Sequence record: PQ471516.1
Direction: 5' to 3' (one strand)
DNA length: 64,000 nucleotides
Shown: positions 1-64,000 of the stretch, one piece after another
Position numbering within the stretch: position 1 is the stretch's first letter
How the letters are laid out: every line of letters begins with the position of its first letter
The notes under the pieces: generated by a model
The model's database searches: none
Seen by the model: the letters and a program-made list of their open reading frames with translations, nothing else
What the model was told of the DNA's origin: nothing
Program-made: the position numbers and the translations under genes

Positions 1-207
1 GTAAACAGTGTTAATACTGGTGACTTTGTTCACATTCTTTTATCCAACATCCGTGTTAAGGGTATTGTTGAAAGTGTTGATTCTGAAGTTCTAACTATTG
101 TTGAAGTTGATCCATACGACAATAATAAATCAGTTCGTCTGTGCATTGATGTTTCCAAAATTGTAGCACTCGGTACAGAAATTATTACTGAAGAAACTAA
201 TCTATAA
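1..207 (+). CDS. 5'-truncated small protein, possible Sm/LSm-like fold
   Basis: Frame 1 is open from the window edge to TAA 205-207: ...GDFVHILLSNIRVKGIVESVDSEVLTIVE...VRLCIDVSKIVALG; beta-strand pattern resembles Sm1/Sm2 motifs. Confidence 0.5.
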   Translation, partial: VNSVNTGDFVHILLSNIRVKGIVESVDSEVLTIVEVDPYDNNKSVRLCIDVSKIVALGTEIITEETNL

Positions 208-216
208 AACGACAAT

Positions 217-295
<79 letters not shown>

Positions 296-349
296 CTTAA
301 GAGGATTTAATATGTTTAAAGATGAACGTCCAGATTTGTAAAATAATCA

Positions 350-378
350 TTGACTAAATAATCCAGTACTGATAAAAT
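350..378 (+). promoter_or_regulatory. sigma70-type promoter for tRNA-Ser(TGA)
   Basis: TTGACT-17 nt-TAAAAT; spacer contains CAGTACTG; TAAATA overlaps the end of the -35. Confidence 0.75.
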
Positions 379-384
379 AAATTT

Positions 385-474
<90 letters not shown>

Positions 475-478
475 ATAT

Positions 479-560
<82 letters not shown>

Positions 561-581
561 ATTTTAATTTAAGGTGTATCC

Positions 582-746
582 ATGACGCATGAAGAATGGA
601 TGAATGATATTAATTTTAGATATTCGGGTATCGGTAGTTGGCGAAAATATCATTGGGAAATTATATCAGACCCAGCAGAATACGATAAACTTATAAACCA
701 TGAAGTATATCCGTGGTTCTTTATTGAAATAATGGTACGAATATGA
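582..746 (+). CDS. 54-aa MTHEEWM repeat-family protein 1
   Basis: Hand translation; AAGGTG SD; 165 nt; below the ORF-track cutoff. Confidence 0.75.
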   Translation: MTHEEWMNDINFRYSGIGSWRKYHWEIISDPAEYDKLINHEVYPWFFIEIMVRI

Positions 747-907
747 CGCATGAAGAATGGATGAATGATATTAATTTTAGATATTCGGGTTTCGGTAAAT
801 GGCTAAAGTATCATTGGGAATTTATTACTGATCCTCAAATGTACGATAAACTTATAAATGATCAAGCATATGAAATTTACTTATTTGAAATACTGGTCAG
901 AACATGA
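743..907 (+). CDS. 54-aa MTHEEWM repeat-family protein 2
   Basis: ATGA overlap with copy 1; first 16 codons identical. Confidence 0.75.
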   Translation: MTHEEWMNDINFRYSGFGKWLKYHWEFITDPQMYDKLINDQAYEIYLFEILVRT

Positions 908-1068
908 CGCATGAAGAATGGATGAGAAAACAAAAGCTAACATGGAATCCTTATTGTTACCAGTTAGACCCAAGAATGTGGGATGTGATACGTATTAAAT
1001 GTATGTACAAATCATTTCTTGGTGATATAATGGATGTTGAAGTACTGATGAATTTAGTACATCGATAA
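904..1068 (+). CDS. 54-aa MTHEEWM repeat-family protein 3
   Basis: ATGA overlap; same first 7 codons, then divergent. Confidence 0.7.
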   Translation: MTHEEWMRKQKLTWNPYCYQLDPRMWDVIRIKCMYKSFLGDIMDVEVLMNLVHR

Positions 1069-1098
1069 TAAAAATCTTATTTAAATGGGATTGATATC

Positions 1099-1734
<636 letters not shown>

Positions 1735-1738
1735 AATC

Positions 1739-2043
1739 GGGCCATTAGCTCACGGTGGTTAGAGCAAACGACTCATCGACAATGGTGACTTTCATCAGTA
1801 ATGGTGATTGAAAAACTGGATGAATTCAGGGAAATCTTAACACGTAATGGTGATGACAATCCTGAGCCAAGCCCAATAAGCGTATTGGGAAGGTGCAGAG
1901 ACTAGATGGTACAGTACGTTCTTACTGTGTAATACATCATTAGCGTCCGGCATCCCTATGGGATGATGATATAGTCCGTACTATTGTGAAAACTATAGAT
2001 TATACGAATCGTTAGGTACTGTGTTCGACTCACAGATGGCTCA
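1739..2043 (+). tRNA. trnI: intron-split tRNA(CAT), probably tRNA-Ile2 (exons 1739-1776, 2007-2043)
   Basis: Joined exons give GGGCCAT/ATGGCTC acceptor, AACGA-CTCATAA-TCGTT, CTGTG-TTCGACT-CACAG; C4:G69, C5:G68 and C29:G41 match TilS determinants. Confidence 0.85.
1777..2006 (+). mobile_element. group I self-splicing intron (230 nt, no ORF)
   Basis: P AATTCAGGGAA 1823, Q AATCCTGAGC 1858, R GTGCAGAGACTA 1893, S GATATAGTCC 1968; P3 CTGGATG/CGTCCGG; U.G pair at the 5' splice site; terminal G at 2006. Confidence 0.93.
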
Positions 2044-2062
2044 CAAACTTTGAAATAAAATA

Positions 2063-2767
2063 ATGAAAATAAAATTAGAATATCCATACAGTAATGATTG
2101 GAAGAATGGGTATATACAGATAAACCCTGAAGGTAGAAGAACTGTAATACTTTATAATTCTCCAACTGATAGAAGCAGTACTCAATATGCTAGATATCTA
2201 TTAGCAGTAAAAGAAGGTAGATATTTAACTGAGTCTGAAGAAGCAGACCACATTGATAATGATTTCACAAATGATGATTTGTCTAATTTACAAATACTTC
2301 ATGTTGATGAACATCGTTATAAAACACATAAGAATGGAGTACAAGCACGATATGATTCATTTGTATGTGCTTGTTGTAATACGGAATTTTCCCGTAGACA
2401 TACTAAAGTGAAATCATATACAAAATATTGTAGTGTTGAGTGTTCACAAAAAATGGTCAAGCCTCCGTCAAATACAAAGGGTGGTGAAACATCAGTTGAT
2501 TATGAAAAGGTAAAAGAATATATTAACCAAGGTTTGTTAGATACTGAAATTGCTAAAATAATGAATATTAGCAAAGGTTCCGTACTAAATTATAGAACCA
2601 AAAATAATATACCATCAAAACATTTTGAGAAAGTAAGGATATTAGAAGATAATATTACTGAGATCAGAAAACGTTTGACAGATGGTGAGAAGAAGGTTAA
2701 GATATATGAAAGTTATGGTGTTTCGAAGAATGTATTTGCTAGGTTTTTAAAACGCCATAATATGTAA
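2063..2767 (+). CDS. free-standing HNH homing endonuclease
   Basis: EEADHIDNDFTNDDLSNLQILHVDEH HNH motif, CACC...YCSVEC Zn finger, C-terminal HTH-like segments. Confidence 0.88.
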   Translation: MKIKLEYPYSNDWKNGYIQINPEGRRTVILYNSPTDRSSTQYARYLLAVKEGRYLTESEEADHIDNDFTNDDLSNLQILHVDEHRYKTHKNGVQARYDSFVCACCNTEFSRRHTKVKSYTKYCSVECSQKMVKPPSNTKGGETSVDYEKVKEYINQGLLDTEIAKIMNISKGSVLNYRTKNNIPSKHFEKVRILEDNITEIRKRLTDGEKKVKIYESYGVSKNVFARFLKRHNM

Positions 2768-2774
2768 TAAATAA

Positions 2775-2848
2775 GACTCTGTAGCACAATTCGGTGGTGC
2801 GAACGACTGTTAATCGTTAGGTTGGGGATTCGAGTTCCTCCAGAGTCG
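2775..2848 (+). tRNA. trnN: tRNA-Asn(GTT)
   Basis: GACTCTG/CAGAGTC acceptor, AACGA-CTGTTAA-TCGTT; followed by CAA, not CCA. Confidence 0.9.
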
Positions 2849-2854
2849 CAAATC

Positions 2855-2983
2855 ATTGGACACATTAATCTTCGATGGTAATGCTGGTTAATATCTTACG
2901 GCTGTAAAATGCAATACATTACATATTGCTTCAGGTACAGAGATATAAAGATTAATTAATAAGGTATCCTTATTTTGTCCAAT
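2855..2983 (+). ncRNA. candidate multibranched structured RNA
   Basis: ATTGGACA/TGTCCAAT closing helix; ATTAATCTT/AAGATTAAT, GCAATA/TATTGC and AATAAGG/CCTTATT helices. Confidence 0.45.
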
Positions 2984-3012
2984 CCTTAATAACTAGAAAT
3001 GGTGGAACAAAA

Positions 3013-3459
3013 ATGAAAGGTGTTTCAATTTTTTACGATTACCATGAACAAGGTTTACCACATCAGATTGCTGGAATCTATTCTACGTCTGATAAAACAG
3101 AAGAAGAGATGCGTACTGAATTATTGTCTCTAATCGGTTCTCAAAGTTTCCATGAACGTGATCAACCAATTTTCATTAACCACACACATTTGTATGCAAA
3201 AAGTTTGCTAGGTGAAGAACTTGATAAAAAGGTGGAATACACGTTAAAACAGTTCTTCCCATTTGCACTTGATTTAGTTGGCTTCCAGTCATCCGAATTC
3301 AAGTTCATGTACTATGATGGTGATGCATATGAGTTTATTTGGAACAATCGTTATCATAAACAATTGCACCAACATCGTTTAGATCTTCAACACGAAGCGG
3401 CTGAAGCATATAAAGCAAAACGAGAAGCACAGAGGCGTGAAGGTAAAGTACAGAAATGA
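3013..3459 (+). CDS. hypothetical protein
   Basis: ORF track, GGTGGA SD. Confidence 0.8.
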   Translation: MKGVSIFYDYHEQGLPHQIAGIYSTSDKTEEEMRTELLSLIGSQSFHERDQPIFINHTHLYAKSLLGEELDKKVEYTLKQFFPFALDLVGFQSSEFKFMYYDGDAYEFIWNNRYHKQLHQHRLDLQHEAAEAYKAKREAQRREGKVQK

Positions 3460-3758
3460 TAGAATCTATCTTATGTGTACTGTTGCCAATTTTAGTAGTT
3501 GCTTTGATATGTCTTTATTATGGTTACAGTACTGTAATTGATAAAAAGCAAGTTTACGTCATTACATTCAGTACTACGCATATTGAGTTTGGTAATGTAC
3601 ACCCTGGTATCAGTTATATTGCATATCGTTGTAAGTACTTCCATAAGTTCAAATCTTATGATATGATCTATTACTGTGATGAATCCAACGTGAATCGTTA
3701 TATTGACATAAACGATGAATCGAAAAAATCGTTTTATAGTTTTAAAGAATTAAAATAA
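3456..3758 (+). CDS. hypothetical membrane-anchored protein
   Basis: N-terminal hydrophobic helix; ATGA overlap. Confidence 0.75.
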   Translation: MIESILCVLLPILVVALICLYYGYSTVIDKKQVYVITFSTTHIEFGNVHPGISYIAYRCKYFHKFKSYDMIYYCDESNVNRYIDINDESKKSFYSFKELK

Positions 3759-3770
3759 ATGGAGACGGAT

Positions 3771-4017
<247 letters not shown>

Positions 4018-4098
4018 ACTTTTTAATTGACACAACTTTGAATGAGGTGTATTATGTTCCAAGAAGAAAACTGGGGTTTTTAACATAAAGGGGAATGT

Positions 4099-4206
<108 letters not shown>

Positions 4207-4289
4207 AAATGATAAATAATACAGTAAGATGACCTCCCCTCAATACGAAAGAGTATGGAGACTTGTTGGTTATCTTACTTCTTAAATTA

Positions 4290-4362
4290 GCCTTCTTAAC
4301 TCAGTTGGTAGAGTAATCGCCTTGTAAGCGATAAGTCATCCGTTCAAGTCGGATAGAGGGCA
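4290..4362 (+). tRNA. trnT: tRNA-Thr(TGT) copy 1
   Basis: GCCTTCT/AGAGGGC acceptor, ATCGC-CTTGTAA-GCGAT; followed by CAA. Confidence 0.92.
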
Positions 4363-4364
4363 CA

Positions 4365-4446
<82 letters not shown>

Positions 4447-4458
4447 TAAAGGTGAACA

Positions 4459-4899
4459 ATGAAAATGAACATTGTAAAATTTGTTGATTATGTATTACAA
4501 AACAAAACATGGTCACTACACGATGTACAAGTAGAAGACGTTGGTGAAGTGCGTGTTTTTTGCTATGATCCAGAATTAGAAGAAACCACTGATTTGAGTA
4601 AATGTTTTAATATTTTTATGGCTTATGAACTCAATAAGAAGTTTTATTCAATTGATATGTATTTGGAACGTTTTACATTTAGAATTTCTGAATATGATAA
4701 TTTTAATGATAATTTTAATGATAATTATTACGATATCAGCATTGAATTTAATGTAGATGATATAAACACTGAAGAAAAATTCTTTCAGTACTCACTAGTT
4801 AATGACACATTGGGCTTGACATTTGATGACGTTAAAGCTATACTTAAAGTTCAGAAATTGATTCCTGAAGATGTGCAAAATCCCTTACGTGAAGAATAA
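4459..4899 (+). CDS. family F protein
   Basis: TEEKFFQYSLVND. Confidence 0.85.
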   Translation: MKMNIVKFVDYVLQNKTWSLHDVQVEDVGEVRVFCYDPELEETTDLSKCFNIFMAYELNKKFYSIDMYLERFTFRISEYDNFNDNFNDNYYDISIEFNVDDINTEEKFFQYSLVNDTLGLTFDDVKAILKVQKLIPEDVQNPLREE

Positions 4900-4912
4900 T
4901 CTGGAGATATAA

Positions 4913-5107
4913 ATGTTTTTGAATTTACTAACTGTGTTTGGACGTACCTTACTATTAGCAGTAATTCATACACCTGGTATCACGAAGTTAGTTTCTTATA
5001 AGTTCAAAGAAGATTTACATAATGGTACTGAAAAGTATCTTCGTAAATTGAATAAAGATTTAGGTGTTAAAGAAACAACACCATTCAAGAAGTATAGTGA
5101 CGATTAA
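4913..5107 (+). CDS. hypothetical protein
   Basis: ORF track, GGAG SD. Confidence 0.7.
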   Translation: MFLNLLTVFGRTLLLAVIHTPGITKLVSYKFKEDLHNGTEKYLRKLNKDLGVKETTPFKKYSDD

Positions 5108-5365
5108 AATATATTACCGAATAATTCAGTACTGGATATGCTGTACTGATAGCTTCTAGCCAGTACTGGATTCCTCCTTTTTCACTAGAAGCTGTCACTT
5201 ATTCATACGTTTGTTACCCTCATAGCACTCGTTGTTTCAAAAGGTATCTTATTACCCCCCTCTCGTAAGATACTTGAATTTAGTAGTTGACTTTTCAACT
5301 TCTTATATGTTATACTTAGGCTGAATCAAATGATTCGGCCTTTTTCTTTTTTAGGAGTGCTTTTA

Positions 5366-5788
5366 ATGAATTTCAGTACTACAAAAGAAGCGATAGCACA
5401 TGCAACAGTTTCTATGTGTAAAGCCATTGAGGATGGAAATTTTAACAAGGATATATACTACCAATTAAACGAACAGCAAGTTGATATTAATTGTTATAAT
5501 GAAAACGGTATGTGTACTTCATACGATAAAGCCAGTAATATCTTCTTTATGATCCGAGAGCTACCAAATGAACAATTATGTAAGTTCTATGCCGAAATTG
5601 ATATGTATAAGAACTATATTAATTTCCAATTCTTGGATATAGATCTATTTCGATTTGACATTACTTCTGATATGTTAAACCTAACAGAAGAAATGTTTTT
5701 CCAAATGAGCTTAGTTTTCGATTTTAAGTACTTCGAATATGAAACATTACGTAAGATATTTCACGTAGCGGGGACTCTACATGAATAA
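5366..5788 (+). CDS. family F protein
   Basis: Start moved to the ATG after AGGAG; TEEMFFQMSLVFD. Confidence 0.85.
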   Translation: MNFSTTKEAIAHATVSMCKAIEDGNFNKDIYYQLNEQQVDINCYNENGMCTSYDKASNIFFMIRELPNEQLCKFYAEIDMYKNYINFQFLDIDLFRFDITSDMLNLTEEMFFQMSLVFDFKYFEYETLRKIFHVAGTLHE

Positions 5789-6200
5789 TAAGATTCTCAA
5801 GAAAATTTTAGATAGGACTGATATCTTCATTAAAGGTAGTGATGAAAATTACAACGTTCTGCATGATGGTGATATCGATACTCACATCTCATCTTATCTA
5901 AACAACTACCGTTGTAGTGTAAGTCATTGCAATAATATAGTTTTCGTAACATCATCTGAAACATTAGGATCTGTTGGTTGGATTGACATTTTGGAGGATG
6001 GATTCACTTATGAAAATGAAGTTCGAGATTACACACTTGAATTTTACGACATTCAGGACTATAATTTAACAGAAGATGTGTACTTCCAGATGAGTACTGT
6101 CTATGATTTTGATATCATCGAATTTGAAGATTTGAAGAGAATCTTTAAGATTTGTGATTTTTTAAAAGGGAACCGAAATGAATCGACAATCTTTGCCTAA
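5781..6200 (+). CDS. family F protein
   Basis: TEDVYFQMSTVYD. Confidence 0.85.
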   Translation: MNNKILKKILDRTDIFIKGSDENYNVLHDGDIDTHISSYLNNYRCSVSHCNNIVFVTSSETLGSVGWIDILEDGFTYENEVRDYTLEFYDIQDYNLTEDVYFQMSTVYDFDIIEFEDLKRIFKICDFLKGNRNESTIFA

Positions 6201-6621
6201 AGAGCATGAGGACAACATCCTAAAGCGTTTGGATGAAATCACCAACACCCCATTAAGTGTTCTGGAAGCTAACTACGATGCCAAATTCAAGCAGTTCTTG
6301 GTCAACAATAGTGAATGGTGGTACAGTACTCCAGCATTGGTTTGTGCTGTTAATGTAGGCGTAGGTGATTATGAGTATGCTATTCACTATAACCAGAAGA
6401 ATATAAGCATCATTGTTGATGAAATTGCAGAGTCTGATAAATGGCGAGATGATAACAGTATCTTAAGTATGGCATTGAATTACAAAAATGATTCTGAATA
6501 CTTTCAAGATAGTACTATCAAAGAGATTGAAGTATCTTATAAAGTAATAGAAAAGATGCGTGAATTTTGTTTGTACATACTAAAAGTGACAGAGGATCTC
6601 CAATGCAAGCATCCGAGATGA
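6178..6621 (+). CDS. family F protein
   Basis: NDSEYFQDSTIKE. Confidence 0.8.
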   Translation: MNRQSLPKEHEDNILKRLDEITNTPLSVLEANYDAKFKQFLVNNSEWWYSTPALVCAVNVGVGDYEYAIHYNQKNISIIVDEIAESDKWRDDNSILSMALNYKNDSEYFQDSTIKEIEVSYKVIEKMREFCLYILKVTEDLQCKHPR

Positions 6622-7037
6622 GAAAACTGATTGAGAAAGAACATGGTAGTGTTGATAATTTGGCTACAAAGATCATTGAAAGCCTTAAATTTGATGAATA
6701 CCATAAGAGACTTGCACACAATGTTATTGGTGTTTCAAAAAGAGCCACCATTCTATATTTTCCTCGTTTACAAGAATATAACTTAGAATCAAACACAGAT
6801 GGAACATTCTTTCAGGTGTACCGAAAAGAAGGTGAAGACCGTGTAAGAATGTCATTACAACTTCCCGCCTCTTACACATACAGAGTTAATGATATTGAAG
6901 AGTCATACAAGACTGAAGAAGAATTCTTTCAGGTTAGTTTGTTTCATGACTTGATCTTTTCTTATGAGTTCTTTAAAGAAGTCGAGTACTTGTTTAACTT
7001 GGCTGCCGAAAAACTGAAAAAAGATATGGAAAATTGA
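6618..7037 (+). CDS. family F protein
   Basis: ATGA overlap start; TEEEFFQVSLFHD. Confidence 0.8.
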   Translation: MRKLIEKEHGSVDNLATKIIESLKFDEYHKRLAHNVIGVSKRATILYFPRLQEYNLESNTDGTFFQVYRKEGEDRVRMSLQLPASYTYRVNDIEESYKTEEEFFQVSLFHDLIFSYEFFKEVEYLFNLAAEKLKKDMEN

Positions 7038-7038
7038 G

Positions 7039-7446
7039 ATGTTTTGTCTAACTGATGATATAATTAAAGAAGTTGTAGATATACTGAAGAACCCTGGTAC
7101 ATTCACTAAATCCACTGAATTGATTACTGAATTTCGTGATGGGTGCTCTTATTACACAAACAATAACAGTACATGCGTGAGTCTTAACCTATCGGATGGT
7201 ACTGGAGCGTTAATGCACCGTTACAGTACTCCGTTAGATGGTGTACAATTTTCTTTTTCATTGATTGATAAAGAGTACAGTCTATTCTGTGATGATTATG
7301 AGAGTCTCAATGACCTGTATCTTGATTCTAAAATGTACTTCTCCGAAGAAGAACACTTCATGGATAGTACAGTAGAAAATCTAACAATTCCTTACACTAT
7401 TATGGAAGAATTCAATACATTTTGCAGGAACTACGCAAATGCATGA
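7039..7446 (+). CDS. family F protein (divergent)
   Basis: SEEEHFMDSTVEN. Confidence 0.8.
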   Translation: MFCLTDDIIKEVVDILKNPGTFTKSTELITEFRDGCSYYTNNNSTCVSLNLSDGTGALMHRYSTPLDGVQFSFSLIDKEYSLFCDDYESLNDLYLDSKMYFSEEEHFMDSTVENLTIPYTIMEEFNTFCRNYANA

Positions 7447-7906
7447 TTTATATGAAGATATTAATGATGTTATTGATGTAGCACTATGGACTGTTTTCGA
7501 ATACAGAACAGAAAACAAACACTGGTCTAATTGGTATACTAATGATAACCAAAAACTACTGCTAGGTCATGGTAATACCGTTGAGTGTCTTGCATTCACT
7601 CGTCATGGGGCAAGTGATGATATAAGGGATTGTTTTAATATACAAATATCACTACTTGGTCAAGGTGTGTTGTATAAGATTGATGTTTATCATGATCGTT
7701 TATTTGTAGTGTCTGGTAGTGCTACCCGCATTGTATTAGGTTATGACATGAACCCAAGTGAAGCGGATTTGTTTATTGGTGATTTCGATAAAGACATTGA
7801 TTGTGCAAGATACTTTCAATTAAGTACTTTGTATAGTTTATGTAATATTAGTCATCGTGGATTAAAGAAGTTACAGAGTATTGCACGAAATTTAAATTCT
7901 GAATAA
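7439..7906 (+). CDS. family F protein (divergent)
   Basis: RYFQLSTLYS. Confidence 0.8.
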   Translation: MHDLYEDINDVIDVALWTVFEYRTENKHWSNWYTNDNQKLLLGHGNTVECLAFTRHGASDDIRDCFNIQISLLGQGVLYKIDVYHDRLFVVSGSATRIVLGYDMNPSEADLFIGDFDKDIDCARYFQLSTLYSLCNISHRGLKKLQSIARNLNSE

Positions 7907-7918
7907 CAGGAGAATATT

Positions 7919-8365
7919 ATGAGTTTTAATGGTAACATTGCAAAAGTACTTATTGTGTTTGAAAACTGTGAGTCCTTTTATGTTGAACAAAAAGACATTC
8001 TATGGATGCACATTGGTGATATTAAAACTAAAGTGTTTCGCTATTCTAATGTACTTAGTATCGAAAATGTAGCTGGACAGTTTGGAATTGCACTACGCAA
8101 AGAAATTGAAACCGAATTTTGGGGAAATCAAACATTACTTAATCGTTTGGATATGCGTGATGTTACTAACATTACTCTATATGACGTTAACAATGAGAGC
8201 GTCTCTTATGTTGTTGAATGGGCTGATTATAGCGATCAACAAACGTCAATCAATCAACGTACTTTCGTGACCCCCGCTGGTAATGTTGTATTCGTCAGTA
8301 CTACATCTTCTTTAGTGGATGTTGATGTTGAACATATTGATTTAAACGCTAAGTACATGTCTTGA
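7919..8365 (+). CDS. hypothetical protein
   Basis: ORF track, AGGAG SD. Confidence 0.85.
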   Translation: MSFNGNIAKVLIVFENCESFYVEQKDILWMHIGDIKTKVFRYSNVLSIENVAGQFGIALRKEIETEFWGNQTLLNRLDMRDVTNITLYDVNNESVSYVVEWADYSDQQTSINQRTFVTPAGNVVFVSTTSSLVDVDVEHIDLNAKYMS

Positions 8366-8399
8366 CAACAGTATGTGCACGCTGTATAATGTGCACATA
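8362..8399 (+). promoter_or_regulatory. sigma70 promoter with inverted repeat around the -10
   Basis: TTGACA-17-TATAAT; TATGTGCAC/GTGCACATA arms. Confidence 0.8.
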
Positions 8400-8421
8400 T
8401 TAACTTAATGGGTATTTAAAA

Positions 8422-8850
8422 ATGAGTACAGTAAAAATCAATGTACACTTTCTTGATTCATGGAAAGATGTTTGTACTGGTGTTAGTGAAGTAGAATACA
8501 GTACTGAAACTATCCACGCCGAAGATACATGGCAAGCTGAATCACAGTTAGAAAAACTCAAAGAAACAGTAGGAACATCAGTTTCTGCTGGTACTGAACA
8601 TACGCGTAAAATCATTGGTATTGATGAAATTGCACAGGTTCAGGTATTCTTGACGAACGAACAAATGATGAAGTTCATTCTTGACAACAATGTGGAACTT
8701 GCATTGGATGGTTCAGTATGGCAGAAAACTGACGGTACAAAAGTACGAGTGAAGTACCGTGTTACCATCAATGGGACTGCGATGTGTGGCATGGATTTGG
8801 AAGATGCAATCAATTACTACGTAAACAACATAAGAGGGAAAAAATGCTAA
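8422..8850 (+). CDS. hypothetical protein
   Basis: ORF track, downstream of promoter. Confidence 0.85.
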   Translation: MSTVKINVHFLDSWKDVCTGVSEVEYSTETIHAEDTWQAESQLEKLKETVGTSVSAGTEHTRKIIGIDEIAQVQVFLTNEQMMKFILDNNVELALDGSVWQKTDGTKVRVKYRVTINGTAMCGMDLEDAINYYVNNIRGKKC

Positions 8851-9206
8851 CAGTTATATTGTGTACCTTGATGTGTTGTGTTACAATTATCATATGCCGA
8901 TTGATCAATAACGCCTCTTTGGAAAAAGCATTTGAGCATGAGAGAAATCTTAAAGAGTTGGAGAATCCAACACCATTTAAGAAACAAAAGTCTCCATATT
9001 CATTACGTAGGGTGTTGCATTCCAAATCAAAAAAATGGGGATATTGTCTTTTGGAGGGTGGTGGCATCTACACATCAGTTGATGGATACTACGAAGTGAA
9101 TTATGATATCAAAGACGCAATTGAGCTTTTGTGGACTATGGAGGATTTAGGTAATTATGAGCGTACTAAGTTTGAATTCTTACAAGATGATCCAGGAACT
9201 TCATGA
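8844..9206 (+). CDS. hypothetical membrane-anchored protein
   Basis: Start moved to MLTVIL after GAGGG. Confidence 0.75.
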   Translation: MLTVILCTLMCCVTIIICRLINNASLEKAFEHERNLKELENPTPFKKQKSPYSLRRVLHSKSKKWGYCLLEGGGIYTSVDGYYEVNYDIKDAIELLWTMEDLGNYERTKFEFLQDDPGTS

Positions 9207-9249
9207 AAAACATGCTATAATTGTAGATGTAGAAAAGCAGGAAGTTGTG

Positions 9250-9357
9250 ATGAAGAAGCAAGCCTATCAGATTCTGGATAACTTCCGCTCTAAAGCATTC
9301 ATCATGAAGTTGTGTGCTGACGAGCATTTAGTAGGAAGATTTTTATACAAGGAGTAA
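9250..9357 (+). CDS. small hypothetical protein (start uncertain)
   Basis: 3' part of track ORF 9157..9357; AGGA SD before MKKQAY. Confidence 0.45.
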   Translation: MKKQAYQILDNFRSKAFIMKLCADEHLVGRFLYKE

Positions 9358-9363
9358 CACAAC

Positions 9364-9705
9364 ATGAACATGAGTAAAACTATTCAGTTCTTGAGTTCAA
9401 ATTTCAGCAAAATTATCACCAGAGGTGGAATGATTGTCCACCCTGAAACTGATGAAATGTATATTATCCGTTTTGATGCAAGTTCTTATGATCAAGTACT
9501 TGTGGTTTCTAAGATGGTAGGGTATAATGAAGTCATTCAATTCTGTTGTACAGAATTTGGAATCTACATTAAAGATTCGGATACTAACACAATTTCACAT
9601 TATTTTTATCACACGTTGATGGGTACTAAAGACTTTGGTCTTAAATTCGATGATTTAGTACAATGTCACTATATGTTCAAAACCTACCCAGCATCTGGGA
9701 ACTAA
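9364..9705 (+). CDS. hypothetical protein
   Basis: ORF track, AGGAG SD. Confidence 0.8.
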   Translation: MNMSKTIQFLSSNFSKIITRGGMIVHPETDEMYIIRFDASSYDQVLVVSKMVGYNEVIQFCCTEFGIYIKDSDTNTISHYFYHTLMGTKDFGLKFDDLVQCHYMFKTYPASGN

Positions 9706-9717
9706 GGAGTTACAAAT

Positions 9718-10566
9718 ATGTCTAACATTTTCTTCAAATCCGTTTCTTTCAATAAAGCTGCTTACTCTTACTCTTATGTAGAAGGACGAGTACTGAACAT
9801 TGTTGTTGATGGTGTACCACTATCTGTCCATTTTCAATCAAACGCTGAAGCCATTGACGGACTAAAAGAACTTACTGACCTTTTGAATGGCGAACGTGCG
9901 ACCAATCAAGACACAGTGAAAACAAATCCACTTGACGACCTCGTTAACAAAATGAAAAGTGGTAAAGTACTGAATATCTTGAACGAATGCAATGAAAAAC
10001 TAAGCGGTGTTCTGGAACGTACAAAAGACACTGTAAGTGATAAAGTAAGTGATGCAGCTTACCGTCACATTACCAGTGCAATTGAAGAACGTGCACGTCA
10101 ACTATTCACTGACGTTGAAGACCGTCTTAAAGATTTAAAAGATAATCTACCTGATATTGAAGACGTTCTTAACCAGGCATTCAGCACTGAAGAACAACCA
10201 AAACAAGAGCAGGAACAACCTAAACCAAAACCAACTGTTAAGACTAAACGTAGCTTCGGTACAGTTGAAGATGTATTTGGTTTTGAAGTAACTTCAACTA
10301 AAGAAGTTAAGAAAGAAGCAGTAGATACTTCTGAAGTTCTAATTGGTGATATGCGTCCATCTGAACTACGTGCAGCAATCGATGTATTTGTAAATGATAT
10401 TACCAGTACTGAACGTGCACAATCCATGTTCAATAGTATCATTTCTAACTTCGATAAAGAAACTGCCGATGAAGCGATGCAAGCATTCAAAGAACTAATC
10501 TACAATGTTGCAATCCAACATGAAGATAAAACACTAGAACAAGTTCTACGTGAAAACTTCCAATAA
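9718..10566 (+). CDS. hypothetical helical/coiled-coil protein
   Basis: 282-aa ORF, AAGGAG SD, charged linker. Confidence 0.88.
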   Translation: MSNIFFKSVSFNKAAYSYSYVEGRVLNIVVDGVPLSVHFQSNAEAIDGLKELTDLLNGERATNQDTVKTNPLDDLVNKMKSGKVLNILNECNEKLSGVLERTKDTVSDKVSDAAYRHITSAIEERARQLFTDVEDRLKDLKDNLPDIEDVLNQAFSTEEQPKQEQEQPKPKPTVKTKRSFGTVEDVFGFEVTSTKEVKKEAVDTSEVLIGDMRPSELRAAIDVFVNDITSTERAQSMFNSIISNFDKETADEAMQAFKELIYNVAIQHEDKTLEQVLRENFQ

Positions 10567-10575
10567 TTGAAAAAG

Positions 10576-10602
10576 AAAAAGCCTCCATATGGAGGCTTTT
10601 TT
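10576..10602. terminator. bidirectional intrinsic terminator
   Basis: A5-GCCTCC-ATAT-GGAGGC-T6 between convergent genes. Confidence 0.9.
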
Positions 10603-10603
10603 A

Positions 10604-11761
10604 TTATGCAGTATAACCAACAATGACGATGGATGAATCAAACGGCTCTACAGATCGTACTGTAACGTTGTCATCAGCATCTAGTTCAATCTCACATAGT
10701 ACTGTATGATTCATATCATCATATACTTGTACTTGTGGATATAACTTACCATGTGTTGCTTTAGGTACACTTAGTGTGTACATCATTTCAGAATCAACTA
10801 CCCAATCACTTGAAAGTATTTCATCGAAGTAAGGTGTAGTCTGGATTGTTTTACCAATTACGCTCAACGAGATTGGTTCATTATCACTTTGATATACAGT
10901 GATATTACCACTTGCATCTACATTGATATCAACACCAATGAGAAAATCATTTGCGTTGTAAGCTTGTAGTACTAGATGATCCCCACGGTCATGAACGACT
11001 TCAGGTAGTACCGCTTTATATAGCCCGTCACTTACGAAATCAAACTGTGAAAGTGCGATATTCGTCACAAATCCAATATCCTCACCTGATTCCAACACGT
11101 CAAACTCAACTGTTTTAGTATTGTATATATCGGAAGTAAGTATTACAGTTCCCTTACCTTGTTGTGTAATAGCATCAACCGGAATGCTAAACACGTCATC
11201 GATAATTTCAGTAGTAAAGTATTCAGTACCGTCAGGTAGGATTACTGTGATTTTCATACCAGTAGTATCAATCACTTCACCTGCGTTAAACAAGCGACCA
11301 CCAACCAAATCGTCACCAACAAACACTGGGAACATAATAATGTTATCAATGTCATGGTCTACAATCCCACATTCAGGGACGTACATATCATAAAGAGTGG
11401 TTGAGCTACCTAGAATTGTTTTATGTAAGAGGAACTTATACACGAACCCGTTTGGGTCAGTACTAAGATTTTGTTCAGTATGGCCTCGAATGAAGAAAGA
11501 GTTTTTCTTAATTTCACTGAGTAGTTGATCATTGGTTTTATTGTAGTTAAGCTGATACCCATTCGTATCAGTTGTTGTTAGTTGTACTTTGCGATAGATA
11601 ACGTTAGTTTTTGGATCTAGAATATCGTATAGTCTGTGGCTTCGTTGACGATAGATTCTCATGTTCTTGAGCTTCGTACCATCTTGTAAATACACACCAT
11701 CAACAATATACCCACATTCACCAAACTTATAACGTCCAGCAGCAGCAATTGACCTTGACAT
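10604..11761 (-). CDS. putative virion structural protein with two C-terminal beta-rich repeats
   Basis: Start moved to MSRSIAAAG after GGAGGG; repeats HDRGDHLVLQAY...NITV and HGKLYPQVQVY...NVTV; TAAATA late-type promoter upstream. Confidence 0.7.
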   Translation of the reverse strand: MSRSIAAAGRYKFGECGYIVDGVYLQDGTKLKNMRIYRQRSHRLYDILDPKTNVIYRKVQLTTTDTNGYQLNYNKTNDQLLSEIKKNSFFIRGHTEQNLSTDPNGFVYKFLLHKTILGSSTTLYDMYVPECGIVDHDIDNIIMFPVFVGDDLVGGRLFNAGEVIDTTGMKITVILPDGTEYFTTEIIDDVFSIPVDAITQQGKGTVILTSDIYNTKTVEFDVLESGEDIGFVTNIALSQFDFVSDGLYKAVLPEVVHDRGDHLVLQAYNANDFLIGVDINVDASGNITVYQSDNEPISLSVIGKTIQTTPYFDEILSSDWVVDSEMMYTLSVPKATHGKLYPQVQVYDDMNHTVLCEIELDADDNVTVRSVEPFDSSIVIVGYTA

Positions 11762-11877
11762 TACTCCCTCCATTGGTATAATAATTATAACGTATTTATT
11801 CCAGTTCATAAAAAATAGCACTTGACCACTAGTGATATTTGTTGTATTATTACGTGGAATATTGATAAGGGGATACC

Positions 11878-12462
11878 ATGAGTGTTTTAGAAAAACGTCT
11901 AGTAATCAGAGACAACAAAATGATTGTTAAGCTAAACAAAGATGAGGCTGATTCTTTTCTGGCTAAGGCCATTGAGAAATCAGAGAGATACAAAGTACTA
12001 GCACCGGATAACAAATCTCCATATGGTTTTAACCACATACATGGTCACTTTGTTGGTATGGTATGTGAGCACGCGTCATTCGTTCTTTTTAATGAAATCG
12101 AAAATTCAACGGGTATCAAACTCAACATTGACCCTGCATTCCAAAGTGATGGTCGTGATGGTGAATGTGATATTCTTGTTAACAACCTACGTATTGAAGT
12201 AAAAGGTATTAAGTACAAATCATGGAAAGACTTCGGTCCATGTGTTAGTACTCGACAATTGAAAAATATTCAGAAAAAAGCTGACGTGGTTCTATGGGTA
12301 TTGTATAATGAGAAAAAGCAGGAGTTCTCATTTGAAGGGTTCAACTACGTCAAGGACATTAGTTCAGTACCCGTAGTATTGACAGGTGCACCAGGCCGTG
12401 TTATGATTGAGAACCATCCAGTACTAAGTATCATTAAACCATTACAGGAGCTACCACTATGA
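11878..12462 (+). CDS. PD-(D/E)XK restriction-endonuclease-fold protein
   Basis: GMVCEHA...DGECDILVNNLRIEVK (E...D...ExK). Confidence 0.65.
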   Translation: MSVLEKRLVIRDNKMIVKLNKDEADSFLAKAIEKSERYKVLAPDNKSPYGFNHIHGHFVGMVCEHASFVLFNEIENSTGIKLNIDPAFQSDGRDGECDILVNNLRIEVKGIKYKSWKDFGPCVSTRQLKNIQKKADVVLWVLYNEKKQEFSFEGFNYVKDISSVPVVLTGAPGRVMIENHPVLSIIKPLQELPL

Positions 12463-12689
12463 TTTGTGCAAACGTTTTTCAGGATACTGGTGACGAGTAC
12501 AATACTAAACTTGGGTTTTTATCGTTCCCTGTTCTACCACCCATCGGTGCAACATTAAATCTCACGATTAACGGACATGAAACTTATTTTAAAGTTATTG
12601 ATATTGAGTACTGTGCTAAGTTGTACGAACGTATTCACGAATTGGCAATCCCAGTAGATATTGATATCATTGTTAAAGAGGATATTTAA
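12459..12689 (+). CDS. hypothetical protein
   Basis: ORF track, overlap coupling. Confidence 0.75.
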   Translation: MICANVFQDTGDEYNTKLGFLSFPVLPPIGATLNLTINGHETYFKVIDIEYCAKLYERIHELAIPVDIDIIVKEDI

Positions 12690-13199
12690 ATGTTTAAAAA
12701 CTTTCTAGCTATTGCAGCAGTTGTTTTTCTGGTGAGTGCAGTTAGTAATCCTGTTTATGCTTCAGTTACTGAAGACACTACACCTACGCAGAAGATTAAA
12801 ACTATCGGTACTGGAAAACAGCCACCTAAACGCAGTGCTGATGAGTATATCCCTGAGATGAGGGAGAACGCCAGACAGACTCGTGCTTTGCGTCAGAGCC
12901 GCGAAGATGCGTTATTCAGCCCTGAACAGCAACGTCTTCGTAAAAGCAAAGGTCATAAGTGGGATGTTGTGAAATCTCCATCATTCTGTGCGGGATATGC
13001 AAAAGTGAAGATGGAACAACACAATAACCAGTACTACCAGGATATGATTACATTCTATGATTCACGTATCTCTGATACAGATATGATGTCGGGGACTGTA
13101 GATCGTGAAGAGTTCCTTGCTGGCTATGACATGATTGATGATAACAAAATCATGGAATGCGTTGAAGTATATGAGAAGTACAGAGGATTTGACGAATGA
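12690..13199 (+). CDS. exported protein (signal peptide)
   Basis: MFKNFLAIAAVVFLVSAVSNPVYA signal-like N-terminus. Confidence 0.8.
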   Translation: MFKNFLAIAAVVFLVSAVSNPVYASVTEDTTPTQKIKTIGTGKQPPKRSADEYIPEMRENARQTRALRQSREDALFSPEQQRLRKSKGHKWDVVKSPSFCAGYAKVKMEQHNNQYYQDMITFYDSRISDTDMMSGTVDREEFLAGYDMIDDNKIMECVEVYEKYRGFDE

Positions 13200-13660
13200 T
13201 TTATCTCGTATTACTATTTTCACCTTTAATATTCTTTGTTGTGTACAATATTATTATTGACACACGAAACTTCAAGTACACAGTAATTATCTGTAAGAAT
13301 GAGGGATGGTCTAACTTCCTTAGAGTTCTTTGGGAATCTTACTTCATTGATAAAAGATTCGTGAGGTGTCCTGAATTTGACAAGTGGGAGTATAGTAACG
13401 CTAAACTATCATCTATTGAGTACATACTTAGACATTACTTGAGTTCAACTAAAGGTGTTACATTCGAGAAAGCATACCCTTATGATAGGTCGTATGTAAA
13501 ATATCGTTTGGAATATCAAGATAAACTTGTTAAACTAGAGATGTACCACAAGGGTGTGTTTTGCTATGTATTTGACTATCTGGTGATCCCACCTTACCAT
13601 GCACGATTGATTGAAGCAGCAATTAAAAAGAATGATAAAAATATTCTTGACATACTTTGA
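13196..13660 (+). CDS. membrane-anchored hypothetical protein
   Basis: N-terminal TM helix. Confidence 0.8.
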   Translation: MIYLVLLFSPLIFFVVYNIIIDTRNFKYTVIICKNEGWSNFLRVLWESYFIDKRFVRCPEFDKWEYSNAKLSSIEYILRHYLSSTKGVTFEKAYPYDRSYVKYRLEYQDKLVKLEMYHKGVFCYVFDYLVIPPYHARLIEAAIKKNDKNILDIL

Positions 13661-13708
13661 ATAACCCAGTATACTAATCTCATAACGTAATCACTAGAGG
13701 ATATAAAG

Positions 13709-14200
13709 ATGGACGTATTAGCTACCCAATTCAAACGTAATGCAGAACTTCGTGAAGGTTACATGAGTATTAGTGAAGTTGTTGAGAACAATTTTAAACA
13801 ATACATCTTTAACTCGGCTATCAAGATTAAGCCTACTAAAGAATCACCAGACCGTAGCTTTACCAAATGGATCGCTTACTGGGAAGAATCCCCGATTGCA
13901 ATCGAGATGACTGTAATTACTACAGTACTAGAAACTGGTTACGTTAAAGCAACCATCGTTGATAAGAAGGTGCGTACATTAGAAGAAGTGGGTGAGTATC
14001 CTGCACGTAACTCTAAAGTATTTGGCTATCTGATTGATTCTAAGTTTAAACTAGAAAAAGATGCCCGTGCATATGTGATGGATAAAGTACAGCAACTTTC
14101 TGAAACACAACAACAACAATCACCTGCACCTGTTTCAAAAAGCGAAGCTGTGGACCAAGCAGCGATTGAACAAATCAAAAAGGCATGGGGTCTGAAATAA
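13709..14200 (+). CDS. hypothetical protein
   Basis: GAGG SD. Confidence 0.85.
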   Translation: MDVLATQFKRNAELREGYMSISEVVENNFKQYIFNSAIKIKPTKESPDRSFTKWIAYWEESPIAIEMTVITTVLETGYVKATIVDKKVRTLEEVGEYPARNSKVFGYLIDSKFKLEKDARAYVMDKVQQLSETQQQQSPAPVSKSEAVDQAAIEQIKKAWGLK

Positions 14201-14610
14201 TGTTCAGTTCACAAAACATTAAGTACATCTTCTTGTTTGGTATTCTGTCATGGGTTATTCTTCCAGTACTAGATGTACTGGGAGTACCATCCGATAATAA
14301 AATTAATGAAATTTTAGGTTTATCATCTGCGTTTTTTGCCTTCGGTGTATTAGGTCTTGGTATATATATGGTTTTTGAGGGTTATGGTGATAAAGATGAT
14401 CGCCGCCGATTTTTCATGTTCATGTTTGGTAAGATGCATTATAATTTCATCTTTACATTTAGTCTGATTCCGTGTATCATATATGCAGTGTGTTATGAAT
14501 ACTACGACTACGCAGGTTGGGGTCTTGAAGTGTTCTTGATTTTAGAATACATCAGGACTAAACAAAATGAATATGCATATTTGTATGCTATGATGAAAGT
14601 GAAGGAATGA
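14200..14610 (+). CDS. multi-pass membrane protein
   Basis: TAATG coupling; 4 hydrophobic segments. Confidence 0.8.
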   Translation: MFSSQNIKYIFLFGILSWVILPVLDVLGVPSDNKINEILGLSSAFFAFGVLGLGIYMVFEGYGDKDDRRRFFMFMFGKMHYNFIFTFSLIPCIIYAVCYEYYDYAGWGLEVFLILEYIRTKQNEYAYLYAMMKVKE

Positions 14611-14614
14611 TAAA

Positions 14615-15058
14615 ATGTATTCAAAAAATAAAACATTGTTTATTGTTTATATTATTATTATCATTGATGCAATTAGTAATTACCTCACACTCAATAACAT
14701 TGAAACATTTATAAATCCGATATGGTTCTGTATCAATCTTGGAGCACTTGCAGTATTCTCAGCGATTGCATTACTGGGATTGATTGCAGTGTATCTGATT
14801 GGTTTAAACGAAAATGACAGAGTTGATTTTGTTAAGGAATACGGAACAAAATCATTATCAAAATTCGTTTGGGTTCTTCCATTATGTTTGCTTATAGTGT
14901 ATGATGTTCAAATGCATTTATATGAATCAGCCGTAATTTTAACACCTATCATGCTTATATATAACGCTTTCGTTAATGAGCACAGGTTAGCCATTAAAGA
15001 ACACTTTATACGAATGGCTAAGATGGGAACCACTCAATTGAATGAACAAGAGGATTGA
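14615..15058 (+). CDS. multi-pass membrane protein, paralog of 14200
   Basis: Similar layout (NEILGL..A / INLGALA; DDRRRF / NDRVDF). Confidence 0.75.
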   Translation: MYSKNKTLFIVYIIIIIDAISNYLTLNNIETFINPIWFCINLGALAVFSAIALLGLIAVYLIGLNENDRVDFVKEYGTKSLSKFVWVLPLCLLIVYDVQMHLYESAVILTPIMLIYNAFVNEHRLAIKEHFIRMAKMGTTQLNEQED

Positions 15059-15062
15059 ACTA

Positions 15063-15314
15063 ATGAACGTTGAACGTGTCCAAGAATTAGCAGCAGCATT
15101 ACAGGCTAACGAAAACCAATGTCAAGAACTTCGTGATACTATTAAAGTCGAGTACGCACGCTTACAAGGTCTTCTCCAGGAATCTAACTGGGTAGTAACC
15201 AAAGGTATCGAAGCAATCTATAAAGATATTGAATCCCTTTTCAACAAGAAGTCTAAGTTTGAATCCGATTCTTACAACAAACGCAAAGAACTAAATTCAG
15301 TACTAGGTGTCTAA
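15063..15314 (+). CDS. coiled-coil hypothetical protein
   Basis: Start moved to MNVERV after GAGGA. Confidence 0.75.
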   Translation: MNVERVQELAAALQANENQCQELRDTIKVEYARLQGLLQESNWVVTKGIEAIYKDIESLFNKKSKFESDSYNKRKELNSVLGV

Positions 15315-15387
15315 AAAGTACTTGACCAATTGAATATCATGGAGTACAATGTGCTCCTACTTTAATGAAAAGCCAAAAGGAAATAAA

Positions 15388-15648
15388 ATGAAATCTATTC
15401 TCGTTGCAGTTAACCTGGTTGCTTCCCCATCTTTCAACTTCAAAAAAGTTGTTGCTGACAATCTGAAGAACATCTGCCCTAATGCTGAATTGACTTTCTG
15501 TGTATTCGATTCCGAGAAACTAACAACTGTTGATCTAAACTATCTCTTGAACGATGTACAAAGTATTTCTGGTGAAAGTAACTTCAATGTAGTTCAGGAA
15601 GTTGCAGACGAGTATGATGATACTTTGGTTATCTCGGAGAAATTCTAA
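15388..15648 (+). CDS. hypothetical protein
   Basis: Start moved to MKSILV after AAGGA; promoter 15322-15350. Confidence 0.8.
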   Translation: MKSILVAVNLVASPSFNFKKVVADNLKNICPNAELTFCVFDSEKLTTVDLNYLLNDVQSISGESNFNVVQEVADEYDDTLVISEKF

Positions 15649-15653
15649 ATCCA

Positions 15654-16073
15654 ATGCGAAGAATCATACAGTACTTAATCAGGAAATTATTTCGTTATGA
15701 AACGATAGAATATAAAGCTAATCTTGCATACCAAATTTACATAGCATTGTGTACTGGTGATTACGCTGTGTTGAATAAGTACTGTACTTCTAAAGCAACT
15801 ATTGATATAATGGCACTTCGTCTGTACGAGTGCCAGTTCTTTAGATACAATCATTATCAGTACAGATATGATGAAAAAGATTTCAATAGCATTGATATGC
15901 TAACGAAATTATGTAATAATAAAAAGAATATTCACATATCAGAATTCACCGCATTGTATTTTTATCTCAAGAGTTCATTGTATATTAACTCTATGAAGAG
16001 ATTCGATACTCGTGTTAATGCATTTGAAGGTAAAGAATTTGAGATATATGATAAATTTTTAGATAAGGTGTAA
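15654..16073 (+). CDS. hypothetical protein
   Basis: ORF track. Confidence 0.75.
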   Translation: MRRIIQYLIRKLFRYETIEYKANLAYQIYIALCTGDYAVLNKYCTSKATIDIMALRLYECQFFRYNHYQYRYDEKDFNSIDMLTKLCNNKKNIHISEFTALYFYLKSSLYINSMKRFDTRVNAFEGKEFEIYDKFLDKV

Positions 16074-16074
16074 T

Positions 16075-16572
16075 ATGACTACTGTTTATATTGATAAGCG
16101 TTTAGGCGTATTAATGACTGATTCAAGGGTGACTAGTACTCGCCCACGAAGTTTTTTGGGTATCTTCCCATTAAAAGAAAAAACCCACTACGGTGTTGTT
16201 TCACAGAAAACCTTGTATGTTCATGACCGTCTCTTCAGTGCAGCAGGATCAGTTTCTGAAATTGATAAAGTACTGAATTATTTAATTACTGGTGAAAAGC
16301 TAATTCCTTCCAAAAAGCTATCGTGCCATTGTGTGTTGTTATCTAAGGACTATTGTATTCATTTTGTCCTAGTAGACGGTAAGTTCGTTAAGAAGTTAGT
16401 TTTTCTACACAAGGACTACACGTTTTTTATGGGTAGTGGTGGTGAATATATGATTGACGCAGCTTGTCATGAGGACTATAGTACTCTCCAAGCTAAAGTA
16501 CTGGATACTTTTATGAAAGTAAAAAATCATGATTGTTTCAGTGATGATAATATTAATGTATATCGTTTTTGA
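16075..16572 (+). CDS. HslV/proteasome-beta-like Ntn peptidase
   Basis: MTT N-terminus, TDSRVT, MGSGG, DCFSD: pattern of the Thr-nucleophile HslV family. Confidence 0.7.
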   Translation: MTTVYIDKRLGVLMTDSRVTSTRPRSFLGIFPLKEKTHYGVVSQKTLYVHDRLFSAAGSVSEIDKVLNYLITGEKLIPSKKLSCHCVLLSKDYCIHFVLVDGKFVKKLVFLHKDYTFFMGSGGEYMIDAACHEDYSTLQAKVLDTFMKVKNHDCFSDDNINVYRF

Positions 16573-16593
16573 TTTTTTCATTAGGAGCCGTAA

Positions 16594-17556
16594 TTGAAAA
16601 AGCTAGATCTAAATGCAATTGCTGATGAAGTACTGGATGAATGTTTTGCTAGTGAAGAAGTCAACGTATTAGAGGCAATTGATGCCGTTGAAGAAGAACA
16701 TGATGACCACAAGTTCGAGAAGCCTAACACTGGTATCAGTTTAACTCGTCCTAAAGGTGTAACGAATGAAATGCTCATCCAGGAAGTACGTGATGGCATT
16801 AACGTTGAAAAGAACATTGACCTTCTAGTACGTTACAACTACCCAATGATTGTTAGTACTGCTCGTAAATGTACATGTTTCATCCCATTTGAAGATAAGA
16901 TTTCATATGGTGTTGAAGGTTTAATGCGAGCGATTCATACATTTGATCCTACTAAGAACGTTAAGTTCATTACCTATGCAACATCAACTGTGTATATGAC
17001 AATCTATAACGAAAGTGCAGACGCTAACTACTTAGTGCACTTCCCACGTTATATGAGTGTTAACAACATTTATGTGAAACGTTGTGTAGAAGCGTACCAA
17101 AAGAAATATGGTAGGTTCCCAACTCCAGAGATGGTCGCTGAAGAGACTGGTATTGAGATTCAACACGTTAAGAATTGTCTAACCTACACCAATACTTATA
17201 TGGCATTGGATATGAAATTGAGTACTGATTCAGAAAGTACCTTGTCTGACATTGTTACTACAGTTGATCCTGATTACAACTTAGGTGCAGAAACTATCAG
17301 TATTCCACTGGTACAAAGTATTGCAGATATGATGCATAATCTATCTGAAAAAGACCGTGAGTTGATTGAACGTGTACATGGTATTGGTTCTTGTGCTGAA
17401 CCAGAAACGCTACGAGAAATCATTGAGAGCGGTTTTGAAGATGAGAAGGGTAAAGTCATTACTGCTCGTTCTTCCTTGCACCGTAAGTACTCTGATGCAA
17501 TGGAACGCCTACGTAAGATGGTTAAGTCCAGAGGTTATGAGTTCGAAGATTTTTAA
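16594..17556 (+). CDS. sigma70-family RNA polymerase sigma factor
   Basis: Region 2 (NYPMIVSTARK...GLMRAIHTFDPTKNVKFITYA), region 3 (PTPEMVAEETG), region 4 (LSEKDRELI...ETLREI); TTG start after AGGAG. Confidence 0.9.
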   Translation: MKKLDLNAIADEVLDECFASEEVNVLEAIDAVEEEHDDHKFEKPNTGISLTRPKGVTNEMLIQEVRDGINVEKNIDLLVRYNYPMIVSTARKCTCFIPFEDKISYGVEGLMRAIHTFDPTKNVKFITYATSTVYMTIYNESADANYLVHFPRYMSVNNIYVKRCVEAYQKKYGRFPTPEMVAEETGIEIQHVKNCLTYTNTYMALDMKLSTDSESTLSDIVTTVDPDYNLGAETISIPLVQSIADMMHNLSEKDRELIERVHGIGSCAEPETLREIIESGFEDEKGKVITARSSLHRKYSDAMERLRKMVKSRGYEFEDF

Positions 17557-17560
17557 GATT

Positions 17561-17590
17561 AAAGGGTTGACTACGGTCAACCCTTTTTTT
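17561..17590 (+). terminator. GGTTGAC-loop-GTCAACC hairpin cassette copy 1
   Basis: AAAGGGTTGAC-TACG-GTCAACCCTTTTTTT. Confidence 0.85.
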
Positions 17591-17621
17591 ATGGGACAAA
17601 TTCGTAAATGGTGATACAATG

Positions 17622-18090
17622 ATCTATGCACAACCACAATGACAGTACTTGTACTGATAATCTTCCCTAATTCACTTGAAAACGTAAAGGATAGATGAGC
17701 TTTTCATTGTAGCGAACAGCAAAAGAAACCCGTTAGATGTGGGCATAGTTTGAACCCCTCACGGCAATGCGGCTGTATAAAGAACCACGTTAGGATGGCT
17801 GGTGGTTCCTCGATAGACATATAAGGATAACACCTTACGAATTATCTAAGGGAGAGTTATCAGATTTTGTACAATATAGTTGCGTCCAAAATTTGAGTAC
17901 TCACATTAAGTATTTGATTGCATAGATACTTAATGAAGATACACTATGTTTAAAAGTGTAGACCGTCATATGAAACTGAAGTAGAGAGAACCAGGATGAC
18001 CCGCTTTCGTGCTCTTTAAGAGTAATCTTCAATGCAATAGCTCTGATACCATCAGCGTCAAATTCCCCTCGGTGTGGGGGGGGGAAGAAA
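17622..18090 (+). ncRNA. candidate large structured ncRNA
   Basis: No track ORF; extended -10 TGaTACAAT at 17612-17620; at least 6 helices incl. long-range 17654-17673/17839-17863. Confidence 0.55.
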
Positions 18091-18218
18091 AATCACCTCA
18101 ACAAATCCCGTCAATATTAAAAGTCCTTGACAGTTATTATACATTCGCGTAAGATACGTAGTATCAGAAGCGAACAGACATCTCGAAGAGATGGATGATT
18201 AACATTAAGGAACATCTA

Positions 18219-18428
18219 ATGAATTCAACAATCTTCTTAGTAGCAGCTCTTTCAATGCAAAGCGGTGTACAAATCACTCCAATGAATTCCATGAATCAAT
18301 GTATTTCTGTTCGTGATAGTACCTACGAACAGGTCAATAAAAATATCTGGATGTCTATTGACAAAGAACAGATGTGGTGTTATAACAGTAATACAAAAGT
18401 TAAACTGTTTGTTGGTGAGAAAGAATAA
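18219..18428 (+). CDS. small hypothetical protein
   Basis: AAGGA SD; promoter 18127-18155. Confidence 0.75.
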   Translation: MNSTIFLVAALSMQSGVQITPMNSMNQCISVRDSTYEQVNKNIWMSIDKEQMWCYNSNTKVKLFVGEKE

Positions 18429-18510
18429 TAGTTGACACGTAAGAAGTTCTAGAGTATAATTTCTACATTGAGTACTGAACTAAATCATTAATTAATCAAG
18501 AGGGTTTATC

Positions 18511-18687
18511 ATGCAAGTTATCGTTCTTATTGTTGGTATCGTACTGGGTGTTTATGGTCATTCCTGGATGCAGGAGAAGTTTCCTAATACTCGTCCAGAC
18601 TTCTGTAGCACTACTGTTAGTTCTGAACTATCTAAAGATAGCATTGGAACTAAACTGGATAAAGTACTGAACGTAATTAACGAGTGA
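18511..18687 (+). CDS. 58-aa membrane-anchored protein
   Basis: Hand translation MQVIVLIVGIVLGVYG...; GAGGG SD; promoter 18432-18460. Confidence 0.7.
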   Translation: MQVIVLIVGIVLGVYGHSWMQEKFPNTRPDFCSTTVSSELSKDSIGTKLDKVLNVINE

Positions 18688-18698
18688 GGTAAGTTATA

Positions 18699-18986
18699 AT
18701 GTTTATTCCTAATAATTCTAAAATTGGAACACAAGTACAACTTCTAGAAGATGTAAGTACTTGCAGTGGCACTTTCACTAAAGGTCACATCTTAACTATC
18801 ACAGGTGAAACCGAGCGTGGTTATGATTTGGAAGATGCTGATGGTAATCGTATCTTAGAAGCAGGGTTTAGTCGTTTTGTTGAAGTGGATAGTACTGACC
18901 AGAAAGAAACAGAAGGTCATTGTTTTGATTACCAAGAAGTTAACTCAAAATGTATCTGTGGTGAAATTTATAGTAAATGGGATTGA
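18699..18986 (+). CDS. hypothetical protein
   Basis: GAGG SD. Confidence 0.8.
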   Translation: MFIPNNSKIGTQVQLLEDVSTCSGTFTKGHILTITGETERGYDLEDADGNRILEAGFSRFVEVDSTDQKETEGHCFDYQEVNSKCICGEIYSKWD

Positions 18987-19103
18987 CATAGTATAGAAAT
19001 ACTATATAATGTTTATATCAAAGGGAATGCAGTGAAAGGAAAGACAGCATAATCGTACTCGTCACTGCGTTTCCACCCTTTTAAATTAAATGAGGAATTA
19101 ATT

Positions 19104-19412
19104 ATGTTTCAAACTAACACTCAAGGTTTTGTAATCATCGATCTGAATAAAAACAGCGGTCATTGGATGAAACCTACTGACGCATGTATGCAGTTTGATT
19201 TCTTAGGTTATAAAATCAGTGTAAGCACTGGTGGTTCAGTACTGCGTGGTGGTTGTATCGTTGAACATCTCGTCACTGATCCTGAAGGCCGCGAATACGA
19301 AATCGCAGGTTCAGTACAAGATGCTATCATGTTCGTGTGTCAGCGTGAAATGAATGGCAGTAACAGCAACGCACTGACAAACGCATTATCACAAGAAGTG
19401 GAGGTTCGTTAA
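19104..19412 (+). CDS. hypothetical protein
   Basis: GAGGA SD; promoter 18983-19010. Confidence 0.85.
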   Translation: MFQTNTQGFVIIDLNKNSGHWMKPTDACMQFDFLGYKISVSTGGSVLRGGCIVEHLVTDPEGREYEIAGSVQDAIMFVCQREMNGSNSNALTNALSQEVEVR

Positions 19413-19657
19413 TGAAATATATTGTTTTAGTAGTAATGGCGTTTTTACTGAGTGCTTGTGATGCAAGTACGAAAGACCGAACCAGTGAATTCCTTCTTCC
19501 TACTGAGTTAAAGGATGCTGGGTGTAAGATTTACCGTATGCGTCAGGAAGGTGATGGTGCAACTTTGTACACAGTTTACTGCCCTCATGCTAATACCAGT
19601 ACATCTTTCCGTACAGGAAAGACAACCGTACATGCATCTGTCATCAATGGTGAATAA
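19412..19657 (+). CDS. putative lipoprotein
   Basis: Signal peptide with lipobox LSAC. Confidence 0.8.
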   Translation: MKYIVLVVMAFLLSACDASTKDRTSEFLLPTELKDAGCKIYRMRQEGDGATLYTVYCPHANTSTSFRTGKTTVHASVINGE

Positions 19658-19658
19658 C

Positions 19659-20024
19659 ATGGGATTGGACACAACTAAAGCCCAAGAACTACATAGGCGA
19701 GCAATGAATGAAGAGTTTTTAGCAAACATTCGCTATAAGATGGAGAAGCTATATCGTAGTGCTGAAATCTTAGAAGACAAAAAACCTTCCATGACTACAA
19801 AATATTTCAATATCACTAACGACATTTGTTATAGTCCAGGTGAAATTTGGATTGAGTGGGAGTCTTGGACAGGGGATATTCTTCGTGTACAAGGTTACTG
19901 TGTTCAATACGCTTTCGACGGTAATTCTAAATCACTGAAGGTACTATGTACTAATACGAATGATGTAGTGGATGTCAACTTACATTGTATTAAATGGGTT
20001 GACTTTGGAGATGTAGATGAATAA
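19659..20024 (+). CDS. hypothetical protein
   Basis: Start moved to MGLDTT directly after the upstream stop. Confidence 0.7.
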   Translation: MGLDTTKAQELHRRAMNEEFLANIRYKMEKLYRSAEILEDKKPSMTTKYFNITNDICYSPGEIWIEWESWTGDILRVQGYCVQYAFDGNSKSLKVLCTNTNDVVDVNLHCIKWVDFGDVDE

Positions 20025-20277
20025 AATTAAATTCATTGTACTTATGGTTCTCATGTGTTTTTCACTCACTGGGTGTGATGAAGACCTTTCAGCTAAAACA
20101 TTAGCTCGCTGGAACTGTAAGATGACTGGTGAGAAGTTCAAAACAGTCGAAAGTGTTTGTGTTGGTGAAGGTAGAAGCCGTTGTGATAAAATGGTTGACC
20201 ACGAAGTGGAATTGTTTGTATATGATTGTCCAACAAAGGGTCGAGTACTGAGTAAAAGTGAGTTAATTTATAATTGA
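20017..20277 (+). CDS. putative lipoprotein
   Basis: Lipobox LTGC. Confidence 0.8.
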   Translation: MNKIKFIVLMVLMCFSLTGCDEDLSAKTLARWNCKMTGEKFKTVESVCVGEGRSRCDKMVDHEVELFVYDCPTKGRVLSKSELIYN

Positions 20278-20333
20278 CAGTACACCACAAAAGGGATACA
20301 ATGTATCCCTACTTTAATCGAAGAGGCAAATAA

Positions 20334-20543
20334 ATGACTACTAATGAAATGCTGAAAGCAATCTGGGATAAAGGTTATGAACTGAAAGTAACCAGTACTG
20401 AGATTCGTGTATTCAAGACTGAGTACTGTGAATATCTGGATTTAGATACTTATAACAGTATTGTCGTTGAGCAGCACAAAGGTAATGTTACTGAAAGTAT
20501 TGATTCAGTACTTAAACGTTCTTTAGCGATCATTGGTGCTTAA
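20334..20543 (+). CDS. hypothetical protein
   Basis: GAGG SD; promoter 20274-20302. Confidence 0.8.
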   Translation: MTTNEMLKAIWDKGYELKVTSTEIRVFKTEYCEYLDLDTYNSIVVEQHKGNVTESIDSVLKRSLAIIGA

Positions 20544-20544
20544 A

Positions 20545-20640
20545 ATGAATTCAGATTTACAGAAGATGATTGGATTTGGTATTTCTGTGTTTTTTGTTGT
20601 GATTTCTTTTGCAATTTTCATCCCTAAACTATTTCATTAA
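20545..20640 (+). CDS. 31-aa single-TM peptide
   Basis: Hand translation MNSDLQKMIGFGISVFFVVISFAIFIPKLFH. Confidence 0.55.
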   Translation: MNSDLQKMIGFGISVFFVVISFAIFIPKLFH

Positions 20641-20650
20641 GAGGTGTATT

Positions 20651-20845
20651 ATGATTTCTTTATATGTTGCTGTTATGCTCACTCATGGACAAATCGACCG
20701 CACCGTAGGTAAAGGTGTTTACACTACAGCAGATGAATGTTACACTGCTACTGCTTGGCCTCAAGATGAAGGTTCAAGTAATGAATTCAAATGTCTCAAA
20801 GTTAAAGGTGACTTTGTTAATCTAAAGGTTGTTGAGGTTAAATAA
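20651..20845 (+). CDS. small hypothetical protein
   Basis: GAGGTG SD. Confidence 0.75.
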   Translation: MISLYVAVMLTHGQIDRTVGKGVYTTADECYTATAWPQDEGSSNEFKCLKVKGDFVNLKVVEVK

Positions 20846-21329
20846 TGGACATAAACAGATTACTATCGATCATTTCCAGTAAATGTAGTAACTCCTTTAA
20901 TTATATGAACAAGGTTCAAGTAGTCTCCGAGGAATGTTATGGAGTAACAACTATACAGTTTTTGGATCTCGATAGTAATAGTTTATGTTATATATACTTG
21001 ACAACCCGTAGTGATGAACTTAAAAAACCGAAATTGTATTATTTGGCAAACAGTGTTCAGACACGCGTGATATTGAGATACTTTATTATCCTGGAAAATC
21101 TACACGCGAAATTGTTTATGACATGTACGCACTAGATGATAACTTTGTTATTGATTACAGTACTGAAGAAAAGGTTTTTCAACAAAGTTTAGTGCACAAC
21201 TTTGTGTTGGGTGATCCTGGCATTCCAAAGATTTTTAAAATTCTAGATTCAATTACAGTGGATTTTGAATTTCATATGTGCATACGTTCTGAATACTTGG
21301 ATGATTTTGTGGAGATTTTTGGTTTATGA
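20845..21329 (+). pseudogene. family F gene split by a frameshift at the A6 run 21022-21027
   Basis: The 21123 frame is open from 21024 (KTEIVLFGK...TEEKVFQQSLV); adding one A joins the two ORFs. Confidence 0.65.
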
Positions 21330-21547
21330 AACGATTTTACATCAACTACGTATGTGTATCCGAATTCTGTAACGTAAGAGGTCACACAATCGAAAAGCAA
21401 GCTATGGATGTGTATGTTCGTGCTGAAAGTCCTACACATGCATTGTTTAAACTTATCAGTGAAGTTACAAAGTACAATACACCCAAAACCCAACGCTACA
21501 TTGGTGCTTTGTATGATATCAATGAAGTTCCAGGGTGTGATATATAA
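21326..21547 (+). CDS. hypothetical protein
   Basis: ORF track. Confidence 0.7.
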   Translation: MKRFYINYVCVSEFCNVRGHTIEKQAMDVYVRAESPTHALFKLISEVTKYNTPKTQRYIGALYDINEVPGCDI

Positions 21548-21615
21548 AAAATACTTGACTTGGATTAGAAATCTATATATAATGTATACATATTAATCGC
21601 AATGGAAAACAAATC

Positions 21616-22290
21616 ATGTTGGCTAATCTTAAGTACTTTGTAACTTCTCCGTGGGATGAACGTGGTGTTGAACTGAACCACAAAGAAACAAGTTTTGATG
21701 ACATTGGTGTAGGTACATACATCTCTGCTAATTTTGATCGTAACCATCCATTTTGGGAAAAGTTTAAAGATAATGAAAGTAATCGTGTTATGTCATTATT
21801 TCAACTTAAACAACCAGGGATTGTAGCTGGTTATAATGAAGAAGACATGATCAATACATTCACTAACTATAAGGTAGTTGAAGAATTCCCGTGGATTAAT
21901 AAAAACAACGGCAATGCTTATAGTTCAGAGGATTATCGTGAAATGGTCACAAATGATGATGTAATTACGTTACCAAGTGGACGTCCAATGCCATCATCAA
22001 CAAATTGTATGTCTTCTTATGGTACGGCTGATAATCTTCAGCAAATCCTGAAGAAGTATAAGCGTGTTCTGGATTCAGAAGACGAGTTAGTACTGTGTAT
22101 TCATCCTGTGTACAAATCCGACCAACCAGAAAGTGGTGGCTGGCGTTGGCATAAGAATGGTACATATATTGGCAACAAACGAAGTAAACGTGGATATGAA
22201 TACCTGGCTGATGAACCTGATATTGATGTAGTAATCGGCTTTAAATTTATTAAAGTACAGAGGAAAGACAATGCTTTATCTAATTCTTAG
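21616..22290 (+). CDS. conserved phage protein (YGTADN...GGWRWHK.G.YIG...EYL.DEP motif)
   Basis: Motif recalled from phage hypothetical proteins; function unknown. Confidence 0.8.
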   Translation: MLANLKYFVTSPWDERGVELNHKETSFDDIGVGTYISANFDRNHPFWEKFKDNESNRVMSLFQLKQPGIVAGYNEEDMINTFTNYKVVEEFPWINKNNGNAYSSEDYREMVTNDDVITLPSGRPMPSSTNCMSSYGTADNLQQILKKYKRVLDSEDELVLCIHPVYKSDQPESGGWRWHKNGTYIGNKRSKRGYEYLADEPDIDVVIGFKFIKVQRKDNALSNS

Positions 22291-22513
22291 TTTTGTGGTT
22301 GCAATCGTTTTTATGTTTTACCCAACCTTCGTAGCACTGGTTGTACAGAAAAGCTACCGTACTATTGGCATCATCATGGTACTGAACATTACACTTGCTC
22401 TAGTGTCTATGCTTGTAGTAGTATCATCTCTGGCGTGGATTGATATCATTACACTTTGGTTATTTGTGTTTTCTTATTTGATGATTGTTGAAGACAAACC
22501 TATTGACTTATAA
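22271..22513 (+). CDS. small membrane protein (T4 Imm-like layout)
   Basis: YPTFVA...I.VLN pattern, 3 TM segments. Confidence 0.6.
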   Translation: MLYLILSFVVAIVFMFYPTFVALVVQKSYRTIGIIMVLNITLALVSMLVVVSSLAWIDIITLWLFVFSYLMIVEDKPIDL

Positions 22514-22561
22514 GTTACTTATGATATAATAACTTTACATTAACTGATATGAGGTATTAAA

Positions 22562-22894
22562 ATGTTAGCACTTATTTCTTCTATTCCGGCTATGGTACTC
22601 GTTTGGATTATTGTTTTTTATATGTTTTCATCTGCTAAAACAAAAGAAAAGATGGAAGACTTGTTCTTGTTGGATACAACTGTAGTTGAAGTATTCTTCT
22701 GGGTAGTAGTCATCGGAACTGTTGTAATGATTCTGAACTTTGTATTACCACTTGGAATCGTTCACAACATTCTGTCACTTGTTGAATATTTTATTGCAAT
22801 CATTTGGTTCATGCAATGTCTGTTTGCTGGTAAGGTTGGAATCTGGATTACTTTGGTGAAAGAAAAGATTAGTACGCTTACTAAAACTAAGTAA
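22562..22894 (+). CDS. membrane protein
   Basis: 3 TM segments, GAGG SD. Confidence 0.8.
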   Translation: MLALISSIPAMVLVWIIVFYMFSSAKTKEKMEDLFLLDTTVVEVFFWVVVIGTVVMILNFVLPLGIVHNILSLVEYFIAIIWFMQCLFAGKVGIWITLVKEKISTLTKTK

Positions 22895-22966
22895 TATTCT
22901 CAAAAATGTTAAATACTTCTGTACAAAGTAATGTTCAGAAGTATTTTTACTTTTATTGAGGGTATC

Positions 22967-23329
22967 ATGAAATATGTAATAATAATTATAACTTTTTTAA
23001 TTGGATTGATTTCTAGTTCAGCCAATGCAGTAGTTGGTGAAGAACTAGATTGTATGGGGAATGATGGGATATGGCATGTACTTACAAATGACCCACAAAA
23101 TGGAACTAATATTGTAGTTGACGGTGATGTTTATAGGTTCAGAAACGAAAGTACAATAGGTAACAAAAAAGTCTCGACATATAAAAATGATGCTGATATA
23201 ATAGCTAACGTAATCTTGATTGTAGATCCAAAGACAAGGGATGGAGATATCTATATTGTAATATATAGAGATTCTTCGAATAAACGCGATGAGGATATAG
23301 ATAAGCTTAATCTACATTGCGAATTTTAA
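22967..23329 (+). CDS. exported protein
   Basis: Signal peptide ending SANA; start moved. Confidence 0.8.
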   Translation: MKYVIIIITFLIGLISSSANAVVGEELDCMGNDGIWHVLTNDPQNGTNIVVDGDVYRFRNESTIGNKKVSTYKNDADIIANVILIVDPKTRDGDIYIVIYRDSSNKRDEDIDKLNLHCEF

Positions 23330-23340
23330 ACGAGGTTCTT

Positions 23341-23709
23341 ATGTTAAACACGGTTCTTCAGTACATCTTAAGCATTCCATTTATTCTTAGCAGTCTTGTA
23401 TCTGTAGCATCAATACTTTTTAGTATCTTTTCAGTAATGTACTGTGTATATACTAAAAAATATACATTCATCAATAAAGTAAACTCCTTATTTGAAACTG
23501 ATAGTGTACCGTATTGTGTGTGGTCTTTTAGTGCAGCGGGAATTTTTGCAACATTCCTTCTTTACAACCTGGATATTATTGACAGAAGATATGTTCTAAT
23601 TAGCATTGGGGTAGGATTATATTCATCGTGTTGGTACTTGATCTATGTTGTAGACTCGTGGTATACTACATATCAACAGTACACGATTAATAAACAATAT
23701 TCCAAGTGA
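23341..23709 (+). CDS. membrane protein
   Basis: 3 TM segments; start moved. Confidence 0.75.
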   Translation: MLNTVLQYILSIPFILSSLVSVASILFSIFSVMYCVYTKKYTFINKVNSLFETDSVPYCVWSFSAAGIFATFLLYNLDIIDRRYVLISIGVGLYSSCWYLIYVVDSWYTTYQQYTINKQYSK

Positions 23710-23713
23710 GGAT

Positions 23714-24073
23714 ATGACCATGAAAGTATTTTTATTCTTTATCTGTATGATTTTTTGTGCTGTACAAGCTCATGCAGAACCACTGGCAAAGATGTTTTGT
23801 TCAGAGGGTGAAGTGCAACACGTTTATCAAGGTGATTCGGATGACCACGATATCATTTACATTGATGGATCGATTTATAACTTTGTAAAAGAACATACAG
23901 TTGGCGATGTAAGTTTTACAGAGTACGCATCAAATGTAGATAAGAATGAGTTAGCGTTTATCCAGGTTAACTTAGAAGAAGATGCTGATGAAGTACAAGA
24001 TGTTAAATTGGTTCTAATGCGTAAAGGTGCAGGTACTACAGAGTTTGGTGGCTCCTGTGTTTTTGATGGATAG
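23714..24073 (+). CDS. exported protein, paralog-like to 22967
   Basis: Signal peptide ending AHA; C...IDG..Y.F...C pattern shared. Confidence 0.75.
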   Translation: MTMKVFLFFICMIFCAVQAHAEPLAKMFCSEGEVQHVYQGDSDDHDIIYIDGSIYNFVKEHTVGDVSFTEYASNVDKNELAFIQVNLEEDADEVQDVKLVLMRKGAGTTEFGGSCVFDG

Positions 24074-24087
24074 TCTGGAGATAAAAT

Positions 24088-24279
24088 ATGTTGATTTATC
24101 AAGGTGATGGTATTCGTGTATTGCAGCATCCATTCCTTCAAGTCTTTGATGTACAGAAGTTTCAAGAAGGTGATGATCCAAGAACATATGGACGTAAACA
24201 TGATTACTTCACTGTAAAGCAATGTACAAGTATTGAAGAAGTTCGTTCATTGGTGAAAGAACTAGAAAATAATGGTTGA
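24088..24279 (+). CDS. hypothetical protein
   Basis: GGAG SD. Confidence 0.75.
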   Translation: MLIYQGDGIRVLQHPFLQVFDVQKFQEGDDPRTYGRKHDYFTVKQCTSIEEVRSLVKELENNG

Positions 24280-24305
24280 CTTCGGTCAACCTTTTTTTGT
24301 ATACT
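24274..24305 (+). promoter_or_regulatory. terminator-promoter hairpin cassette copy 2
   Basis: GGTTGAC-TTCG-GTCAACC-T7; TTGACT-18-TATACT. Confidence 0.8.
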
Positions 24306-24332
24306 TAATTCATATTAATTGATGAGGGTATT

Positions 24333-24782
24333 GTGATGCTGGTATATCGTTTTGAATTAGGCTTCAGTTATGTAGAAGAAAACTTATATCCAGTGAGATC
24401 AATTGGGCCGTTCGCCCGTTACTATTCACGATACAGTACTGACAACGGGTTTGATCGTTTGCGTTTAGGTACACCACATGACTTACAACCTGAACCAGAA
24501 AAGGATGGAATCCATTGCATCAAGCACGGTTGGTCTTTTGGCTGTGCATCAATTAAAGACCTTATTCGTTTCTTCGCTAATGACTTAGGTCGTTTGCATC
24601 GTTCTGGCTTTCAGGTTTTTGTATATGAAGTTCCTGATAATCATGTTGATGTTGGTGGACACCAGGTTCAGTACTACATAGGTAGTGCTAATTTAGTACG
24701 CATTATGAGTGTACGTGAAATGAAGCAAGAATACCGCCAGATGAAAGAGGTTGAAGATGCAAAAAACGCTGTACACGTTTAA
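24333..24782 (+). CDS. hypothetical protein, possible ADP-ribosyltransferase-like fold
   Basis: VYRFE...GP...FGCAS...HQV spacing resembles R-S-E ART strands; weak. Confidence 0.45.
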   Translation: MMLVYRFELGFSYVEENLYPVRSIGPFARYYSRYSTDNGFDRLRLGTPHDLQPEPEKDGIHCIKHGWSFGCASIKDLIRFFANDLGRLHRSGFQVFVYEVPDNHVDVGGHQVQYYIGSANLVRIMSVREMKQEYRQMKEVEDAKNAVHV

Positions 24783-25116
24783 GAAGTGGTACACATTCAC
24801 TTTACCTGGTGACAAATACTTTGACCAACAGGATGATGAATATTACAAAAAAGAAACTCACAAATTACTGAAGATGGCTAAACAAGCACTTTCGGTATAC
24901 AACAGTTCTTTAAACGTAGCCTATGAGCACTACCGAATTACGGCAAAGATTGATGAAGAAGATGGTGAACTTTCATTCTTTGAATACGATATTGTATACT
25001 TTGGTTACACCGATGATGAAGACCCAATCAACGTTGATAAGATAAGACTTGACCTCACCGCTATATCTGTTATACTTAAACAACTGGCTGAGATGTGTGG
25101 CTTAATTGAAACATAA
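24757..25116 (+). CDS. hypothetical protein
   Basis: GAGG SD before MQKTLY. Confidence 0.75.
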   Translation: MQKTLYTFKKWYTFTLPGDKYFDQQDDEYYKKETHKLLKMAKQALSVYNSSLNVAYEHYRITAKIDEEDGELSFFEYDIVYFGYTDDEDPINVDKIRLDLTAISVILKQLAEMCGLIET

Positions 25117-25128
25117 TAGAGGAACACT

Positions 25129-25395
25129 ATGAAACTTAAAATTGAATACAGTGGTTTCTGTATGCGTAAAAATACTGAATTTGTAAACCGCACTAAAGGT
25201 TCAGAACTCTTTTTTAAAGAGATGCAAATTCCTTATGTAATTGAGACAGTTGGAGATCGTGAAGTACTGTCCTATGAAGAATACACTAAAGTAGATGTAC
25301 CGTGGTATTCTGAGCACATGTATATGGACATGGCAGAACGTTACAATTGCGAATTTATTATTAAACCAAAAACTATCACAATCAAATTTAACTAA
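25129..25395 (+). CDS. hypothetical protein
   Basis: GAGGA SD. Confidence 0.8.
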   Translation: MKLKIEYSGFCMRKNTEFVNRTKGSELFFKEMQIPYVIETVGDREVLSYEEYTKVDVPWYSEHMYMDMAERYNCEFIIKPKTITIKFN

Positions 25396-25406
25396 GGTAA
25401 AATAAA

Positions 25407-25700
25407 ATGATCAGTGCTTCAGTGAATGCCAATATTGTTTCAGATGTAAATTTAATTAAAGAATGCACAGATAATGATACTCGTGATCTTTATATTAACA
25501 ACGTCATTGAGCAATATGGAAACATGGGTGTTATGGAGTTCGTCCGCTTAAACGGTGAACTAATCAAGAATAAGATTCGTCTTAAACTTGCGGTTCATCC
25601 AAAGGCGTGGGCATTCACAATGAAGTACGCAGAAGATATGTTAGAGCTACGCCGCAGTACTGTTTACGAACGTTTACATAATGGCACATTAGAGGGTTAA
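25407..25700 (+). CDS. hypothetical protein
   Basis: AAGG SD. Confidence 0.75.
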   Translation: MISASVNANIVSDVNLIKECTDNDTRDLYINNVIEQYGNMGVMEFVRLNGELIKNKIRLKLAVHPKAWAFTMKYAEDMLELRRSTVYERLHNGTLEG

Positions 25701-25701
25701 T

Positions 25702-25947
25702 ATGAAAAAGTTTGCATTGGGATTGGCTTTTCTTGCATTGAGTGCTTCTTCGTTTGCAGGGCAAGCAGAATATGATCAACCACGTTCTGTGAAGTGTGTA
25801 GATTTGCGTGGGGGAATTATATCTTATGATGAACATGAAGTACGACGTGCTAAAATTGATAGTGATGGAACAACGGTAATACTGAAGGATGGAAAATTCA
25901 TTCAATTCAGTCCCGCAGTTCAATGTATCACGGTTTTACAAGAATAA
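25702..25947 (+). CDS. exported small protein
   Basis: Signal peptide ending SFA. Confidence 0.8.
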   Translation: MKKFALGLAFLALSASSFAGQAEYDQPRSVKCVDLRGGIISYDEHEVRRAKIDSDGTTVILKDGKFIQFSPAVQCITVLQE

Positions 25948-26026
25948 AAGCTTTATTGATCTATATCAATTTTCATTACCAAAATGTAAATATTAATGAG
26001 TAAAATATATTTTCATGGAGGTTTAT

Positions 26027-26263
26027 ATGGAAGTTGTTATTATAATATGTGCATTTATTTCTTTGATAGTAATGTTATCTCCAACTTTTATTGCACACAA
26101 ATTGAAGAACAATAATGCTGAAGCAATAACATACGTTAACATTTGTTGTGTAATGACATATGGAATACTGTTGTTCTTTACTGAATTTACTTTTATTCCT
26201 ATAGTTGTATGTTCATCAATGTTCATATGGTTATTCTTACTGTATGAATCTATTAAAAAATAA
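26027..26263 (+). CDS. small membrane protein (Imm-like), paralog-like to 22271
   Basis: SPTFIAH...I..VN pattern; GGAGG SD. Confidence 0.65.
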   Translation: MEVVIIICAFISLIVMLSPTFIAHKLKNNNAEAITYVNICCVMTYGILLFFTEFTFIPIVVCSSMFIWLFLLYESIKK

Positions 26264-26272
26264 TCAATAACT

Positions 26273-26305
26273 GGGTTGACCGAAGTCAACCCTTTGTTGT
26301 ATAGT
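26273..26305 (+). promoter_or_regulatory. terminator-promoter hairpin cassette copy 3
   Basis: GGGTTGAC-CGAA-GTCAACCC; TTGACC-18-TATAGT. Confidence 0.7.
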
Positions 26306-26314
26306 GAGGTTCTT

Positions 26315-26887
26315 ATGAATCGTAAAGGCCGCTTCAAAGTATCAAAGAAAAATAAGAGTTCCAAATTTAAGCCCATTGTTATATCCGTGAAAAGTAAGCC
26401 TGAATTAACTGCTCTTAGTCATAAGATTGTTTCACCTAAGATTAAAGTATCTTACATTAATTCGTTAAAATTCCAAAAGGTAAAACCACAAGACCAACTC
26501 ATTTCACTTATATTTGAACGTAATGATTTTGAGATATCAGTCGATGATTATAGAGGCTATAATGCTGGCTTCATTAATGTAACTTGTAATAAAGAACTAA
26601 CTGCGTTAGAAAATTTGACATGTATAATAAATCTTGATAAAGGGGTGGTGACGTACCAATTTGTACATTTAACCAATATCAATAATGGTATGGGTGTGCA
26701 ATCCAGAATAATAGTACCTACATGTGATGAGACTAGTTTAGCGAAGCTCAATGAAGAAGAATATTTTCAAGAAAGTATTGTAACTGAGCATTTGGATGTT
26801 ATAATAGAAACCTACAAAGAATGCGTATGGGTTTTGAACGCAATCAAACCTAAATTATGTTTAATGAATATAGTTCGTGATTTGTAA
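26315..26887 (+). CDS. family F protein with basic N-terminal extension
   Basis: NEEEYFQESIVTE; start moved. Confidence 0.8.
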   Translation: MNRKGRFKVSKKNKSSKFKPIVISVKSKPELTALSHKIVSPKIKVSYINSLKFQKVKPQDQLISLIFERNDFEISVDDYRGYNAGFINVTCNKELTALENLTCIINLDKGVVTYQFVHLTNINNGMGVQSRIIVPTCDETSLAKLNEEEYFQESIVTEHLDVIIETYKECVWVLNAIKPKLCLMNIVRDL

Positions 26888-26899
26888 ATTGGAGAGAAA

Positions 26900-27343
26900 A
26901 TGAGTTGGATACATGTTAATCATTCAGTACTGAACGAAATTGATATCTTTGCTTTCGTCAACCTTAAGGATGATACTGTCCTTCGTGGACGTTTGTTCAC
27001 TACACACGAAGGAGTTAAAGGTATTGCACTGATGGATACAAATGGTGCAGTATATGCTTCACAGGAGCTACCTGCGTGGACGTATAGCAGTACTGAAGAG
27101 AATGTATTCGCAGAAGTAATTAAAGGCTTAGAGGCTCTCCCTGGTGGAGATATCCAGAACATAGTATTCAACATTGAACGAGGTAATTACTCACCAGAGC
27201 ATCTAAGTGCATTAGCTATGCGAGCATTGAAGGCTGCTATTGTTACACCTAAGTGTGTGATTCTTAAGTACGTTCCTGATTTATCGTTAAGTGCACAAGA
27301 TATGGAATCATTCATTTTTACATCTGAACTGAAACAATATTGA
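26900..27343 (+). CDS. hypothetical protein
   Basis: GGAG SD. Confidence 0.85.
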   Translation: MSWIHVNHSVLNEIDIFAFVNLKDDTVLRGRLFTTHEGVKGIALMDTNGAVYASQELPAWTYSSTEENVFAEVIKGLEALPGGDIQNIVFNIERGNYSPEHLSALAMRALKAAIVTPKCVILKYVPDLSLSAQDMESFIFTSELKQY

Positions 27344-27442
27344 ACAAATTTCAGTTAAGTGATATAATTACATTGAGTTCATAAGAACAGAACTCATTTT
27401 GTATAAATACAAATGTAATTTATCTCTTTAAGGAGTATTGAA

Positions 27443-27826
27443 ATGGTTGATAAATGGAACAAGAAAAATCCATCACACGATGTGGATATTTCAGGTCTTG
27501 ACAATGAGCACAAGCATAAGTATCTAGATTCACTAGGTCTACTAAAGCCTGACCAAAGTCTATCTCATGACCGCCCTTCACGTGAAAAGGCATTCAGCCT
27601 TGAATCCTTGGGTCATGAATTGAATCGTGTATTTGAAGATCACCCAATCTATGTTCGTGATATTATTGAAAAACTTAAAGTAACTCCTAAAGAGCACTTT
27701 AAAGCAACAGTACATGCGGCGTTCCGCTCTTTGCACGAAGCACTAAAGAAAACTCATAACCTACGTAAGATTCATGATGATATCGTGAAAGCTATCGAAG
27801 GTGAGAAACATAAGTTCAAGAAATAA
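27443..27826 (+). CDS. late protein, paralog of the N-half of 28194
   Basis: TATAAATA at 27402-27409; YLDSLGLLKP motif. Confidence 0.85.
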   Translation: MVDKWNKKNPSHDVDISGLDNEHKHKYLDSLGLLKPDQSLSHDRPSREKAFSLESLGHELNRVFEDHPIYVRDIIEKLKVTPKEHFKATVHAAFRSLHEALKKTHNLRKIHDDIVKAIEGEKHKFKK

Positions 27827-27832
27827 ACACTA

Positions 27833-27857
27833 AGGTTGACTTCGGTCAGCCTTTTTT
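27833..27857 (+). terminator. hairpin cassette copy 4
   Basis: AGGTTGAC-TTCG-GTCAGCC-T6. Confidence 0.85.
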
Positions 27858-27936
27858 ATTGATTTTGTATTGACAGTGTTAAAAATAAATTATACAATAC
27901 TCATCTTATTGTCAAACATATTATAGGAGCGTTAAA

Positions 27937-28014
27937 ATGCAAGCAACGACAATTATCAACGTAGTAGCAGTCACCTTTATTGTAGTACTGGTAGCATTGA
28001 ACCTGTTTCTATAA
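27937..28014 (+). CDS. 25-aa hydrophobic peptide
   Basis: AGGAG SD; promoter 27870-27898. Confidence 0.65.
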   Translation: MQATTIINVVAVTFIVVLVALNLFL

Positions 28015-28023
28015 GGAGTAAGT

Positions 28024-28110
28024 ATGGGATTATATCTTGCAATTTCAAGTATTGTCTTTGTTGTTATCGTTACTGGATGGTTTGGGTATCTAATGTTAAG
28101 TACAAAATAG
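28024..28110 (+). CDS. 28-aa hydrophobic peptide
   Basis: AAGGAG SD. Confidence 0.65.
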   Translation: MGLYLAISSIVFVVIVTGWFGYLMLSTK

Positions 28111-28147
28111 GTTGACTTCGGTCAGCCTTTTCTTTATACTATAAATA
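28110..28147 (+). promoter_or_regulatory. cassette copy 5 plus T4-like late promoter
   Basis: TTGACT-17-TATACT, then TATAAATA 28140-28147. Confidence 0.8.
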
Positions 28148-28193
28148 TAGTCATAGAGAATAAACCAATATGAAATCTATGGAGAGAAATCAA

Positions 28194-29714
28194 ATGCCAG
28201 GTCAATTTACTGATAAAAATGGTGGTAATATGGCTGGTCACTCTGATAAATGGAGTGATGCTAACCGCCGTAAGAATAGTTACCAAGCAGGTCAAGGTTC
28301 ACGTGGTTCACGTAACCAAGGAACAGGTCTAGCTGGTAAAGCAAACACTGAAGCAGGTGAAGTTAAGAGTACTGAGAACATGACTGAGCTAGAGAAGCTA
28401 CGCTATGTTAACTCTTTGGGTCTTCTAAACCCAACACAAAAGCAACGCCTTGCTGATATGGAACGTGCTGAGAAAGAACAAGAAGCACCACAACCAGAAC
28501 AACCTAAACCAGAAGCACCTAAAGCTGCTAACCCAGTTAAAGAGTTGTCTGACAATTTAGGTAAGATCTTTGCTAACAAACCTCAATTGATCCAAGGTAT
28601 TGTTAAAGCACTACAAGCTGTACCTAAAGAAGAACTCAAAGGTAAAGCACAAGCTGTACTGGATGCAATGAAAGGTAATAAGAGTACTGAACCAACTGAA
28701 GTATTCAGTACTATCATGCGTGCACTTGAAGGTCAAGAAGAAGCAACTGCTGAAGAAGCAAGTCTTGAAAGCATCCTCCATACTGTTGACAGTATAGGGA
28801 AAGAAGACCGTGCTAACGCCCAGCAAGTTAAGAATGTTCTTGCTAAGTTAGAAAACCGTCTTGAAGGTAAAGATGATAAGATTCAATTAGTATATGATGC
28901 TATTAAAGCAGCATTAGATTCTTATGCACCTGGTGAGAAGTCTCGATTCATTACTGCTATGAATGCTGCATTCAATACTATGAAAAAGTATGAAGATGAA
29001 CATGGCGAGAAAGTATCAAAAGATGGTTACTTAGTTCGTGATGATGAAGAAGGGGCAGTTGACCAGAAAGATGCTGAAACATCTCATGATGATTTACCTG
29101 ATACTGTTGATATGGATGGTTACATTCATCGTCCTGAAATGGGAGAGTTTGGTTCTGACAAAGAAGGATTTGAACATGCAATGGCAGTGTACAAAGCTCT
29201 CGTGAACAATCCAGATTATGCCAACCGATTTGTAGATGAGTTTGATAGTGCATGGAACAACTACAAAGACAAAGGTTATGACTTCCCTGCTGAGGCAGCA
29301 TTCTTTGAACTTGGTAAACTTTTAGCTAAACATGGAATTGATGTAGGTTCTAAAGATGGTACTGATACTGATGGCATGGAAGCAGAATTGGCTAAAGATC
29401 GTGAAATGAACGACAACTCCATTCATGAACTCCAAAAGCTAATGATGTGGATATCCGATATTGGTAAAAAAGCTGGTGCTGATAATAAGAGTATCAACAA
29501 AAACATTAGTTGGATTAAAAGTAATGTTGGTAAAAATGCTCGTAAACTACAAAAAGCATGGACTGATTTAGTAAATGGTGCTGATGATGTTGACATTGAA
29601 TCACCAGAAGCATACGAATATGCATTAACTACTCTTGATAATTCCTTTAAAGATTACGATAACGGTAACGTAACTCATTGGGAAAAGGATATCATGAACA
29701 AATACGGTAAATGA
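28194..29714 (+). CDS. large acidic late protein, candidate internal head/ejection protein
   Basis: Late promoter, GGAG SD before MPGQF; helical, Glu/Asp/Lys/Ala-rich, no Cys. Confidence 0.7.
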   Translation: MPGQFTDKNGGNMAGHSDKWSDANRRKNSYQAGQGSRGSRNQGTGLAGKANTEAGEVKSTENMTELEKLRYVNSLGLLNPTQKQRLADMERAEKEQEAPQPEQPKPEAPKAANPVKELSDNLGKIFANKPQLIQGIVKALQAVPKEELKGKAQAVLDAMKGNKSTEPTEVFSTIMRALEGQEEATAEEASLESILHTVDSIGKEDRANAQQVKNVLAKLENRLEGKDDKIQLVYDAIKAALDSYAPGEKSRFITAMNAAFNTMKKYEDEHGEKVSKDGYLVRDDEEGAVDQKDAETSHDDLPDTVDMDGYIHRPEMGEFGSDKEGFEHAMAVYKALVNNPDYANRFVDEFDSAWNNYKDKGYDFPAEAAFFELGKLLAKHGIDVGSKDGTDTDGMEAELAKDREMNDNSIHELQKLMMWISDIGKKAGADNKSINKNISWIKSNVGKNARKLQKAWTDLVNGADDVDIESPEAYEYALTTLDNSFKDYDNGNVTHWEKDIMNKYGK

Positions 29715-29720
29715 TAAAGA

Positions 29721-29756
29721 AAAGGGTTGACTTCGGTCAGCCCTTTTTGCTATAAT
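29721..29756 (+). promoter_or_regulatory. terminator-promoter cassette copy 6
   Basis: GGGTTGAC-TTCG-GTCAGCCC-T5; TTGACT-18-TATAAT. Confidence 0.85.
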
Positions 29757-29784
29757 CATTTCATCAACTCAAGAGGAAACAAAA

Positions 29785-30192
29785 ATGAAAAAGACTATTT
29801 TAAGCGTAATCGGTACAGTACTGTTCATGGTAACTTCAGTTGCTTCTGCTGCAACAGTAGAAGAGATCTTTAATAACAACCTACCTACTCAAGAAGAGAT
29901 GGGTATTAAGAAGTGTGACCTTTCCCGTTACATCATTATGGGGTCACAACTGGTTCCTGATGGTAAGGTTAAAAATCGTGTTAATCTGGTTGAAGATGGT
30001 AACACCTTCAGTTTTGAATATGGCGTAGCACCCACATCCGGTACTATGGATAACGTTGATGAAAACACTGGTTCCACCTGGAGTACTAACAAAGGTGATG
30101 TGTTCCATCGTATGCGTGAAGGTGGTAAACTGAAATATGTTTACGAAAGTGAATTCATCAAACGCGTTTATATTATGACCAACTGCCATTGA
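29785..30192 (+). CDS. exported protein
   Basis: Signal peptide ending ASA. Confidence 0.85.
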   Translation: MKKTILSVIGTVLFMVTSVASAATVEEIFNNNLPTQEEMGIKKCDLSRYIIMGSQLVPDGKVKNRVNLVEDGNTFSFEYGVAPTSGTMDNVDENTGSTWSTNKGDVFHRMREGGKLKYVYESEFIKRVYIMTNCH

Positions 30193-30237
30193 CAGATACT
30201 TTTCAGTACTGTATAATACCTACATCAACCAGAGGAT

Positions 30238-30528
30238 ATGACAATGAATGTATTAGCCAATCTTGTAGGACAGATGCGTTATAATGAAATCATCACTGAT
30301 GTTTCTGAACTCACTGAATCAAAAAGCTACATCCACTTGGATGAACTAATCATCAAGTACGGCGAGATTGGTGTCAATGAGCTTATTGTTTTTATGATTG
30401 AAACTCACAAGTTGAAGTACTTTAAGCTGAACTCTGAACCGTATGCAGAACCTAATCTTTATTACAGTTATTACTTGAAGTACAAAGATGAATTCAATAG
30501 TACTTTTAGTAAACTACTAATTGCATAG
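30238..30528 (+). CDS. hypothetical protein
   Basis: Upstream TTGACA...TATAAT promoter with AGTACT in the spacer. Confidence 0.8.
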   Translation: MTMNVLANLVGQMRYNEIITDVSELTESKSYIHLDELIIKYGEIGVNELIVFMIETHKLKYFKLNSEPYAEPNLYYSYYLKYKDEFNSTFSKLLIA

Positions 30529-30537
30529 GATAACAAT

Positions 30538-30870
30538 ATGAATTTTGAACTGATTAATAAAATATCATTCTGTTTCATGTGTTTAATACAATTGTATTTT
30601 ACACTTGGATACATACTTAGATTTTTTAAGTACAAAAGTATATATAAACGCTTTTATGATGATGCACCTATCTTCGATTTACTGTTTATCGGTAATGCGT
30701 TTTCTATAGGAGAAATTCTGGTTGATGGCATTGACCCTGCACAACCACAGTTAGTTAGTATCTTGCTTGGACTAATTGTATCATGTGTTGGTATATTCCC
30801 AGTGGTGTGGTCATTCTTTCACTTCGTAGGGTGGCTTGATAAAATACGTAATAATTTACCGGAGCGATAA
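30538..30870 (+). CDS. membrane paralog family M
   Basis: ILRFFKY...LDKIRNNLPER. Confidence 0.8.
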   Translation: MNFELINKISFCFMCLIQLYFTLGYILRFFKYKSIYKRFYDDAPIFDLLFIGNAFSIGEILVDGIDPAQPQLVSILLGLIVSCVGIFPVVWSFFHFVGWLDKIRNNLPER

Positions 30871-31205
30871 TGCAAACAGTAAACTCATTAAGTTTTATCA
30901 TTTGTACATTGGCTGTATTTTATATGGTACTGTGCTATGTATTGTGGTTTTTCAAATTTGAAAGCATTTTAGAACGTGTTTATAGGTTGGACTTAGAAGA
31001 TGAGATTGGTATAACAGTACTCACTGTTCTAGGTTTTGTCTGTGGTGCGTCTATCCTGTTGGATATGTACATGAAACTACCCATTGATGCCCCACATCCT
31101 CCAGTAATCACCAGTTCAATTGTAATTGGTATTGTAGGTTTCCAGGGATTGATTAGTCTATTTTCCTCAATAGCTACATATAGAGATAAGCTACCAAAGA
31201 GGTAA
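30870..31205 (+). CDS. membrane paralog family M
   Basis: VLWFFKF...YRDKLPKR. Confidence 0.8.
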   Translation: MQTVNSLSFIICTLAVFYMVLCYVLWFFKFESILERVYRLDLEDEIGITVLTVLGFVCGASILLDMYMKLPIDAPHPPVITSSIVIGIVGFQGLISLFSSIATYRDKLPKR

Positions 31206-31208
31206 AAA

Positions 31209-31562
31209 ATGTCGGATAAGTACTACTTTACGGGTAAGAAATGTGAACCATACGTTTTGGACTACAAGGAACAGGAACAACCTAAACCGAAAAAGAAAGC
31301 GAAGAAGGAAGTAGTGAAGAAGCAAAAGCCACTGGTTAAAGGATTGAAACTTAAACCTTTTCAGAAACTGGACTTTGACACTTACAGAAAGATTTATTTG
31401 GATTTGACGTGTAACATTAGCTTTGATGTTAATGCGATGAACAGGAAGTATAACCTGAAGGGTAGTTTCAATTTTTATTATGACTTAAAGAATGATGATC
31501 TTGAAGCTTACCATGAGTGGTATAACGTTATGAATAACCACGTCGATGACAATAACCCATAG
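31209..31562 (+). CDS. basic hypothetical protein
   Basis: GAGG SD. Confidence 0.8.
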   Translation: MSDKYYFTGKKCEPYVLDYKEQEQPKPKKKAKKEVVKKQKPLVKGLKLKPFQKLDFDTYRKIYLDLTCNISFDVNAMNRKYNLKGSFNFYYDLKNDDLEAYHEWYNVMNNHVDDNNP

Positions 31563-31570
31563 GTGAATAT

Positions 31571-31921
31571 ATGATTGAAATTATCGGAACGATCAGTTTT
31601 GTGTCATGTGTATTGTTCTGCACTTACATGATAATTGGACACATTTTGTATTTCTTCAATTACATTACTGTGTTTAAAAAATTCTACTTCGAAAAGAGTG
31701 GATTTTTGTTTTACATTTGTGATTTTTTCACGTGGGTGTCAATGGGTGCAGTTATAATGGATATTATGTTTAGTGAAGATGTTTCTAAGGTAGGGTTCGG
31801 AATGACGCTTCTACCATTTGCACTATTCGTTACCCTTGTAGCTTTGTTCTTGATAGTGTTATCAAGTAATTTTATATCAGAGAAATTAAACAAGGCTAGA
31901 GAAAACTTCCCAATGCGATAA
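31571..31921 (+). CDS. membrane paralog family M
   Basis: ILYFFNY...LNKARENFPMR. Confidence 0.8.
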   Translation: MIEIIGTISFVSCVLFCTYMIIGHILYFFNYITVFKKFYFEKSGFLFYICDFFTWVSMGAVIMDIMFSEDVSKVGFGMTLLPFALFVTLVALFLIVLSSNFISEKLNKARENFPMR

Positions 31922-31932
31922 AGGAGCATACT

Positions 31933-32259
31933 ATGTTCGCACTACGTAATAAAAAGACTCACCAAATCGTTGATTATGAATGGGTTTACTATTCCAATAC
32001 TGGCGGCCCTGAGATGATTCTGTGCCATGACGGTGAAGAACCATTTGTAACAAAACGCCGTGAAGCACTAGAAGAGATCATCGAAGAATACAATACCAAT
32101 GTAAATGCTGAAAATGGTCCTTATGACGATGGCCTACGTGTAGAGTTACCTGATGCTTATGAACATGGTAACACGGATTCTTTACGTATAGAGTTGCCAG
32201 ATGCTTATGAATCTGGTAACATGGATTCTTATGAGATTGTAGAACTGGTGGTTAAGTAA
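31933..32259 (+). CDS. MFALR...YEIVEL family protein with a 16-aa internal duplication
   Basis: 48-nt tandem repeat 32134-32229. Confidence 0.8.
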   Translation: MFALRNKKTHQIVDYEWVYYSNTGGPEMILCHDGEEPFVTKRREALEEIIEEYNTNVNAENGPYDDGLRVELPDAYEHGNTDSLRIELPDAYESGNMDSYEIVELVVK

Positions 32260-32636
32260 TGCGTGTAATGTATAAAGTAACTGAGCTAAACAAGCGTCTG
32301 CTTAAGATTTCTATGTTCGAGGATAAAGAGTCTCTCTATAACTTTAAACGTGCTGTAGAGGCTGCTATGCATCTACAGAAGCTTAAGGATAAAGGGTGTA
32401 TTATTCTAGAGAATAATTCAGTACTGGATGGTGACTTCAAAGTAGCCTTTGATGAAGCAGAAGATGGAACACTTTCTATGCCACGATTGGGTACGGGTGA
32501 CATGACAGTGTGGATTGGCTTTACTATGGGAAACAAGAAAGGAACTGTATACGTTGATGAAGACGAGTTGAAAGACAGCTTCAAAAACTTATCGTACCTC
32601 GAACCACAATATTCTCATAAATTAAGTTTATTTTGA
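32259..32636 (+). CDS. hypothetical protein
   Basis: TAATG coupling. Confidence 0.8.
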   Translation: MRVMYKVTELNKRLLKISMFEDKESLYNFKRAVEAAMHLQKLKDKGCIILENNSVLDGDFKVAFDEAEDGTLSMPRLGTGDMTVWIGFTMGNKKGTVYVDEDELKDSFKNLSYLEPQYSHKLSLF

Positions 32637-32712
32637 GTTGACAATATAGTTCAGTACTGTATAATGTTTACCAAGGGGATGAGTTGTTCGTCCCTACAAT
32701 CGAGGAACTACT

Positions 32713-33270
32713 ATGATTACTTTTAATAAAACTGCGAACCACATCCATGAAATCTTTATCAACGGTCACAAAGCTGGCCTTATCCGTTTACTGGCACATC
32801 ATCCTGATGTCGTAGTAAGTGATAACGAACCAAAAGATTGGCGTGTATTTTTCTTTGGAAAGTACAGTGATTTTCAAGTTTCTTCTTTAAAGGGCATTCG
32901 TTCTGTTTGTTCCTTAAATGAAATTAAAGAAAAACTGGAAGGAGCATTGAAAACAAATGTCAATGACATTCTCCCAGCAGAAAACTTTGATGTAAAAGGT
33001 TATGCATTGGCTTATATGAAAGATGGTACTGTTCAGTCTATCAGTACTGAATATGGATGGCACTGGACTGAGTATTTTACTTACGGTTCTAGTAATGTTT
33101 TGATGGCCTCGCGTAGTAAATTAGAAGAAGTAATGTCCATTATTATTGCTCAGGAACGTGAATCTTCTGACAAACCAGAAATGTGGAGTTCAACTTACAT
33201 GGATCGCATTGACTATGTTATGATGACTCCAATCTTTAATACTGAATACTACAATACATTAACTAAGTGA
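32713..33270 (+). CDS. hypothetical protein
   Basis: GAGGA SD; upstream promoter. Confidence 0.85.
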   Translation: MITFNKTANHIHEIFINGHKAGLIRLLAHHPDVVVSDNEPKDWRVFFFGKYSDFQVSSLKGIRSVCSLNEIKEKLEGALKTNVNDILPAENFDVKGYALAYMKDGTVQSISTEYGWHWTEYFTYGSSNVLMASRSKLEEVMSIIIAQERESSDKPEMWSSTYMDRIDYVMMTPIFNTEYYNTLTK

Positions 33271-33277
33271 GACTCTA

Positions 33278-33454
33278 ATGAAACTACGTACACGCAATCG
33301 TCTGATGGATGCACTGTATCACGAACAGCTTTCACTGAATGAAGTAAAACGTCAGCTAATGGCTGCCTATCATTTACCTGCTCGTACTGCTAAACAGCGT
33401 TCTAAAGAACTCCTAGAAGAAGCTATTGAGTACTGGGAATCTGATTCGTACTAA
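33278..33454 (+). CDS. 58-aa protein, paralog of 35476
   Basis: Hand translation MKLRTRNRLMDALY...AIEYW. Confidence 0.75.
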   Translation: MKLRTRNRLMDALYHEQLSLNEVKRQLMAAYHLPARTAKQRSKELLEEAIEYWESDSY

Positions 33455-33482
33455 TTGTCACGTTAATTAAGTGAGGCGATAA

Positions 33483-33734
33483 ATGAAAATTTTATTAGTT
33501 CTAATACTACTAATTGTTTTACCATTTACGTTAGTATCTCCTGAACTTGCATGGAATGTGTTTGTGTACTTACTATGTACTATGGTGGTAAATGGTATCT
33601 TGTTCTTAGTTCTATTCATAAATGGAATAGGACACGGTGGAGGATGGACCAGTACTGCTGATATTGTACATAAAACCACTATGTCTTTATTTGTAGTGTG
33701 GAATTTATTCTGGACTTGGTTTGTGTTCTTCTAA
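33483..33734 (+). CDS. membrane protein
   Basis: 3 TM segments. Confidence 0.75.
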   Translation: MKILLVLILLIVLPFTLVSPELAWNVFVYLLCTMVVNGILFLVLFINGIGHGGGWTSTADIVHKTTMSLFVVWNLFWTWFVFF

Positions 33735-33742
33735 TTAAAAAT

Positions 33743-34114
33743 ATGAATATAGATTTGAAAGGTGCAACCCGAACTGTCATACTCATTGGGGAATATGCTA
33801 TCAAGATTCCAACCTTTAAAAGTTGGAAGCTATTCTTAACAGGGATGATAGCTAACCTCAATGAACGTTCGTGGATGCAGTACTCCAAGCGTAGTGATAC
33901 TGGTATCTGTCCTACGTTGTGGTCATCATGTACTGGACTAGTAACTGTACAGAAACGTTGTAAGCCAGTACAACATAGGGGTTTATTTTGGGTGGAGTTG
34001 TGTGCTTTAGCATTGAATTCAGAGTTAAGTACTGACTTCTTTTATTCAGATGCGAAGCCAGAAAACTTTGGTTATCTGAATGGTAAGTTAGTTAAACTTG
34101 ATTATGGAGATTAA
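33743..34114 (+). CDS. minimal protein-kinase-like fold protein
   Basis: GATR..AIKIP...DAKPENFG..NGKLVKLDYG. Confidence 0.7.
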   Translation: MNIDLKGATRTVILIGEYAIKIPTFKSWKLFLTGMIANLNERSWMQYSKRSDTGICPTLWSSCTGLVTVQKRCKPVQHRGLFWVELCALALNSELSTDFFYSDAKPENFGYLNGKLVKLDYGD

Positions 34115-34115
34115 T

Positions 34116-34385
34116 ATGTACGCACTGTATAATAAAGAAAAGAAACGATTTGCTAAGGTTGAAATTTCGATTGATACCTTTGATATGTTGGAGTACTGTA
34201 TTGTGACGGACCTATATGCTAACTTGTATTACGTTCTTGATGACGTATCAGTACTGCAACGATTGCTTGAGAATTCCAAAAGTCAATGCCAGGGCATCCA
34301 TGATGGTTCATCTTATGAAACACCTGAGTGTTCCTACGGCTATCTGGACGGGTATGAGATTGTGAAGTTGGGGATTGTTGAATAA
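34116..34385 (+). CDS. MYALY...YEIVKL family protein
   Basis: GGAG SD; paralog of 31933. Confidence 0.8.
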   Translation: MYALYNKEKKRFAKVEISIDTFDMLEYCIVTDLYANLYYVLDDVSVLQRLLENSKSQCQGIHDGSSYETPECSYGYLDGYEIVKLGIVE

Positions 34386-34390
34386 AGAAA

Positions 34391-34424
34391 AGGGTTGACT
34401 ACGGTCAGCCCTTTTTGCTATAAT
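34391..34424 (+). promoter_or_regulatory. terminator-promoter cassette copy 7
   Basis: About 51 nt identical to copy 6 except one base. Confidence 0.85.
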
Positions 34425-34452
34425 CATTTCATCGAAACGAGAGGATGAATAC

Positions 34453-34887
34453 ATGACACGCATTAACTTAGTACACGTTAAAGAACTTGCTGACCAACAT
34501 CTGATGGCTGAATATCGTGAACTCCCACGTGTATTTGGTGCTGTACAAAAACACGTTCAAGCACGTAAGCGTGTACGTGATTTCAAAATTAACAGTACTT
34601 ATCTGTTAGGAACAGGTCACGTCACATTTTTCTACGACAAACTACTGTACTTACAGAAGCGACATGTAGATATCGTGAATGAATGTCTCCGTCGTGGTAT
34701 GAAGATTCAAAATACTGACGTAAACGACATTAGCGACTTCCCTGCTGAGTTTTGTAATGACTATGTACCAACGCAGTCCGAGATTAAAACATCGCGTGAG
34801 CGTTTGATTGAGAAGCTCCAGATGAAGCCAATGTGGTACAAATTCACTGATGTTGAATTGCCAGTTTATTATGTTGAGATGATTTGA
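34453..34887 (+). CDS. denV: pyrimidine-dimer DNA glycosylase / endonuclease V
   Basis: MTRINL...[17 protein letters not shown]...[13 protein letters not shown]4 DenV signature. Confidence 0.95.
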
Positions 34888-34911
34888 TAATTCATTCTAG
34901 AAGGAAATTAT

Positions 34912-35152
34912 ATGTTCGCACTACGCCACAAAGAACTTCATGTGTATTGATACACAATGGGATTGCTTTGGTAGTACTGAAGTATTGGAAGAACACGCTG
35001 AGAACGTCTTTGTTGTTAGTGAACGTTCATTGTTGGAAGCACTAATTGAGGACTTCAATGCTGGTACTAATGCATTCTCTCTGAACTTTCCGATTGTTGC
35101 AGATCCAGAAGCATTTGTTATGTACGAAATTGTAGAACTTACTGTGAAATAG
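34912..35152 (+). pseudogene. MFALR...YEIVEL family gene with a frameshift near 34933-34940
   Basis: SD-led MFALRHKEL frame stops at 34950; the rest (MCIDTQW...YEIVELTVK) is in another frame. Confidence 0.6.
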
Positions 35153-35169
35153 TATCATTGGAGATAACC

Positions 35170-35466
35170 ATGAAAGCACTGACCGCCGTAGAAATCAAAG
35201 AGCAATACAAAGATTTATTCGAGTTTAAACACAACGGTGAAGAATTCAAACGTAGTAGTACTGTACGTGACTTCTTGAACAAACTCTTCTGTACTAAGTT
35301 CAAAGCTGCGTACATTACTATGCCTGAGCGTACTTCAAGTGCAGAAGATATCAAGAAGTTCGGTTTAGGTTGGGATGCACAATCAATCATCCTGGTGAAT
35401 GCAGATGAAGAGCTAGTGTACTTGACTAACTCCGAGTGGGCTTCTTTCATGTATCTTCGTAAATAA
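35170..35466 (+). CDS. hypothetical protein
   Basis: GGAG SD; start moved. Confidence 0.8.
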   Translation: MKALTAVEIKEQYKDLFEFKHNGEEFKRSSTVRDFLNKLFCTKFKAAYITMPERTSSAEDIKKFGLGWDAQSIILVNADEELVYLTNSEWASFMYLRK

Positions 35467-35475
35467 GGAACTATA

Positions 35476-35658
35476 ATGAAACTGAAACGTTATGATCGCA
35501 ATCGTATTATGGATGCTTTGTATCGTGAGGAAATTTCACTCAATAAGGTGAAAGTGTACTTTATGTTAGAAGGTCGTATTCCAGTACGTAAAGCTAAACA
35601 GTTAGCTATTGAACTGCTGAATGAAGGTATTGAGTACTGGCATTATGACGGATATTGA
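35476..35658 (+). CDS. 60-aa protein, paralog of 33278
   Basis: RNRIMDALY...GIEYW. Confidence 0.8.
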   Translation: MKLKRYDRNRIMDALYREEISLNKVKVYFMLEGRIPVRKAKQLAIELLNEGIEYWHYDGY

Positions 35659-35668
35659 TTTGTAAAAT

Positions 35669-35743
35669 AAAAGGTTGACTTCGGGCAACCTTTTTCGTAT
35701 TATGTACTCATCGAAACGAAACATACTAAGGATTAAGAAAATG
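35669..35743 (+). repeat. cassette copy 8 with leader, direct repeat of 37775-37849
   Basis: About 75 nt with 3 mismatches, running to the start ATG. Confidence 0.9.
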
Positions 35744-37324
35744 CGTAAACAGACAAAATCAGACATAGAACAATTTTCTCGTAATTATTTAAAAAAACGC
35801 TTTGGTGTTGATTGTTTAATTGAAGTACTTATGAATGAACAAACCCCAAGTAAAAGTAAAATAGTATACCAACATCCCGAACGTTTCCTACCAGTGACAT
35901 GTTGGTATGTTCAAATAAAGCAACACTCAAAATTGAGTGCACCGCAATTAACACGCGAAGAAGTTATCGCCCAAACCGAATCATTATTTGACGATAGTGA
36001 AGGATTTAATATAATTTCGTATGATTTTACTGAGGAGTTGAGTCATACAATAATTACATACTCCCACCCAGAACGAATTAATCCACAGCATGTTGAATAT
36101 TACGTTCTGAAGCGTTTGGAAAGTGCGTCTTCACTCAATCCAAAATACAAGGATGGTGAAATTGAAGAGTTGAGTAAGCAGTATCTTTCCAATTTGGGAC
36201 ATGAATTTGTAAAAATTATAATTGATAATGGGACCGATTCTCTTATAGAATTTAAGGTTGAAAATCGCACACTCCCAGTAAGTATTATCTTTGGTGACCT
36301 TCGGCTACGTTCAAATGAAAGTCGTCCGGTACGCCAAGGATTTATAAGTGAAAATGAATGTGTACATAATGCAAAAAAAGTATTATCAGAACACAAAAAC
36401 ACTTTCATTAAGATTGATTATAATAAATCTGAAGTTAACCGTAGTATGATTCATTATAAATCTTCTAACAATATAATAAATGAAATAAGTTATCACACAT
36501 TAATGAATGAACCGTCATTTATTGAAAAAATAACTCTTGTTTCAATTAAAGAAACACTTGATGATGTATTCCATAATCTAGGAAACGGTTTCAAACTTGT
36601 ATCAGTAGGAGATTTACAGGGCGGCCAAACTGAAATTACATTCAGACACCCACAGCGTATATTACCATGCACTACAACTTTTTATAATTTGAAACATACA
36701 AATCCAAAAACTGGATTTAATCCAAAATTGACATTTGATGAAGTTACTGCAATGGGGGAAGACCACGCTCGTAAACACGGAACTAAGTTTTTGGGGATTG
36801 TTGGGAAGTTTAATGGTTATTCAACACGGCTTTCCTTCAAGTACCATGATAAAATAATTGAACAAACCTACCCAGCTATTTTAGCGGGCTACACTGGGTT
36901 TGGTGGTAGTGGTTATAAGCAACATGCTGATATTGCTCGTGTGTATGTGAATATGAATCATACCAAAGATGGTCTGAATGCCGGAAAAACGACACAAGAG
37001 TTCCATAAACGTTTATCCAAACGTAATAGTTCTTTCAAAAAAATATACAAAATTGAAAAATTCTGGGAAAATATTATGTTGATTGAATTCAAAACAACAG
37101 GTGGTGTGTATGGGGGTGAAATCGCCAGCGTATTGGAAACGTTAATCCATACCGAAGCAAAATGTGGCAACCGTAAAGATAGTGTGTATATGTATGATAA
37201 TGGAGATGGATATCGTGAAACATTCGAGGTCAACTATCTAGACCGTGTAGTTGATGTGATCAACGAATATAAAAAATCATATACACATAGCGTTAAAACC
37301 GACATTCTCGGTCTTCTTGAGTAA
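35741..37324 (+). CDS. putative homing endonuclease: N-terminal repeats + C-terminal GIY-YIG-like domain
   Basis: HPER/HPQR..P repeats; RVYV...LNAGKTT...KRLS...LETLIH. Confidence 0.6.
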   Translation: MRKQTKSDIEQFSRNYLKKRFGVDCLIEVLMNEQTPSKSKIVYQHPERFLPVTCWYVQIKQHSKLSAPQLTREEVIAQTESLFDDSEGFNIISYDFTEELSHTIITYSHPERINPQHVEYYVLKRLESASSLNPKYKDGEIEELSKQYLSNLGHEFVKIIIDNGTDSLIEFKVENRTLPVSIIFGDLRLRSNESRPVRQGFISENECVHNAKKVLSEHKNTFIKIDYNKSEVNRSMIHYKSSNNIINEISYHTLMNEPSFIEKITLVSIKETLDDVFHNLGNGFKLVSVGDLQGGQTEITFRHPQRILPCTTTFYNLKHTNPKTGFNPKLTFDEVTAMGEDHARKHGTKFLGIVGKFNGYSTRLSFKYHDKIIEQTYPAILAGYTGFGGSGYKQHADIARVYVNMNHTKDGLNAGKTTQEFHKRLSKRNSSFKKIYKIEKFWENIMLIEFKTTGGVYGGEIASVLETLIHTEAKCGNRKDSVYMYDNGDGYRETFEVNYLDRVVDVINEYKKSYTHSVKTDILGLLE

Positions 37325-37331
37325 AAAAAAT

Positions 37332-37366
37332 AAAAGGTTGACTTCGGTCAGCCTTTTTGCTATTAT
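37332..37366 (+). promoter_or_regulatory. terminator-promoter cassette copy 9
   Basis: TTGACT-17-TATTAT within the hairpin. Confidence 0.8.
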
Positions 37367-37502
37367 ATTAGTACTACCAACGTGAAAGAGTTCGATAAAC
37401 ATCTGAAGAAGAATGGCTTCGATACGAACAACTTTGCTATCAGTAGTATTACTGAAATCATGATTCAATACAACATTATTGTATATACATTACGAGGGTA
37501 AA

Positions 37503-37769
37503 ATGAAACCAATCACAACAACACAGAGTACTAACCTAACGGTTTTACATGATGGTTTAAAAGGTACAGTACGTGATCTTCTGAACTTCATTGATGGTAT
37601 TCAAGGTGATACCGGATACTGCATTTATACTACTATCATTCCTGGTGGTACGGAACTGTACTTCACCAATATGGAAGTATCGGAATCGGGTGAAACTGAT
37701 GATTCATTCCAAGAAGCCATCCAACAATTTCAGGAATCCTTAGAGGATTTAGGTTTTACGGTACAATGA
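37503..37769 (+). CDS. hypothetical protein
   Basis: GAGGG SD; start moved. Confidence 0.75.
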   Translation: MKPITTTQSTNLTVLHDGLKGTVRDLLNFIDGIQGDTGYCIYTTIIPGGTELYFTNMEVSESGETDDSFQEAIQQFQESLEDLGFTVQ

Positions 37770-37774
37770 CGAAA

Positions 37775-37849
37775 AAAAGGTTGACTTCGGTCAGCCTTTT
37801 TCGTATTATGTACTCATCGAAACGAAACACACTAAGGATTAAGAAAATG
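37775..37849 (+). repeat. cassette copy 10 with leader
   Basis: Direct repeat of 35669-35743. Confidence 0.9.
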
Positions 37850-38620
37850 AACCGCACCGAGAAAGCAATGCAAATCGAAAAGAACTTCAACTCCATGATG
37901 GCTGCTCTTGAATGTCTTCTGGACACCCAAGCTAACTCAATCAACTCTCTGATTGTTTCTGGTAAAGGTGGTGTTGGTAAAACTTATAACGTTGACAAAC
38001 GTCTACAACAAGCAGATAACAACTACGAAATCGACTACAAAAAGATTTCTGGTAAAGTAACTACTATGGGTCTGTACGAAGCACTGTATCACTCTCGCCA
38101 CGCTGCTTCAGTACTGTTACTCGATGACGTTGATATCTTCGGTGACGAAACTAATATCGACCTCCTTAAAGCAGTACTGGATACTTCAGAGAAGCGGGTT
38201 GTATCTTATGCAACTTCTGGTAAGTACCTGGAGCAGCAGGGTATTCCTAAGCAGTTTGAATTCCGTGGGAAGGTAATCTTCCTGACGAACAAAAACCTGT
38301 CACAGATTGCTAAAGGTAAAAGCAGTTTAGCACCACACATTGATGCACTGATTACTCGTAGTATCTTTGTTGACCTGCAACTGTTCACCAACGAAGAAGT
38401 TATGATTCACATTGAGAACATCATGAACAAGACTAACATTCTTGAGAACAATGGTGTTAATAAAAATGGTTGCAAAGCAATCCTGAACTGGATGCTGAAC
38501 AACGAAGAAAACCTGCGTTCACCTTCACTGCGTATGCCGTGCCTGATTGCTGGTCTGTACAACAAATTCCCGTATGATTGGGAATCAATGGCAGAAAACA
38601 TGTTCCTGGAAAAGAACTAA
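37847..38620 (+). CDS. AAA+ P-loop ATPase
   Basis: Walker A GKGGVGKT, Walker B LLLDD, sensor-1 IFLTN. Confidence 0.9.
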   Translation: MNRTEKAMQIEKNFNSMMAALECLLDTQANSINSLIVSGKGGVGKTYNVDKRLQQADNNYEIDYKKISGKVTTMGLYEALYHSRHAASVLLLDDVDIFGDETNIDLLKAVLDTSEKRVVSYATSGKYLEQQGIPKQFEFRGKVIFLTNKNLSQIAKGKSSLAPHIDALITRSIFVDLQLFTNEEVMIHIENIMNKTNILENNGVNKNGCKAILNWMLNNEENLRSPSLRMPCLIAGLYNKFPYDWESMAENMFLEKN

Positions 38621-38679
38621 TACTTGACAGTACTACCAATGTACAGTACAATACCTGTATTGAATAGCGAGGAAACGAT

Positions 38680-39009
38680 ATGCAAGAATTTATAACACAA
38701 GATTGGGTACGAAGTTTGACATTCTTCTATATGTTGGGGTTCGTATATTATCATGTACTGGTTGGTATACTATGGTACTTTAAGAAGCGAGCGTGTTTAA
38801 CTCTGTATCCAGAATGGATGATTTTATTTTCTATTGTACAAGGTGTAGGTGTGTTATTTGGGGCAATAACACATTGGGTGTATGTGACTGACCCTAGATT
38901 AATTTATATTGCACCTTACTTTGTATTTGGATTTGGTATCATATTTTTGTGCATGAGTGCATTATATGGTTTGGTAATTTATCGTAGAAAAATTGTTGGC
39001 GATTTATAA
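38680..39009 (+). CDS. membrane paralog family M
   Basis: ILWYFKKR. Confidence 0.8.
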   Translation: MQEFITQDWVRSLTFFYMLGFVYYHVLVGILWYFKKRACLTLYPEWMILFSIVQGVGVLFGAITHWVYVTDPRLIYIAPYFVFGFGIIFLCMSALYGLVIYRRKIVGDL

Positions 39010-39021
39010 GGGGATACAAAG

Positions 39022-39372
39022 ATGGGTTATGAATACATTGAGTTTATTTTGAATAGCAGCATTGTACAAACTATTTCCATATGTATCTTTTATCTTTATA
39101 TTTTTGTTTGTGCATTTTTCTTTATTGGATGGTACTTTAAACGTCCTTACTACGAAGTATATGCATACAGTGAAGAACTAAGTATTGCTAATAATATCTT
39201 AGCGTACTGTAGTGCCGGAGCATTAATTATTGCAGTTGCAAGTGATAAAGGCTTAAATGTTGCATTTGCATTCTCTTATGGTGTCTGTGCATTGCCAGCA
39301 TTCATTTTCTTTGGTATTATATTAGTACTGAAATACCTTAACAAACTACGTAACCACATTCCAGAGGCATAA
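39022..39372 (+). CDS. membrane paralog family M
   Basis: IGWYFKRP...LNKLRNHIP. Confidence 0.8.
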   Translation: MGYEYIEFILNSSIVQTISICIFYLYIFVCAFFFIGWYFKRPYYEVYAYSEELSIANNILAYCSAGALIIAVASDKGLNVAFAFSYGVCALPAFIFFGIILVLKYLNKLRNHIPEA

Positions 39373-39373
39373 T

Positions 39374-39712
39374 ATGGAGTACTTTCTGAGTTTATTACCA
39401 ATGCACATTCTAATCGCTACTGGTTATTATGTATTCTTTGCAGTATTCTTTTTCCTGATGTGGTTCTTCAAACGACCCATTTCAGTTGTAATTGACCGTA
39501 ACTACTGGCCTCCTATGTTACACGTTTGGTACTGGTTTTCGTGCTTTATGTCTATTATTCACTACGCTTTGATTAGCACTGGTCAACGTTCAAATGGGGA
39601 AGGTATTTGTACTGTGTTTTTTATATTAGGAACAGCGGTATATATATTTCTTCTAGTAACACCACTGATTCAGAAGTTACGTTCTAAGATTCCTGACGTG
39701 AGAGGACACTAA
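39374..39712 (+). CDS. membrane paralog family M
   Basis: LMWFFKRP...IQKLRSKIP. Confidence 0.8.
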   Translation: MEYFLSLLPMHILIATGYYVFFAVFFFLMWFFKRPISVVIDRNYWPPMLHVWYWFSCFMSIIHYALISTGQRSNGEGICTVFFILGTAVYIFLLVTPLIQKLRSKIPDVRGH

Positions 39713-39714
39713 CA

Positions 39715-40023
39715 ATGTTTGAATTTGTAATGTTTACCGTAATTTCATTTTACTTTTGTATTTGCTGGGTTGGATTTCTCTTTGCACTGAAATCTTTTAT
39801 CTTCTTTGAGAAGCAAGCAAAAGAGTTTTGGTTCCCAATCGCAGTAGTGACAGTAACATCACTGATTTGGGTATGGAAATTGTCATATGGTACATATGAT
39901 GACATTCAGGTAGCACAATTTCTTCTTGGCCCTTGTGTCGTTGTATTTGTAGTAAGTTCAATTCCACCATTATGTCGTGCAGTGAAGTCGTTTCATATGA
40001 AACAAAAAGCTAAACGCAGATAA
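39715..40023 (+). CDS. membrane paralog family M
   Basis: CWVGFLFA..FFEKQ. Confidence 0.8.
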   Translation: MFEFVMFTVISFYFCICWVGFLFALKSFIFFEKQAKEFWFPIAVVTVTSLIWVWKLSYGTYDDIQVAQFLLGPCVVVFVVSSIPPLCRAVKSFHMKQKAKRR

Positions 40024-40034
40024 AGGATAATAAC

Positions 40035-40352
40035 ATGCAAATTGAATTGATTCTATTCATCATCTGTGCTGTGTACATGTTATCGTGTTGGATTGGATAC
40101 ATGTTCGCAATCCCTGCATTTGACTTTTTTGAGAAACAATGCAAGAATGGTTTTATATGGGCGTGGGGTGCAACATTTAACAGTGTAATATGGTCAGTAC
40201 TACTTATATTCCATCCTCCTGAAGATATGTACGGTGTGAGGATAGTACTGGTCATGACGCTTATATTAGTTGGATTATCAGCCTGTGAAGCACTATACAA
40301 AGTATTCACTTCCATTCGTTTGAAGTACTTGAATAAGAGGAAAGATGTATGA
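40035..40352 (+). CDS. membrane paralog family M
   Basis: CWIGYMFA..FFEKQ. Confidence 0.8.
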   Translation: MQIELILFIICAVYMLSCWIGYMFAIPAFDFFEKQCKNGFIWAWGATFNSVIWSVLLIFHPPEDMYGVRIVLVMTLILVGLSACEALYKVFTSIRLKYLNKRKDV

Positions 40353-40726
40353 TTACATTTGCATTAAATGCATTGACAGTGATTCTATGCTATAGTACAC
40401 TCATCTATATTGGTAAATTCTTTTGTGTACGATTCTTTGAAGCACAATACGATGCGGCATATGAAGATGATATGGACACGGGTGCTATCAGTGCCATGTG
40501 TTATTGTTTTGGTTTATTCTTTACTGTCTGTGCATGGCTGTCGTACTATTTTGATTTTGGATACCTAGATGGTGACAGATTATTACTGGCGTTGTTATTG
40601 GTATTCGGTTCATTTTGTGTCGTGATACACTTTTTTATTCTTGTGTGTACTAGTGTAGTATATAAGTTAGTTCCGTTCTTTAAAGATTTGCACAGTAAAA
40701 TCCGTGCTAAGAAGAGAGGTGAGTGA
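40349..40726 (+). CDS. membrane paralog family M
   Basis: IGKFFC...LHSKIR. Confidence 0.8.
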   Translation: MITFALNALTVILCYSTLIYIGKFFCVRFFEAQYDAAYEDDMDTGAISAMCYCFGLFFTVCAWLSYYFDFGYLDGDRLLLALLLVFGSFCVVIHFFILVCTSVVYKLVPFFKDLHSKIRAKKRGE

Positions 40727-41079
40727 TGTTATCATTTGCGGGTCAGATTATCGTCATGGGTATTACATTATTATTCACAGTGAATAGTATTATTTTACTC
40801 GGTAAGTACTTTAATATTCGTCCAATGAATAAGTTGTACGATAAATTCAAAGAAGATAATCCATTCTATGTATTTTTATCTGTAGCAATTGGTATAGGTT
40901 TCGTTTTAGTAGTTATTGGTTTAATTGCATCTGCACCAGTTGTGATTGTTTTTGGAATCTTTTCTGCTACATGTGGGTTATTATTATTTTCTTTAGGTTT
41001 AATACTCGACCTATCGATTAACATTGGTATTAAACTTAAGAAGTTTCATGAAAAGCAACTTCAGAGGGACGTAAAATGA
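40723..41079 (+). CDS. membrane paralog family M
   Basis: LGKYFNIRP. Confidence 0.8.
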   Translation: MMLSFAGQIIVMGITLLFTVNSIILLGKYFNIRPMNKLYDKFKEDNPFYVFLSVAIGIGFVLVVIGLIASAPVVIVFGIFSATCGLLLFSLGLILDLSINIGIKLKKFHEKQLQRDVK

Positions 41080-41447
41080 CATACCGTGAGTACTTCCTAA
41101 TTGTTCATATCTTATTTTTTACCGTATTTTCTGTTGTAGGGTTGATGTATTATTTTTGTATTCAACCAGTGTACAATTACTTCCAGAAGACTACTGACAC
41201 AAAGGTTGTTGGTACAATTGCTGCAATCCTATTATATATGTTGAGTATCCTTCTTATAATTGGTGAAGTATTTTTTGATGGTATGCCAAATTCAGACGGT
41301 TTGCTTATTCATGAGTTTATAACTGGTTTATATTGTTTAGTTGGGTTTATTGCATTTGTGATTTTTACAGTGTACAGGATCTATAAATTTTTCATGTATC
41401 TTGGTGGAATACACGATTCTATTCGTCAGAAACGCATGGGAGAATAA
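41076..41447 (+). CDS. membrane paralog family M
   Basis: LMYYFCIQP...IHDSIR. Confidence 0.8.
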   Translation: MTYREYFLIVHILFFTVFSVVGLMYYFCIQPVYNYFQKTTDTKVVGTIAAILLYMLSILLIIGEVFFDGMPNSDGLLIHEFITGLYCLVGFIAFVIFTVYRIYKFFMYLGGIHDSIRQKRMGE

Positions 41448-41484
41448 AAAATACCCAGTACTGAAATATTGTACTGGGTATTTT
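41448..41484. terminator. intrinsic terminator
   Basis: AAAATACCCAGTAC/GTACTGGGTATTTT. Confidence 0.85.
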
Positions 41485-41492
41485 AATATATT

Positions 41493-41846
41493 ATGAGATT
41501 CATTAAAGCGAGCTTGCAATCACAAAAGAAATGTCAAATTATAATTGAACACGATGGTTTGAAGATATCAGCATTTGATTTTGGAAGTACTAAACATTCT
41601 ATTTGCTTTAATGATCCTGACAACGCAGTGTATTGTCTTATGATTAAAGTAAAATACTTACATAAACTTATAACAGAGCCTGAATATTTTATTCGTTTCA
41701 AAGACTTTAGTACAGAGAAACTACATGAGATATATAGAATTTCAATGATTGCATATACATTTTTGGGAATACCTGATGATGAACTTGATGTGACATTCCC
41801 TGGCGAAGCTAAAATACCTAAAGAATCATTTTGGAAGGATTTATGA
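41493..41846 (+). CDS. hypothetical protein
   Basis: ORF track. Confidence 0.7.
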   Translation: MRFIKASLQSQKKCQIIIEHDGLKISAFDFGSTKHSICFNDPDNAVYCLMIKVKYLHKLITEPEYFIRFKDFSTEKLHEIYRISMIAYTFLGIPDDELDVTFPGEAKIPKESFWKDL

Positions 41847-42484
41847 AACACAGACTTAATAAGTTCTATGCGAACTATTTCAAAGAGGTAAATGCATTCT
41901 TTAAAAAATACAAGATGCATACTAAAAATGCACAGAACAGACGAAACCCAGCATTTGCCAGACCAAGTAGAAATATTACTTCATGTACACCTACGTGCTC
42001 AACGAAAAAGATGTTAAGTGCCAAAGGTATAAAGATAGCTTATATTGAAGCATATAAAGATAATGCACGTTTGAATAGTACTGATGATATTAAATTCAGT
42101 TCTGTTAAAATGAAAATTGGTGATATTCAGTGTGAAATGGCTGTTGATTTGGAATACAATCTGGAAATCAGAATGTATGTAGCTCACGATAGTTCACGAA
42201 AAGTGGAATTAATGGGAATAACATCTTATATTTGTAAAGATACAGATGGATTTGCATTGAAAACTTCAACGTTCAACGTTGATTCGGTAGATGATCTCGA
42301 TGGTGCATTAAATCATCTGATGAGTTCTGAATGTACAGACGAACTAATGTTCCAGTACTCACTGTTGTATAAAGATATTGACCAGTACATTGAAATGTGC
42401 AAAGTACTACAACGTGTATATGATATGTACATGAAGACTGGAAAACTAACTGCATTTATTTTATATAACGCAGTAGAGGTATGA
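41843..42484 (+). CDS. family F protein with basic N-terminal extension
   Basis: TDELMFQYSLLYK. Confidence 0.8.
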   Translation: MKHRLNKFYANYFKEVNAFFKKYKMHTKNAQNRRNPAFARPSRNITSCTPTCSTKKMLSAKGIKIAYIEAYKDNARLNSTDDIKFSSVKMKIGDIQCEMAVDLEYNLEIRMYVAHDSSRKVELMGITSYICKDTDGFALKTSTFNVDSVDDLDGALNHLMSSECTDELMFQYSLLYKDIDQYIEMCKVLQRVYDMYMKTGKLTAFILYNAVEV

Positions 42485-42485
42485 T

Positions 42486-42695
42486 ATGGAAAAGTTTTAT
42501 AGTTCACTACTTCTATCTACTGAACTTGTATCATTTATGGTGTGCAAGACTAAGAAAGATTATTACATTAATAATCCAAATCCTTTAAATGATATAGAGC
42601 TATCACTTAAATTTGTAAATTGTACTGAAAATATATTAAAGTACAACAATAAAGTTTATTTTAATGTATTGAAATTGATATTTGTATATAACTAA
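42486..42695 (+). CDS. hypothetical protein
   Basis: GAGG SD. Confidence 0.65.
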   Translation: MEKFYSSLLLSTELVSFMVCKTKKDYYINNPNPLNDIELSLKFVNCTENILKYNNKVYFNVLKLIFVYN

Positions 42696-42720
42696 AAAGC
42701 CAGTACAAAGTACTGGCTTT
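42696..42720. terminator. bidirectional terminator closing the propeller array
   Basis: AAAGCCAGTAC-AAA-GTACTGGCTTT. Confidence 0.9.
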
Positions 42721-42723
42721 ATT

Positions 42724-43929
42724 TTATATACCACGACTGGGTATTTGATATAATTGGAATTTAGTGTAGTAATCAGAAACTGTCGTCCCTGCTGCTTGTG
42801 GGATATAGCCACTCAAATACACATCCCCTTGATTATCCATATACACTGTTGTACATTCACTTGAACAGAATAACTCGGTGTTAGATACTTTAGGAGCATC
42901 AACTGGTGTTACAAATGTAGTACTTGATGTTGTATTACCGCGACCGAGCTTACCATACGTGTTTATACCACACATATAAAGTGAATCGGCAGTTTTAACC
43001 GTAAGCCCACCATATGTTAATGAATTTGATTTCATTTCCATATCATCTGATATTGGTAGAGTGGAGATAGTGGATAATACTGTCCAAGAATTAGCGGATG
43101 AACCATTACCCAAGTTACCATCGGACTGAATCCCACTTGCACGAACTGTATATGTATTATTCGTGTTGTGTTTATATACAACCCATGATGCACTCCCACC
43201 GAGTTCATAATGTATAACAGTATTGTTGGCGAATGCACCCATTTGTGTCCATACTCTAATGTTAGTTGCATCATTACTTATACCAAGAGAACCCCATGTG
43301 TTTTGACCAGTGACCCAAAGTGTTTTATCAATTTTTTGCACAATCACTGCACTTGAACCTGTTTTAACACTATCCACATTCGTATTAATTGACGTAAAAG
43401 TTGATAATCTTGTGGTTGTGTTATTACCAAAATATCCCTGTGTATTCGCCCCCATTCCATATAGCGTACCATTTTCAAGTAAAACAAAAATACCCTCACC
43501 TACAAGTTGAATGTCCTTAATTTGGGACAATTGTGTAGCATTGAATACTGATGTAAAATATGAAGTACAATCAGTATAAGTACTGGCAGTACTTAAACCT
43601 GCACCAATAGCTTTACCAACCCCACTATAATAAAATTTATTATCTTCAGTTTGGATTAAATTAAAAGTACCTTGGGCTGTTCTGAAACGTTTTACATTTT
43701 GGTATATTAAAGTCCATTCTTTTACTTTCGCATTATGTACACCATTTCCGAATCCATAGTTTTGTGAAGTAGTTCCACCTATACCCATTAAGTCTCCATT
43801 TTTATATAATAGTAAGAGTGCTGTCGCTGGAATTACTGACGCACTATAACCATTGTACATAAAGATTTCTTTCACTTCAGGAACTTTCATTTTATTAGCG
43901 TACTTAACCATTCTTGTAAAAGGTAACAT
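42724..43929 (-). CDS. RCC1/BLIP-II-like beta-propeller, array gene 1 (tag MLPFTRMVKYAN)
   Basis: GQNTWGSLG and GINTYGKLGRG repeats. Confidence 0.85.
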   Translation of the reverse strand: MLPFTRMVKYANKMKVPEVKEIFMYNGYSASVIPATALLLLYKNGDLMGIGGTTSQNYGFGNGVHNAKVKEWTLIYQNVKRFRTAQGTFNLIQTEDNKFYYSGVGKAIGAGLSTASTYTDCTSYFTSVFNATQLSQIKDIQLVGEGIFVLLENGTLYGMGANTQGYFGNNTTTRLSTFTSINTNVDSVKTGSSAVIVQKIDKTLWVTGQNTWGSLGISNDATNIRVWTQMGAFANNTVIHYELGGSASWVVYKHNTNNTYTVRASGIQSDGNLGNGSSANSWTVLSTISTLPISDDMEMKSNSLTYGGLTVKTADSLYMCGINTYGKLGRGNTTSSTTFVTPVDAPKVSNTELFCSSECTTVYMDNQGDVYLSGYIPQAAGTTVSDYYTKFQLYQIPSRGI

Positions 43930-44001
43930 AAAATCCTCCTTTATTCATTATACTATATTTAGCCAAAAAGGAAAAGCCAGTACTTGAGTACTGGCATTAT
44001 A
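43930..44001 (-). repeat. array spacer R1 (terminator-late promoter-SD)
   Basis: GCCAGTAC-TCAA-GTACTGGC-T tract-TAAATATAGTATAAT-AAGGAGG. Confidence 0.9.
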
Positions 44002-45345
44002 TTATTGTAAAGGTATTTCAGTTAAGGTGCTATATTGTGTTCCGTTATATATACCCCTCCAGTATAATTTACCTTCAGTACTAATAACTAATAAACCATA
44101 TGTTGTAAACCCTAGAGTTCCTCCGACATACATAGCATCTTTTATTCTAATACCAATGTCTTCATATGTAAACTCTGATACTTCACCAGCATTCCACGCT
44201 GGACTGTAATAATAATCAGTATAAACACCATGTGCTTTATATAGGGACGTCAATCCAGGTTCAAAAATTACAGTTCCGCAGTAGTTCATTCTTATTTTAG
44301 TACTGGATGAAGTTGGTATATTACCAAAAATATTATCTTTTAACCCAGTAGTTAGAACGTTGAAACCACCACCAATGGAGTTAACGTTATTCACGCCACT
44401 TAGACTCATACCAACGTTGTATCCCATGCAATACACACTACTGCTACCATTCCAGTAAGAAAAACCGCCGCCACGACCACAACGATATAATTGTGAATTT
44501 GAACAGTACATCATACCTTCGTTTGATGCGTCATAGTCGTCTGCTGTTCCAATTGTAGCTACAGTAGTCCAAGTTTTAATTACTTGGTTTGCACTAGCTG
44601 GTGTTTGTATGCCATATCTGATATTATATCCCTTACCGACTATGGTCCCATCTAATAATTTGGCATACAGTACTGGTCTAGCCCCATTATAATAAACGTT
44701 ATTATGTGACATATCAATTGTACTTCGTAATGAAACTGCTTTTTGTGTCAATTGGTTATCTTTAGTAAAAGATGAAAAGTAGTAATCTGCTGTGGAGTTG
44801 TTTATTAAACCCTGAAAGGACTGACCCATATACCAGACTTCTCCGTTTGAGTTCAATGCTGCCAAAATACAACTATATTTGGATGTGTACCCAGTATTAG
44901 TGCCTGGACCTTTATCATACCCACCACTGAATACCATATCAACGACATCACCAACGCTAGTGAAATATGACGAAACATCGATGAATCCAGATGTTAAAAA
45001 TGGTGCAGTCGTCATCCCTGTATTTGTGAATATTCCATTTGCATATACACCACAAAAATTATACGAACCATCAATATCCTGTACTATGATACCATTAGAA
45101 AGTAACCAAAAGTTTTTTACATTTTTACGAACCAATTCAACACCTGCACCATTATTAGGAGTTATTCCAAATGTAATTGCTTTAGTTGTGCCCATGCCAT
45201 ATAAATTCCCATTGGTTGCTAATATTGCACCAAGCCAGTTTCCACCTCCATTACTATTACGACCCATACCAATGGAATCGAATTTCTTTACAGTTGGAGC
45301 TTCTACTGTATTCCCATAATCAAATAATCTAACAAAAGGTAACAT
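44002..45345 (-). CDS. beta-propeller, array gene 2 (MLPFVRLFDYGN)
   Basis: Divergent RCC1-like repeats. Confidence 0.85.
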   Translation of the reverse strand: MLPFVRLFDYGNTVEAPTVKKFDSIGMGRNSNGGGNWLGAILATNGNLYGMGTTKAITFGITPNNGAGVELVRKNVKNFWLLSNGIIVQDIDGSYNFCGVYANGIFTNTGMTTAPFLTSGFIDVSSYFTSVGDVVDMVFSGGYDKGPGTNTGYTSKYSCILAALNSNGEVWYMGQSFQGLINNSTADYYFSSFTKDNQLTQKAVSLRSTIDMSHNNVYYNGARPVLYAKLLDGTIVGKGYNIRYGIQTPASANQVIKTWTTVATIGTADDYDASNEGMMYCSNSQLYRCGRGGGFSYWNGSSSVYCMGYNVGMSLSGVNNVNSIGGGFNVLTTGLKDNIFGNIPTSSSTKIRMNYCGTVIFEPGLTSLYKAHGVYTDYYYSPAWNAGEVSEFTYEDIGIRIKDAMYVGGTLGFTTYGLLVISTEGKLYWRGIYNGTQYSTLTEIPLQ

Positions 45346-45355
45346 ATATTCCTCC

Positions 45356-46535
45356 TTAAACTTGTGGTAGTGGATATTCTGTTAAAGTCCATGTTCCAAC
45401 AACTGTTCCAATTGGTGACCTACCCGTGTAATATAATTTATTATCCGCATACACAAATAATGCACCATCATTGGCAGCAACCAATGAGGTATCTGGATCA
45501 AATACCAAAGAGCTTGGAAATTGTGTTTGAACGAAAACAGACGCATTGTTAGTAGAGTTGATACCGAGTTGCCCCTGGTTATTATACCCAGTACCAAAAA
45601 TACGTTTCCCATTTCTATACAATATACCCCTTGAACTTTGCGAATGTAGTGGTATAAATTCAAAATCGGAAACATCAGTTAATTGTAAATAAGTACTTTG
45701 TGGAGTTAATGATGTCTTATTAGTATTGGTTGTAATTCCATTACCTAATTGTCCGCACTACTTGTGCTCCTACGCCATATAGCGGATAAGTACCATCTGA
45801 ATAAAGAACTATACCCAACATATTAGTATGTGAAAAAATATCAATGGGATATTTCCCAGTACCAAAATCATACTTTGTCCAACTCGTTAATGTAGCCGAA
45901 GCAGCACCAGTTAACAACGTACCAGAAGTAGTTTTGCCACATCTCCACGCAGTATTATCATTCTTAATTATCCAAGTTGGACTATTAAAAAATGAACTAA
46001 CCTTTTTGACATTAATATTAACCTGAGTTAATGATGTAAGCATTTCTGAAGTAGTACCTAACTCATATGTAGAATTGTCACCTATAGCATAAAGAATCCC
46101 ACTATTTGTCAGTACAAACATATTACGAGCATTAGGATATATCTCTTTAATATTATCTATATCGATACTAGAAAAATAAGAAGTACATTCAACAAATGTA
46201 GTACTTTGTACAGGACTTGATGTACCTGTCCAAATATCCCAACCTGCATAATAAAATTTATTATCATTTGTCTGTACTAAACTAAATGAAGCATTCCTGG
46301 TGCACCAGAAATTTTTCACATTTTGCATTAAGAGAACCCAGTTGTTCTGTGTAGTAGTATCTCCAAGTCCGAAAATACCAGCGTTGTTTCCTCCTATACC
46401 CCATAAATCACCATTCTTATACAGAAGCATTAATGTATTGTTGATAAACGCCGATGGTGCTTGCATCTTAATTACATTAGATTCATAAACAGGTTTAATA
46501 TTCCCGTACTTAACCATTCTAGCAAAAGGTAACAT
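45356..46535 (-). pseudogene. beta-propeller, array gene 3, frameshifted near 45757
   Basis: GAQ|GQLGNG broken by one extra base; the downstream frame continues to 45356. Confidence 0.75.
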
Positions 46536-46606
46536 ATATTCCTCCTTTATTCATTATACTATATTTAATCAAAAAGAAAAGCCAGTACTTGAGTACTGGC
46601 TTTATC
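46536..46606 (-). repeat. array spacer R2
   Basis: Near-identical to R1. Confidence 0.9.
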
Positions 46607-47758
46607 TCAATAAACATCCCAAGGTAATGGTGTCTTTCTAAACCCATACCTAGTTGCGTTCTGCCCATCTCCGGCAATGTATCTACCTGTACCACACTGA
46701 TATAATTCAGTACTGCTACATATCGCACCACCAATAGTACCACTACCCCACTGAGTTATATTGGAATATAATATTGGCAAATCACTACATTTAGTATATA
46801 ATGCAACAGTAGCAGCACCACTCGCACCACCAAAAACACTTCGGTTCGAACCCGTGTAATATATACCATCTGGACTCATAAATGCGGAAGTATAAGTTGT
46901 ACTACAATCCACTGGACTTCTTATATTATTAAGATCACTTGGGTATACCCTAGCACCATATGTGTATACATTACCTGTAGTAGTAATACCATTACCTAAC
47001 TGACCATTATTTTGTCCACCACATGTAACTAACGATCCACTACCAGAAACAATGGCAGTAGCATTATAAGAAGTACCTATAACAATAGAAGCTCCCGCCA
47101 ATAGGTATGGGGCAGGAACTCCGGCTGCATTCCCCTGACCTAATTCACCATTGACATTTCTTCCCCATCCGTATACAGAAGTGGTATCCAATTGGCATAG
47201 TACTGAACCATAACTAAACGTATATCGTATATCCTTCACTGCCGATGGTAAACCACTAACTTTAGTTGCAACACTAATAATGCCTGAAACGCCTGTAACT
47301 CCAGCGTTCGCGTTCATATTACGTCCATATGCATATAAAGAGCCATCAGCAGTTTTAATATGCATCATGCCATCTGTGCAATATAATGTATCTATACTAC
47401 CCACTGCAACCTCTCCCATACTGGACGTTATATCGTTCCACCCAAGCGTTGTAGTACTAGAAATTAAGTTATTTCCGGCGTAAAGTATTCTATTATCATT
47501 AGTAACTACTACTGTATAATTGGCAGTAACGCCAATTAATCTAACTTTCTCGTATATCTTAGACCACATTCCTATTGAATTTGTGTTAGTATCCAGAAAC
47601 CCCAACTGACCAGCGGTATTATATCCAATACCCCACACATCACCTTCACTATCCAATAACACTTCATGGGAAAAACCAATCTTAAAATCTTTTATCGTTG
47701 GTGTTTCTGGAACAGGTTTAATATTTCCGTACTTAACCATTCTTGCAAAAGGTAACAT
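46607..47758 (-). CDS. beta-propeller, array gene 4 (MLPFARMVKYGN)
   Basis: Start moved; GYNTAGQLG, GRNVNGELG. Confidence 0.85.
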   Translation of the reverse strand: MLPFARMVKYGNIKPVPETPTIKDFKIGFSHEVLLDSEGDVWGIGYNTAGQLGFLDTNTNSIGMWSKIYEKVRLIGVTANYTVVVTNDNRILYAGNNLISSTTTLGWNDITSSMGEVAVGSIDTLYCTDGMMHIKTADGSLYAYGRNMNANAGVTGVSGIISVATKVSGLPSAVKDIRYTFSYGSVLCQLDTTSVYGWGRNVNGELGQGNAAGVPAPYLLAGASIVIGTSYNATAIVSGSGSLVTCGGQNNGQLGNGITTTGNVYTYGARVYPSDLNNIRSPVDCSTTYTSAFMSPDGIYYTGSNRSVFGGASGAATVALYTKCSDLPILYSNITQWGSGTIGGAICSSTELYQCGTGRYIAGDGQNATRYGFRKTPLPWDVY

Positions 47759-47828
47759 ATTCCCTCCTTTATTCATTATACTATATTTAATCAAAAAGAA
47801 ATGCCAGTACTTGAGTACTGGCATTATG
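47759..47828 (-). repeat. array spacer R3
   Basis: Near-identical to R1. Confidence 0.9.
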
Positions 47829-49019
47829 TTATAACTGTCTCGGTGTATCCAGTACATATCTAGTTGTGCTAGGACCACCATCATCATAAGTTCCGGTTGA
47901 ATATATATTTTTCATATCAGCAGTTAGGAAAGTACGATACGAACCGCGATATATTTTTATTTTATCATACATAGAATATGTTATTTCTGACGGCAATGGA
48001 CATGCAGTAAATTTACCAATGGTAACATTAGAACCAACACCTAATGTACCAGCATAACCACTCGCATTTAAACCAGTTGCATATACACCATTACTCGTAA
48101 CTAGTATACTAGATTGTGCTACATATCCAGTATGGATTGAATAATAAGTTCCTGATGGTAATGTAGTACTATTATTCCCTAATACTGCTAGTGCTGTACT
48201 ATTCGTGGTGTTATTACCCCATGCCCCATTATTAGCGTTACCACCTACTAGGAACTGACGTGCTCCTGTACTTGGATTCTCTACTAAAGCACTGACAGCA
48301 CCAATTGAACAACCAGTATATTGTAATGTTTTTGTATATGTGGTACTTGGCTTATACAAAGTATATTCATTAAATGGTGTCCATGTGGTACTAGTACTTA
48401 TACCAGATGTACTACCACCAATATATAAATTATTTTGTGTATCAAAAAACATTACACAGTAATTTGTTGACTGTATTTGTGCAATATCTACATCTGGTGT
48501 TACCGCTTTAACAAATGAACCATCTGATATTTGATAAGTAGTTCCTGTACCATCTGCGAATTGTCTAGCACTATTCCACCCTGTACTCCATATTGTATTA
48601 TTATCCATTAAGAAAGTAAACCACGTAGTACCTGCATACATCTGTTTAATTGAAGTACTTGAACTTTGTGTGTACAAATTTTCAATATATTGGTTATAAC
48701 TTAAAAATGATGTAGTACTAGTTTCTAAACCAATATGACTACCATATCCACAATAAAAATAATTTAAGTTCTTATCTTGAACTAACAAAGTTCCTTGGGT
48801 CATCCAGCAATCTTTGACATTTTCTCTAATTAATGTCCACGACCTTACTGCATTATTATTTCCTCTACCAAACTTCCCAAAACTATTACTGCCTCGTGCG
48901 TATAGTTGACCGTCGGTATAAAGTACAACAACCTCAGTATCAGTTGGTATTATTTTCTTAATTTGAAGAGGTTCAGGTGTGATATTCCCATAATCAAACA
49001 ATCTAACAAAAGGTAACAT
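47829..49019 (-). CDS. beta-propeller, array gene 5
   Basis: GSNSFGKFGRG, TIWSTGWN. Confidence 0.85.
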   Translation of the reverse strand: MLPFVRLFDYGNITPEPLQIKKIIPTDTEVVVLYTDGQLYARGSNSFGKFGRGNNNAVRSWTLIRENVKDCWMTQGTLLVQDKNLNYFYCGYGSHIGLETSTTSFLSYNQYIENLYTQSSSTSIKQMYAGTTWFTFLMDNNTIWSTGWNSARQFADGTGTTYQISDGSFVKAVTPDVDIAQIQSTNYCVMFFDTQNNLYIGGSTSGISTSTTWTPFNEYTLYKPSTTYTKTLQYTGCSIGAVSALVENPSTGARQFLVGGNANNGAWGNNTTNSTALAVLGNNSTTLPSGTYYSIHTGYVAQSSILVTSNGVYATGLNASGYAGTLGVGSNVTIGKFTACPLPSEITYSMYDKIKIYRGSYRTFLTADMKNIYSTGTYDDGGPSTTRYVLDTPRQL

Positions 49020-49029
49020 ATTTCTCTCC

Positions 49030-50160
49030 TTAATTTAGTAATGCCCCTGGCAAATCCACTTTGACGAATTGTGCATATGCTGAGGAATTTTGATCAAAGT
49101 TTGGTCCCAATCCATAAAATGAGCTAATGCCGTCTTCATTTGTGTATATGATATAAACGTTCTTTACATCATTTCCGCATATAAATCGAATGTCTTTCGT
49201 TTGTGTTCCCGCTGGAACATTACGAAGGTTAACAACGCCATTACTTGCATTGTTATCAGCCGACGCAATTGGTAATTGATTTTGATCATATTGACCACGC
49301 ATATTTTTTGCATCTAAACCAAACACAGTATTTGATACCGCACCAACTTTCAAAAATGAACCAAAACTATTATTGAATGACTTTGGAAATTTACCACTAT
49401 AAACACTTCTCCCATCTGATAATACCGCTGAACTGAATGCCCCGCTATTCGATATGGCAAATTCATTGTAAGGAAGTGTACCCATTTTGGTATATACAGA
49501 ATATGAATTAGTGGAAGTATTATCAATAATCTTATTACCATTATATCCAATACCATACTGGTATCCGTCTGCATCTTGAACTATACACAAAGGACCACTT
49601 GGGGTTTGTGTCAACGAAACAACACGTTCAACTTGTATATCACCAAATGTATTTCTTCGCCATGTTCTATCTATTATAGTACTAGTATTACCCAAAGATA
49701 ATGCCACACTATATAATAGATTGTTTTCAGTAAAAATGGCAACATAATATGCGTGGTTAATAACTTGCTTCATCCCAGCATCAATAACTTCCTGTGGAAT
49801 ATGATCAGTAACATCCAACCAATCAAGGTTAGATGATGCAATATCTGGAGTACTGAATTTGTCAAATCTAGTTGAGCCACAAACTAGCACTCTATCATCA
49901 TTTGTCAAAGCCACTGTGCTAGTCTGCATATTAGAACTGAATGATTTAACATTACTAATGTTAGACTTGTACCAACCCTTATCAGCAGCACCCACCGTGA
50001 ATCCGGTTCCCATTGATCCACTTGTACTTGTACCATAAGCCCACATCTCACCACTATATGTTAGTGCCATACAGTGGCTTCCATTTGCTTGGAAATCCTT
50101 TATACCAGTGGGAGCAACCACTGTATTCCCATAATCAAACATTCTAACAAAAGGTAACAT
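49030..50160 (-). CDS. beta-propeller, array gene 6
   Basis: Start moved to MLPFVRMFDYGN. Confidence 0.85.
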   Translation of the reverse strand: MLPFVRMFDYGNTVVAPTGIKDFQANGSHCMALTYSGEMWAYGTSTSGSMGTGFTVGAADKGWYKSNISNVKSFSSNMQTSTVALTNDDRVLVCGSTRFDKFSTPDIASSNLDWLDVTDHIPQEVIDAGMKQVINHAYYVAIFTENNLLYSVALSLGNTSTIIDRTWRRNTFGDIQVERVVSLTQTPSGPLCIVQDADGYQYGIGYNGNKIIDNTSTNSYSVYTKMGTLPYNEFAISNSGAFSSAVLSDGRSVYSGKFPKSFNNSFGSFLKVGAVSNTVFGLDAKNMRGQYDQNQLPIASADNNASNGVVNLRNVPAGTQTKDIRFICGNDVKNVYIIYTNEDGISSFYGLGPNFDQNSSAYAQFVKVDLPGALLN

Positions 50161-50235
50161 AACTAAAATCTCCATATAATAATTATAATGTATTTACAAA
50201 AAAATACCAGCACATATTTCAGTACTGGTATAATG
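50161..50235 (-). promoter_or_regulatory. variant array spacer (terminator + TAAATACATTATAAT + GGAG)
   Basis: TACCAG...CTGGTA-T7 hairpin; same promoter shape. Confidence 0.75.
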
Positions 50236-51417
50236 TTATGGTAAAATAATAGCTTGTAACGAACTCATACCCAATGTTGGAACACTCGCCTGTGGTGCTG
50301 GTGCATTCACTTTTGGTGATGAAACCGCATAAGTCATTCCTGTACCCAAATCTGGATCAAAAACTACAGCACAATAATTCCCACTATATATAAGTCCATT
50401 CTTGTATCCTTGTGCACTTTGAATGCATTTCGTGAACGTACCAATATCTGTAGTGGCATTTATTAAGTTCCTCCCACGATAACCGCAGGTGTATATGAAA
50501 TTATCATCGCCTATGTACATACTAGAATCCCCAGAAGAACTACATAGATACGACATATAAGCACGCATGTTTTTAGGAGCAACTGACAATGTACCTGCAT
50601 AGAATTTATTATTCGAACCCGTAATATCACCATCACCCAATGCACCAAAACTTCCCCAGCCAGTACCGTAATATCTCTTATCACTCAAAAATATAATACA
50701 GTTGTTATTACACATCTTGATTTGATATATCAATGAAGGATCAACCCCAGGGAATGATTCAGTGTATGTTAGAACAGCCAGATCAGTACTAGCATTACAT
50801 TGATGATATGTATTAGTACCAGCAGACAATATTGTACCATCAACTAATAGAATCCTCGAAGTGCCAGTACCAGCAATACAAGCAACAGCATTACCTGCAC
50901 TTCCGGTGTATATTTGTCTGAAAGTAAAGAAACCAACAGTCTTACTCCCCTGTCCACTCCAACCAGTATTATCAACACCACATGCCCATACTGAACCATC
51001 TTGCATGATCATCATTACACCATAACGTTCTATTGAAATATAGACAATCTTCGTAGTATCAACTGCACTAAATCTAGAAGTTATATCAGTCCAAACCTTT
51101 ACACTCACCGCCGTCGCACCGAAAGTAGGATCTTCCCCTGCTATCATTATCCTACCATTGTTAGTCAGATACATTGTCTGACTATAACCAGTACTACAAA
51201 ACTTAACACTATCAGTCTCTGGAACTTTTAACCACTCGTTGTAACGTGTTACGTTAGTGTTATTACCTAACTGATAATAGTTATTCATCCCAGATACATA
51301 TAACACACCATCCTTTATTAAACTATAAGTCGCACTATAGTCACTACAGGTATAACGTGTACCCACAGGTCGCTCAACGACGTTCCCATAATCAAACATT
51401 CTAACAAAAGGTAACAT
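50236..51417 (-). CDS. beta-propeller, array gene 7
   Basis: GMNNYYQLG, GTNTYHQC. Confidence 0.85.
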   Translation of the reverse strand: MLPFVRMFDYGNVVERPVGTRYTCSDYSATYSLIKDGVLYVSGMNNYYQLGNNTNVTRYNEWLKVPETDSVKFCSTGYSQTMYLTNNGRIMIAGEDPTFGATAVSVKVWTDITSRFSAVDTTKIVYISIERYGVMMIMQDGSVWACGVDNTGWSGQGSKTVGFFTFRQIYTGSAGNAVACIAGTGTSRILLVDGTILSAGTNTYHQCNASTDLAVLTYTESFPGVDPSLIYQIKMCNNNCIIFLSDKRYYGTGWGSFGALGDGDITGSNNKFYAGTLSVAPKNMRAYMSYLCSSSGDSSMYIGDDNFIYTCGYRGRNLINATTDIGTFTKCIQSAQGYKNGLIYSGNYCAVVFDPDLGTGMTYAVSSPKVNAPAPQASVPTLGMSSLQAIILP

Positions 51418-51489
51418 AATTCCCTCCTTTATTCATTATACTATATTTAATCAAAAAGAAATACCAGTACTCAAGTACTGGCATTGTGT
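51418..51489 (-). repeat. array spacer R4
   Basis: Near-identical to R1. Confidence 0.9.
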
Positions 51490-52668
51490 TTATCTAAAAG
51501 GTACGCACTTTTTGAATTTAAATATATATCCAGTCTCACCTTGTTCAGTGAAGTACCCAGGGTTTCCAGTCCAGTATAAATCCTCACCTATACTAACTAC
51601 CGATACTGAACCATTACCAATTGAACCAAACCACTCAACATGTGATAAGTCAACACTATCATCAAAGAATTCTATTGGTAATATTGAACCATAATTCCCA
51701 GAGACTGCGTTGCGGCCTAAACCAGCACCATTAGAATTATATCCCTTACCATTCGTATTAATAATGTTAGTACTGGATTTTATTGCATTAACATAGGATA
51801 CTGGTGAAAGTTTATCGAATGAATTTGCTGTTATATCGGTATAGGGATTTGTAGTAAATGATGATCTTATGATACCAGTATTTTCAGACCCACCTATAGT
51901 CAACTGTGTGTTCCAACCAGCCGCCATTAAAGACAAAGCAGATGTACTACTTTGAACAATCAAACGTGTTACCCATCGTGTAGCTTGTACTGCAATTACC
52001 TGAGAACTTCCAAGATTCAATGTAGTAAAAGTAGTAATTGGATTATTATCACCTGTTCCTAATTGATAAAAAGTATTCTCACCACAACGATAATATATAC
52101 CATCTTTTATATAGTGAAAGTTTCTGCTCATTTCACTAGATGCAATTGCAGTTACACTAGTGTCAATTAAGAGTGGAGATGTAATTGGTGCAGTTGCTGT
52201 ACCCAATTCACTTGCACCATTCATGCCTATACCATATAACTGACTGTCACTTGTGAGTATTAGCATAGAATTGTTAGTACTGGTTGTAGATGTTATTTTT
52301 ATATCTTTTATAGAACTCGGAGAAATAGATCCAAAATATGATTCACAACGAGTCCATGTTGAAACAGAAGATGATATACCAAAAACTGAGTTAGTCCCAC
52401 TATAGTACAATTCCCCTTGTTTTGTTCTAATTATAGTACAATATAAAGAACTCCAGAAATCATCAACACTATAAGGACATAAAACCCATCTATTAAAAAA
52501 GATGAACCAGTAACTCCCATTTTTGCTGATTGGTTTCCGTCCACGCATATATAATGACCCGTCACTATATAATACGCTTATTGAATTTTCATCACTATTA
52601 ATTTTAACAACAGTATCTTTGACAGGGGCAACATTCCCATAATCAAACAATCTAACAAAAGGTAACAT
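51490..52668 (-). CDS. beta-propeller, array gene 8
   Basis: GMNGASELG, GENTFYQLG. Confidence 0.85.
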   Translation of the reverse strand: MLPFVRLFDYGNVAPVKDTVVKINSDENSISVLYSDGSLYMRGRKPISKNGSYWFIFFNRWVLCPYSVDDFWSSLYCTIIRTKQGELYYSGTNSVFGISSSVSTWTRCESYFGSISPSSIKDIKITSTTSTNNSMLILTSDSQLYGIGMNGASELGTATAPITSPLLIDTSVTAIASSEMSRNFHYIKDGIYYRCGENTFYQLGTGDNNPITTFTTLNLGSSQVIAVQATRWVTRLIVQSSTSALSLMAAGWNTQLTIGGSENTGIIRSSFTTNPYTDITANSFDKLSPVSYVNAIKSSTNIINTNGKGYNSNGAGLGRNAVSGNYGSILPIEFFDDSVDLSHVEWFGSIGNGSVSVVSIGEDLYWTGNPGYFTEQGETGYIFKFKKCVPFR

Positions 52669-52739
52669 ATATTCCTCCTTTATTCATTATACTATATTTA
52701 ATCAAAAAGAAAAGCCAGTACTCAAGTACTGGCATTTTT
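52669..52739 (-). repeat. array spacer R5
   Basis: Near-identical to R1. Confidence 0.9.
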
Positions 52740-53909
52740 TTAAATTGGCGAGTCCAACACAAACTCTAACGTATTTGGACCACCATAAGTCACATATGTA
52801 CCTGAACTATATACGAAATTACCATCAGTAATATAAGTACGATAGTATGATCCAGCCATTTGTGCCTTACTATAATCAAACCCATCAGGTACGATTGCTT
52901 TGGTATATACTAATGCATTCTTAGATGTACCAATACCTAACATACCAGCTTGCGTAGATTGATTGTAGCCGCAACAATATATACCATCTGTTGTAGCAAT
53001 AACTTGGTTATAATATGAAGTATTGTTAGCAATACTTACTACATCACCGGGTGGCATTAGTGAAGCAGTTTGAACCTCAAATGCTCTATAATCACTGAGA
53101 GAACCATTTGTCCCATCTGCTTGTGCACCAAATATTCTCGAACCGCCATTTGCGATGATGGTTTTACCAGTGGGATCAGTACCAATTGCCATTGCCATTG
53201 AAGTACTATTCTCCACATAGTACTTGATATTAATTGTATTTCTTAAGCTGGTAGGAGCACCATAATATATATTATATAACTTACCTCCTGAACTTGTAAC
53301 TGCATTTACTCTTCCTGTATAAAATAGCCATCCTTGGTTTGTAACATAACCGTGCATTAAATTACTTGCAAACAATTTAACAGGTAATTGATTTGCTGCG
53401 GTCGGAACAGTACTTTTGACGAATCTACGAGCAATATTGTTAGTTGTTGTCCCATCACCCAACTGACCATCCGACCCTACTCCAGTACTCCATATTGTTT
53501 GGTCTGATAGTAACACACTTGTAGTCTGATAACTAACGGCTATATCTAATATTGGTAATGTTAATGTATTGAATGTTGGCATAGCAGAAGTCCATATTGA
53601 TACTGCTGCCCCTGGCATACCAACAGTTGTTGAACTTCCACTGTACCATATTTCATTATTGCTTTTCTTAACAACTATCGACGTGGTTCCCATCCAAAAA
53701 TCTTCAACACCAGAAGTACTAAAAGTCCATGTAGTAACAGTATTTTCGTGACCTAAACCCAAAATACCATTTGTATTATCACCACGCACATATAAATCAC
53801 CACTGTTTGTTAAAACAGCAACATTATAGTTGTTAGTAAGTATTTTTTTAATATTTGGTTTAGCAGGTGCAACATTTCCATAATCAAACAATCTCACAAA
53901 AGGTAACAT
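52740..53909 (-). CDS. beta-propeller, array gene 9 (closest to gene 5)
   Basis: Start moved; GDNTNGILG, GSDGQLGDG. Confidence 0.85.
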   Translation of the reverse strand: MLPFVRLFDYGNVAPAKPNIKKILTNNYNVAVLTNSGDLYVRGDNTNGILGLGHENTVTTWTFSTSGVEDFWMGTTSIVVKKSNNEIWYSGSSTTVGMPGAAVSIWTSAMPTFNTLTLPILDIAVSYQTTSVLLSDQTIWSTGVGSDGQLGDGTTTNNIARRFVKSTVPTAANQLPVKLFASNLMHGYVTNQGWLFYTGRVNAVTSSGGKLYNIYYGAPTSLRNTINIKYYVENSTSMAMAIGTDPTGKTIIANGGSRIFGAQADGTNGSLSDYRAFEVQTASLMPPGDVVSIANNTSYYNQVIATTDGIYCCGYNQSTQAGMLGIGTSKNALVYTKAIVPDGFDYSKAQMAGSYYRTYITDGNFVYSSGTYVTYGGPNTLEFVLDSPI

Positions 53910-53978
53910 AATTCCTCCTTTATTCATTATACTATATTTAATCCAAAAGAAAAGCCAGTACTTTGTACTGGCATTATA
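53910..53978 (-). repeat. array spacer R6
   Basis: Loop AAA, otherwise as R1. Confidence 0.9.
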
Positions 53979-55118
53979 TTATTTCCACGGTAGAAGTGAA
54001 TCAGGAACCCTTGTTGGTACAGTAGTTGAAGACATTCCAGTAAGATTGGGTACACCACATGTGTATAAATTATCATATTCATCCACTAACATCGTATAGG
54101 AATAGCTCTTACAAAAACTACTAACATTACGAACTTCTAATGCAGTAAGATCCATTTCAGTGAATGATGTTATATACATATCAGTTGTACCAATACCACA
54201 TTGACCATTTGAATTAAGACCACATGAAAATAACTTATTATTATTTTTAATTATACAGGATGGCCCTGTAAGGTTTGTCCCAAGCTCACCCACCAACTCT
54301 ACTTCGCCTTGGAATGATAAATTTGGAATTAATGTACTCATTGGGGCTACTGACCTATTTCCTGTACCTGCTTGTCCATATTCATTAGTAGATGCAACTT
54401 TAACATTACCATCATTAAGAAATATATAAGAAGTTTCATTTGTATTTACTGCTTTAATTGCATTACTAATTGAAGTATCTTGTGTAAATATGAGCAAGTT
54501 TTGTGTCGTCGTTCCTGATACAAACGTATTACCTGCATACCAATATGAACCATCATTTAGAACTAATCCAGTACTACGTATTGCACAACCAGCACTGATA
54601 ACATTTTCTATTGTACTATAGGTGAATTGTGTAACGCTTGAAGTTGATCCATTTCCAAAAACACCACCAGTGCCAGCACCACAGTAGAACCACTTTCCAT
54701 TTTTTAAAAATACACGCATACACGAAGATATTACAATACTATCAATATCATCTGCACTGACTCCGATATCAGCAAAGTGCTGTGTTACATCAATCCAAAC
54801 ACCGTTAGTGTTTGAAGATATCACCGGAATAACAGTACGTCTACCAGTGTACCAAATAGTACCATCTTTCTTAATAGCAATCGTTCCTTGTACCCCGACC
54901 CAATATCGTACAATATTTGAGTTGACAAGAGTCCATTCAGTTGAAGAATCCAATGAACCATTACCACCTTGACCATATGCTGAAGAACCAAACCAGTATA
55001 GATAGCCATTTGTGTGTAAATAAAATTTGGCATCAGCAGAGCATTGTAACCTATTTTTAGGTAGGATCGGTTCAGGAGCGATATTCCCGTAATCAAACAA
55101 TCTAACAAAAGGTAACAT
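53979..55118 (-). CDS. beta-propeller, array gene 10
   Basis: GSSAYGQGG, GLNSNGQCG. Confidence 0.85.
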   Translation of the reverse strand: MLPFVRLFDYGNIAPEPILPKNRLQCSADAKFYLHTNGYLYWFGSSAYGQGGNGSLDSSTEWTLVNSNIVRYWVGVQGTIAIKKDGTIWYTGRRTVIPVISSNTNGVWIDVTQHFADIGVSADDIDSIVISSCMRVFLKNGKWFYCGAGTGGVFGNGSTSSVTQFTYSTIENVISAGCAIRSTGLVLNDGSYWYAGNTFVSGTTTQNLLIFTQDTSISNAIKAVNTNETSYIFLNDGNVKVASTNEYGQAGTGNRSVAPMSTLIPNLSFQGEVELVGELGTNLTGPSCIIKNNNKLFSCGLNSNGQCGIGTTDMYITSFTEMDLTALEVRNVSSFCKSYSYTMLVDEYDNLYTCGVPNLTGMSSTTVPTRVPDSLLPWK

Positions 55119-55130
55119 ATTTCCTCCTTA

Positions 55131-56027
55131 TTATTTAAAAACATACTGCGTATTAACACGAGTACCATTGTCAAAACCAAGTACGTAAAATATTTCAGCA
55201 CTATTATTAGAACCAAATAATGCACCCGTACTATTACTCAAAGTAGTATTAACTGCTAAGGCAATCCATATGTCTTCTTCTGTATCGTATCTCAATAAAT
55301 TTAATGCACCAAACGATACTGCATATATATGTTTATCATATCTATTGTAAATTATTTTACTAGGGTTAGGACCACCAACCGATGCTATGTTCGACCATAC
55401 CCCACTCTCTATATGATATTTTTGTGCAGTACTAACACCTTGACCCGTAATATATATGTAAGTACCATCCGTACACATATCACCACCTCCAGTGTTATTT
55501 GTACCATCGCTTGTACCTAATGATGACCATGTATTAGTACTAGGAGTATAACTGTATAACGAATTATTAGAAGGAGATCCCCACAAATATAACTTATCCC
55601 CAGCATTAATCATCTTACTATACGCCAGTTGACTAGGCTTCCCAATACTGTTAGTGTTCAGAATCCAGGTATTTGTACTTATATTATATACATAAAAATT
55701 ATTAGAACTATTACCACTACCACCAAACAAATATATTTTTCCCTGATAAGCACATAACGCACTACCAAATGTAGATACAGGTGCATTGGCTAATTGTAGC
55801 CACGTTCTAGTAGTTAAATTAAAACTCCATAACTGATTATCCGTCGTCACCGTATTCTGTATACCACCAAATATATAAGCAGTATTCTTTTCCGCATCAT
55901 ATGTATAACCAAAGTTATTTCGTGCTGAAGGTACGGGTGTTGTAGTAAATGGGGATCGTACTCCACCATTGTTGGCATATGGTGGTACAACATTCCCATA
56001 ATCAAACAATCTCACAAAAGGTAACAT
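55131..56027 (-). CDS. Kelch-repeat beta-propeller, array gene 11 (same N-terminal tag)
   Basis: YIFGG...W and IYLFGG...YNISTNTW Kelch repeats; start moved. Confidence 0.88.
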   Translation of the reverse strand: MLPFVRLFDYGNVVPPYANNGGVRSPFTTTPVPSARNNFGYTYDAEKNTAYIFGGIQNTVTTDNQLWSFNLTTRTWLQLANAPVSTFGSALCAYQGKIYLFGGSGNSSNNFYVYNISTNTWILNTNSIGKPSQLAYSKMINAGDKLYLWGSPSNNSLYSYTPSTNTWSSLGTSDGTNNTGGGDMCTDGTYIYITGQGVSTAQKYHIESGVWSNIASVGGPNPSKIIYNRYDKHIYAVSFGALNLLRYDTEEDIWIALAVNTTLSNSTGALFGSNNSAEIFYVLGFDNGTRVNTQYVFK

Positions 56028-56098
56028 AATTCCTCCTTTATTCATTATACTATATTTACCCCAAAAAGAAATGCCAGTACCTGAGTACTGGCATTATA
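56028..56098 (-). repeat. array spacer R7
   Basis: Near-identical to R1. Confidence 0.9.
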
Positions 56099-57208
56099 TT
56101 ATTTTGGTAAATCAATTTTAGTAAAGACTGCAACATCTGCACTTGCACCTGGTATTGCATAAAATATACCAGTACTATATACATCCCCGTCTTTGGTTAA
56201 TAATGATGTTAATCCGTCACTAAAAGCAACATCACTAATCTCACTAACTTCTACAGGTAATTGTAAATTGGTAGCACTATAGATAGCACCCGTTTGAGAA
56301 TTGTTTAATCCCAAACCACGGTTTGCCCCAATACCTTTCTGATATGCACTGGTTAGTATAATTTGCGTAGCCGTGCTTGTTGCCTCTGAATTTGTCATAA
56401 ACAAAGGTGAATTATTAGGTAAAGTACTTACAGGAACTGCTTTGAATGTAGTTGAATCTGAACTAAGAAAGTTTGGAGTTGTACCACATGTGAAATATGA
56501 TGTAGCATTATAGTAATTGAGTGTATGACCACCAATAGCTGCATCTATTACACCAGAACTACGCAGTCCCCAAATGTTAACTTGTGTTCTGTCCCCTGTG
56601 CCATGTAACCCACGGTCATTCCACCCTGAACTATATAACTTATTATCTAAGGTAATATACATACTATCATTGGAAGTTGACATCACTTTACGCACATTAG
56701 AAGCACATAGTGTTAATGTATATATTGATGAAGAACCAATCCCCAATACACCACGGTATCCATTAGCCCCAGCACCATAGAGTACTGAACTTGAACTGAG
56801 TACAAATATTACACCACCATTGCATACAATATTAGCAATTTGATTCACAGGAATTGTATTTGTAAACCACTCCGTTCTATCAACTAATGTAGTACTGTAA
56901 GAAGTTGTTGTTGATGATGTGAACCAATATGTTTCACCGGATGTCCATATCGTATTGTCATTTTTAATAATAACAAGTGTTCGTCCTCCAGTGAAAAAAT
57001 TAGAAACATCTGCACTTACTAATATCCATGAAGATACCGTGTTTTTATTACCATTTCCAGATTCACCACCTTGATTTCTGCCTATGTAATATAATTCATG
57101 TGAATCAGTCAATACGAATTGACCTTGTGTAGAAGCACCAACTTTAATTATATTTTTAGGACCAGGGGTAATATTCCCATAATCAAACAGTCTTACAAAA
57201 GGTAACAT
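56099..57208 (-). CDS. beta-propeller, array gene 12
   Basis: GRNQGGESG, GWNDRGLHG. Confidence 0.85.
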   Translation of the reverse strand: MLPFVRLFDYGNITPGPKNIIKVGASTQGQFVLTDSHELYYIGRNQGGESGNGNKNTVSSWILVSADVSNFFTGGRTLVIIKNDNTIWTSGETYWFTSSTTTSYSTTLVDRTEWFTNTIPVNQIANIVCNGGVIFVLSSSSVLYGAGANGYRGVLGIGSSSIYTLTLCASNVRKVMSTSNDSMYITLDNKLYSSGWNDRGLHGTGDRTQVNIWGLRSSGVIDAAIGGHTLNYYNATSYFTCGTTPNFLSSDSTTFKAVPVSTLPNNSPLFMTNSEATSTATQIILTSAYQKGIGANRGLGLNNSQTGAIYSATNLQLPVEVSEISDVAFSDGLTSLLTKDGDVYSTGIFYAIPGASADVAVFTKIDLPK

Positions 57209-57217
57209 AATTCCCTC

Positions 57218-58420
57218 CTATTGTTGCCATAACTGCGTTGGCATTAATGTTAGTGTAGTAATACTATAAGTGCCATCAGGCAATCTACCACCATTACCAT
57301 TCCAGCCACCACATGCATATAATTTATAATCTTTAGTAATTATTATGGTTCTGCTCCAATCTTTAGATGCCATAAGAACATTGTCATAACCACCACTTAT
57401 TGCACTAAGATTAAAAATATTCCAGGTTCTAACTAATGTATTAGTTCCATTACCTTCTTGACCATATGAGTTAGCACCACTACTTCTAACATATGATGGG
57501 TATTGTGCCATAGGTGAACCAATTGATGAAGTTCCCATATTACTTGGACAAATAAAATTACTGTACTTACTTACATCAACCGTGACCGATGTGTTCCTAA
57601 TTGGTGTTAGCTGATTTACAGATGTAGTCGTACCATTACCAGCTTCTCCTGTATTGTTAACCCCGCTATAATATACAGGCCCACCAGTAGTAAACCACCA
57701 AGTAACATTGTATGTAGCACTAATATGTTCTACATCACTAATCACATATTTGTTCAAATATATCATAGAACTACCACCACAACCACTTTCACCGAAGTTA
57801 TCCTTACCACAAAACCATGCCTGTTTATTTGATTTAATATAGTGCGTTCCTTGTAATGAACATGCCATATCAATAACTTCACCCATATTAGTCATAACTG
57901 TTAGTGTAGGTATGGAATTTTGATTACCAGACCCACATTCACCATTAGTATTTTTTCCACACGCAATTACTCTATTATCGGTTAATAATATTCTAGTACT
58001 TTCACCTATATATACACTCTTGATCATATTAGCCATGACGCCAATTTTATTAAATGAAGAAGTAACATCAGTCCATGTTCTCAAATAACCACCAACAGGT
58101 GTTGCATCTCCATAATCAGAAAATGCAGCCACCGACCCAGTGTAGTATATTTTATTATCCAAATCAATCATCAATGAACCATGAACACCAAGCCAATAGG
58201 CTGCACAGTTCCTTGCAAGTACTGTAAATGACGAAACTGCTGCTGAATTCCCAAGACCCAATTGAGACAAGTTATTACTACCATAACCATATAAAGTATT
58301 AGTTGGGCTATGTAGATACATACAGTTTGTATAATGTTGTTGTAAAACATTTGAGAACTCTATTGGTTCTGGCCCTGGTGCAATATTCGCGTACTTAACC
58401 ATTCTAGCAAAAGGTAACAT
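57218..58420 (-). CDS. beta-propeller, array gene 13 (MLPFARMVKYAN)
   Basis: GSNNLSQLG, GKNTNGECG; closest to gene 10. Confidence 0.85.
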   Translation of the reverse strand: MLPFARMVKYANIAPGPEPIEFSNVLQQHYTNCMYLHSPTNTLYGYGSNNLSQLGLGNSAAVSSFTVLARNCAAYWLGVHGSLMIDLDNKIYYTGSVAAFSDYGDATPVGGYLRTWTDVTSSFNKIGVMANMIKSVYIGESTRILLTDNRVIACGKNTNGECGSGNQNSIPTLTVMTNMGEVIDMACSLQGTHYIKSNKQAWFCGKDNFGESGCGGSSMIYLNKYVISDVEHISATYNVTWWFTTGGPVYYSGVNNTGEAGNGTTTSVNQLTPIRNTSVTVDVSKYSNFICPSNMGTSSIGSPMAQYPSYVRSSGANSYGQEGNGTNTLVRTWNIFNLSAISGGYDNVLMASKDWSRTIIITKDYKLYACGGWNGNGGRLPDGTYSITTLTLMPTQLWQQ

Positions 58421-58520
58421 ATATTCCTCCTTTATTTGTTATATCATATTTACCCAAAATAAAAACCCTTGACACGCTTCTTGGACTAATGTAGAATAGA
58501 AAGAAATTAAGGAGAAATGT

Positions 58521-58766
58521 ATGAACAATTTAACAGATCACTACCAAGAACTTAGTCAAAGTACTAAGAACTATATGAGCTACATGAACGCAGAAGATTT
58601 CGCAGTCTTCCTCGGAAAATTCTGTGCAATCAATACCCTCCAAAAAAGTACCAGTACTACAAGTGTACTTATGTTGAATTGCTTTATAGAGAACATTCTG
58701 GATGAACTTCAAAGCCCAAACGAAAGTAAACGATTCATGAACCTTTTGTTACTGGCATCTATATGA
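58521..58766 (+). CDS. small protein, family H (divergent)
   Basis: AAGGAG SD after a sigma70 promoter. Confidence 0.75.
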   Translation: MNNLTDHYQELSQSTKNYMSYMNAEDFAVFLGKFCAINTLQKSTSTTSVLMLNCFIENILDELQSPNESKRFMNLLLLASI

Positions 58767-58972
58767 CTCAAGAACAAATTATGCAGTATTACCTATGTGC
58801 TATATCAAAAGAACATCTGAATAGCATAGGGCATCAACAAATTATACTTGCAAATGCGAAACGTTCGGCACTTCTGCTTAACTCCATCAGAAATAACCTC
58901 ATAAGGAATTTTCTGGAAGGTAACGAATCTATGCAGTACTATTTCATCTTAACACTACTAATCGAGTACTAA
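58763..58972 (+). CDS. small protein, family H
   Basis: EQIMQYY...YYFILTLLIEY. Confidence 0.75.
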   Translation: MTQEQIMQYYLCAISKEHLNSIGHQQIILANAKRSALLLNSIRNNLIRNFLEGNESMQYYFILTLLIEY

Positions 58973-59176
58973 ATGAATAAAGAACAAATATTTCAGTACT
59001 ACAACAGTTCTCTGTCAAAAGGTCTACAGGAAAGTATAGCAGTTGAGTCTGCAATACTACATAACCTTAATGCAGTAGAATTCACAAACCGAATCACAAG
59101 GCACGCACAAAATGCTTTACAAGGACATGAAACCTTGAGATACTATCACATCATCGTGCTTTGTATGGAGGTATAA
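58973..59176 (+). CDS. small protein, family H
   Basis: EQIFQYY...YYHIIVL. Confidence 0.75.
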   Translation: MNKEQIFQYYNSSLSKGLQESIAVESAILHNLNAVEFTNRITRHAQNALQGHETLRYYHIIVLCMEV

Positions 59177-59184
59177 CAGAACAA

Positions 59185-59376
59185 ATGAATCCAGAACATC
59201 TAGAGTACTACAAGACATTCATGAACCACAAGGATCAGTACAGTTACAATACTGCAATGGGGCATTTCCGTTATCATTCCAATAAAATGCAAAAGCACAC
59301 ACTAACACTATGGACTGTACAAGCACAACGAGACGAACTACGATTGTGTGCTATAATTAAAATCCTGAACATCTAA
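59185..59376 (+). CDS. small protein, family H
   Basis: MNPEHLEYY; GGAGG SD. Confidence 0.75.
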   Translation: MNPEHLEYYKTFMNHKDQYSYNTAMGHFRYHSNKMQKHTLTLWTVQAQRDELRLCAIIKILNI

Positions 59377-59384
59377 GGAACACT

Positions 59385-59576
59385 ATGTACGAGCACAAAG
59401 AACAGTACTTAAACACTCTACCTAAAGATATACAAAGATCATTCCCTTGTGCTCCGTGGGATTTAAACAGTAAATGGGGTTTTATTGAGTTCTATAACGA
59501 TGTATGTATTGTACTGGAAAGTAAGTCCCTCTCAATGCAGTACTGTTCAATCTTGAACCTAATTTTTAAGTACTAA
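59385..59576 (+). CDS. small protein, family H
   Basis: MYEHKEQY..LP...IFKY. Confidence 0.8.
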   Translation: MYEHKEQYLNTLPKDIQRSFPCAPWDLNSKWGFIEFYNDVCIVLESKSLSMQYCSILNLIFKY

Positions 59577-59580
59577 AACT

Positions 59581-59760
59581 ATGCAAACATTCTATACAGA
59601 TAGACTAAGCCTTAGAGATACTTTTATGTACGAAACCTTTGTTAAGTACTATAACTTAGGTACGCATACTACAAAGAATATTAATTTACATCACTGCACA
59701 CACTCAGCAGTACATGACCACGATCCGTACAGATACATCTTAGCCCTTTTAAGTATATAA
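59581..59760 (+). CDS. 59-aa protein, family H-like
   Basis: Hand translation MQTFYTDRLS...YRYILALLSI. Confidence 0.6.
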   Translation: MQTFYTDRLSLRDTFMYETFVKYYNLGTHTTKNINLHHCTHSAVHDHDPYRYILALLSI

Positions 59761-59769
59761 GGAACACTA

Positions 59770-60444
59770 ATGAGACTCAATAATTACAGTAAACAATACC
59801 TAAAGCATTTTAAGTACCTCAAAAGCATACAGGCTGAATCTATTAGCAGCAGCTACGTTTACAGCCCTAATGTACTAAAACAATTAAAGTACAAGAAAGA
59901 AAAATTATCAAAGAACCTCAAAAAGTTTCTTAAGCACAAAGACGCAAAGATTCAGTACTTGAACATTAAAAACGATCATGCAGTACTAAGCCTCAATACA
60001 AGTCTTAAGAATCTGGATAACTCTTCATTTATGCTTGAGTTCAATATCAATGAAAATACTCCAGCAGTTTTTACTATTGCGTATAATAAAGCACAAATCT
60101 TTTTAGGTGCAAAAACCGCACTTAAACTCAGTAAAGCACAATTCTGTTTAGGTGATCAGTACTACGTAGGTATTGTACACATAGAACTCGAAAAAGATAT
60201 GTACTTCGGTAGTACCCACGATAATCCAGAACATAAAGATACTATTGACTTCTTCAGGAATCTCCCTAAAGAGTATTCAGAAGATGAAATGTTCCAGTGG
60301 AGTACTATTATTAAAGACCCACATCTTTGCTACGAAGTGTATAAGAAAGTACAAGGGATTAAACAAATGATTAAAGAAAATAAAAAAATGTACCAACTCT
60401 TGCAGTTCTTAACCGGAGAAAATCTAATTGTTCAAAGACCATAA
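59770..60444 (+). CDS. family F protein with basic N-terminal extension
   Basis: SEDEMFQWSTIIK. Confidence 0.8.
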   Translation: MRLNNYSKQYLKHFKYLKSIQAESISSSYVYSPNVLKQLKYKKEKLSKNLKKFLKHKDAKIQYLNIKNDHAVLSLNTSLKNLDNSSFMLEFNINENTPAVFTIAYNKAQIFLGAKTALKLSKAQFCLGDQYYVGIVHIELEKDMYFGSTHDNPEHKDTIDFFRNLPKEYSEDEMFQWSTIIKDPHLCYEVYKKVQGIKQMIKENKKMYQLLQFLTGENLIVQRP

Positions 60445-60622
60445 AGAGTACTACAGAAATCAACTCCCAAAGGAATGGCAAATAACATTAGAAACTAACC
60501 TAGCACAGATATATACCCAGAAGTTTCTTGCTATGACATGGGAGCACTGCATTGAGTCAGTACTGAATTCTTCAAATGAATCACAATATCTCAATACTCT
60601 TTTACTTGTATATAAATTCTAA
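60428..60622 (+). CDS. small protein, family H
   Basis: DHKEYY..QLP...VYKF; TTG start. Confidence 0.7.
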   Translation: MFKDHKEYYRNQLPKEWQITLETNLAQIYTQKFLAMTWEHCIESVLNSSNESQYLNTLLLVYKF

Positions 60623-60635
60623 AAAGGAATAACAA

Positions 60636-60842
60636 ATGCAATTCCATGAACATATGGAGTACTACAGAAAACAACTACCAGAACCTTTATCGATGATAAT
60701 CGGTTCCAGAAGTTTAATAAGTAATCCCAATTTTCATATGCGTAGTCACTATAAATGTACTGCTTCAATTTGTAATGGAACTGCTTACAATGAACCGAAC
60801 CAGCATCTATACCAAATCCTTAAACTAATATATCAGTACTAA
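60636..60842 (+). CDS. small protein, family H
   Basis: EHMEYY..QLP...LIYQY. Confidence 0.8.
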   Translation: MQFHEHMEYYRKQLPEPLSMIIGSRSLISNPNFHMRSHYKCTASICNGTAYNEPNQHLYQILKLIYQY

Positions 60843-60845
60843 ATC

Positions 60846-61037
60846 ATGCACGAATACAAAGAGTACTACAAAAATAAACTACCAAAATTTCTACAACACC
60901 ATATACCAGATGAAGCACTAGGAATAAATCTGGAGTACACACATATAATGTTCAATCAATGCACTAAAGGATTTCTTACAGATGTTGATGAGCAATGCAG
61001 GGTGTACTATTTCCTCGCACTAATATATAGGTACTAA
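60846..61037 (+). CDS. small protein, family H
   Basis: EYKEYY..KLP...LIYRY. Confidence 0.8.
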   Translation: MHEYKEYYKNKLPKFLQHHIPDEALGINLEYTHIMFNQCTKGFLTDVDEQCRVYYFLALIYRY

Positions 61038-61040
61038 ATC

Positions 61041-61220
61041 ATGCACAACGATTTCTATATACAAAAACTTATCGACGCTGGCCTGGAAAGCTTCCCGTTA
61101 AATCATGTACAAACAAAAGGATTGCACTGGTACTTCATTCCCTGTACTAAAGCATGTATAAACCCCAGCAATTACAAGGATCTATACCACAATATATTAA
61201 TACTCGCATTGAGGTACTAA
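61041..61220 (+). CDS. 59-aa protein, family H
   Basis: Hand translation MHNDFYIQKL...ILALRY. Confidence 0.75.
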   Translation: MHNDFYIQKLIDAGLESFPLNHVQTKGLHWYFIPCTKACINPSNYKDLYHNILILALRY

Positions 61221-61223
61221 ATT

Positions 61224-61406
61224 ATGCAAGAACACCTGGAGTACTACAGAAGCCATCTCCCAAAGAAGGCACAAAGAAACTTCGACCAACAATATATAAA
61301 CCAAAAGAATCAGTTCTATAATGCATTCTATTCGTCTATGAAAACTATTGCTATACAAGGCAAAGACCCGTACTATAGCATCCTGAACATCATCTTCAAG
61401 TACTAA
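61224..61406 (+). CDS. small protein, family H
   Basis: MQEHLEYY..HLP...IFKY. Confidence 0.8.
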   Translation: MQEHLEYYRSHLPKKAQRNFDQQYINQKNQFYNAFYSSMKTIAIQGKDPYYSILNIIFKY

Positions 61407-61409
61407 ATT

Positions 61410-61595
61410 ATGTACAGAGACTTCTATATAAGTAAACTTAATCCTGTACTACAAACTCGTATTCCTCCGGTGAAATTTATCCTCAAAACAAAAGCACAAA
61501 TGTATGAGTTCAAAAAGTGTACAAAAGAAATACTCAGTACTAAAAGTAATAAGAACATATACTATCAAGTACTCGTCCTGACATTTAAGTACTAA
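61410..61595 (+). CDS. small protein, family H
   Basis: MYRDFYISKL...TFKY. Confidence 0.8.
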   Translation: MYRDFYISKLNPVLQTRIPPVKFILKTKAQMYEFKKCTKEILSTKSNKNIYYQVLVLTFKY

Positions 61596-61615
61596 AGTAC
61601 TAAAGGAATAAACAT

Positions 61616-61810
61616 ATGCAACACCAGCACAAATTGTACTATACACAATTTCTTAATCAACAACTACAACAATTTATACCCAATGAACCATTACCATATG
61701 ATCACCCCCTAGGTACACGCGTTTTCAAAAGAACTATTAATGAACTATTGAGTACTACCGACGACGATTCCCTGTACTACTGCTTAATTAAACTTATATA
61801 CAGGCACTAA
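61616..61810 (+). CDS. small protein, family H
   Basis: YYTQFL...LIYRH. Confidence 0.8.
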   Translation: MQHQHKLYYTQFLNQQLQQFIPNEPLPYDHPLGTRVFKRTINELLSTTDDDSLYYCLIKLIYRH

Positions 61811-61811
61811 T

Positions 61812-62006
61812 ATGCAACTCCTGCACAGAGAATACTACACACAATTCCTTAAAGAGAACTACAGAGATTCAGTTCCCGTAACTCCTTTCGACCCAAATAA
61901 CCCAAGTTCAATCTTCCTCTTTAATGACGCAACACGTACTGCACTCTGTACTACCAATAAACATTGGCACTACGCATTTGTACTTATACTTATATACAGA
62001 CACTAA
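61812..62006 (+). CDS. small protein, family H
   Basis: EYYTQFL...LIYRH. Confidence 0.8.
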   Translation: MQLLHREYYTQFLKENYRDSVPVTPFDPNNPSSIFLFNDATRTALCTTNKHWHYAFVLILIYRH

Positions 62007-62015
62007 GGCACTAAC

Positions 62016-62204
62016 ATGAATGAGCACAGAGAGTACTACATAAAGAAACTTCAATTGTACCAACAATCCTCTATACCTGAAGTTCCTTATAATATAAATG
62101 AGCACATTGGAGTAAAGATTAACTATAATAATACAGTACTAGAAATATTAAGTGCGGAAAATATAGATTACTACAATATTATAAAACTAATATATAGGTA
62201 CTAA
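62016..62204 (+). CDS. small protein, family H
   Basis: EHREYYIKKL...LIYRY. Confidence 0.8.
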   Translation: MNEHREYYIKKLQLYQQSSIPEVPYNINEHIGVKINYNNTVLEILSAENIDYYNIIKLIYRY

Positions 62205-62207
62205 ATC

Positions 62208-62393
62208 ATGCAAGAGCACAGAGAGTACTACATAAAGAAACTTCACCCAGACCTACGAGATACTATACCATTCGTTCCTCATAATATAAATGAACCTGTA
62301 GTGCAGTACTACTTTAATATAACAGTACAAGCCGCATTAAGTGAATATAGACTTGAGTACTTCACTGTACTGAAACTTATATATAAGTACTAA
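62208..62393 (+). CDS. small protein, family H
   Basis: EHREYYIKKL...LIYKY. Confidence 0.8.
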   Translation: MQEHREYYIKKLHPDLRDTIPFVPHNINEPVVQYYFNITVQAALSEYRLEYFTVLKLIYKY

Positions 62394-62458
62394 CATATTG
62401 ACATAGAGTACAGGAATGATATACTACATCCTATACAGAATCAATACAGAGATAACAT

Positions 62459-62668
62459 ATGCAAGAACATAAAGATTTCTATGTAAGCCAACTCCCCGTA
62501 CTAGACCAATTCTGGTTAGCTGATTCTACACCTTGTAATACAGATACTAAGTACGGACAACTGTGCTTTATTGAATCTATAAAGAAAGTACTACACCAAG
62601 ATAAAACTAAGTACTGTAAAGAAAAAGACTTGTACTTTAATATAGTAGAACTTACCTTTATGTTCTAG
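62459..62668 (+). CDS. small protein, family H
   Basis: MQEHKDFY..QLP; own sigma70 promoter. Confidence 0.8.
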   Translation: MQEHKDFYVSQLPVLDQFWLADSTPCNTDTKYGQLCFIESIKKVLHQDKTKYCKEKDLYFNIVELTFMF

Positions 62669-63773
62669 TACAGGATAGTATAGGATACTAAGGACTAGAT
62701 GTGTTCCTAGGGAAGCATTATAACAGGCTTTAACATCTCGTAAAGATGTTAAAATTCAGCCTGGACAAATGCGATCACTAGGATTCTATCTAGGCTGAAT
62801 CCCGTAATCACAAGTACGCATATGTAATCATATATAAACATTTCTATAATCATATCCAATCACAGTAGTGATTAGTATTGAGTACTAGAGTACAGGAATG
62901 TGCACGTTTAATCAAGAACGTATCAGAATGATTCAGTACTGTCCTAAAAGTATTCAGTACTGAAGGTGTCGATATGTCACTAAGTAGGCAGAGGAAGTCT
63001 GCCGTACTTTGTAGTTTCCAAGCTCCTTTTCCATTTTGCAAATTACATCAAAAGTAATCAAAAGTAATCACACAATGATTAGTACTGAATTATTACTTTC
63101 ACCTTAATTCCAGTTACCCCTTGAGGCTCCAGCAAAAAGTTGGTTAGTACTCCATCCTAAATCTCGATCCTAAAAATTTTGGAGTACCTATGAAATAAAA
63201 GTTGGATCTTCGAAAATTGAAATTTACGTTGGGATGATTAGGATTTGTGAACTATAATGTAGTTCAAGTTGGAGTACAGAGTGAGAACAATCTAGAGTAC
63301 TGAAAGATGAAATAACATCTTGACAATACAATTCAGTACTGTATAATGTTGTACATAGGGTGAGGGAACAGCGGCAACAGTTCCTTAATCTCAGTATCAT
63401 GTCGTGAGACATTACGCAAGTTATATCCTCCTGTGCATAGTACTGGTGGTTATCTCTTGAACCTCATTTTCTCGTAAACTAAACAGTACTGATATTAACA
63501 GAATGGTAGCAGTACTGATATTAATCTAATGCATTATGCCACCAGCACAAGCTGGTGGATTCCCTCTAACAGTATTCAGTATTACATGATGGTCTTCATC
63601 CTCCTGGGGTAACATAGTGAAGGTTATGATGGCAGTACTGAATACTCCTTTCACAAGATAGATCTATGGTATAGTACTGACGGATTTTGGGCGTAGTTAC
63701 CCTGGGTGGATTTTGGACGTAGATATGTCTAGCCCTCCAGAAGTCTGGAAGTAAAGATGGCTATCCCTCTAGG

Positions 63774-63869
63774 CGGCTGGATGGCTAGATTTCTAGATGG
63801 CTGTATGGCTAGACGTTTGGACGGCTAAACGGCTAGATGGTTACACGTCTGGATGTATAGACGGCTAAA
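63774..63869. repeat. tandem array of 12 degenerate 8-mers, consensus YGGCTAGA
   Basis: cggctgga tggctaga tttctaga tggctgta tggctaga cgtttgga cggctaaa cggctaga tggttaca cgtctgga tgtataga cggctaaa. Confidence 0.85.
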
Positions 63870-64000
63870 TCAAAATTTTTATTTTGTTTTTTCCAATAGT
63901 TCCCCTACCGCGTGGGGATAGTTTCCCCGCAGTATCTGGAGTTAGATTTTTCTGAATCTGGAATCATTATCTTATAAACTGGGGGCAATGTCAACGGCCT

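What the first reader, a model, noticed from the sequence alone, without database searches (positions are those of the whole stretch)
17561..37849. Ten copies of a fused terminator/promoter hairpin that modularises the accessory region
Seen: GGTTGAC-(TTCG/TACG/CGAA)-GTCA(A/G)CC-T tract at 17561, 24274, 26273, 27833, 28110, 29721, 34391, 35671, 37334 and 37777. In eight copies the left arm holds the -35 (TTGACY) with a -10 17-18 nt later, so one ~30-bp element ends one unit and starts the next. Pairs 29721/34391 (~51 nt) and 35669/37775 (~75 nt) are nearly identical. Known: PeSL promoter-stem-loop cassettes in T4-type phages shuffle modules and release minicircles. Inference: an analogous plug-and-play system.
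Basis: partly seen in the sequence, partly recalled or inferred. Interest (0 to 1): 0.65.

Follow-up and report, generated by a model that had tools for sequence, protein, structure and literature searches.

The report
Fused terminator-promoter cassettes, jumbo coliphage
Ten copies of a short signal that both ends one transcript and starts the next punctuate the early-gene region of a 351-kb E. coli jumbo phage, and gene gains, losses and swaps between related phages start and stop at these signals, which makes them a new example of the 'PeSL' cassettes already described in T4-type phages.

Summary
GGTTGAC-N4-GTCARCC followed by a T tract occurs exactly ten times in the window, against 0 expected. 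All ten lie on the + strand between 17565 and 37796. The window is Escherichia phage Turkey5, a 121Q/RaK2-like Asteriusvirus. The whole genome has 11 copies, 10 of them in this 20-kb early region.

Each hairpin starts 7-14 nt after a stop codon (one overlaps the stop). In eight copies the left arm and loop give TTGACY, and a -10 hexamer follows 17-18 nt later. The T tract is therefore the promoter spacer.

The cassette is conserved in 14 relatives: 123 copies, of which 74 of the 92 distinct sequences have the -10. Structural breakpoints against those relatives fall in 8 of 9 cassette junctions, 6 of 11 plain-promoter junctions and 12 of 49 other junctions. Three indels equal exactly one cassette-to-cassette period, with the crossover inside the cassette.

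The same 18-mer occurs in KVP40, nt-1 and other phages, where PeSLs were defined, and the fused geometry is published. I therefore rate it a new member of a known kind. Minicircles, promoter activity and terminator activity remain untested. Homing endonucleases and plain promoters also contribute to the variation.

The parts
17561..17590 (+). Cassette 1, terminator only. The extended 11-bp stem (AAAGGGTTGAC/GTCAACCCTTT) has a TACG loop and T7 tract, and starts 8 nt after the stop of the phage sigma-factor gene (16594-17556). There is no fused -10 (TATGGG). It is followed by an unannotated conserved non-coding element.
24274..24305 (+). Cassette 2. A perfectly palindromic hairpin overlaps the upstream stop codon. 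TTGACT-18-TATACT. The ATG is 62 nt from the hairpin start.
26273..26305 (+). Cassette 3. The loop is inverted (CGAA) and the arms are palindromic. TTGACC-18-TATAGT. The ATG is 41 nt from the hairpin start. Right-hand breakpoint (26305-26314) against 7 relatives.
27832..27898 (+). Cassette 4. The hairpin plus T tract acts as terminator only, with a separate plain promoter TTGACA-17-TACAAT at 27870-27898. The 260-bp spacer to cassette 5 is a variable slot: empty in UE-S1, a 114-bp ORF in 121Q, a 294-bp ORF in JNE01 and about 700 bp in the BF17 group.
28109..28140 (+). Cassette 5. TTGACT-17-TATACT. It heads a single-gene module, a virion structural protein (phrog_20398) at 28194-29714.
29714..29788 (+). 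Cassette 6. The full 75-nt unit runs from the stop codon through A tract, hairpin, CTTTTTGC spacer, TATAAT, 5' UTR and SD to the ATG. It pairs with cassette 7 and flanks a 4.67-kb, 13-gene module. Breakpoints occur at 29707 and at 29748-29777.
34382..34456 (+). Cassette 7. TACG loop, TTGACT-18-TATAAT, heading the denV (pyrimidine-dimer glycosylase) gene. Insertions of 86 to 1545 bp in 7 relatives lie exactly at its 5' edge (34374-34389).
35666..35743 (+). Cassette 8. The weakened stem has an A.G mismatch and a core dG of -4.3. TTGACT-17-TATTAT. It forms a 78-nt, 95% repeat with cassette 10 and heads a 527-aa putative endonuclease (35741-37324). The left edge of the EJP2 cargo swap is at 35720.
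37327..37366 (+). Cassette 9. TTGACT-17-TATTAT. The right edge of the EJP2 cargo swap is at 37327. It heads two small ORFs.
37772..37849 (+). Cassette 10. TTGACT-17-TATTAT, heading the phrog_1250 gene that the record annotates as FleQ. It is the right edge of the replacement seen in all relatives (37762-37835). EJP2 has an extra 294-bp module here, flanked by two copies of this cassette.

Best explanation
The ten copies are PeSL-type composite regulatory cassettes of the early region of an Asteriusvirus jumbo phage.

As RNA, each element is predicted to be an intrinsic terminator for the upstream unit. It has a 7-bp G+C-rich stem, extended to as much as 12 bp by flanking A and U residues, a UNCG-type tetraloop in nine of ten copies, and a U tract.

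As DNA, the 5' arm plus first loop base form the -35 hexamer TTGACY. The T tract is the 17-18-bp spacer and a -10 hexamer follows. Host sigma-70 RNA polymerase should therefore start the next unit about 10 nt past the termination point, upstream of a short UTR, a Shine-Dalgarno site and the ATG.

These 50-78-nt cassettes are the only sequences repeated between otherwise unrelated small early genes. They, and to a lesser degree the plain promoters, therefore serve as patches of homology where recombination inserts, deletes or replaces self-contained transcription units.

Shown here: the anatomy, strand asymmetry, clustering, conservation, breakpoint coincidence and chimeric cassettes. Inferred: actual termination and initiation, early timing, and the recombination pathway. 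Untested: minicircles.
For: Statistics and position: 10 copies against 0 expected, and 10 of the genome's 11 copies lie in 20 kb. The stop codon lies 7-14 nt upstream of the hairpin and the ATG 41-84 nt downstream.

RNA-level selection: seven copies carry GTCAGCC, which keeps a U.G pair on the + strand but gives a C.A mismatch on the - strand. Core dG is -9.4 vs -4.2 kcal/mol. That fits an RNA hairpin read in the + direction and does not fit a DNA palindrome.

Promoter: eight copies have TTGACY-17/18 with a good -10. All 18 sites matching at least 11 of 12 consensus positions between 1 and 36 kb lie on the gene strand.

Conservation: 15 genomes hold 123 cassettes. Of the 92 distinct sequences, 74 have a -10 at 16-18 nt. 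Information content peaks over the A tract, hairpin, T tract, -10 and SD. The G17 and UE-S1 records already annotate these hairpins as predicted terminators.

Module exchange: breakpoints fall in 8/9 cassette junctions vs 12/49 promoter-less junctions, p = 0.0005. Of 208 pairwise events with at least 90% identical flanks, 129 have a cassette at one or both edges. Period-exact indels with chimeric cassettes are UE-S1 vs phAPEC6 (1085 bp), UE-S1 vs slurp01 (183 bp) and Turkey5 vs EJP2 (294 bp, 48-nt identical crossover zone). The Turkey5 35720-37327 cargo is swapped for 1339 bp in EJP2 between 97% and 99% identical flanks. Identity to JNE01 steps 98 to 92, then 93 to 91, then no match, then 97%, at cassettes 27834, 34393 and 37779.

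Kinship with known PeSLs: the same 18-mer occurs 7 times in KVP40 with the same -10 spacing, and also in nt-1, Aeromonas phage 65 and CR3-like phages. The published nt-1/KVP40 PeSL consensus (A3-4 G3 loop C3 T3-4; TTGYVH-N17-TAWWAT) fits (PMC4122927).

Geometry: the layout in which the stem encodes the -35, the T tract is the spacer and the -10 follows directly was shown functional in bacteria (bioRxiv 10.64898/2026.08.19.745784).
Against: There are no transcript 5' or 3' end data. The only RNA run offered laid 0 reads on the stretch.

Two of the ten copies lack a fused -10, and one has a weakened stem.

Breakpoints are not exclusive to the cassettes: 6 of 11 plain-promoter junctions, 12 of 49 other junctions and 18 intragenic clusters are also hit. 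Cassette vs plain promoter is not significant (p = 0.12).

Many events are insertions just 5' of a hairpin rather than cassette-to-cassette exchanges. The most variable slot holds putative homing endonucleases, which can move on their own.

Pairwise events are not phylogenetically independent.

The shared 18-mer could be convergent, because TTGAC in the 5' arm forces GTCAR in the 3' arm.
Confidence: 0.75

Rival explanations
1. The cassettes are ordinary, independently optimised terminator/promoter signals. They look alike only because a -35 placed inside a short strong stem has few sequence solutions. Breakpoints coincide with them only because they mark transcription-unit borders, where insertions are tolerated by selection. 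On this view the cassettes do not promote recombination.
For: Plain promoters without the hairpin also coincide with breakpoints (6/11), and the difference from cassettes is not significant. The JNE01 324-bp insert is flanked by a 27-bp repeat of a plain promoter. The same 18-mer appears in unrelated phage families with different loops, as expected for convergence. Promoter-coupled terminators are common in bacteria, where no role in recombination has been described.
Against: Three indels are exactly one cassette period long. Alignment overlaps of 35-56 nt place the crossover inside the cassette. Repeats of 75-78 nt extend through the UTR to the ATG of unrelated genes, beyond what the -35, stem and -10 require. 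GG/CC clamps and the U.G wobble are shared across families although other strong stems would serve equally well.
Confidence: 0.15
2. The variability is driven mainly by freestanding homing endonuclease genes that invade intergenic sites. The cassettes are then bystanders, or the signals these genes bring along or target.
For: The slot upstream of cassette 10 holds different putative endonucleases in different phages: 121Q gp221 (phrog_681, E 1e-77), G17_00092 and the JNE01 474-aa ORF (HNH/homing endonuclease phrog_559 and phrog_9084), and the Turkey5 527-aa ORF (phrog_681, E 6e-5). SD-15_S21 and UE-S1 lack the endonuclease cargo; their slot holds only about 0.7-0.8 kb. The roughly 1-kb insert near 18.4 kb in most relatives contains an HNH endonuclease, 121Q gp170.
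Against: The period-exact modules of 1085, 183 and 294 bp contain only small ORFs and no endonuclease. The JNE01 1545-bp insert holds four small ORFs. Cassette junctions without any endonuclease nearby are also breakpoints.
Confidence: 0.07
3. The palindrome is a DNA operator for a dimeric phage regulator, or a recognition element for the phage's own sigma factor. Alternatively it is a site for a site-specific recombinase or a MITE-like mobile element.
For: Three copies are perfect palindromes. A sigma-70-family gene lies directly upstream of the first copy. The bacterial study notes that terminator palindromes can double as transcription-factor binding sites.
Against: Seven of ten copies break the DNA palindrome in the one way that preserves RNA pairing on the + strand. 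There are no terminal inverted repeats or target duplications, and spacing is irregular at 276-6709 bp. Crossover points vary within and beside the cassette, which fits homology-driven exchange and does not fit a fixed cut site. The window was not scanned for integrase or transposase genes.
Confidence: 0.03

Closest known systems
PeSLs (promoter-early stem-loops) of Vibrio phages nt-1 and KVP40 (Comeau, Arbiol and Krisch 2014, PMC4122927)
   Same: Both have the same core hairpin GGTTGAC-N4-GTCAGCC flanked by an A tract and a T tract. KVP40 has 7 copies, e.g. at 21145 with TATTAT 18 nt after the -35. Both have a sigma-70-like promoter overlapping the stem, sit after stop codons and before SD and ATG, and are associated with indels between close relatives.
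   Different: In KVP40 the copies are scattered over about 130 kb and carry varied loops. In Turkey5 they are packed ten to 20 kb, mostly with a UUCG loop. The host phage here is an Asteriusvirus (RaK2/121Q-like, 351 kb), not a member of Straboviridae. The papers I could search do not describe PeSLs for this group.
PeSLs of coliphages RB49 and phi1 (Arbiol et al. 2010, PMC2839356)
   Same: Both are composite promoter/terminator cassettes concentrated in hyperplastic regions rich in small ORFans. Indels and replacements are bounded by them, and crossovers map within the cassette. A subclass with the stem-loop overlapping the -35 is listed.
   Different: The RB49/phi1 stems are mostly polyG/polyC and sit at variable positions. 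For those phages, promoter and terminator activity and minicircles were demonstrated by reporter assays and inverse PCR. None of that is shown here.
Promoter-coupled terminators of bacteria (Fletcher et al. 2026, bioRxiv 10.64898/2026.08.19.745784)
   Same: The geometry is identical: the stem-loop DNA provides the -35, the T tract is the spacer, the -10 follows directly, and the termination site lies about 10 bp upstream of the start site. Dual function was shown by mutagenesis.
   Different: Those are chromosomal, individually different sequences, not a repeated near-identical cassette. Their proposed role is tuning termination efficiency, not recombination.
Freestanding homing endonuclease genes in intergenic sites of T4-type phages
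   Same: Variable slots between conserved genes are occupied by different putative HNH-type or other endonucleases.
   Different: This explains only some slots here. The cassette-period indels carry no endonuclease.

Membership tests
PeSL (promoter-early stem-loop cassette) | A sigma-70-like early promoter and a stable stem-loop within one short intergenic cassette | tested here: met
   Eight of ten copies have TTGACY-17/18 and a -10 overlapping the hairpin. Across 15 genomes, 74 of 92 distinct cassettes do.
PeSL (promoter-early stem-loop cassette) | An upstream stop codon in an AT-rich tract, with a Shine-Dalgarno site and start codon at the 3' end | tested here: met
   The stop codon lies 7-14 nt before the hairpin in eight copies (it overlaps in one; cassette 5 follows a gene-free spacer), and the ATG lies 41-84 nt after the hairpin start in eight. 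The consensus shows an A tract and GAGGA.
PeSL (promoter-early stem-loop cassette) | Concentration in a hyperplastic region of small, variable genes | tested here: met
   Ten of 11 genomic copies lie in 20 kb. Apart from the nearest relative JNE01 (80%), relatives align over only 19-41% of this region at about 85% identity. Every relative examined shows the same clustering.
PeSL (promoter-early stem-loop cassette) | Insertions, deletions and replacements between close relatives are bounded by the cassettes, with crossovers inside them | tested here: met
   Cassette junctions are hit 8/9 vs 12/49 for promoter-less junctions, p = 0.0005. Three indels are period-exact and one cargo swap is cassette-bounded.
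PeSL (promoter-early stem-loop cassette) | Demonstrated promoter and terminator activity | not testable with these tools
   The RNA run X21 laid no reads. Only predictions exist: + strand dG of -9 to -18 kcal/mol, and ARNold annotations in the G17 and UE-S1 records.
PeSL (promoter-early stem-loop cassette) | Formation of minicircles by recombination between neighbouring cassettes | tested here: inconclusive
   Only Logan contigs of metagenomes were available. They break at the cassettes, as any repeat of 31 nt or more would cause, and the apparent joints have sides of only 21-31 nt.
PeSL (promoter-early stem-loop cassette) | Host genome is a T4-like myovirus, the group in which PeSLs were described | tested here: not met
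   The record's relatives are classified in Asteriusvirus, outside Straboviridae. This is where the family was described, not a mechanistic requirement.
Promoter-coupled terminator | The terminator stem DNA acts as the -35, the T tract as the spacer, and the -10 lies directly downstream | tested here: met
   Sequence geometry in eight copies, compared.
Intrinsic (Rho-independent) terminator | A G+C-rich stem-loop followed by a U tract, downstream of a gene on the same strand | tested here: met
   The terminator scan lists 7 of the ten outright. All ten have a 7-bp stem (one of them with a mismatch) and 3-7 T directly after the stem, preceded by a C in four copies.

The most novel reading that the evidence does not exclude
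The roughly 50-nt cassette may itself be exchanged horizontally between unrelated phage families. It comprises the hairpin, T-tract spacer, -10 and a shared initial transcribed motif CATC(A/G)AAC, and it is found in RaK2-like jumbo phages, Schizotequatrovirus vibriophages, Aeromonas T4-likes and CR3-like phages. On this reading it acts as a universal linker that lets early-gene modules cross family boundaries. It could also be actively used by a phage nuclease or recombinase, for example the endonucleases that sit in the cassette-bounded slots, instead of relying on passive homology alone.
Probability: 0.15. Interest if true: 0.7.

Novelty: new member of a known kind. Interest (0 to 1): 0.4.

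Why it matters
PeSLs were proposed as the linker sequences that make modular evolution of large virulent phages efficient, but they were documented only in T4-like phages. This window shows the same cassette, down to the same 18-nt hairpin, organising the early region of 350-kb RaK2/121Q-like jumbo phages. Natural recombinants have junctions inside it.

That extends the mechanism to a second large phage lineage. It also gives an annotation rule for the early transcription units of these poorly annotated genomes, in which over 80% of genes are hypothetical. Finally, it identifies defined, insulated slots with a terminator on one side and a promoter on the other, where cargo genes are naturally tolerated. 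Those slots are useful for engineering these phages and for finding their host-takeover and anti-defence genes.

The cross-family identity of the cassette raises a testable question: is it convergent, or horizontally shared?

Tried and rejected
I worked through the GenBank record and W handles instead.

2. Reads: the one RNA raw-read run (X21) laid 0 reads. The other three runs (X1 and X2 metagenomes, X6 labelled only as 'organism A') are Logan contigs that fragment at the cassettes. The 'joints' 34386>37771, 35720>37771 and 37358>37773 have sides of only 21-31 nt and 'between: not known'. I treat them as repeat and assembly effects, not as evidence of circles or deletions.

3. Rfam: no family covers the cassettes. 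Only weak sub-threshold sRNA hits appear on the first hairpin.

4. Pfam on genes next to the cassettes: mostly no hit. The record's 'DUF4379' label for the 527-aa ORF was not reproduced at E < 0.01. PHROGs gives only a weak endonuclease match. tblastn shows its N-terminal 350 aa are unique among 50,697 phage records.

5. CRISPR-like array, MITE and integron attC readings were rejected. Spacing is irregular, there are no terminal inverted repeats or duplications, the copies sit after stop codons, and strand-asymmetric wobble pairs point to an RNA hairpin.

6. The overall count of promoter-like sites is not above shuffles (77 vs 80.6). Only the high-scoring, strand-biased subset is informative.

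7. The large protein searches, structure prediction and complex prediction were not used, because no claim here rests on them.

Full report
**Identity of the window.**
Megablast places the window at 100% identity on Escherichia phage Turkey5 (PQ471516.1, 351,311 bp). Window coordinate equals record coordinate minus 287,311. The nearest relatives are Asteriusvirus jumbo phages: JNE01 at 96% over 80% of the region, and 121Q, PBECO4, G17, slurp01, phAPEC6, BF17 and others at about 85% over only 19-41%. The stretch 17.5-38 kb consists of about 50 small + strand genes, almost all hypothetical. It begins right after a phage sigma-70-family gene (16594-17556; Pfam Sigma70_r2 and r3). In the related phage CBB the equivalent region, with clustered RpoD-like promoters next to the sigma gene, was proposed to be the early host-takeover region (PMC5259590).

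- The pattern GGTTGAC-N4-GTCARCC occurs ten times on the + strand at the stated places, against 0 expected in shuffles. Relaxing to three mismatches adds nothing.
- The whole genome has 11 copies, ten of them within 20.2 kb.
- The two long pairs are real: 78 nt at 95% (35666/37772) and 75 nt at 87% (29714/34382).

**Anatomy.**
- The hairpin starts 7-14 nt after the upstream stop codon in eight copies, and overlaps it in one; cassette 5 follows a gene-free spacer. It is preceded by an A tract and followed by 3-7 T, preceded by a C in four copies.
- Seven copies have a TTCG loop closed by C-G, and two have TACG.
- + strand RNA folding energies are -9 to -18 kcal/mol.
- Seven copies carry GTCAGCC in the 3' arm. 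This keeps a U.G pair in + strand RNA but makes a C.A mismatch on the other strand (core -9.4 vs -4.2 kcal/mol). It also removes TTGAC from the bottom strand. This asymmetry argues for a directional RNA hairpin and against a DNA operator.
- In eight copies TTGACY (5' arm plus first loop base) is followed at 17-18 nt by TATAAT, TATTAT, TATACT or TATAGT. The terminator's T tract is thus the promoter spacer. A transcript started there does not contain the hairpin.
- Copy 17565 looks like a terminator only. Copy 27834 is a terminator with a separate plain promoter 20 nt further on.
- The region also holds many consensus promoters without hairpins, such as 18432, 18983, 30189 and 32638. All high-scoring ones lie on the gene strand.

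**Conservation.**
- All 14 relatives examined have 6-10 copies in the orthologous region, and usually one or two elsewhere.
- There are 123 cassettes in total, 92 of them distinct, and 74 of those have a -10 at 16-18 nt.
- The anchored profile shows conserved blocks for the A tract, hairpin, T tract, -10, a short UTR motif and GAGGA.
- The GenBank records of G17 and UE-S1 already mark these hairpins as predicted terminators. None marks the overlapping promoter.

**Do module boundaries coincide with the cassettes?**
I chained blastn alignments of Turkey5 against the 14 relatives and kept gaps whose sizes differ by at least 60 bp. The results were:

| Junction type | Junctions with a breakpoint |
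|---|---|
| Cassette-bearing | 8 of 9 |
| Plain promoter | 6 of 11 |
| Other | 12 of 49 |

- Cassette vs promoter-less junctions: p = 0.0005. Cassette vs all others: p = 0.0012. Cassette vs plain promoter: p = 0.12.
- Counting only breakpoints within the cassette itself, 8 of 10 cassettes are hit. The exceptions are 17565 and 24274.
- In an all-against-all comparison restricted to flanks at least 90% identical, 129 of 208 events have a cassette at an edge and 47 have one at both. These events are not independent.

**The clearest individual cases.**
- UE-S1 has one cassette where phAPEC6 has two, 1085 bp apart (three small ORFs). Its left flank matches the first phAPEC6 cassette and its right flank the second.
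- The same pattern holds for a 183-bp unit in UE-S1 vs slurp01.
- EJP2 has a 294-bp one-ORF unit flanked by two copies of the cassette that Turkey5 has once at 37779. The two share 48 identical nucleotides at the crossover.
- Between Turkey5 and EJP2 the cargo between 35720 and 37327 is replaced (1606 vs 1339 bp), while the flanks are 97% and 99% identical.
- Identity of Turkey5 to JNE01 changes stepwise at cassettes 27834, 34393 and 37779.

**A second pattern.**
Some events are insertions between the upstream stop codon and the hairpin. The JNE01 1545-bp insert at 34386 is an example: it starts with its own plain promoter and uses the resident hairpin at its end.

**What else contributes.**
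- The slot upstream of cassette 10 holds different putative endonucleases in 121Q, G17, JNE01 and Turkey5. SD-15_S21 and UE-S1 lack that cargo; their slot holds only about 0.7-0.8 kb.
- The roughly 1-kb insert near 18.4 kb in most relatives carries an HNH endonuclease.
- Homing endonucleases therefore explain part of the plasticity, as the PeSL authors also noted for T4-like phages.
- Plain promoters behave as weaker breakpoints. The exchange unit therefore appears to be the transcription unit, and the recombining sequence appears to be any short conserved regulatory patch.

**Comparison with what is known.**
- PeSLs were defined in RB49/phi1 as cassettes made of an AT-rich tract, a sigma-70-like promoter, a terminator stem-loop, an SD and an ATG. 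They are concentrated in hyperplastic regions and bound indels. Stems overlapping the -35 are one of five listed subclasses. Promoter activity, terminator activity and minicircles were shown experimentally (PMC2839356).
- The nt-1/KVP40 PeSL consensus (A3-4 G3 loop C3 T3-4; TTGYVH-N17-TAWWAT; PMC4122927) fits the Turkey5 element.
- KVP40 contains the very same 18-mer seven times, for example at 21145 followed by TATTAT.
- A 60-nt cassette query finds 175 phage records: Vibrio 51, Escherichia 35, Aeromonas 18, Klebsiella 12, Pectobacterium 10, Cronobacter 10 and others. An exact 23-mer occurs in IMG/VR contigs of 119-247 kb as well as in RaK2-like ones.
- The fused geometry has also just been described as widespread in bacteria and shown to be dual-function.
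- I found no paper describing PeSLs or fused promoter-terminators in RaK2/121Q-like phages.

**Verdict.**
The element is a member of the PeSL kind in a phage lineage where it had not been reported, so it is not a new kind. Transcription activity and minicircles remain untested, because the read data available were uninformative.

**Side findings.**
The most notable is an unannotated non-coding element of about 430 nt directly downstream of cassette 1. It is highly conserved, has four paralogous copies per genome, shows strong covariation and has no Rfam match. It deserves its own follow-up. Other side findings are listed separately.

Noticed in passing
window 17625-18125 (+); paralogues at Turkey5 record 54084-54510, 108830-109193 and 192128-192560 (loci L065-L067): An unannotated non-coding element of about 430 nt follows cassette 1 and has its own TG-extended -10 (TGATACAAT, 17612-17620). 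It is 94-96% identical across Asteriusvirus, while the surrounding region as a whole is about 76% identical. It is about 70% identical in CBB, GAP32, Serratia BF, Erwinia and Yersinia jumbo phages. There are four copies per genome, about 70% alike. RNAalifold on paralogues plus orthologues gives 84 pairs, 29 with compensatory double changes. No Rfam family matches at gathering score or at E <= 5. It is likely an undescribed structured RNA family of RaK2-like phages.
   Followed up: partly
window 42696-56091, - strand: A second stereotyped cassette occurs on the - strand. The hairpin CCAGTAC-N3-4-GTACTGG is followed by a T-rich tract. In nine copies (43994-56091) a conserved TAAATATAGTATAAT-like box, AAAGGAGG and an ATG then follow, about every 1.2 kb; a tenth hairpin at 42716 lacks these. 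Each heads one member of a tandem array of about 12 paralogous RCC1-repeat genes (about 390 aa, starting MLPF...). There is no TTGAC in the stem, so it may be a terminator fused to a non-early promoter class.
   Followed up: partly
window 219-4442: Seven tRNA genes and a group I intron (1685-1998, 95 bits) lie upstream of the early region.
   Followed up: no
window 35741-37324 (+): A 527-aa ORF lies between cassettes 8 and 9, annotated 'DUF4379' in the record. It has no Pfam hit at E < 0.01. Only its C-terminal third resembles the 121Q gp221-type endonuclease (30-38% identity). The N-terminal 350 aa have no match in 50,697 phage records.
   Followed up: partly
window 28194-29714 (+): A virion structural protein gene (phrog_20398, E 8e-211) sits as a single-gene unit between cassettes 5 and 6, inside the early-type region. 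It differs between relatives by in-frame indels, at least one near short 15-nt tandem repeats (28492-28523, 28737-28769).
   Followed up: no
window 18983-19031; JNE01 locus L002 9042-9366: JNE01 carries an extra 324-bp one-ORF unit flanked by a 27-bp direct repeat of a plain consensus promoter (TTGACA-16-TATAAT) with no hairpin. This shows that hairpin-less promoters can serve as exchange points too.
   Followed up: partly
cassettes in the window, and in L023, L028 and L033 (KVP40): Downstream of the -10, several cassettes from unrelated phage families share an initial transcribed motif close to CATC(A/G)AAC. This goes beyond what the promoter and terminator functions require and is unexplained.
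   Followed up: no
window 32135-32230 and 33370-33444 / 35574-35648: A 48-bp tandem duplication occurs at 32135-32230. A 75-nt, 71% identical repeat links the 3' ends of two small ORFs (33278-33454 and 35476-35658), suggesting paralogous small early genes.
   Followed up: no

What the first reader, a model, noticed from the sequence alone, without database searches (positions are those of the whole stretch)
42696..58460. 15.7-kb cassette array of 13 divergent beta-propeller genes, most with their own terminator-promoter-SD repeat
Seen: seven near-identical ~70-nt spacers plus one variant (GCCAGTAC-TCAA-GTACTGGC terminator, TAAATATAGTATAAT, AAGGAGG). Together with the conserved first ~12 codons they form ~105-bp direct repeats, while the gene bodies are highly diverged. 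Four junctions are SD-only. Each standard hairpin carries two AGTACT sites 2 nt apart. Known: RCC1/BLIP-II and Kelch propellers are binding scaffolds. Inference: a recombination-driven accordion library of interchangeable late binding proteins (receptor-binding tips or inhibitors), integron-like in layout but with no integrase here.
Basis: partly seen in the sequence, partly recalled or inferred. Interest (0 to 1): 0.9.

Follow-up and report, generated by a model that had tools for sequence, protein, structure and literature searches.

The report
Shuffled virion-protein cassette array, jumbo phage
A giant E. coli phage carries 13 tandem genes for particle-associated binding proteins, each with its own stop-start signal and the same 12-residue N-terminal tag, and close relatives carry different sets in different orders, which makes this a natural swap-in, swap-out library.

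Summary
The window is Escherichia phage Turkey5, an Asteriusvirus-type jumbo phage. On the minus strand, 42696-58550 holds 13 tandem genes. Eleven are RCC1-like propellers (one of them truncated), one is Kelch, and one is a weak RCC1-like match. Seven near-identical 69-72-nt spacers and one variant each carry a terminator hairpin, TAAATATAGTATAAT and an SD. Four junctions are SD-only. All 13 genes begin MLPFxRxxxYGN.

Across eight related phages the same site holds 9-17 cassettes of 34 types, in different orders. Two phages with 99% identical flanks differ by six cassettes, and the indel joints fall inside the shared SD and first codons. This is shuffling by homologous recombination, closest to the PeSL cassettes of T4-type phages and not to integrons.

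Published mass spectrometry finds these proteins in virions of phAPEC6, GAP32 and CBB. The tag also heads Kelch, LamG-like and other bodies in three further genera, and it is modelled outside the propeller. The best reading is a late-expressed, interchangeable set of virion-docked binding modules. Whether they sit on the outside (favoured) or are packaged inside is unresolved.

The paralogue array and its virion association were already published. The cassette grammar, the tag and the turnover were not. I rate it a new variant of a known kind.

The parts
58421..58550 (-). Region upstream of the array: promoter-like TAAATATGATATAAC (58438-58452) and an SD for the first cassette. It is divergent from the + strand small-ORF block.
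57218..58420 (-). Cassette 1 (type B), 400 aa, RCC1-like, with the MLPFARMVKYAN tag
56099..57208 (-). Cassette 2 (type C), 369 aa, RCC1-like. A 9-nt SD-only junction lies upstream.
56028..56098 (-). Standard spacer: hairpin, T-run, TAAATATAGTATAAT and AAGGAGG
55131..56027 (-). Cassette 3 (type ag), 298 aa, Kelch propeller with the same tag
53979..55118 (-). Cassette 4 (type S), 379 aa, RCC1-like. A 12-nt SD-only junction lies upstream.
53910..53978 (-). Standard spacer (3-nt loop; one AGTACT site)
52740..53909 (-). Cassette 5 (type X), 389 aa, RCC1-like
52669..52739 (-). Standard spacer
51490..52668 (-). Cassette 6 (type L), 392 aa, RCC1-like
51418..51489 (-). Standard spacer
50236..51417 (-). 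Cassette 7 (type E), 393 aa, RCC1-like
50161..50235 (-). Variant spacer: a longer-loop hairpin, TAAATACATTATAAT and a weaker SD
49030..50160 (-). Cassette 8 (type Q), 376 aa, RCC1-like
47829..49019 (-). Cassette 9 (type D), 396 aa, RCC1-like. A 10-nt SD-only junction lies upstream.
47759..47828 (-). Standard spacer. This copy was the query.
46607..47758 (-). Cassette 10 (type A), 383 aa. It is modelled as a 7-bladed RCC1-like propeller with a free N-terminal tag.
46536..46606 (-). Standard spacer
45346..46535 (-). Cassette 11 (type G), broken. It gives a shortened 264-aa RCC1-like product, followed by an RCC1-like remnant in another frame, so there is at least one frame disruption. Orthologues in WPEC3, 121Q and phAPEC6 are in the same state. 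An SD for cassette 12 lies at its 3' end.
44002..45345 (-). Cassette 12 (type M), 447 aa, a divergent member with only a PHROG RCC1-like hit
43930..44001 (-). Standard spacer
42724..43929 (-). Cassette 13 (type U), 401 aa, RCC1-like
42696..42720 (-). Terminal hairpin terminator of the array. It can act in both directions and is shared with the convergent + strand genes.

Best explanation
This is a hyperplastic locus of an Asteriusvirus jumbo coliphage that encodes an interchangeable set of virion-associated binding modules. Each cassette has three pieces. The first is a regulatory unit of an intrinsic terminator hairpin, a late-type promoter (TAAATA-N3-TATAAT) and an SD. The second is 12 shared codons for an N-terminal tag, MLPFxR(L/M)(F/V)(D/K)Y(G/A)N. 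The third is a divergent body of 300-450 aa, either an RCC1-like or a Kelch beta-propeller. SHOWN: the anatomy; the propeller folds; the tag modelled outside the fold; cassette number, content and order differing among close relatives; indel joints lying in the shared SD and first codons; and the tag's conservation at peptide level on at least four body types in four genera. FROM PAPERS: these proteins are found in purified virions. INFERRED: (1) The shared unit of about 105 nt is the homology on which the phage's general recombination machinery deletes, inserts and re-orders cassettes, as PeSL elements do in T4-type phages. Because each cassette carries its own terminator and promoter, every rearrangement stays expressible. 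(2) The tag is a common docking signal that brings whatever cassette products a given phage encodes to one class of site on the particle. (3) The bodies are ligand-binding faces, most likely displayed on the outside of the particle, where they add or change adhesion to host-surface structures. The set is therefore under diversifying, host-driven selection.
For: Anatomy.
Folds: Pfam RCC1/WD40_RLD and Kelch hits. The AF2 models have pLDDT 89 and 85.5. Foldseek gives TM 0.65-0.79 to UVR8, RPGR, HERC2 and RCC1.
Tag outside the fold: residues 1-20 have pLDDT 44-62 in both models.
Turnover: 102 proteins from 8 phages fall into 34 types, with 9-17 per phage, no type present in all eight, and order changes such as E-Q before or after B-C and A-D versus D-A. 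Turkey5 and JNE01 have 99% identical flanks but differ by six cassettes.
Joints: the JNE01 E-D and A-M junctions switch partner inside the SD-ATG-first-codon repeat.
Distribution of the repeat unit: it occurs at 3-16 places in each of 37 Asteriusvirus genomes.
DNA-level homogenisation: synonymous sites of codons 2, 3, 4 and 6 are invariant and include non-preferred codons.
Peptide-level constraint: the same tag, with other codons, is found in Salmonella phage Munch, Erwinia phage Hallingskeid and Pectobacterium phage CBB. There it sits on RCC1-like, Kelch, Laminin_G_3 and unassigned bodies.
Virion association: phAPEC6 gp003, 005, 006, 007, 009, 010, 549 and 551 (PMC7247149); GAP32 gp001 and CBB_548, 549, 551, 552 and 553 (PMC5259590).
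Late class: in the 64-kb window the exact motif occurs only upstream of array genes and of one phrog_10468 virion structural gene. The 121Q tail-fibre gene has AATAAATATAGTATATA upstream, and the CBB paper reports ATAAATA as the late motif of this clade.
Composition: 12.8% charged and 42% S/T/N/G/Q residues, with pI 5.0-8.6, resembles extracellular binding domains and not DNA binders. Bacterial homologues carry secretion or surface domains.
Precedent for a short docking peptide on secondary receptor-binding proteins: PMC13352976 abstract.
Against: No experiment locates these proteins on the particle or shows a ligand. Virion mass spectrometry cannot tell outside from inside, and peptide counts are low (1-7). 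The hairs of CBB and phAPEC6 are far longer than a 40-kDa globule, so any link to them is speculative. The promoter differs from the canonical late box found upstream of the 121Q capsid and scaffold genes, and it overlaps a good sigma-70-type -10 element, so its timing class is not proven. The recombination joints are inferred from comparing finished genomes; no event was observed. Homogenised synonymous sites could instead reflect an mRNA-level constraint on translation initiation.
Confidence: 0.6

Rival explanations
1. The cassette products are internal head proteins. In this reading the N-terminal tag works like the capsid-targeting sequence of T4 internal proteins. It loads the propellers onto the scaffolding core, and they are packaged with the DNA. 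They would then either help build the inner body seen in 121Q and phAPEC6 or be ejected into the cell to bind host factors such as defence proteins. An arms race of that kind would explain the turnover.
For: A short linear N-terminal tag on otherwise unrelated, hypervariable virion proteins is the T4 internal-protein pattern (established knowledge, from memory). These phages have T4-type capsid, scaffold and prohead-protease genes. An inner body is reported for 121Q and phAPEC6, and the phAPEC6 authors name the RCC1-like proteins as candidates. The proteins are in virions. RCC1-like/BLIP-II scaffolds can be protein inhibitors.
Against: No conserved acidic residue or other shared motif follows the tag where a T4-type maturation cleavage would be expected. 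The bodies are lectin-like or adhesin-like folds (Kelch/NanM-like, Laminin_G_3) with low charge. A folded 7-bladed propeller is wide for passage through a tail tube (inference). The proteins are neutral to acidic, so DNA organisation is unlikely.
Confidence: 0.22
2. The array is a neutral by-product of tandem duplication in an expanding jumbo genome. The repeats simply record duplication history, and differences among phages are random loss with no selected function for the set.
For: Hua et al. (PMC5646251) and the phAPEC6 paper propose tandem duplication as a route of genome growth. One cassette is truncated, and some cassettes in relatives are disrupted.
Against: Paralogues are only about 20% identical, while their 5' units are 87-100% identical. 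That pattern requires homogenisation or selection. Orthologous types are kept at 72-100% identity across phages and at 40-50% in another genus. The products are made and incorporated into virions. Order changes cannot arise by loss alone.
Confidence: 0.08
3. The products are DNA or chromosome condensation proteins, as many records annotate them, and they organise the packaged genome.
For: Domain-level similarity to RCC1, the database names and the suggestion in PMC7247149.
Against: The similarity is to the generic 7-bladed RCC1-like fold; the best structural matches are UVR8, RPGR and HERC2. pI is 5.0-8.6 and only 12.8% of residues are charged. Kelch and LamG-like bodies carry the same tag.
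Confidence: 0.03
4. The array is an integron-like system in which a site-specific recombinase acts on the hairpins.
For: The layout of short palindromic elements between cassettes, and the sequence-conserved stem (CCAGTAC...GTACTGG) that is kept even in Salmonella phage Munch.
Against: No integrase or recombinase is annotated in the 64-kb window. Every cassette has its own promoter. The two joints examined lie in the SD and first codons and not in the hairpin. The same hairpin also ends unrelated + strand genes.
Confidence: 0.03

Closest known systems
PeSL (promoter-early stem-loop) cassettes of T4-type phages (Arbiol et al. 2010, PMC2839356; Comeau et al. 2014, PMC4122927)
   Same: Both are composite units of about 100 bp that combine a stem-loop terminator with a promoter. 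Both are repeated between non-essential genes of a hyperplastic region. In both, insertions, deletions and replacements between close relatives end in the units. No dedicated recombinase is known for either. The PeSL authors themselves compare their cassettes with integrons.
   Different: PeSLs carry strong sigma-70-type early promoters and flank unrelated ORFans. Here the promoter core is shared with late structural genes. The repeat also runs through the SD into 12 coding codons. All cassettes belong to one tagged family of virion proteins. PeSL mini-circles were demonstrated by experiment; nothing of that kind is shown here.
T4 internal proteins with a capsid-targeting sequence (from memory; no sequence comparison made)
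   Same: A short conserved N-terminal tag sits on otherwise hypervariable virion proteins that are encoded in a plastic region of a T4-superfamily genome.
   Different: T4 internal proteins are small, and the prohead protease removes their tag. Here the bodies are 30-48-kDa propellers and no shared cleavage motif follows the tag. Packaging inside the head was not tested.
Branched receptor-binding protein systems with a conserved N-terminal docking peptide (Klebsiella phages KP32, K11 and KP34; PMC13352976)
   Same: A short conserved N-terminal peptide lets interchangeable binding proteins dock to a common site on the particle.
   Different: Those proteins are trimeric depolymerase spikes on podophage tails, with one or two per phage. 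Here there are 9-17 monomer-like propellers, and the docking partner is unknown.
Integron cassette arrays
   Same: Both are tandem single-gene cassettes separated by short palindromic elements, and content and order vary.
   Different: Integrons need an IntI integrase, attC sites and one common promoter. None of these is present here.
RCC1-like domain proteins (RCC1, UVR8, HERC2 RLD, RPGR, BLIP-II)
   Same: The 7-bladed propeller fold and RCC1 repeat signatures are shared.
   Different: Sequence identity is only 15-20%, and there is no evidence of GEF or chromatin function. The names 'DNA condensation protein' and 'HERC1 ubiquitin ligase' in the records are misnomers carried over from domain-level similarity.

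Membership tests
PeSL-type regulatory shuffling cassettes | Conserved composite element of about 100 bp with a stem-loop terminator next to a promoter, repeated in intergenic sites | tested here: met
   Seven near-identical spacers plus one variant. The unit is present at 3-16 places in each of 37 related genomes.
PeSL-type regulatory shuffling cassettes | The promoter is a strong sigma-70-type early promoter | tested here: inconclusive
   There is a good -10 (TATAAT) but no convincing -35 at 16-18 nt. The TAAATA core and the flanking bases are shared with a tail-fibre gene and a virion structural gene, which points to late timing.
PeSL-type regulatory shuffling cassettes | Insertions, deletions and replacements between close relatives are bounded by the elements | tested here: met
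   This holds in Turkey5 versus JNE01, WPEC3 and Turkey3. The joints lie in the SD and first-codon part of the unit.
PeSL-type regulatory shuffling cassettes | Excised cassette mini-circles are formed during infection | not testable with these tools
   This needs sequencing reads or PCR from infected cultures.
Integron | Tyrosine-recombinase integrase (IntI) next to the array | tested here: not met
   No integrase or recombinase is among the annotated features of the whole 64-kb window.
Integron | Promoterless cassettes read from one common promoter, each ending in an attC site | tested here: not met
   Eight of the 13 cassettes have their own promoter-like unit. The hairpins are perfect 8-11-bp stems followed by a T-run, i.e. 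terminators.
RCC1-like domain (7-bladed propeller) | RCC1 repeat signatures and a 7-bladed fold | tested here: met
   Most members score above the PF00415/PF13540 cut-offs. The AF2 model has pTM 0.88, with TM 0.76-0.79 to UVR8. This was not shown for the 447-aa member, which has a PHROG hit only.
Kelch propeller | Kelch repeats forming a 6-bladed propeller | tested here: met
   Cassette 3 scores 123.6 bits on PF24681 (cut-off 50) and has several Kelch motifs. Its AF2 model has pLDDT 85.5.
T4-type capsid-targeted internal proteins | An N-terminal targeting peptide removed by the prohead protease at a conserved site, and a protein located inside the head | tested here: inconclusive
   The conserved N-terminal peptide is present. 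No conserved residue pattern follows it. Processing and location cannot be tested with these tools.

The most novel reading that the evidence does not exclude
The 12-residue MLPFxRxxxYGN peptide is a clade-wide 'plug' that docks any of dozens of unrelated binding domains (RCC1-like, Kelch, LamG-like and others) onto one socket of the jumbo-phage particle, possibly on the enigmatic hairs. The self-contained late cassettes let populations reshuffle which heads are displayed. Each virion would then be a mosaic, multivalent adhesin coat, and the locus would be a natural modular display system that evolves by cassette exchange and not by point mutation.
Probability: 0.3. Interest if true: 0.8.

Novelty: new variant of a known kind. 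Interest (0 to 1): 0.62.

Why it matters
Rak2-like jumbo phages carry unexplained hair-like appendages and a block of genes mislabelled as DNA condensation or ubiquitin-ligase proteins. Three findings turn that annotation oddity into a defined, testable system. The genes form a terminator-promoter-SD-tag cassette system. The cassettes are swapped among near-identical phages. The same short tag marks mass-spectrometry-verified virion proteins of several folds in four genera. The work also extends PeSL-type modular shuffling from early ORFans of T4-like phages to structural-protein genes of jumbo phages. It points to a compact peptide that may be enough to attach cargo to a very large virion, and it corrects misleading database names.

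Tried and rejected
1. Several fetched loci never appeared in the script sandbox. I worked around this by passing gene references through align_proteins and analysing the alignment file.
2. The IMG/VR pattern scan returned only the 121Q genome. The metagenome scan found five ENA contigs carrying arrays, but I could not cluster them because they were not available to scripts.
3. A literature search for the tag letters found nothing relevant. The 2021 and 2026 jumbo-phage overviews and the phiKp24 structure paper do not mention RCC1, Kelch or propellers. The Sharanji paper has no relevant text. The phAPEC6 supplement with peptide lists is not held, so I could not check whether the tag is retained in virions.
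4. The generic sigma-70 scan gave fewer promoter-like sites than shuffles and only weak -35 candidates inside the hairpin arm, so I rejected it as a basis for calling the promoter early.
5. I looked for a shared cleavage-type motif after the tag and found none.
6. I rejected the DNA-condensation reading on composition and the integron reading on missing parts.
7. The two-AGTACT feature holds for 5 of the 7 standard hairpins and follows simply from the palindrome, so I attach no function to it.


Full report
**Identity of the window.** Megablast of 42600-58600 gives a 100% match over the full length to Escherichia phage Turkey5, PQ471516.1, 351,311 bp. Window position 1 corresponds to record position 287312. 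Another 36 jumbo phages of E. coli and Salmonella match only 17-35% of the region, in several pieces each. These are Asteriusvirus types such as 121Q, PBECO4 and phAPEC6. The window is otherwise filled with small + strand ORFs, tRNA genes and a sigma-factor gene. The array is an island on the opposite strand, with GC skew reversed over 42-62 kb.

**Checking the observation.** Thirteen minus-strand ORFs lie between 42724 and 58420.
- I printed every junction in the sense orientation. Seven are 69-72-nt spacers built as GCCAGTAC-loop-GTACTGGC, a T-run, TAAATATAGTATAAT and AAGGAGG. The 27-nt core occurs seven times exactly, against 0 expected.
- One junction is a variant with a longer loop and TAAATACATTATAAT.
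- The first gene has its own related motif, TAAATATGATATAAC.
- Four junctions carry only an SD. Three are 9, 12 and 10 nt long, and the fourth follows a 395-nt gene remnant.
- A hairpin at 42696-42720 closes the array.
- The hairpins fold at -12 to -19 kcal/mol, with z of -3.2 to -5.9, and score as intrinsic terminators.
- All 13 genes start MLPF(V/A/T)R(L/M)(F/V)(D/K)Y(G/A)N, and this motif occurs nowhere else in the window.
- The first 36 nt average 87% pairwise identity, against 37% for the next 36 nt.

Three corrections to the finding follow. Only five of the seven standard hairpins have two AGTACT sites. One cassette (type G) is broken: it gives a shortened product followed by an RCC1-like remnant in another frame, so it has at least one frame disruption. 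One 447-aa member is recognisable only through PHROGs.

**What the proteins are.** Pfam finds RCC1/WD40_RLD in eleven members and Kelch in one. An AF2 model of cassette 10 has pLDDT 89 and pTM 0.88. It is a 7-bladed propeller with TM 0.65-0.79 to UVR8, RPGR, HERC2 RLD and RCC1, and phmmer against PDB sequences agrees. The Kelch model has pLDDT 85.5. In both models the first 20 residues have pLDDT 44-62 and lie outside the propeller. The proteins are poor in charged residues, at 12.8% against 24.3% for other ORFs of the window. They are rich in S/T/N/G/Q, at 42% against 25%, and have pI 5.0-8.6. That composition fits extracellular binding domains and does not fit DNA binders.

**Comparison with relatives.** I fetched the syntenic locus from JNE01, WPEC3, Turkey3, 121Q, phAPEC6 (cut at the record start), fEgEco12 and Ecwhy_1. 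I aligned 102 cassette proteins and clustered them at 70% identity or more. They fall into 34 types, with 9-17 per phage, and no type is present in all eight phages. In transcription order the arrays read:

| Phage | Cassette types in order |
|---|---|
| Turkey5 | B C ag S X L E Q D A G M U |
| JNE01 | B C L E D A M P U |
| WPEC3 | F K E Q B C Y L O D P A G M I J |
| Turkey3 | F K ad B W E Q ae af H V N M ab ac I J |
| 121Q | F R C S D N aa A T G H Z |
| fEgEco12 | F K W E B C O A D N H V ah I J |
| Ecwhy_1 | F K E B C L O D P A I J |

Orthologues are 72-100% identical and paralogues about 20%. Some order changes cannot come from loss alone, for example E-Q relative to B-C, and A-D versus D-A. 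Turkey5 and JNE01 are 99% identical over the 3-kb left flank yet differ by six cassettes. fEgEco12 and Ecwhy_1 are reported as one species at 97% ANI (PMC13070987), and their arrays also differ.

**Recombination joints.** In JNE01 the E-to-D junction consists of the E-Q variant spacer, then Q-type first codons, then the D body. Type Q is followed by an SD-only junction with three different partners in three phages. The JNE01 A-to-M junction consists of the A-G spacer followed directly by M codons. The switch lies within the SD-ATG-first-codon stretch that the two Turkey5 junctions share. The indels therefore end inside the repeated unit, as expected for homologous recombination between units. 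Within Turkey5 the synonymous sites of codons 2, 3, 4 and 6 are invariant, and non-preferred codons are used. This indicates homogenisation at the DNA level. The 108-nt unit occurs at 3-16 places in each of 37 Asteriusvirus genomes.

**The tag beyond this genus.** Weak hits led to Salmonella phage Munch and Erwinia phage Hallingskeid. A tblastn with the Kelch member led to Pectobacterium phage CBB.
- All three carry tandem arrays whose genes begin M(L/I)PFx(R/K)...Y(G/A)N, with different codons.
- In CBB the tag heads two Kelch proteins, two Laminin_G_3 (ConA-like) proteins and two 223-aa proteins without a Pfam match.
- In Munch the tag heads a 233-aa member of phrog_6011, 'virion structural protein'.
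- The Munch spacer keeps the same stem sequence and TTAAATATAGTATAAT.
- Munch cassettes are 40-50% identical to Asteriusvirus types R and E, so cassette lineages are older than the genera.

The tag is therefore constrained as a peptide and is independent of the fold behind it.

**Published evidence on location.**
- phAPEC6 virion ESI-MS/MS detected gp003, 005, 006, 007, 009, 010, 549 and 551, all from this array. These include orthologues of Turkey5 types X, A and the truncated G (PMC7247149 Table 1; mapping).
- The CBB paper reports GAP32 gp001 as a structural protein. It lists CBB_548, 549, 551, 552 and 553 in its virion proteome, and it notes multiple RCC1-like copies in 121Q and PBECO4 (PMC5259590).
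- The paralogue array and its virion association are therefore already in the literature, including the remark that phAPEC6 has eleven such genes.
- I found no description of the cassette grammar, the tag or the turnover.

**Promoter class.** With no mismatch, TAAATA-N3-TATAAT occurs nine times in the window, always on the minus strand. Eight copies are in the array and one lies upstream of 10604-11761, a phrog_10468 virion structural protein. In 121Q the capsid and scaffold genes have the T4-type late box upstream. The tail-fibre gene 607 has AATAAATATAGTATATA, the same core as the spacer. The CBB paper gives ATAAATA as the late motif of the clade. The late box is depleted in this mostly early-type window, with 2 copies against 11.5 expected. 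I therefore read the spacers as late-type promoters. The call remains unproven, because the motif also contains a good sigma-70 -10 element.

**Mechanism and comparison with known systems.** The closest known system is the PeSL cassette of T4-type phages. PeSLs are composite stem-loop and promoter units of about 100 bp in hyperplastic regions. Recombination between them deletes, inserts and replaces genes and yields mini-circles, without a dedicated recombinase (PMC2839356; PMC4122927). This array differs in three ways. The promoter looks late. The repeat continues into 12 codons. All cassettes belong to one tagged family of virion proteins. It is not an integron, because there is no integrase, no attC-type site and no common promoter.

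For the tag there are two precedents. One is the docking peptide of secondary receptor-binding proteins in Klebsiella podophages (PMC13352976). The other is the capsid-targeting peptide of T4 internal proteins (from memory). I favour external docking at about 0.5 of the total, for three reasons: the lectin-like and adhesin-like folds, the composition, and the lack of a shared processing motif. Internal packaging stays a live rival at about 0.2. It fits the T4-type head genes and the inner body reported for 121Q and phAPEC6.

**Verdict.** The feature is real and non-random. The ligand, the location on the particle and the timing of expression remain inferences. I rate it a new variant of a known kind, with interest 0.62.

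Noticed in passing
window 58521-62700, + strand: There is a second tandem family of at least 17 small ORFs of 59-81 aa. They have similar starts (M.EH.EYY...) and hydrophobic ends (..LIYRY..IFKY). [quoted passage not shown] Its copy number also differs among relatives.
   Followed up: partly
window 10604-11761, - strand: This is the only other minus-strand gene in the window. It is a 385-aa member of phrog_10468, 'virion structural protein'. It has TAAATACGTTATAAT upstream and its own terminator, and it lacks the tag. By size (42.9 kDa) and strand it is probably the counterpart of phAPEC6 gp077, which was detected in virions with 10 peptides.
   Followed up: partly
window 14263-14281 and 41455-41477: The stem sequence CCAGTAC...GTACTGG of the array hairpins also occurs at two + strand sites outside the array, and it is conserved in Salmonella phage Munch. 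A stem conserved in sequence, and not only in structure, is unexplained.
   Followed up: partly
whole window: The T4-type late box is strongly under-represented, with 2 copies against 11.5 expected from shuffles. This fits a functional signal that is avoided in an early-gene region.
   Followed up: no
L006, L007, L008 and L009 (WPEC3, Turkey3, fEgEco12, Ecwhy_1): In these phages one further cassette (type J) lies beyond the + strand 217-aa gene that bounds the array in Turkey5 (homologue of window 41831-42484). The array therefore straddles that gene. In fEgEco12 the promoter end of the array lies about 5 kb from the start of the right 21-kb terminal repeat.
   Followed up: no
public records: The products are variously named 'E3 ubiquitin-protein ligase HERC1', 'DNA condensation protein', 'NS1A-binding protein', 'S-layer protein' and 'Ig domain-containing protein'. 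All of these names are carried over from domain-level similarity and are misleading.
   Followed up: yes
window 385-4442 and 16594-17556: The left part of the window holds a tRNA cluster (Ser, Ser, Asn, Thr, Thr), an HNH homing endonuclease gene and an RpoS-like sigma-factor gene.
   Followed up: no
L016-L021 (ENA metagenome contigs OERM01000102.1, OEQX01000370.1, OERK01000968.1, OERM01000014.1, OERD01000139.1): Uncultured relatives carry 1-8 tagged gene starts per stretch at cassette-length spacing. Their cassette types were not compared with the 34 types defined here.
   Followed up: no

What the first reader, a model, noticed from the sequence alone, without database searches (positions are those of the whole stretch)
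42724..58420. A constant 12-aa N-terminal tag shared by unrelated folds, in two allelic types
Seen: all 13 proteins begin MLPF-x-R, either MLPF(A/T)RMVKY(G/A)N (genes 1, 3, 4, 13) or MLPFVR(L/M)FDYGN (nine genes), followed by a short Pro-containing linker. The Kelch protein carries the same tag as the RCC1-like ones, so the tag is independent of fold. Known precedents: the T4 capsid-targeting sequence and the docking N-terminus of T-even gp38. Inference: an address peptide that loads any passenger onto or into the virion, with two types for two sockets; potentially usable for display.
Basis: partly seen in the sequence, partly recalled or inferred. Interest (0 to 1): 0.85.

Follow-up and report, generated by a model that had tools for sequence, protein, structure and literature searches.

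The report
Shared N-terminal virion tag in jumbo phage
Thirteen neighbouring genes of a giant E. coli phage, and about ninety relatives in kindred phages, begin with the same 12-residue peptide in front of interchangeable sugar- or protein-binding domains of different folds; nearly all tagged proteins tested by published mass spectrometry are in the virus particle, so the peptide is most likely an undescribed docking tag.

Summary
The window is the last 64 kb of Escherichia phage Turkey5, an Asteriusvirus of 351 kb. All 13 minus-strand genes at 42724-58420 start MLPFxR..Y(G/A)N followed by a proline linker. Tags are 81% identical between paralogues; the rest of the proteins is 19% identical.

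- It has at least 48 sequence variants on at least 11 BLAST-unlinked passenger families: RCC1-like propellers, Kelch propellers, concanavalin/LamG-like lectins and others.
- It occurs in Asteriusvirus, Mimasvirus (GAP32, CBB), Serratia phage BF and its Erwinia relatives, and uncultured kin.
- A profile search of 1.84 billion proteins found 88 clusters, nearly all with the motif at residue 1.

AlphaFold leaves tag and linker unstructured on both propeller types. Codons differ between genera, so selection acts on the protein. Published virion proteomes contain 8 of 10 tagged CBB proteins, 6 phAPEC6 proteins and 3 GAP32 proteins. Tag-spanning peptides survive in mature CBB virions, so the tag is not removed as the T4 capsid-targeting sequence is.

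"Two types for two sockets" is not established. Orthologues swap tag types between genomes, intermediates exist, and some genomes carry one class only. The docking partner and the location, outside or inside the particle, remain unknown.

The parts
42724..58420 (-). Array of 13 tagged genes, a minus-strand island inside plus-strand small genes
42724..43929 (-). Gene 1, 401 aa, tag MLPFTRMVKYAN (tag DNA 43894-43929), RCC1-like
44002..45345 (-). Gene 2, 447 aa, tag MLPFVRLFDYGN; no Pfam hit, divergent member of PHROG 4219 (RCC1-like)
45741..46535 (-). Gene 3, 264 aa, tag MLPFARMVKYGN, truncated RCC1-like propeller
45356..45622 (-). 88-aa RCC1-like fragment in another frame, the detached C-terminal part of gene 3
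46607..47758 (-). Gene 4, 383 aa, tag MLPFARMVKYGN, RCC1-like
47829..49019 (-). Gene 5, 396 aa, tag MLPFVRLFDYGN, RCC1-like; the phAPEC6 orthologue (97% identical) carries MLPFARMMNYGN
49030..50160 (-). Gene 6, 376 aa, tag MLPFVRMFDYGN, RCC1-like
50236..51417 (-). Gene 7, 393 aa, tag MLPFVRMFDYGN, RCC1-like
51490..52668 (-). Gene 8, 392 aa, tag MLPFVRLFDYGN, RCC1-like
52740..53909 (-). Gene 9, 389 aa, tag MLPFVRLFDYGN, RCC1-like
53979..55118 (-). Gene 10, 379 aa, tag MLPFVRLFDYGN; predicted RCC1/UVR8-like propeller; residues 1-18 unstructured in the AF2 model
55131..56027 (-). Gene 11, 298 aa, tag MLPFVRLFDYGN, Kelch propeller; residues 1-20 unstructured in the AF2 model
56099..57208 (-). Gene 12, 369 aa, tag MLPFVRLFDYGN, RCC1-like
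57218..58420 (-). Gene 13, 400 aa, tag MLPFARMVKYAN, RCC1-like
43947..43962 (-). Promoter-like motif CTAAATATAGTATAAT, 18-33 nt upstream of gene 1
46553..46568 (-). Promoter-like motif TTAAATATAGTATAAT upstream of gene 3
47775..47790 (-). Same motif upstream of gene 4
51435..51450 (-). Same motif upstream of gene 7
52686..52701 (-). Same motif upstream of gene 8
53926..53941 (-). Same motif upstream of gene 9
56044..56059 (-). Motif GTAAATATAGTATAAT upstream of gene 11
58438..58453 (-). Variant motif GTAAATATGATATAAC upstream of gene 13; coordinates derived from the printed upstream sequence
42696..42720 (-). Terminator-like hairpin at the end of the array (palindromic, read on both strands)
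43976..43995 (-). Terminator-like hairpin GCCAGTACTCAAGTACTGGC plus T-run, between genes 2 and 1
46578..46603 (-). Terminator-like hairpin between genes 4 and 3
47800..47825 (-). Terminator-like hairpin between genes 5 and 4
50204..50231 (-). Terminator-like hairpin between genes 7 and 6
51460..51485 (-). Terminator-like hairpin between genes 8 and 7
52714..52733 (-). Terminator-like hairpin between genes 9 and 8
53954..53972 (-). Terminator-like hairpin between genes 10 and 9
56070..56095 (-). Terminator-like hairpin between genes 12 and 11

Best explanation
The motif M-L-P-F-x-(R)-hydrophobic-hydrophobic-x-Y-(G/A)-N, at the very N-terminus and followed by a flexible proline-containing linker, is a lineage-specific virion-incorporation tag. 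It belongs to Rak2-like jumbo myoviruses: Asteriusvirus, Mimasvirus, Serratia phage BF and its Erwinia relatives, and uncultured kin.

Proposed mechanism:
- The tag is fused to interchangeable globular binding modules: RCC1-like and Kelch propellers, concanavalin/LamG-like lectins and several unassigned folds.
- It stays on the mature protein.
- It is unfolded on its own and most likely becomes ordered by binding as a linear peptide to a conserved structural protein of the particle.
- The result is a varied, strain-specific set of low-copy adhesin-like heads on the virion. A plausible site is the hair-like fibres on tail sheath and capsid, or the long tail fibres.
- New cassettes arise by duplication and by recombination at or just after the tag.

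Shown here:
- The motif, its breadth, its independence of fold and its strictly N-terminal position.
- Selection at protein level.
- Virion association of tagged proteins, and retention of tag residues 7-20 in virions.
- Swapping of the tag between orthologues.

Inferred, not shown:
- That the tag is the docking determinant.
- The identity of the partner.
- An exterior location and an adhesin function.
For: 1. All 13 array genes carry the tag, against 0 expected by chance. Across nine arrays, 99 of 107 ORFs of at least 200 aa carry it. Three of the eight exceptions are near-tags.
2. There are 93 unique tagged ORFs, 48 tag variants and at least 11 passenger families not linked by BLAST. Pfam finds RCC1, Kelch and Laminin_G_3. 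Seven different PHROGs are involved.
3. A 30-column profile of tag plus linker finds 88 representative clusters among 1.84 billion proteins. About 80 have the match starting at residue 1-3. One is a 688-aa RCC1+Kelch fusion.
4. Cellular Kelch homologues lack the tag. Homologues of the CBB_536 passenger in other phage groups have different N-termini.
5. AF2 models the propellers with confidence (pLDDT 83-84), while residues 1-18 and 1-20 fall below 50 with no secondary structure.
6. Conserved residues are encoded by different codons in different genera: CCT/CCA/CCG, TTT/TTC, TTA/CTT, AGA/AGG/CGA, TAC/TAT.
7. Virion mass spectrometry:
   - CBB_247, 536, 537, 548, 549, 551, 552 and 553, out of 55 detected among 554 ORFs. 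p = 2e-7.
   - phAPEC6 gp003, 005, 006, 007, 009 and 010.
   - GAP32 gp001 (mass spectrometry, as cited by the CBB paper), and gp002 and gp531 (RefSeq 'virion structural protein').
8. The peptides LFEYANVIIPPNYK, YANVIVEYATK and LLQYGNK appear in the CBB virion data.
9. The truncated propeller phAPEC6 gp007, orthologue of gene 3, is still found in virions.
10. The 13 proteins have pI 5.0-8.6 and 41-49% N+S+T+G+Y, a surface or receptor-binding type of composition and not a basic DNA-binding one.
11. One bacterial hit in 185,579 species genomes, at a site with no ribosome-binding site, is consistent with chance.
Against: - No experiment or model shows the tag contacting any virion protein. AlphaFold-multimer was not available.
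- Mass spectrometry shows presence in purified particles, not location. Peptide counts are low (1-8).
- Residues 1-6 were never observed, so trimming of the first six residues cannot be excluded.
- CBB_550 and CBB_554, and about half of the phAPEC6 copies, were not detected.
- Within Turkey5 the tag codons are more uniform than codon usage predicts. TTA, CCT and AGA are each used 13 of 13 times, against 48%, 36% and 43% usage elsewhere. The rare GGG is favoured. Recent gene conversion or 5' mRNA constraints therefore add to the apparent conservation.
- GAP32 carries tagged virion proteins but has not been reported to have hairs, so the hairs need not be the docking site.
Confidence: 0.6

Rival explanations
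1. The tag is an internal packaging signal. It directs the proteins into the prohead (capsid interior or inner body), from which they are ejected into the host, as the T4 capsid-targeting sequence does for the polymorphic internal proteins.
For: - A hypervariable array of virion proteins sharing a short N-terminal leader is exactly the T4 internal-protein pattern (established knowledge).
- The phAPEC6 authors suggested that the RCC1-like proteins might organise the packaged DNA or the inner body.
- Mass spectrometry cannot tell inside from outside.
Against: - Tag-spanning peptides persist in mature CBB virions, including an uncleaved L-F-E|Y that would fit a T4-type cleavage site.
- The proteins are not basic: pI 5.0-8.6, K+R about 6%.
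- The passengers are lectin or adhesion-type modules. A comparative review of jumbo phages associates the Laminin G3/concanavalin-fold lectin domains with tail fibres and other virion components.
Confidence: 0.15
2. The tag is recognised by an assembly factor, or mediates self-association. It could be a chaperone handle or an oligomerisation peptide and not a direct plug into a structural socket.
For: - It is unstructured on its own.
- It is conserved irrespective of the passenger.
- The phAPEC6 paper describes the capsid appendages as looking trimeric.
Against: - Diverse stable folds such as propellers and jelly rolls do not normally need a common chaperone.
- Twelve residues is short for a self-sufficient oligomerisation element.
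- The tag is retained in the mature virion.
Confidence: 0.12
3. The conservation is mainly at DNA or RNA level. The first 36 nt would be part of a duplicated expression cassette (promoter, ribosome-binding site, translation-initiation region), or a recombination site kept uniform by gene conversion, with no role for the peptide.
For: - Within Turkey5 synonymous sites of the tag are nearly invariant, beyond what codon usage predicts.
- Upstream region, tag and linker are exchanged as one unit between orthologues, with a homology break at about nt 55-60.
- Seven genes share a 16-nt promoter-like motif and the Shine-Dalgarno site.
Against: - Four genes (2, 5, 10, 12) have no shared upstream cassette yet keep the tag.
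- Across genera the amino acids are kept while codons change at every degenerate position.
- Variable positions 5, 8 and 9 change freely while L2, P3, F4, Y10 and N12 do not.
Confidence: 0.05
4. In Turkey5 the K-class (MLPFxRMVKY) and D-class (MLPFVRxFDY) tags address two different sites. This is a sub-hypothesis within the docking model.
For: - In five mixed genomes the class is mostly constant per orthogroup. OG2, 3 and 20 are always K-class; OG0, 1, 4, 5 and 6 are always D-class.
- Position 9 reverses charge.
Against: - 121Q, phAPEC6 and one metagenomic array have K/N-class tags only. A4 has acidic tags on seven of eight genes, one GRMLV tag and no K-class tag.
- At least seven orthogroups carry different classes in different genomes. 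Hybrids ARMFK, VRMIK, ARMMN and ARIMT occur.
- Mimasvirus tags mix E, Q and K at position 9 within one array.
Confidence: 0.25

Closest known systems
T4 capsid-targeting sequence of the internal proteins (IPI, IPII, IPIII)
   Same: A leader of about 10 residues at the extreme N-terminus, shared by polymorphic, otherwise unrelated virion proteins encoded in a hyperplastic locus. The passenger is exchangeable.
   Different: The T4 leader is cut off by the prohead protease and sends cargo inside the head. Here tag residues 7-20 are found in mature virions, and the cargo is lectin-like and not basic. No sequence relationship was tested or claimed.
Conserved N-terminal anchor modules of phage tail fibres and tailspikes (P22/Sf6 gp9 head-binding domain, T7 gp17 N-terminus, branched receptor-binding proteins of CBA120, G7C, RaK2 and phiKp24)
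   Same: Paralogous receptor-binding proteins keep a common N-terminus that plugs into the particle, while the distal part varies and is swapped by recombination.
   Different: Those anchors are folded domains of about 50-150 residues on trimeric fibrous proteins. Here only 12 residues are conserved, they are predicted unstructured, and the passengers are single globular domains.
Adenovirus fibre N-terminal tail docking on penton base
   Same: A short conserved linear peptide at the N-terminus binds a groove in a capsid protein while the rest of the protein varies between types. This is a functional analogy from established knowledge.
   Different: A eukaryotic virus, a trimeric fibre and no homology. 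The binding mode in the phage is only inferred.
T-even gp38 adhesin docking on the gp37 fibre tip
   Same: An exchangeable adhesin attached through its N-terminal part.
   Different: The gp38 attachment part is a folded domain of more than 100 residues specific to one partner. It is not a 12-residue tag shared by many folds.
Dockerin-cohesin system of cellulosomes
   Same: Many unrelated catalytic or binding modules carry one common docking module and compete for the same sockets on a scaffold.
   Different: Dockerin is a folded calcium-binding domain of about 70 residues in bacteria, usually C-terminal. The resemblance is conceptual only.
RCC1-like 'DNA condensation protein' arrays already reported in 121Q, PBECO4 and phAPEC6
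   Same: These are the same genes. Their multiplicity and virion association are published.
   Different: None of the papers read or searched here mentions the shared N-terminal motif or its presence on Kelch, LamG and other passengers. The 'chromosome or DNA condensation' and 'HERC1 ubiquitin ligase' names are domain-transfer annotations with no support in composition.

Membership tests
T4-type capsid-targeting sequence | Short N-terminal leader shared by otherwise unrelated, polymorphic virion proteins | tested here: met
   The 12-aa motif is found on at least 11 passenger families.
T4-type capsid-targeting sequence | Leader removed by the prohead protease during maturation (cleavage after L/I-x-E) | tested here: not met
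   The tryptic peptides LFEYANVIIPPNYK, YANVIVEYATK and LLQYGNK from mature CBB virions span the tag, including an uncleaved LFE|Y. Residues 1-6 were not observed.
T4-type capsid-targeting sequence | Directs cargo to the scaffolding core or capsid interior | not testable with these tools
   Only presence in whole virions is known.
Tail-fibre / tailspike N-terminal anchor domains | Conserved N-terminus with a variable distal binding part among paralogues | tested here: met
   Tag identity is 0.81 against 0.19 for the rest of the protein. Tags are swapped between orthologues.
Tail-fibre / tailspike N-terminal anchor domains | The anchor is a folded domain of tens to about 150 residues | tested here: not met
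   Conservation ends at residue 12. Residues 1-18 and 1-20 have pLDDT below 50 and no secondary structure.
Tail-fibre / tailspike N-terminal anchor domains | Trimeric fibrous or beta-helical passenger | tested here: not met
   The passengers are predicted as single RCC1-like or Kelch propellers or match Laminin_G_3. The oligomeric state itself was not tested.
RCC1-like repeat proteins | RCC1-like beta-propeller built of RCC1 repeats (canonically seven blades; the blade number was not counted here) | tested here: met
   RCC1 or RCC1_2 repeats score above the Pfam cut-offs in most copies. The AF2 model matches UVR8, RCC1 and HERC2 RLD structures with TM up to 0.76.
RCC1-like repeat proteins | Chromatin/DNA binding or guanine-nucleotide-exchange function (the basis of the 'DNA condensation' annotation) | not testable with these tools
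   There is no supporting feature. pI is 5.0-8.6 and K+R about 6%.
Kelch-repeat propellers | Kelch repeats forming a beta-propeller (canonically six blades; the blade number was not counted here) | tested here: met
   Gene 11 matches PF24681 at 9.6e-36 and several Kelch families above their cut-offs. The AF2 model is all-beta with pLDDT 82.8.
Virion (structural) proteins of Rak2-like phages | Detected in purified particles by mass spectrometry | tested here: inconclusive
   This is shown for tagged orthologues or analogues in phAPEC6, CBB and GAP32. No proteome of Turkey5 itself was available.

The most novel reading that the evidence does not exclude
The tag is a universal plug that binds as a linear peptide to repeated sockets on the hair-like fibres of tail sheath and capsid. 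Each virion would then display a stochastic mosaic drawn from 8-16 different lectin-like heads, a combinatorial adhesin coat. Charge-reversed tag classes (K against D/E at position 9) would sort heads to two different sites in the genomes that carry both. Any protein given residues 1-20 would be displayed on the particle.
Probability: 0.2. Interest if true: 0.85.

Novelty: new variant of a known kind. Interest (0 to 1): 0.68.

Why it matters
- It would explain how giant Rak2-like phages recruit a large, fast-evolving set of unrelated binding modules into one particle. A 12-residue address would replace a dedicated anchor domain.
- It gives a concrete lead to the composition of the unexplained 'hairs' or whiskers of phAPEC6, 121Q and CBB.
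- It corrects misleading annotations. These genes are currently named 'DNA condensation protein', 'regulator of chromosome condensation' or 'E3 ubiquitin ligase HERC1'.
- It defines a searchable signature for virion accessory proteins in metagenomic jumbo phages.
- If the tag is sufficient for loading, it is a very small handle for displaying proteins on a large phage particle.

Tried and rejected
1. **N-terminal 'velcro' strand closing the propeller.** Rejected. AF2 leaves residues 1-18 and 1-20 unstructured while the propellers close without them. The same tag also sits on Laminin_G_3 proteins.
2. **Chance or low-complexity match.** Rejected. There are 13 hits against 0.00 expected.
3. **Purely nucleotide-level conservation.** Rejected as the sole cause. 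Short-term homogenisation within a genome is real, though.
4. **Cleavable targeting leader.** Not supported.
5. **DNA-condensing function.** No support in composition.
6. **A bacterial or prophage origin of the tag.** One hit in 185,579 species genomes, at a site with no ribosome-binding site and with an unrelated downstream ORF, consistent with chance.
7. **Prior description in the literature.** No phage paper contains 'MLPF'. The phAPEC6, CBB, Sharanji and fEgEco12 papers and a comparative review of jumbo phages do not mention the motif.
8. **A strict two-type model.** Contradicted by 48 variants and by genomes with a single class.
9. **Identifying the docking partner.** Not achieved. The CBB/GAP32/RaK2 comparison only narrows candidates to virion proteins that RaK2 lacks (CBB_029, 118, 148/149, 183, 225, 226). 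RaK2 has no homologue listed for GAP32_001 or CBB_247 or for CBB_536, 537, 548, 549, 551, 552 and 553. The RaK2 genome itself was not scanned for the tag.
10. **Complete tag inventory of Turkey5.** Whether the genome carries further tagged genes outside the window was not checked exhaustively. The 10 D-type-like places counted in the record are probably the nine D-class tags plus gene 3, which is my inference from the mismatch counts.

Full report
**Identity of the window.** Bases 50000-58500 match Escherichia phage Turkey5 (PQ471516.1, 351,311 bp, host E. coli Tur5) at 100%. The GenBank gene table places window base 42724 at record base 330035, so the window is the last 64 kb of that record. 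Related records are Asteriusvirus jumbo myoviruses: PBECO4, 121Q, phAPEC6 and others.

**The observation.**
- Thirteen genes lie head to tail on the minus strand between 42724 and 58420, inside a region otherwise transcribed on the plus strand.
- Each begins MLPF-x-R. Four begin MLPF(A/T)RMVKY(G/A)N and nine begin MLPFVR(L/M)FDYGN.
- A degenerate DNA pattern for the tag finds exactly these 13 starts, with none expected in shuffles.
- Every copy has proline within residues 13-20.
- Pairwise identity is 0.81 in the tag and 0.19 elsewhere.
- In an alignment with 121Q and GAP32 relatives, seven of the first twelve columns are invariant. Only two glycines are invariant in the remaining 370-odd columns.
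- Eleven of the twelve non-Kelch proteins match RCC1-like Pfam families. Gene 2 has no Pfam hit but matches the same PHROG, 4219. Gene 11 is a Kelch propeller.
- Gene 3 is truncated at 264 aa, and its C-terminal piece lies in another frame at 45356-45622.

**Expression signals.**
- Genes with an intergenic spacer are preceded by a strong hairpin plus T-run. Nine such terminator-like sites were assigned to the array, out of 24 found in the region against 7.5 expected.
- After the hairpin comes the motif TTAAATATAGTATAAT and then AAGGAGG. This motif occurs seven times in the window, only in the array.
- Genes 2, 5, 10 and 12 follow the preceding gene directly and share only the Shine-Dalgarno site, yet keep the tag.
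- Structural genes of phAPEC6, including the major head protein, carry T4-like (T)ATAAATA motifs upstream. The array motif shares the TAAATA core, which suggests late transcription but does not prove it.

**Breadth of the tag.**
- At DNA level the D-class tag is present in 37 Asteriusvirus-like coliphage and Salmonella-phage records, at 1-13 places each.
- A codon-degenerate pattern scan of IMG/VR and of metagenomes recovered it in several groups:
  - 121Q;
  - GAP32 and CBB (Mimasvirus);
  - Serratia phage BF and its Erwinia relatives;
  - several uncultured contigs of 349-371 kb.
- A scan of one genome from each of 185,579 bacterial and archaeal species gave a single hit, with no ribosome-binding site and an unrelated downstream ORF, consistent with chance.
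- Pooling everything gives 93 unique tagged ORFs with 48 different tag sequences. The consensus is M-L-P-F-x-[R, rarely I/K]-[M/L/I]-[V/F/I/L]-x-Y-[G/A]-N.
- Pattern searches fix the conserved residues by construction, so I also used array membership as ascertainment. In nine arrays, 99 of 107 ORFs of at least 200 aa carry the motif. Three of the eight exceptions are near-tags (R6 to L, or G11 to S) and most of the others look truncated.
- A 30-column profile of tag plus linker was searched against 1.84 billion representative proteins and returned 88 clusters at E of 0.001 or better. Apart from four repeat-type matches and a few mis-called starts, the motif begins at residue 1-3. It is therefore strictly N-terminal.

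**Independence of fold.**
- Passengers fall into at least 11 groups that BLAST does not link.
- Pfam assigns RCC1-like repeats, Kelch repeats and Laminin_G_3 (concanavalin-like lectin). Several groups have no assignment.
- PHROGs places them in seven different families.
- One representative of 688 aa carries an RCC1-like and a Kelch propeller behind a single tag.
- Close phage relatives of the Kelch protein all carry the tag or a near variant (MLPFVRMFEFGN, MFPISIISQYGN, MIPIPRMVQYGN). Cellular Kelch homologues do not.
- Homologues of the CBB_536 passenger in unrelated phage groups (CR8, PCH45, AH06, Salmonella phage 19) align only from residue 10-22 onward and have other N-termini.

**Structure.**
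- AlphaFold2 models of gene 10 (RCC1-like) and gene 11 (Kelch) are confident for the propellers, with mean pLDDT 83.9 and 82.8.
- Residues 1-18 and 1-20 fall below pLDDT 50 with no secondary structure.
- The gene 10 model superposes on UVR8, RCC1 and HERC2 RCC1-like domains with TM up to 0.76.
- The tag is therefore not the closing strand of the propeller. It is a free peptide on a flexible linker.

**Protein or DNA constraint.**
- Across genera the conserved residues are written with different codons. Counts among the 93 ORFs:
  - Pro3: CCT 58, CCA 32, CCC 2, CCG 1.
  - Tyr10: TAC 59, TAT 32.
  - Arg6: AGA 73, AGG 6, CGA 3, CGT 1.
  - Leu2: TTA 87, plus TTG, CTT and CTA.
  - Phe4: TTT 87, TTC 6.
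- Positions 5, 8 and 9 vary freely in amino acid. That is purifying selection on the peptide.
- Within Turkey5, however, TTA, CCT and AGA are each used 13 of 13 times although they make up only 48%, 36% and 43% of their codon families in the rest of these genes. The rare GGG codon is preferred for Gly11.
- The copies within one genome are therefore also kept alike at DNA level, by recent conversion or by 5' mRNA constraints.

**Tag classes.**
- Orthologous passengers that are 78-97% identical carry different tags in different genomes. Gene 5 has MLPFVRLFDYGN, while its phAPEC6 orthologue (97% identical) has MLPFARMMNYGN.
- In such pairs the sequences are unrelated upstream, differ densely through tag and linker, and become nearly identical from about nucleotide 55-60. 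Upstream region, tag and linker were therefore exchanged as a unit.
- A table of 35 orthogroups in 11 genomes shows several patterns:
  - 121Q, phAPEC6 and one metagenomic array have K/N-class tags only.
  - A4 has acidic tags on seven of its eight genes, one GRMLV tag, and no K-class tag.
  - EJP2 has at least three classes.
  - Turkey5, vB_Ec-M-J, BF17 and two metagenomic arrays mix K and D classes, with a partition that is mostly, but not always, constant per orthogroup.
  - Hybrids such as ARMFK occur.
- This fits a tag that co-evolves with a partner and is shuffled by recombination. It does not establish two sockets.

**Link to the virion.**
- The CBB proteome found 55 of 554 gene products in virions. 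Eight of the ten tagged genes are among them: CBB_247, 536, 537, 548, 549, 551, 552 and 553. The hypergeometric p is 2e-7.
- Five of the six virion proteins that CBB has and GAP32 lacks are tagged.
- phAPEC6 gp003, 005, 006, 007, 009 and 010 are in its 62-protein virion proteome, and all start with the tag.
- In GAP32, gp001 was found in virions by mass spectrometry, as cited by the CBB paper. gp002 and gp531 are tagged and annotated 'virion structural protein' in RefSeq.
- The raw CBB peptide table contains LFEYANVIIPPNYK (CBB_536 residues 7-20), YANVIVEYATK (CBB_548 residues 10-20) and LLQYGNK (CBB_553 residues 7-13). The tag is therefore retained in the mature protein, even where L-F-E|Y would fit a T4-type protease site.
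- The truncated propeller gp007 of phAPEC6, orthologue of gene 3, is still detected. This fits loading that does not need an intact passenger.

**What the passengers suggest.**
- The 13 proteins have pI 5.0-8.6, about 6% K+R and 41-49% N+S+T+G+Y. That is unlike basic DNA-packing proteins and like exposed binding modules.
- A comparative review of jumbo phages links Laminin G3/concanavalin-fold lectin domains to tail fibres and other virion components, assigns lectin domains on fibres and surface decorations a role in adhesion, and notes hair-like fibres on 121Q and whiskers on CBB.
- The phAPEC6 and CBB papers could not assign genes to those hairs.
- According to the CBB supplement, RaK2 has no homologue listed for GAP32_001 or CBB_247 or for CBB_536, 537, 548, 549, 551, 552 and 553. 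It also lacks a short list of other CBB/GAP32 virion proteins: CBB_029, 118, 148/149, 183, 225 and 226. Those are reasonable first candidates for the docking partner. This is a lead, not a result.

**Conclusion.**
- The finding is real and, in the papers I could search and read, undescribed.
- The best explanation is a retained, unstructured N-terminal docking tag that recruits interchangeable adhesin-like modules to the particle.
- That the tag is the determinant, what it binds, and whether the proteins sit outside or inside are inferences that need the experiments listed.
- The two-socket idea is possible for mixed genomes but is not supported as a general rule.

Noticed in passing
L048 2453-3115 (CR8_266); L049 795-1439 and 2468-3121 (PCH45); L051 2468-3121 (AH06_288); L050 2420-3073 (SP19_190): Homologues of the CBB_536-type passenger in unrelated phage groups lack the MLPF tag. 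Several instead start MLE(I/N/T/L)(M/L/I)(T/L/M), for example MLEIMTAAQ, MLENLLTGV, MLETILSRK and MLELLMARG. This may be a second, lineage-specific N-terminal tag.
   Followed up: partly
window 45356-46535: Gene 3 is a truncated propeller (264 aa) with its C-terminal piece in another frame. Copies of similar length (269 aa) occur in 121Q and phAPEC6. The phAPEC6 copy, gp007 (30 kDa), was detected in virions.
   Followed up: partly
window 58521-62668, plus strand: Directly beyond the array lies a run of about 18 consecutive small ORFs of 55-81 aa, interrupted by one ORF of 224 aa. It looks like another tandem family.
   Followed up: no
window 40723-41447, plus strand: Two adjacent ORFs of about 120 aa with hydrophobic segments lie upstream of the array. 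They occupy the position of the paralogous 3-TM 'membrane protein' series next to the tagged genes in GAP32 and CBB.
   Followed up: no
P0059 (688 aa, metagenomic representative): A single MLPFPILNQYGN tag is followed by an RCC1-like region and then a Kelch-like region in one protein, a two-module passenger. This reading is from the sequence only; Pfam was not run on it.
   Followed up: no
L037 8122-8637 and L038 1-126 (GAP32 record ends): GAP32_531 (virion structural protein) is annotated from an internal GTG. The gene is split by the ends of the linear record, and its tagged N-terminus (MLPFVKMIKYGN) lies at the other end of the record.
   Followed up: partly
L013 about 18140-18290 (upstream of CBB_554); L014 7106-7216; L016 320-430: Decayed tag remnants occur: MLPFPQLVVL* upstream of CBB_554, and a 36-aa stub MLPFGRMLKYGNIKPTLPEIKKLEPQ... 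in two metagenomic arrays. They show turnover of cassettes.
   Followed up: no
window 42724-58420 (GenBank PQ471516 annotation): The products are named 'E3 ubiquitin-protein ligase HERC1', 'regulator of chromosome condensation' and 'Kelch domain-containing protein 2'. In sister records they are 'DNA condensation protein', 'S-layer protein' or 'X-linked retinitis pigmentosa GTPase regulator'. These are domain-name transfers with no functional support.
   Followed up: yes
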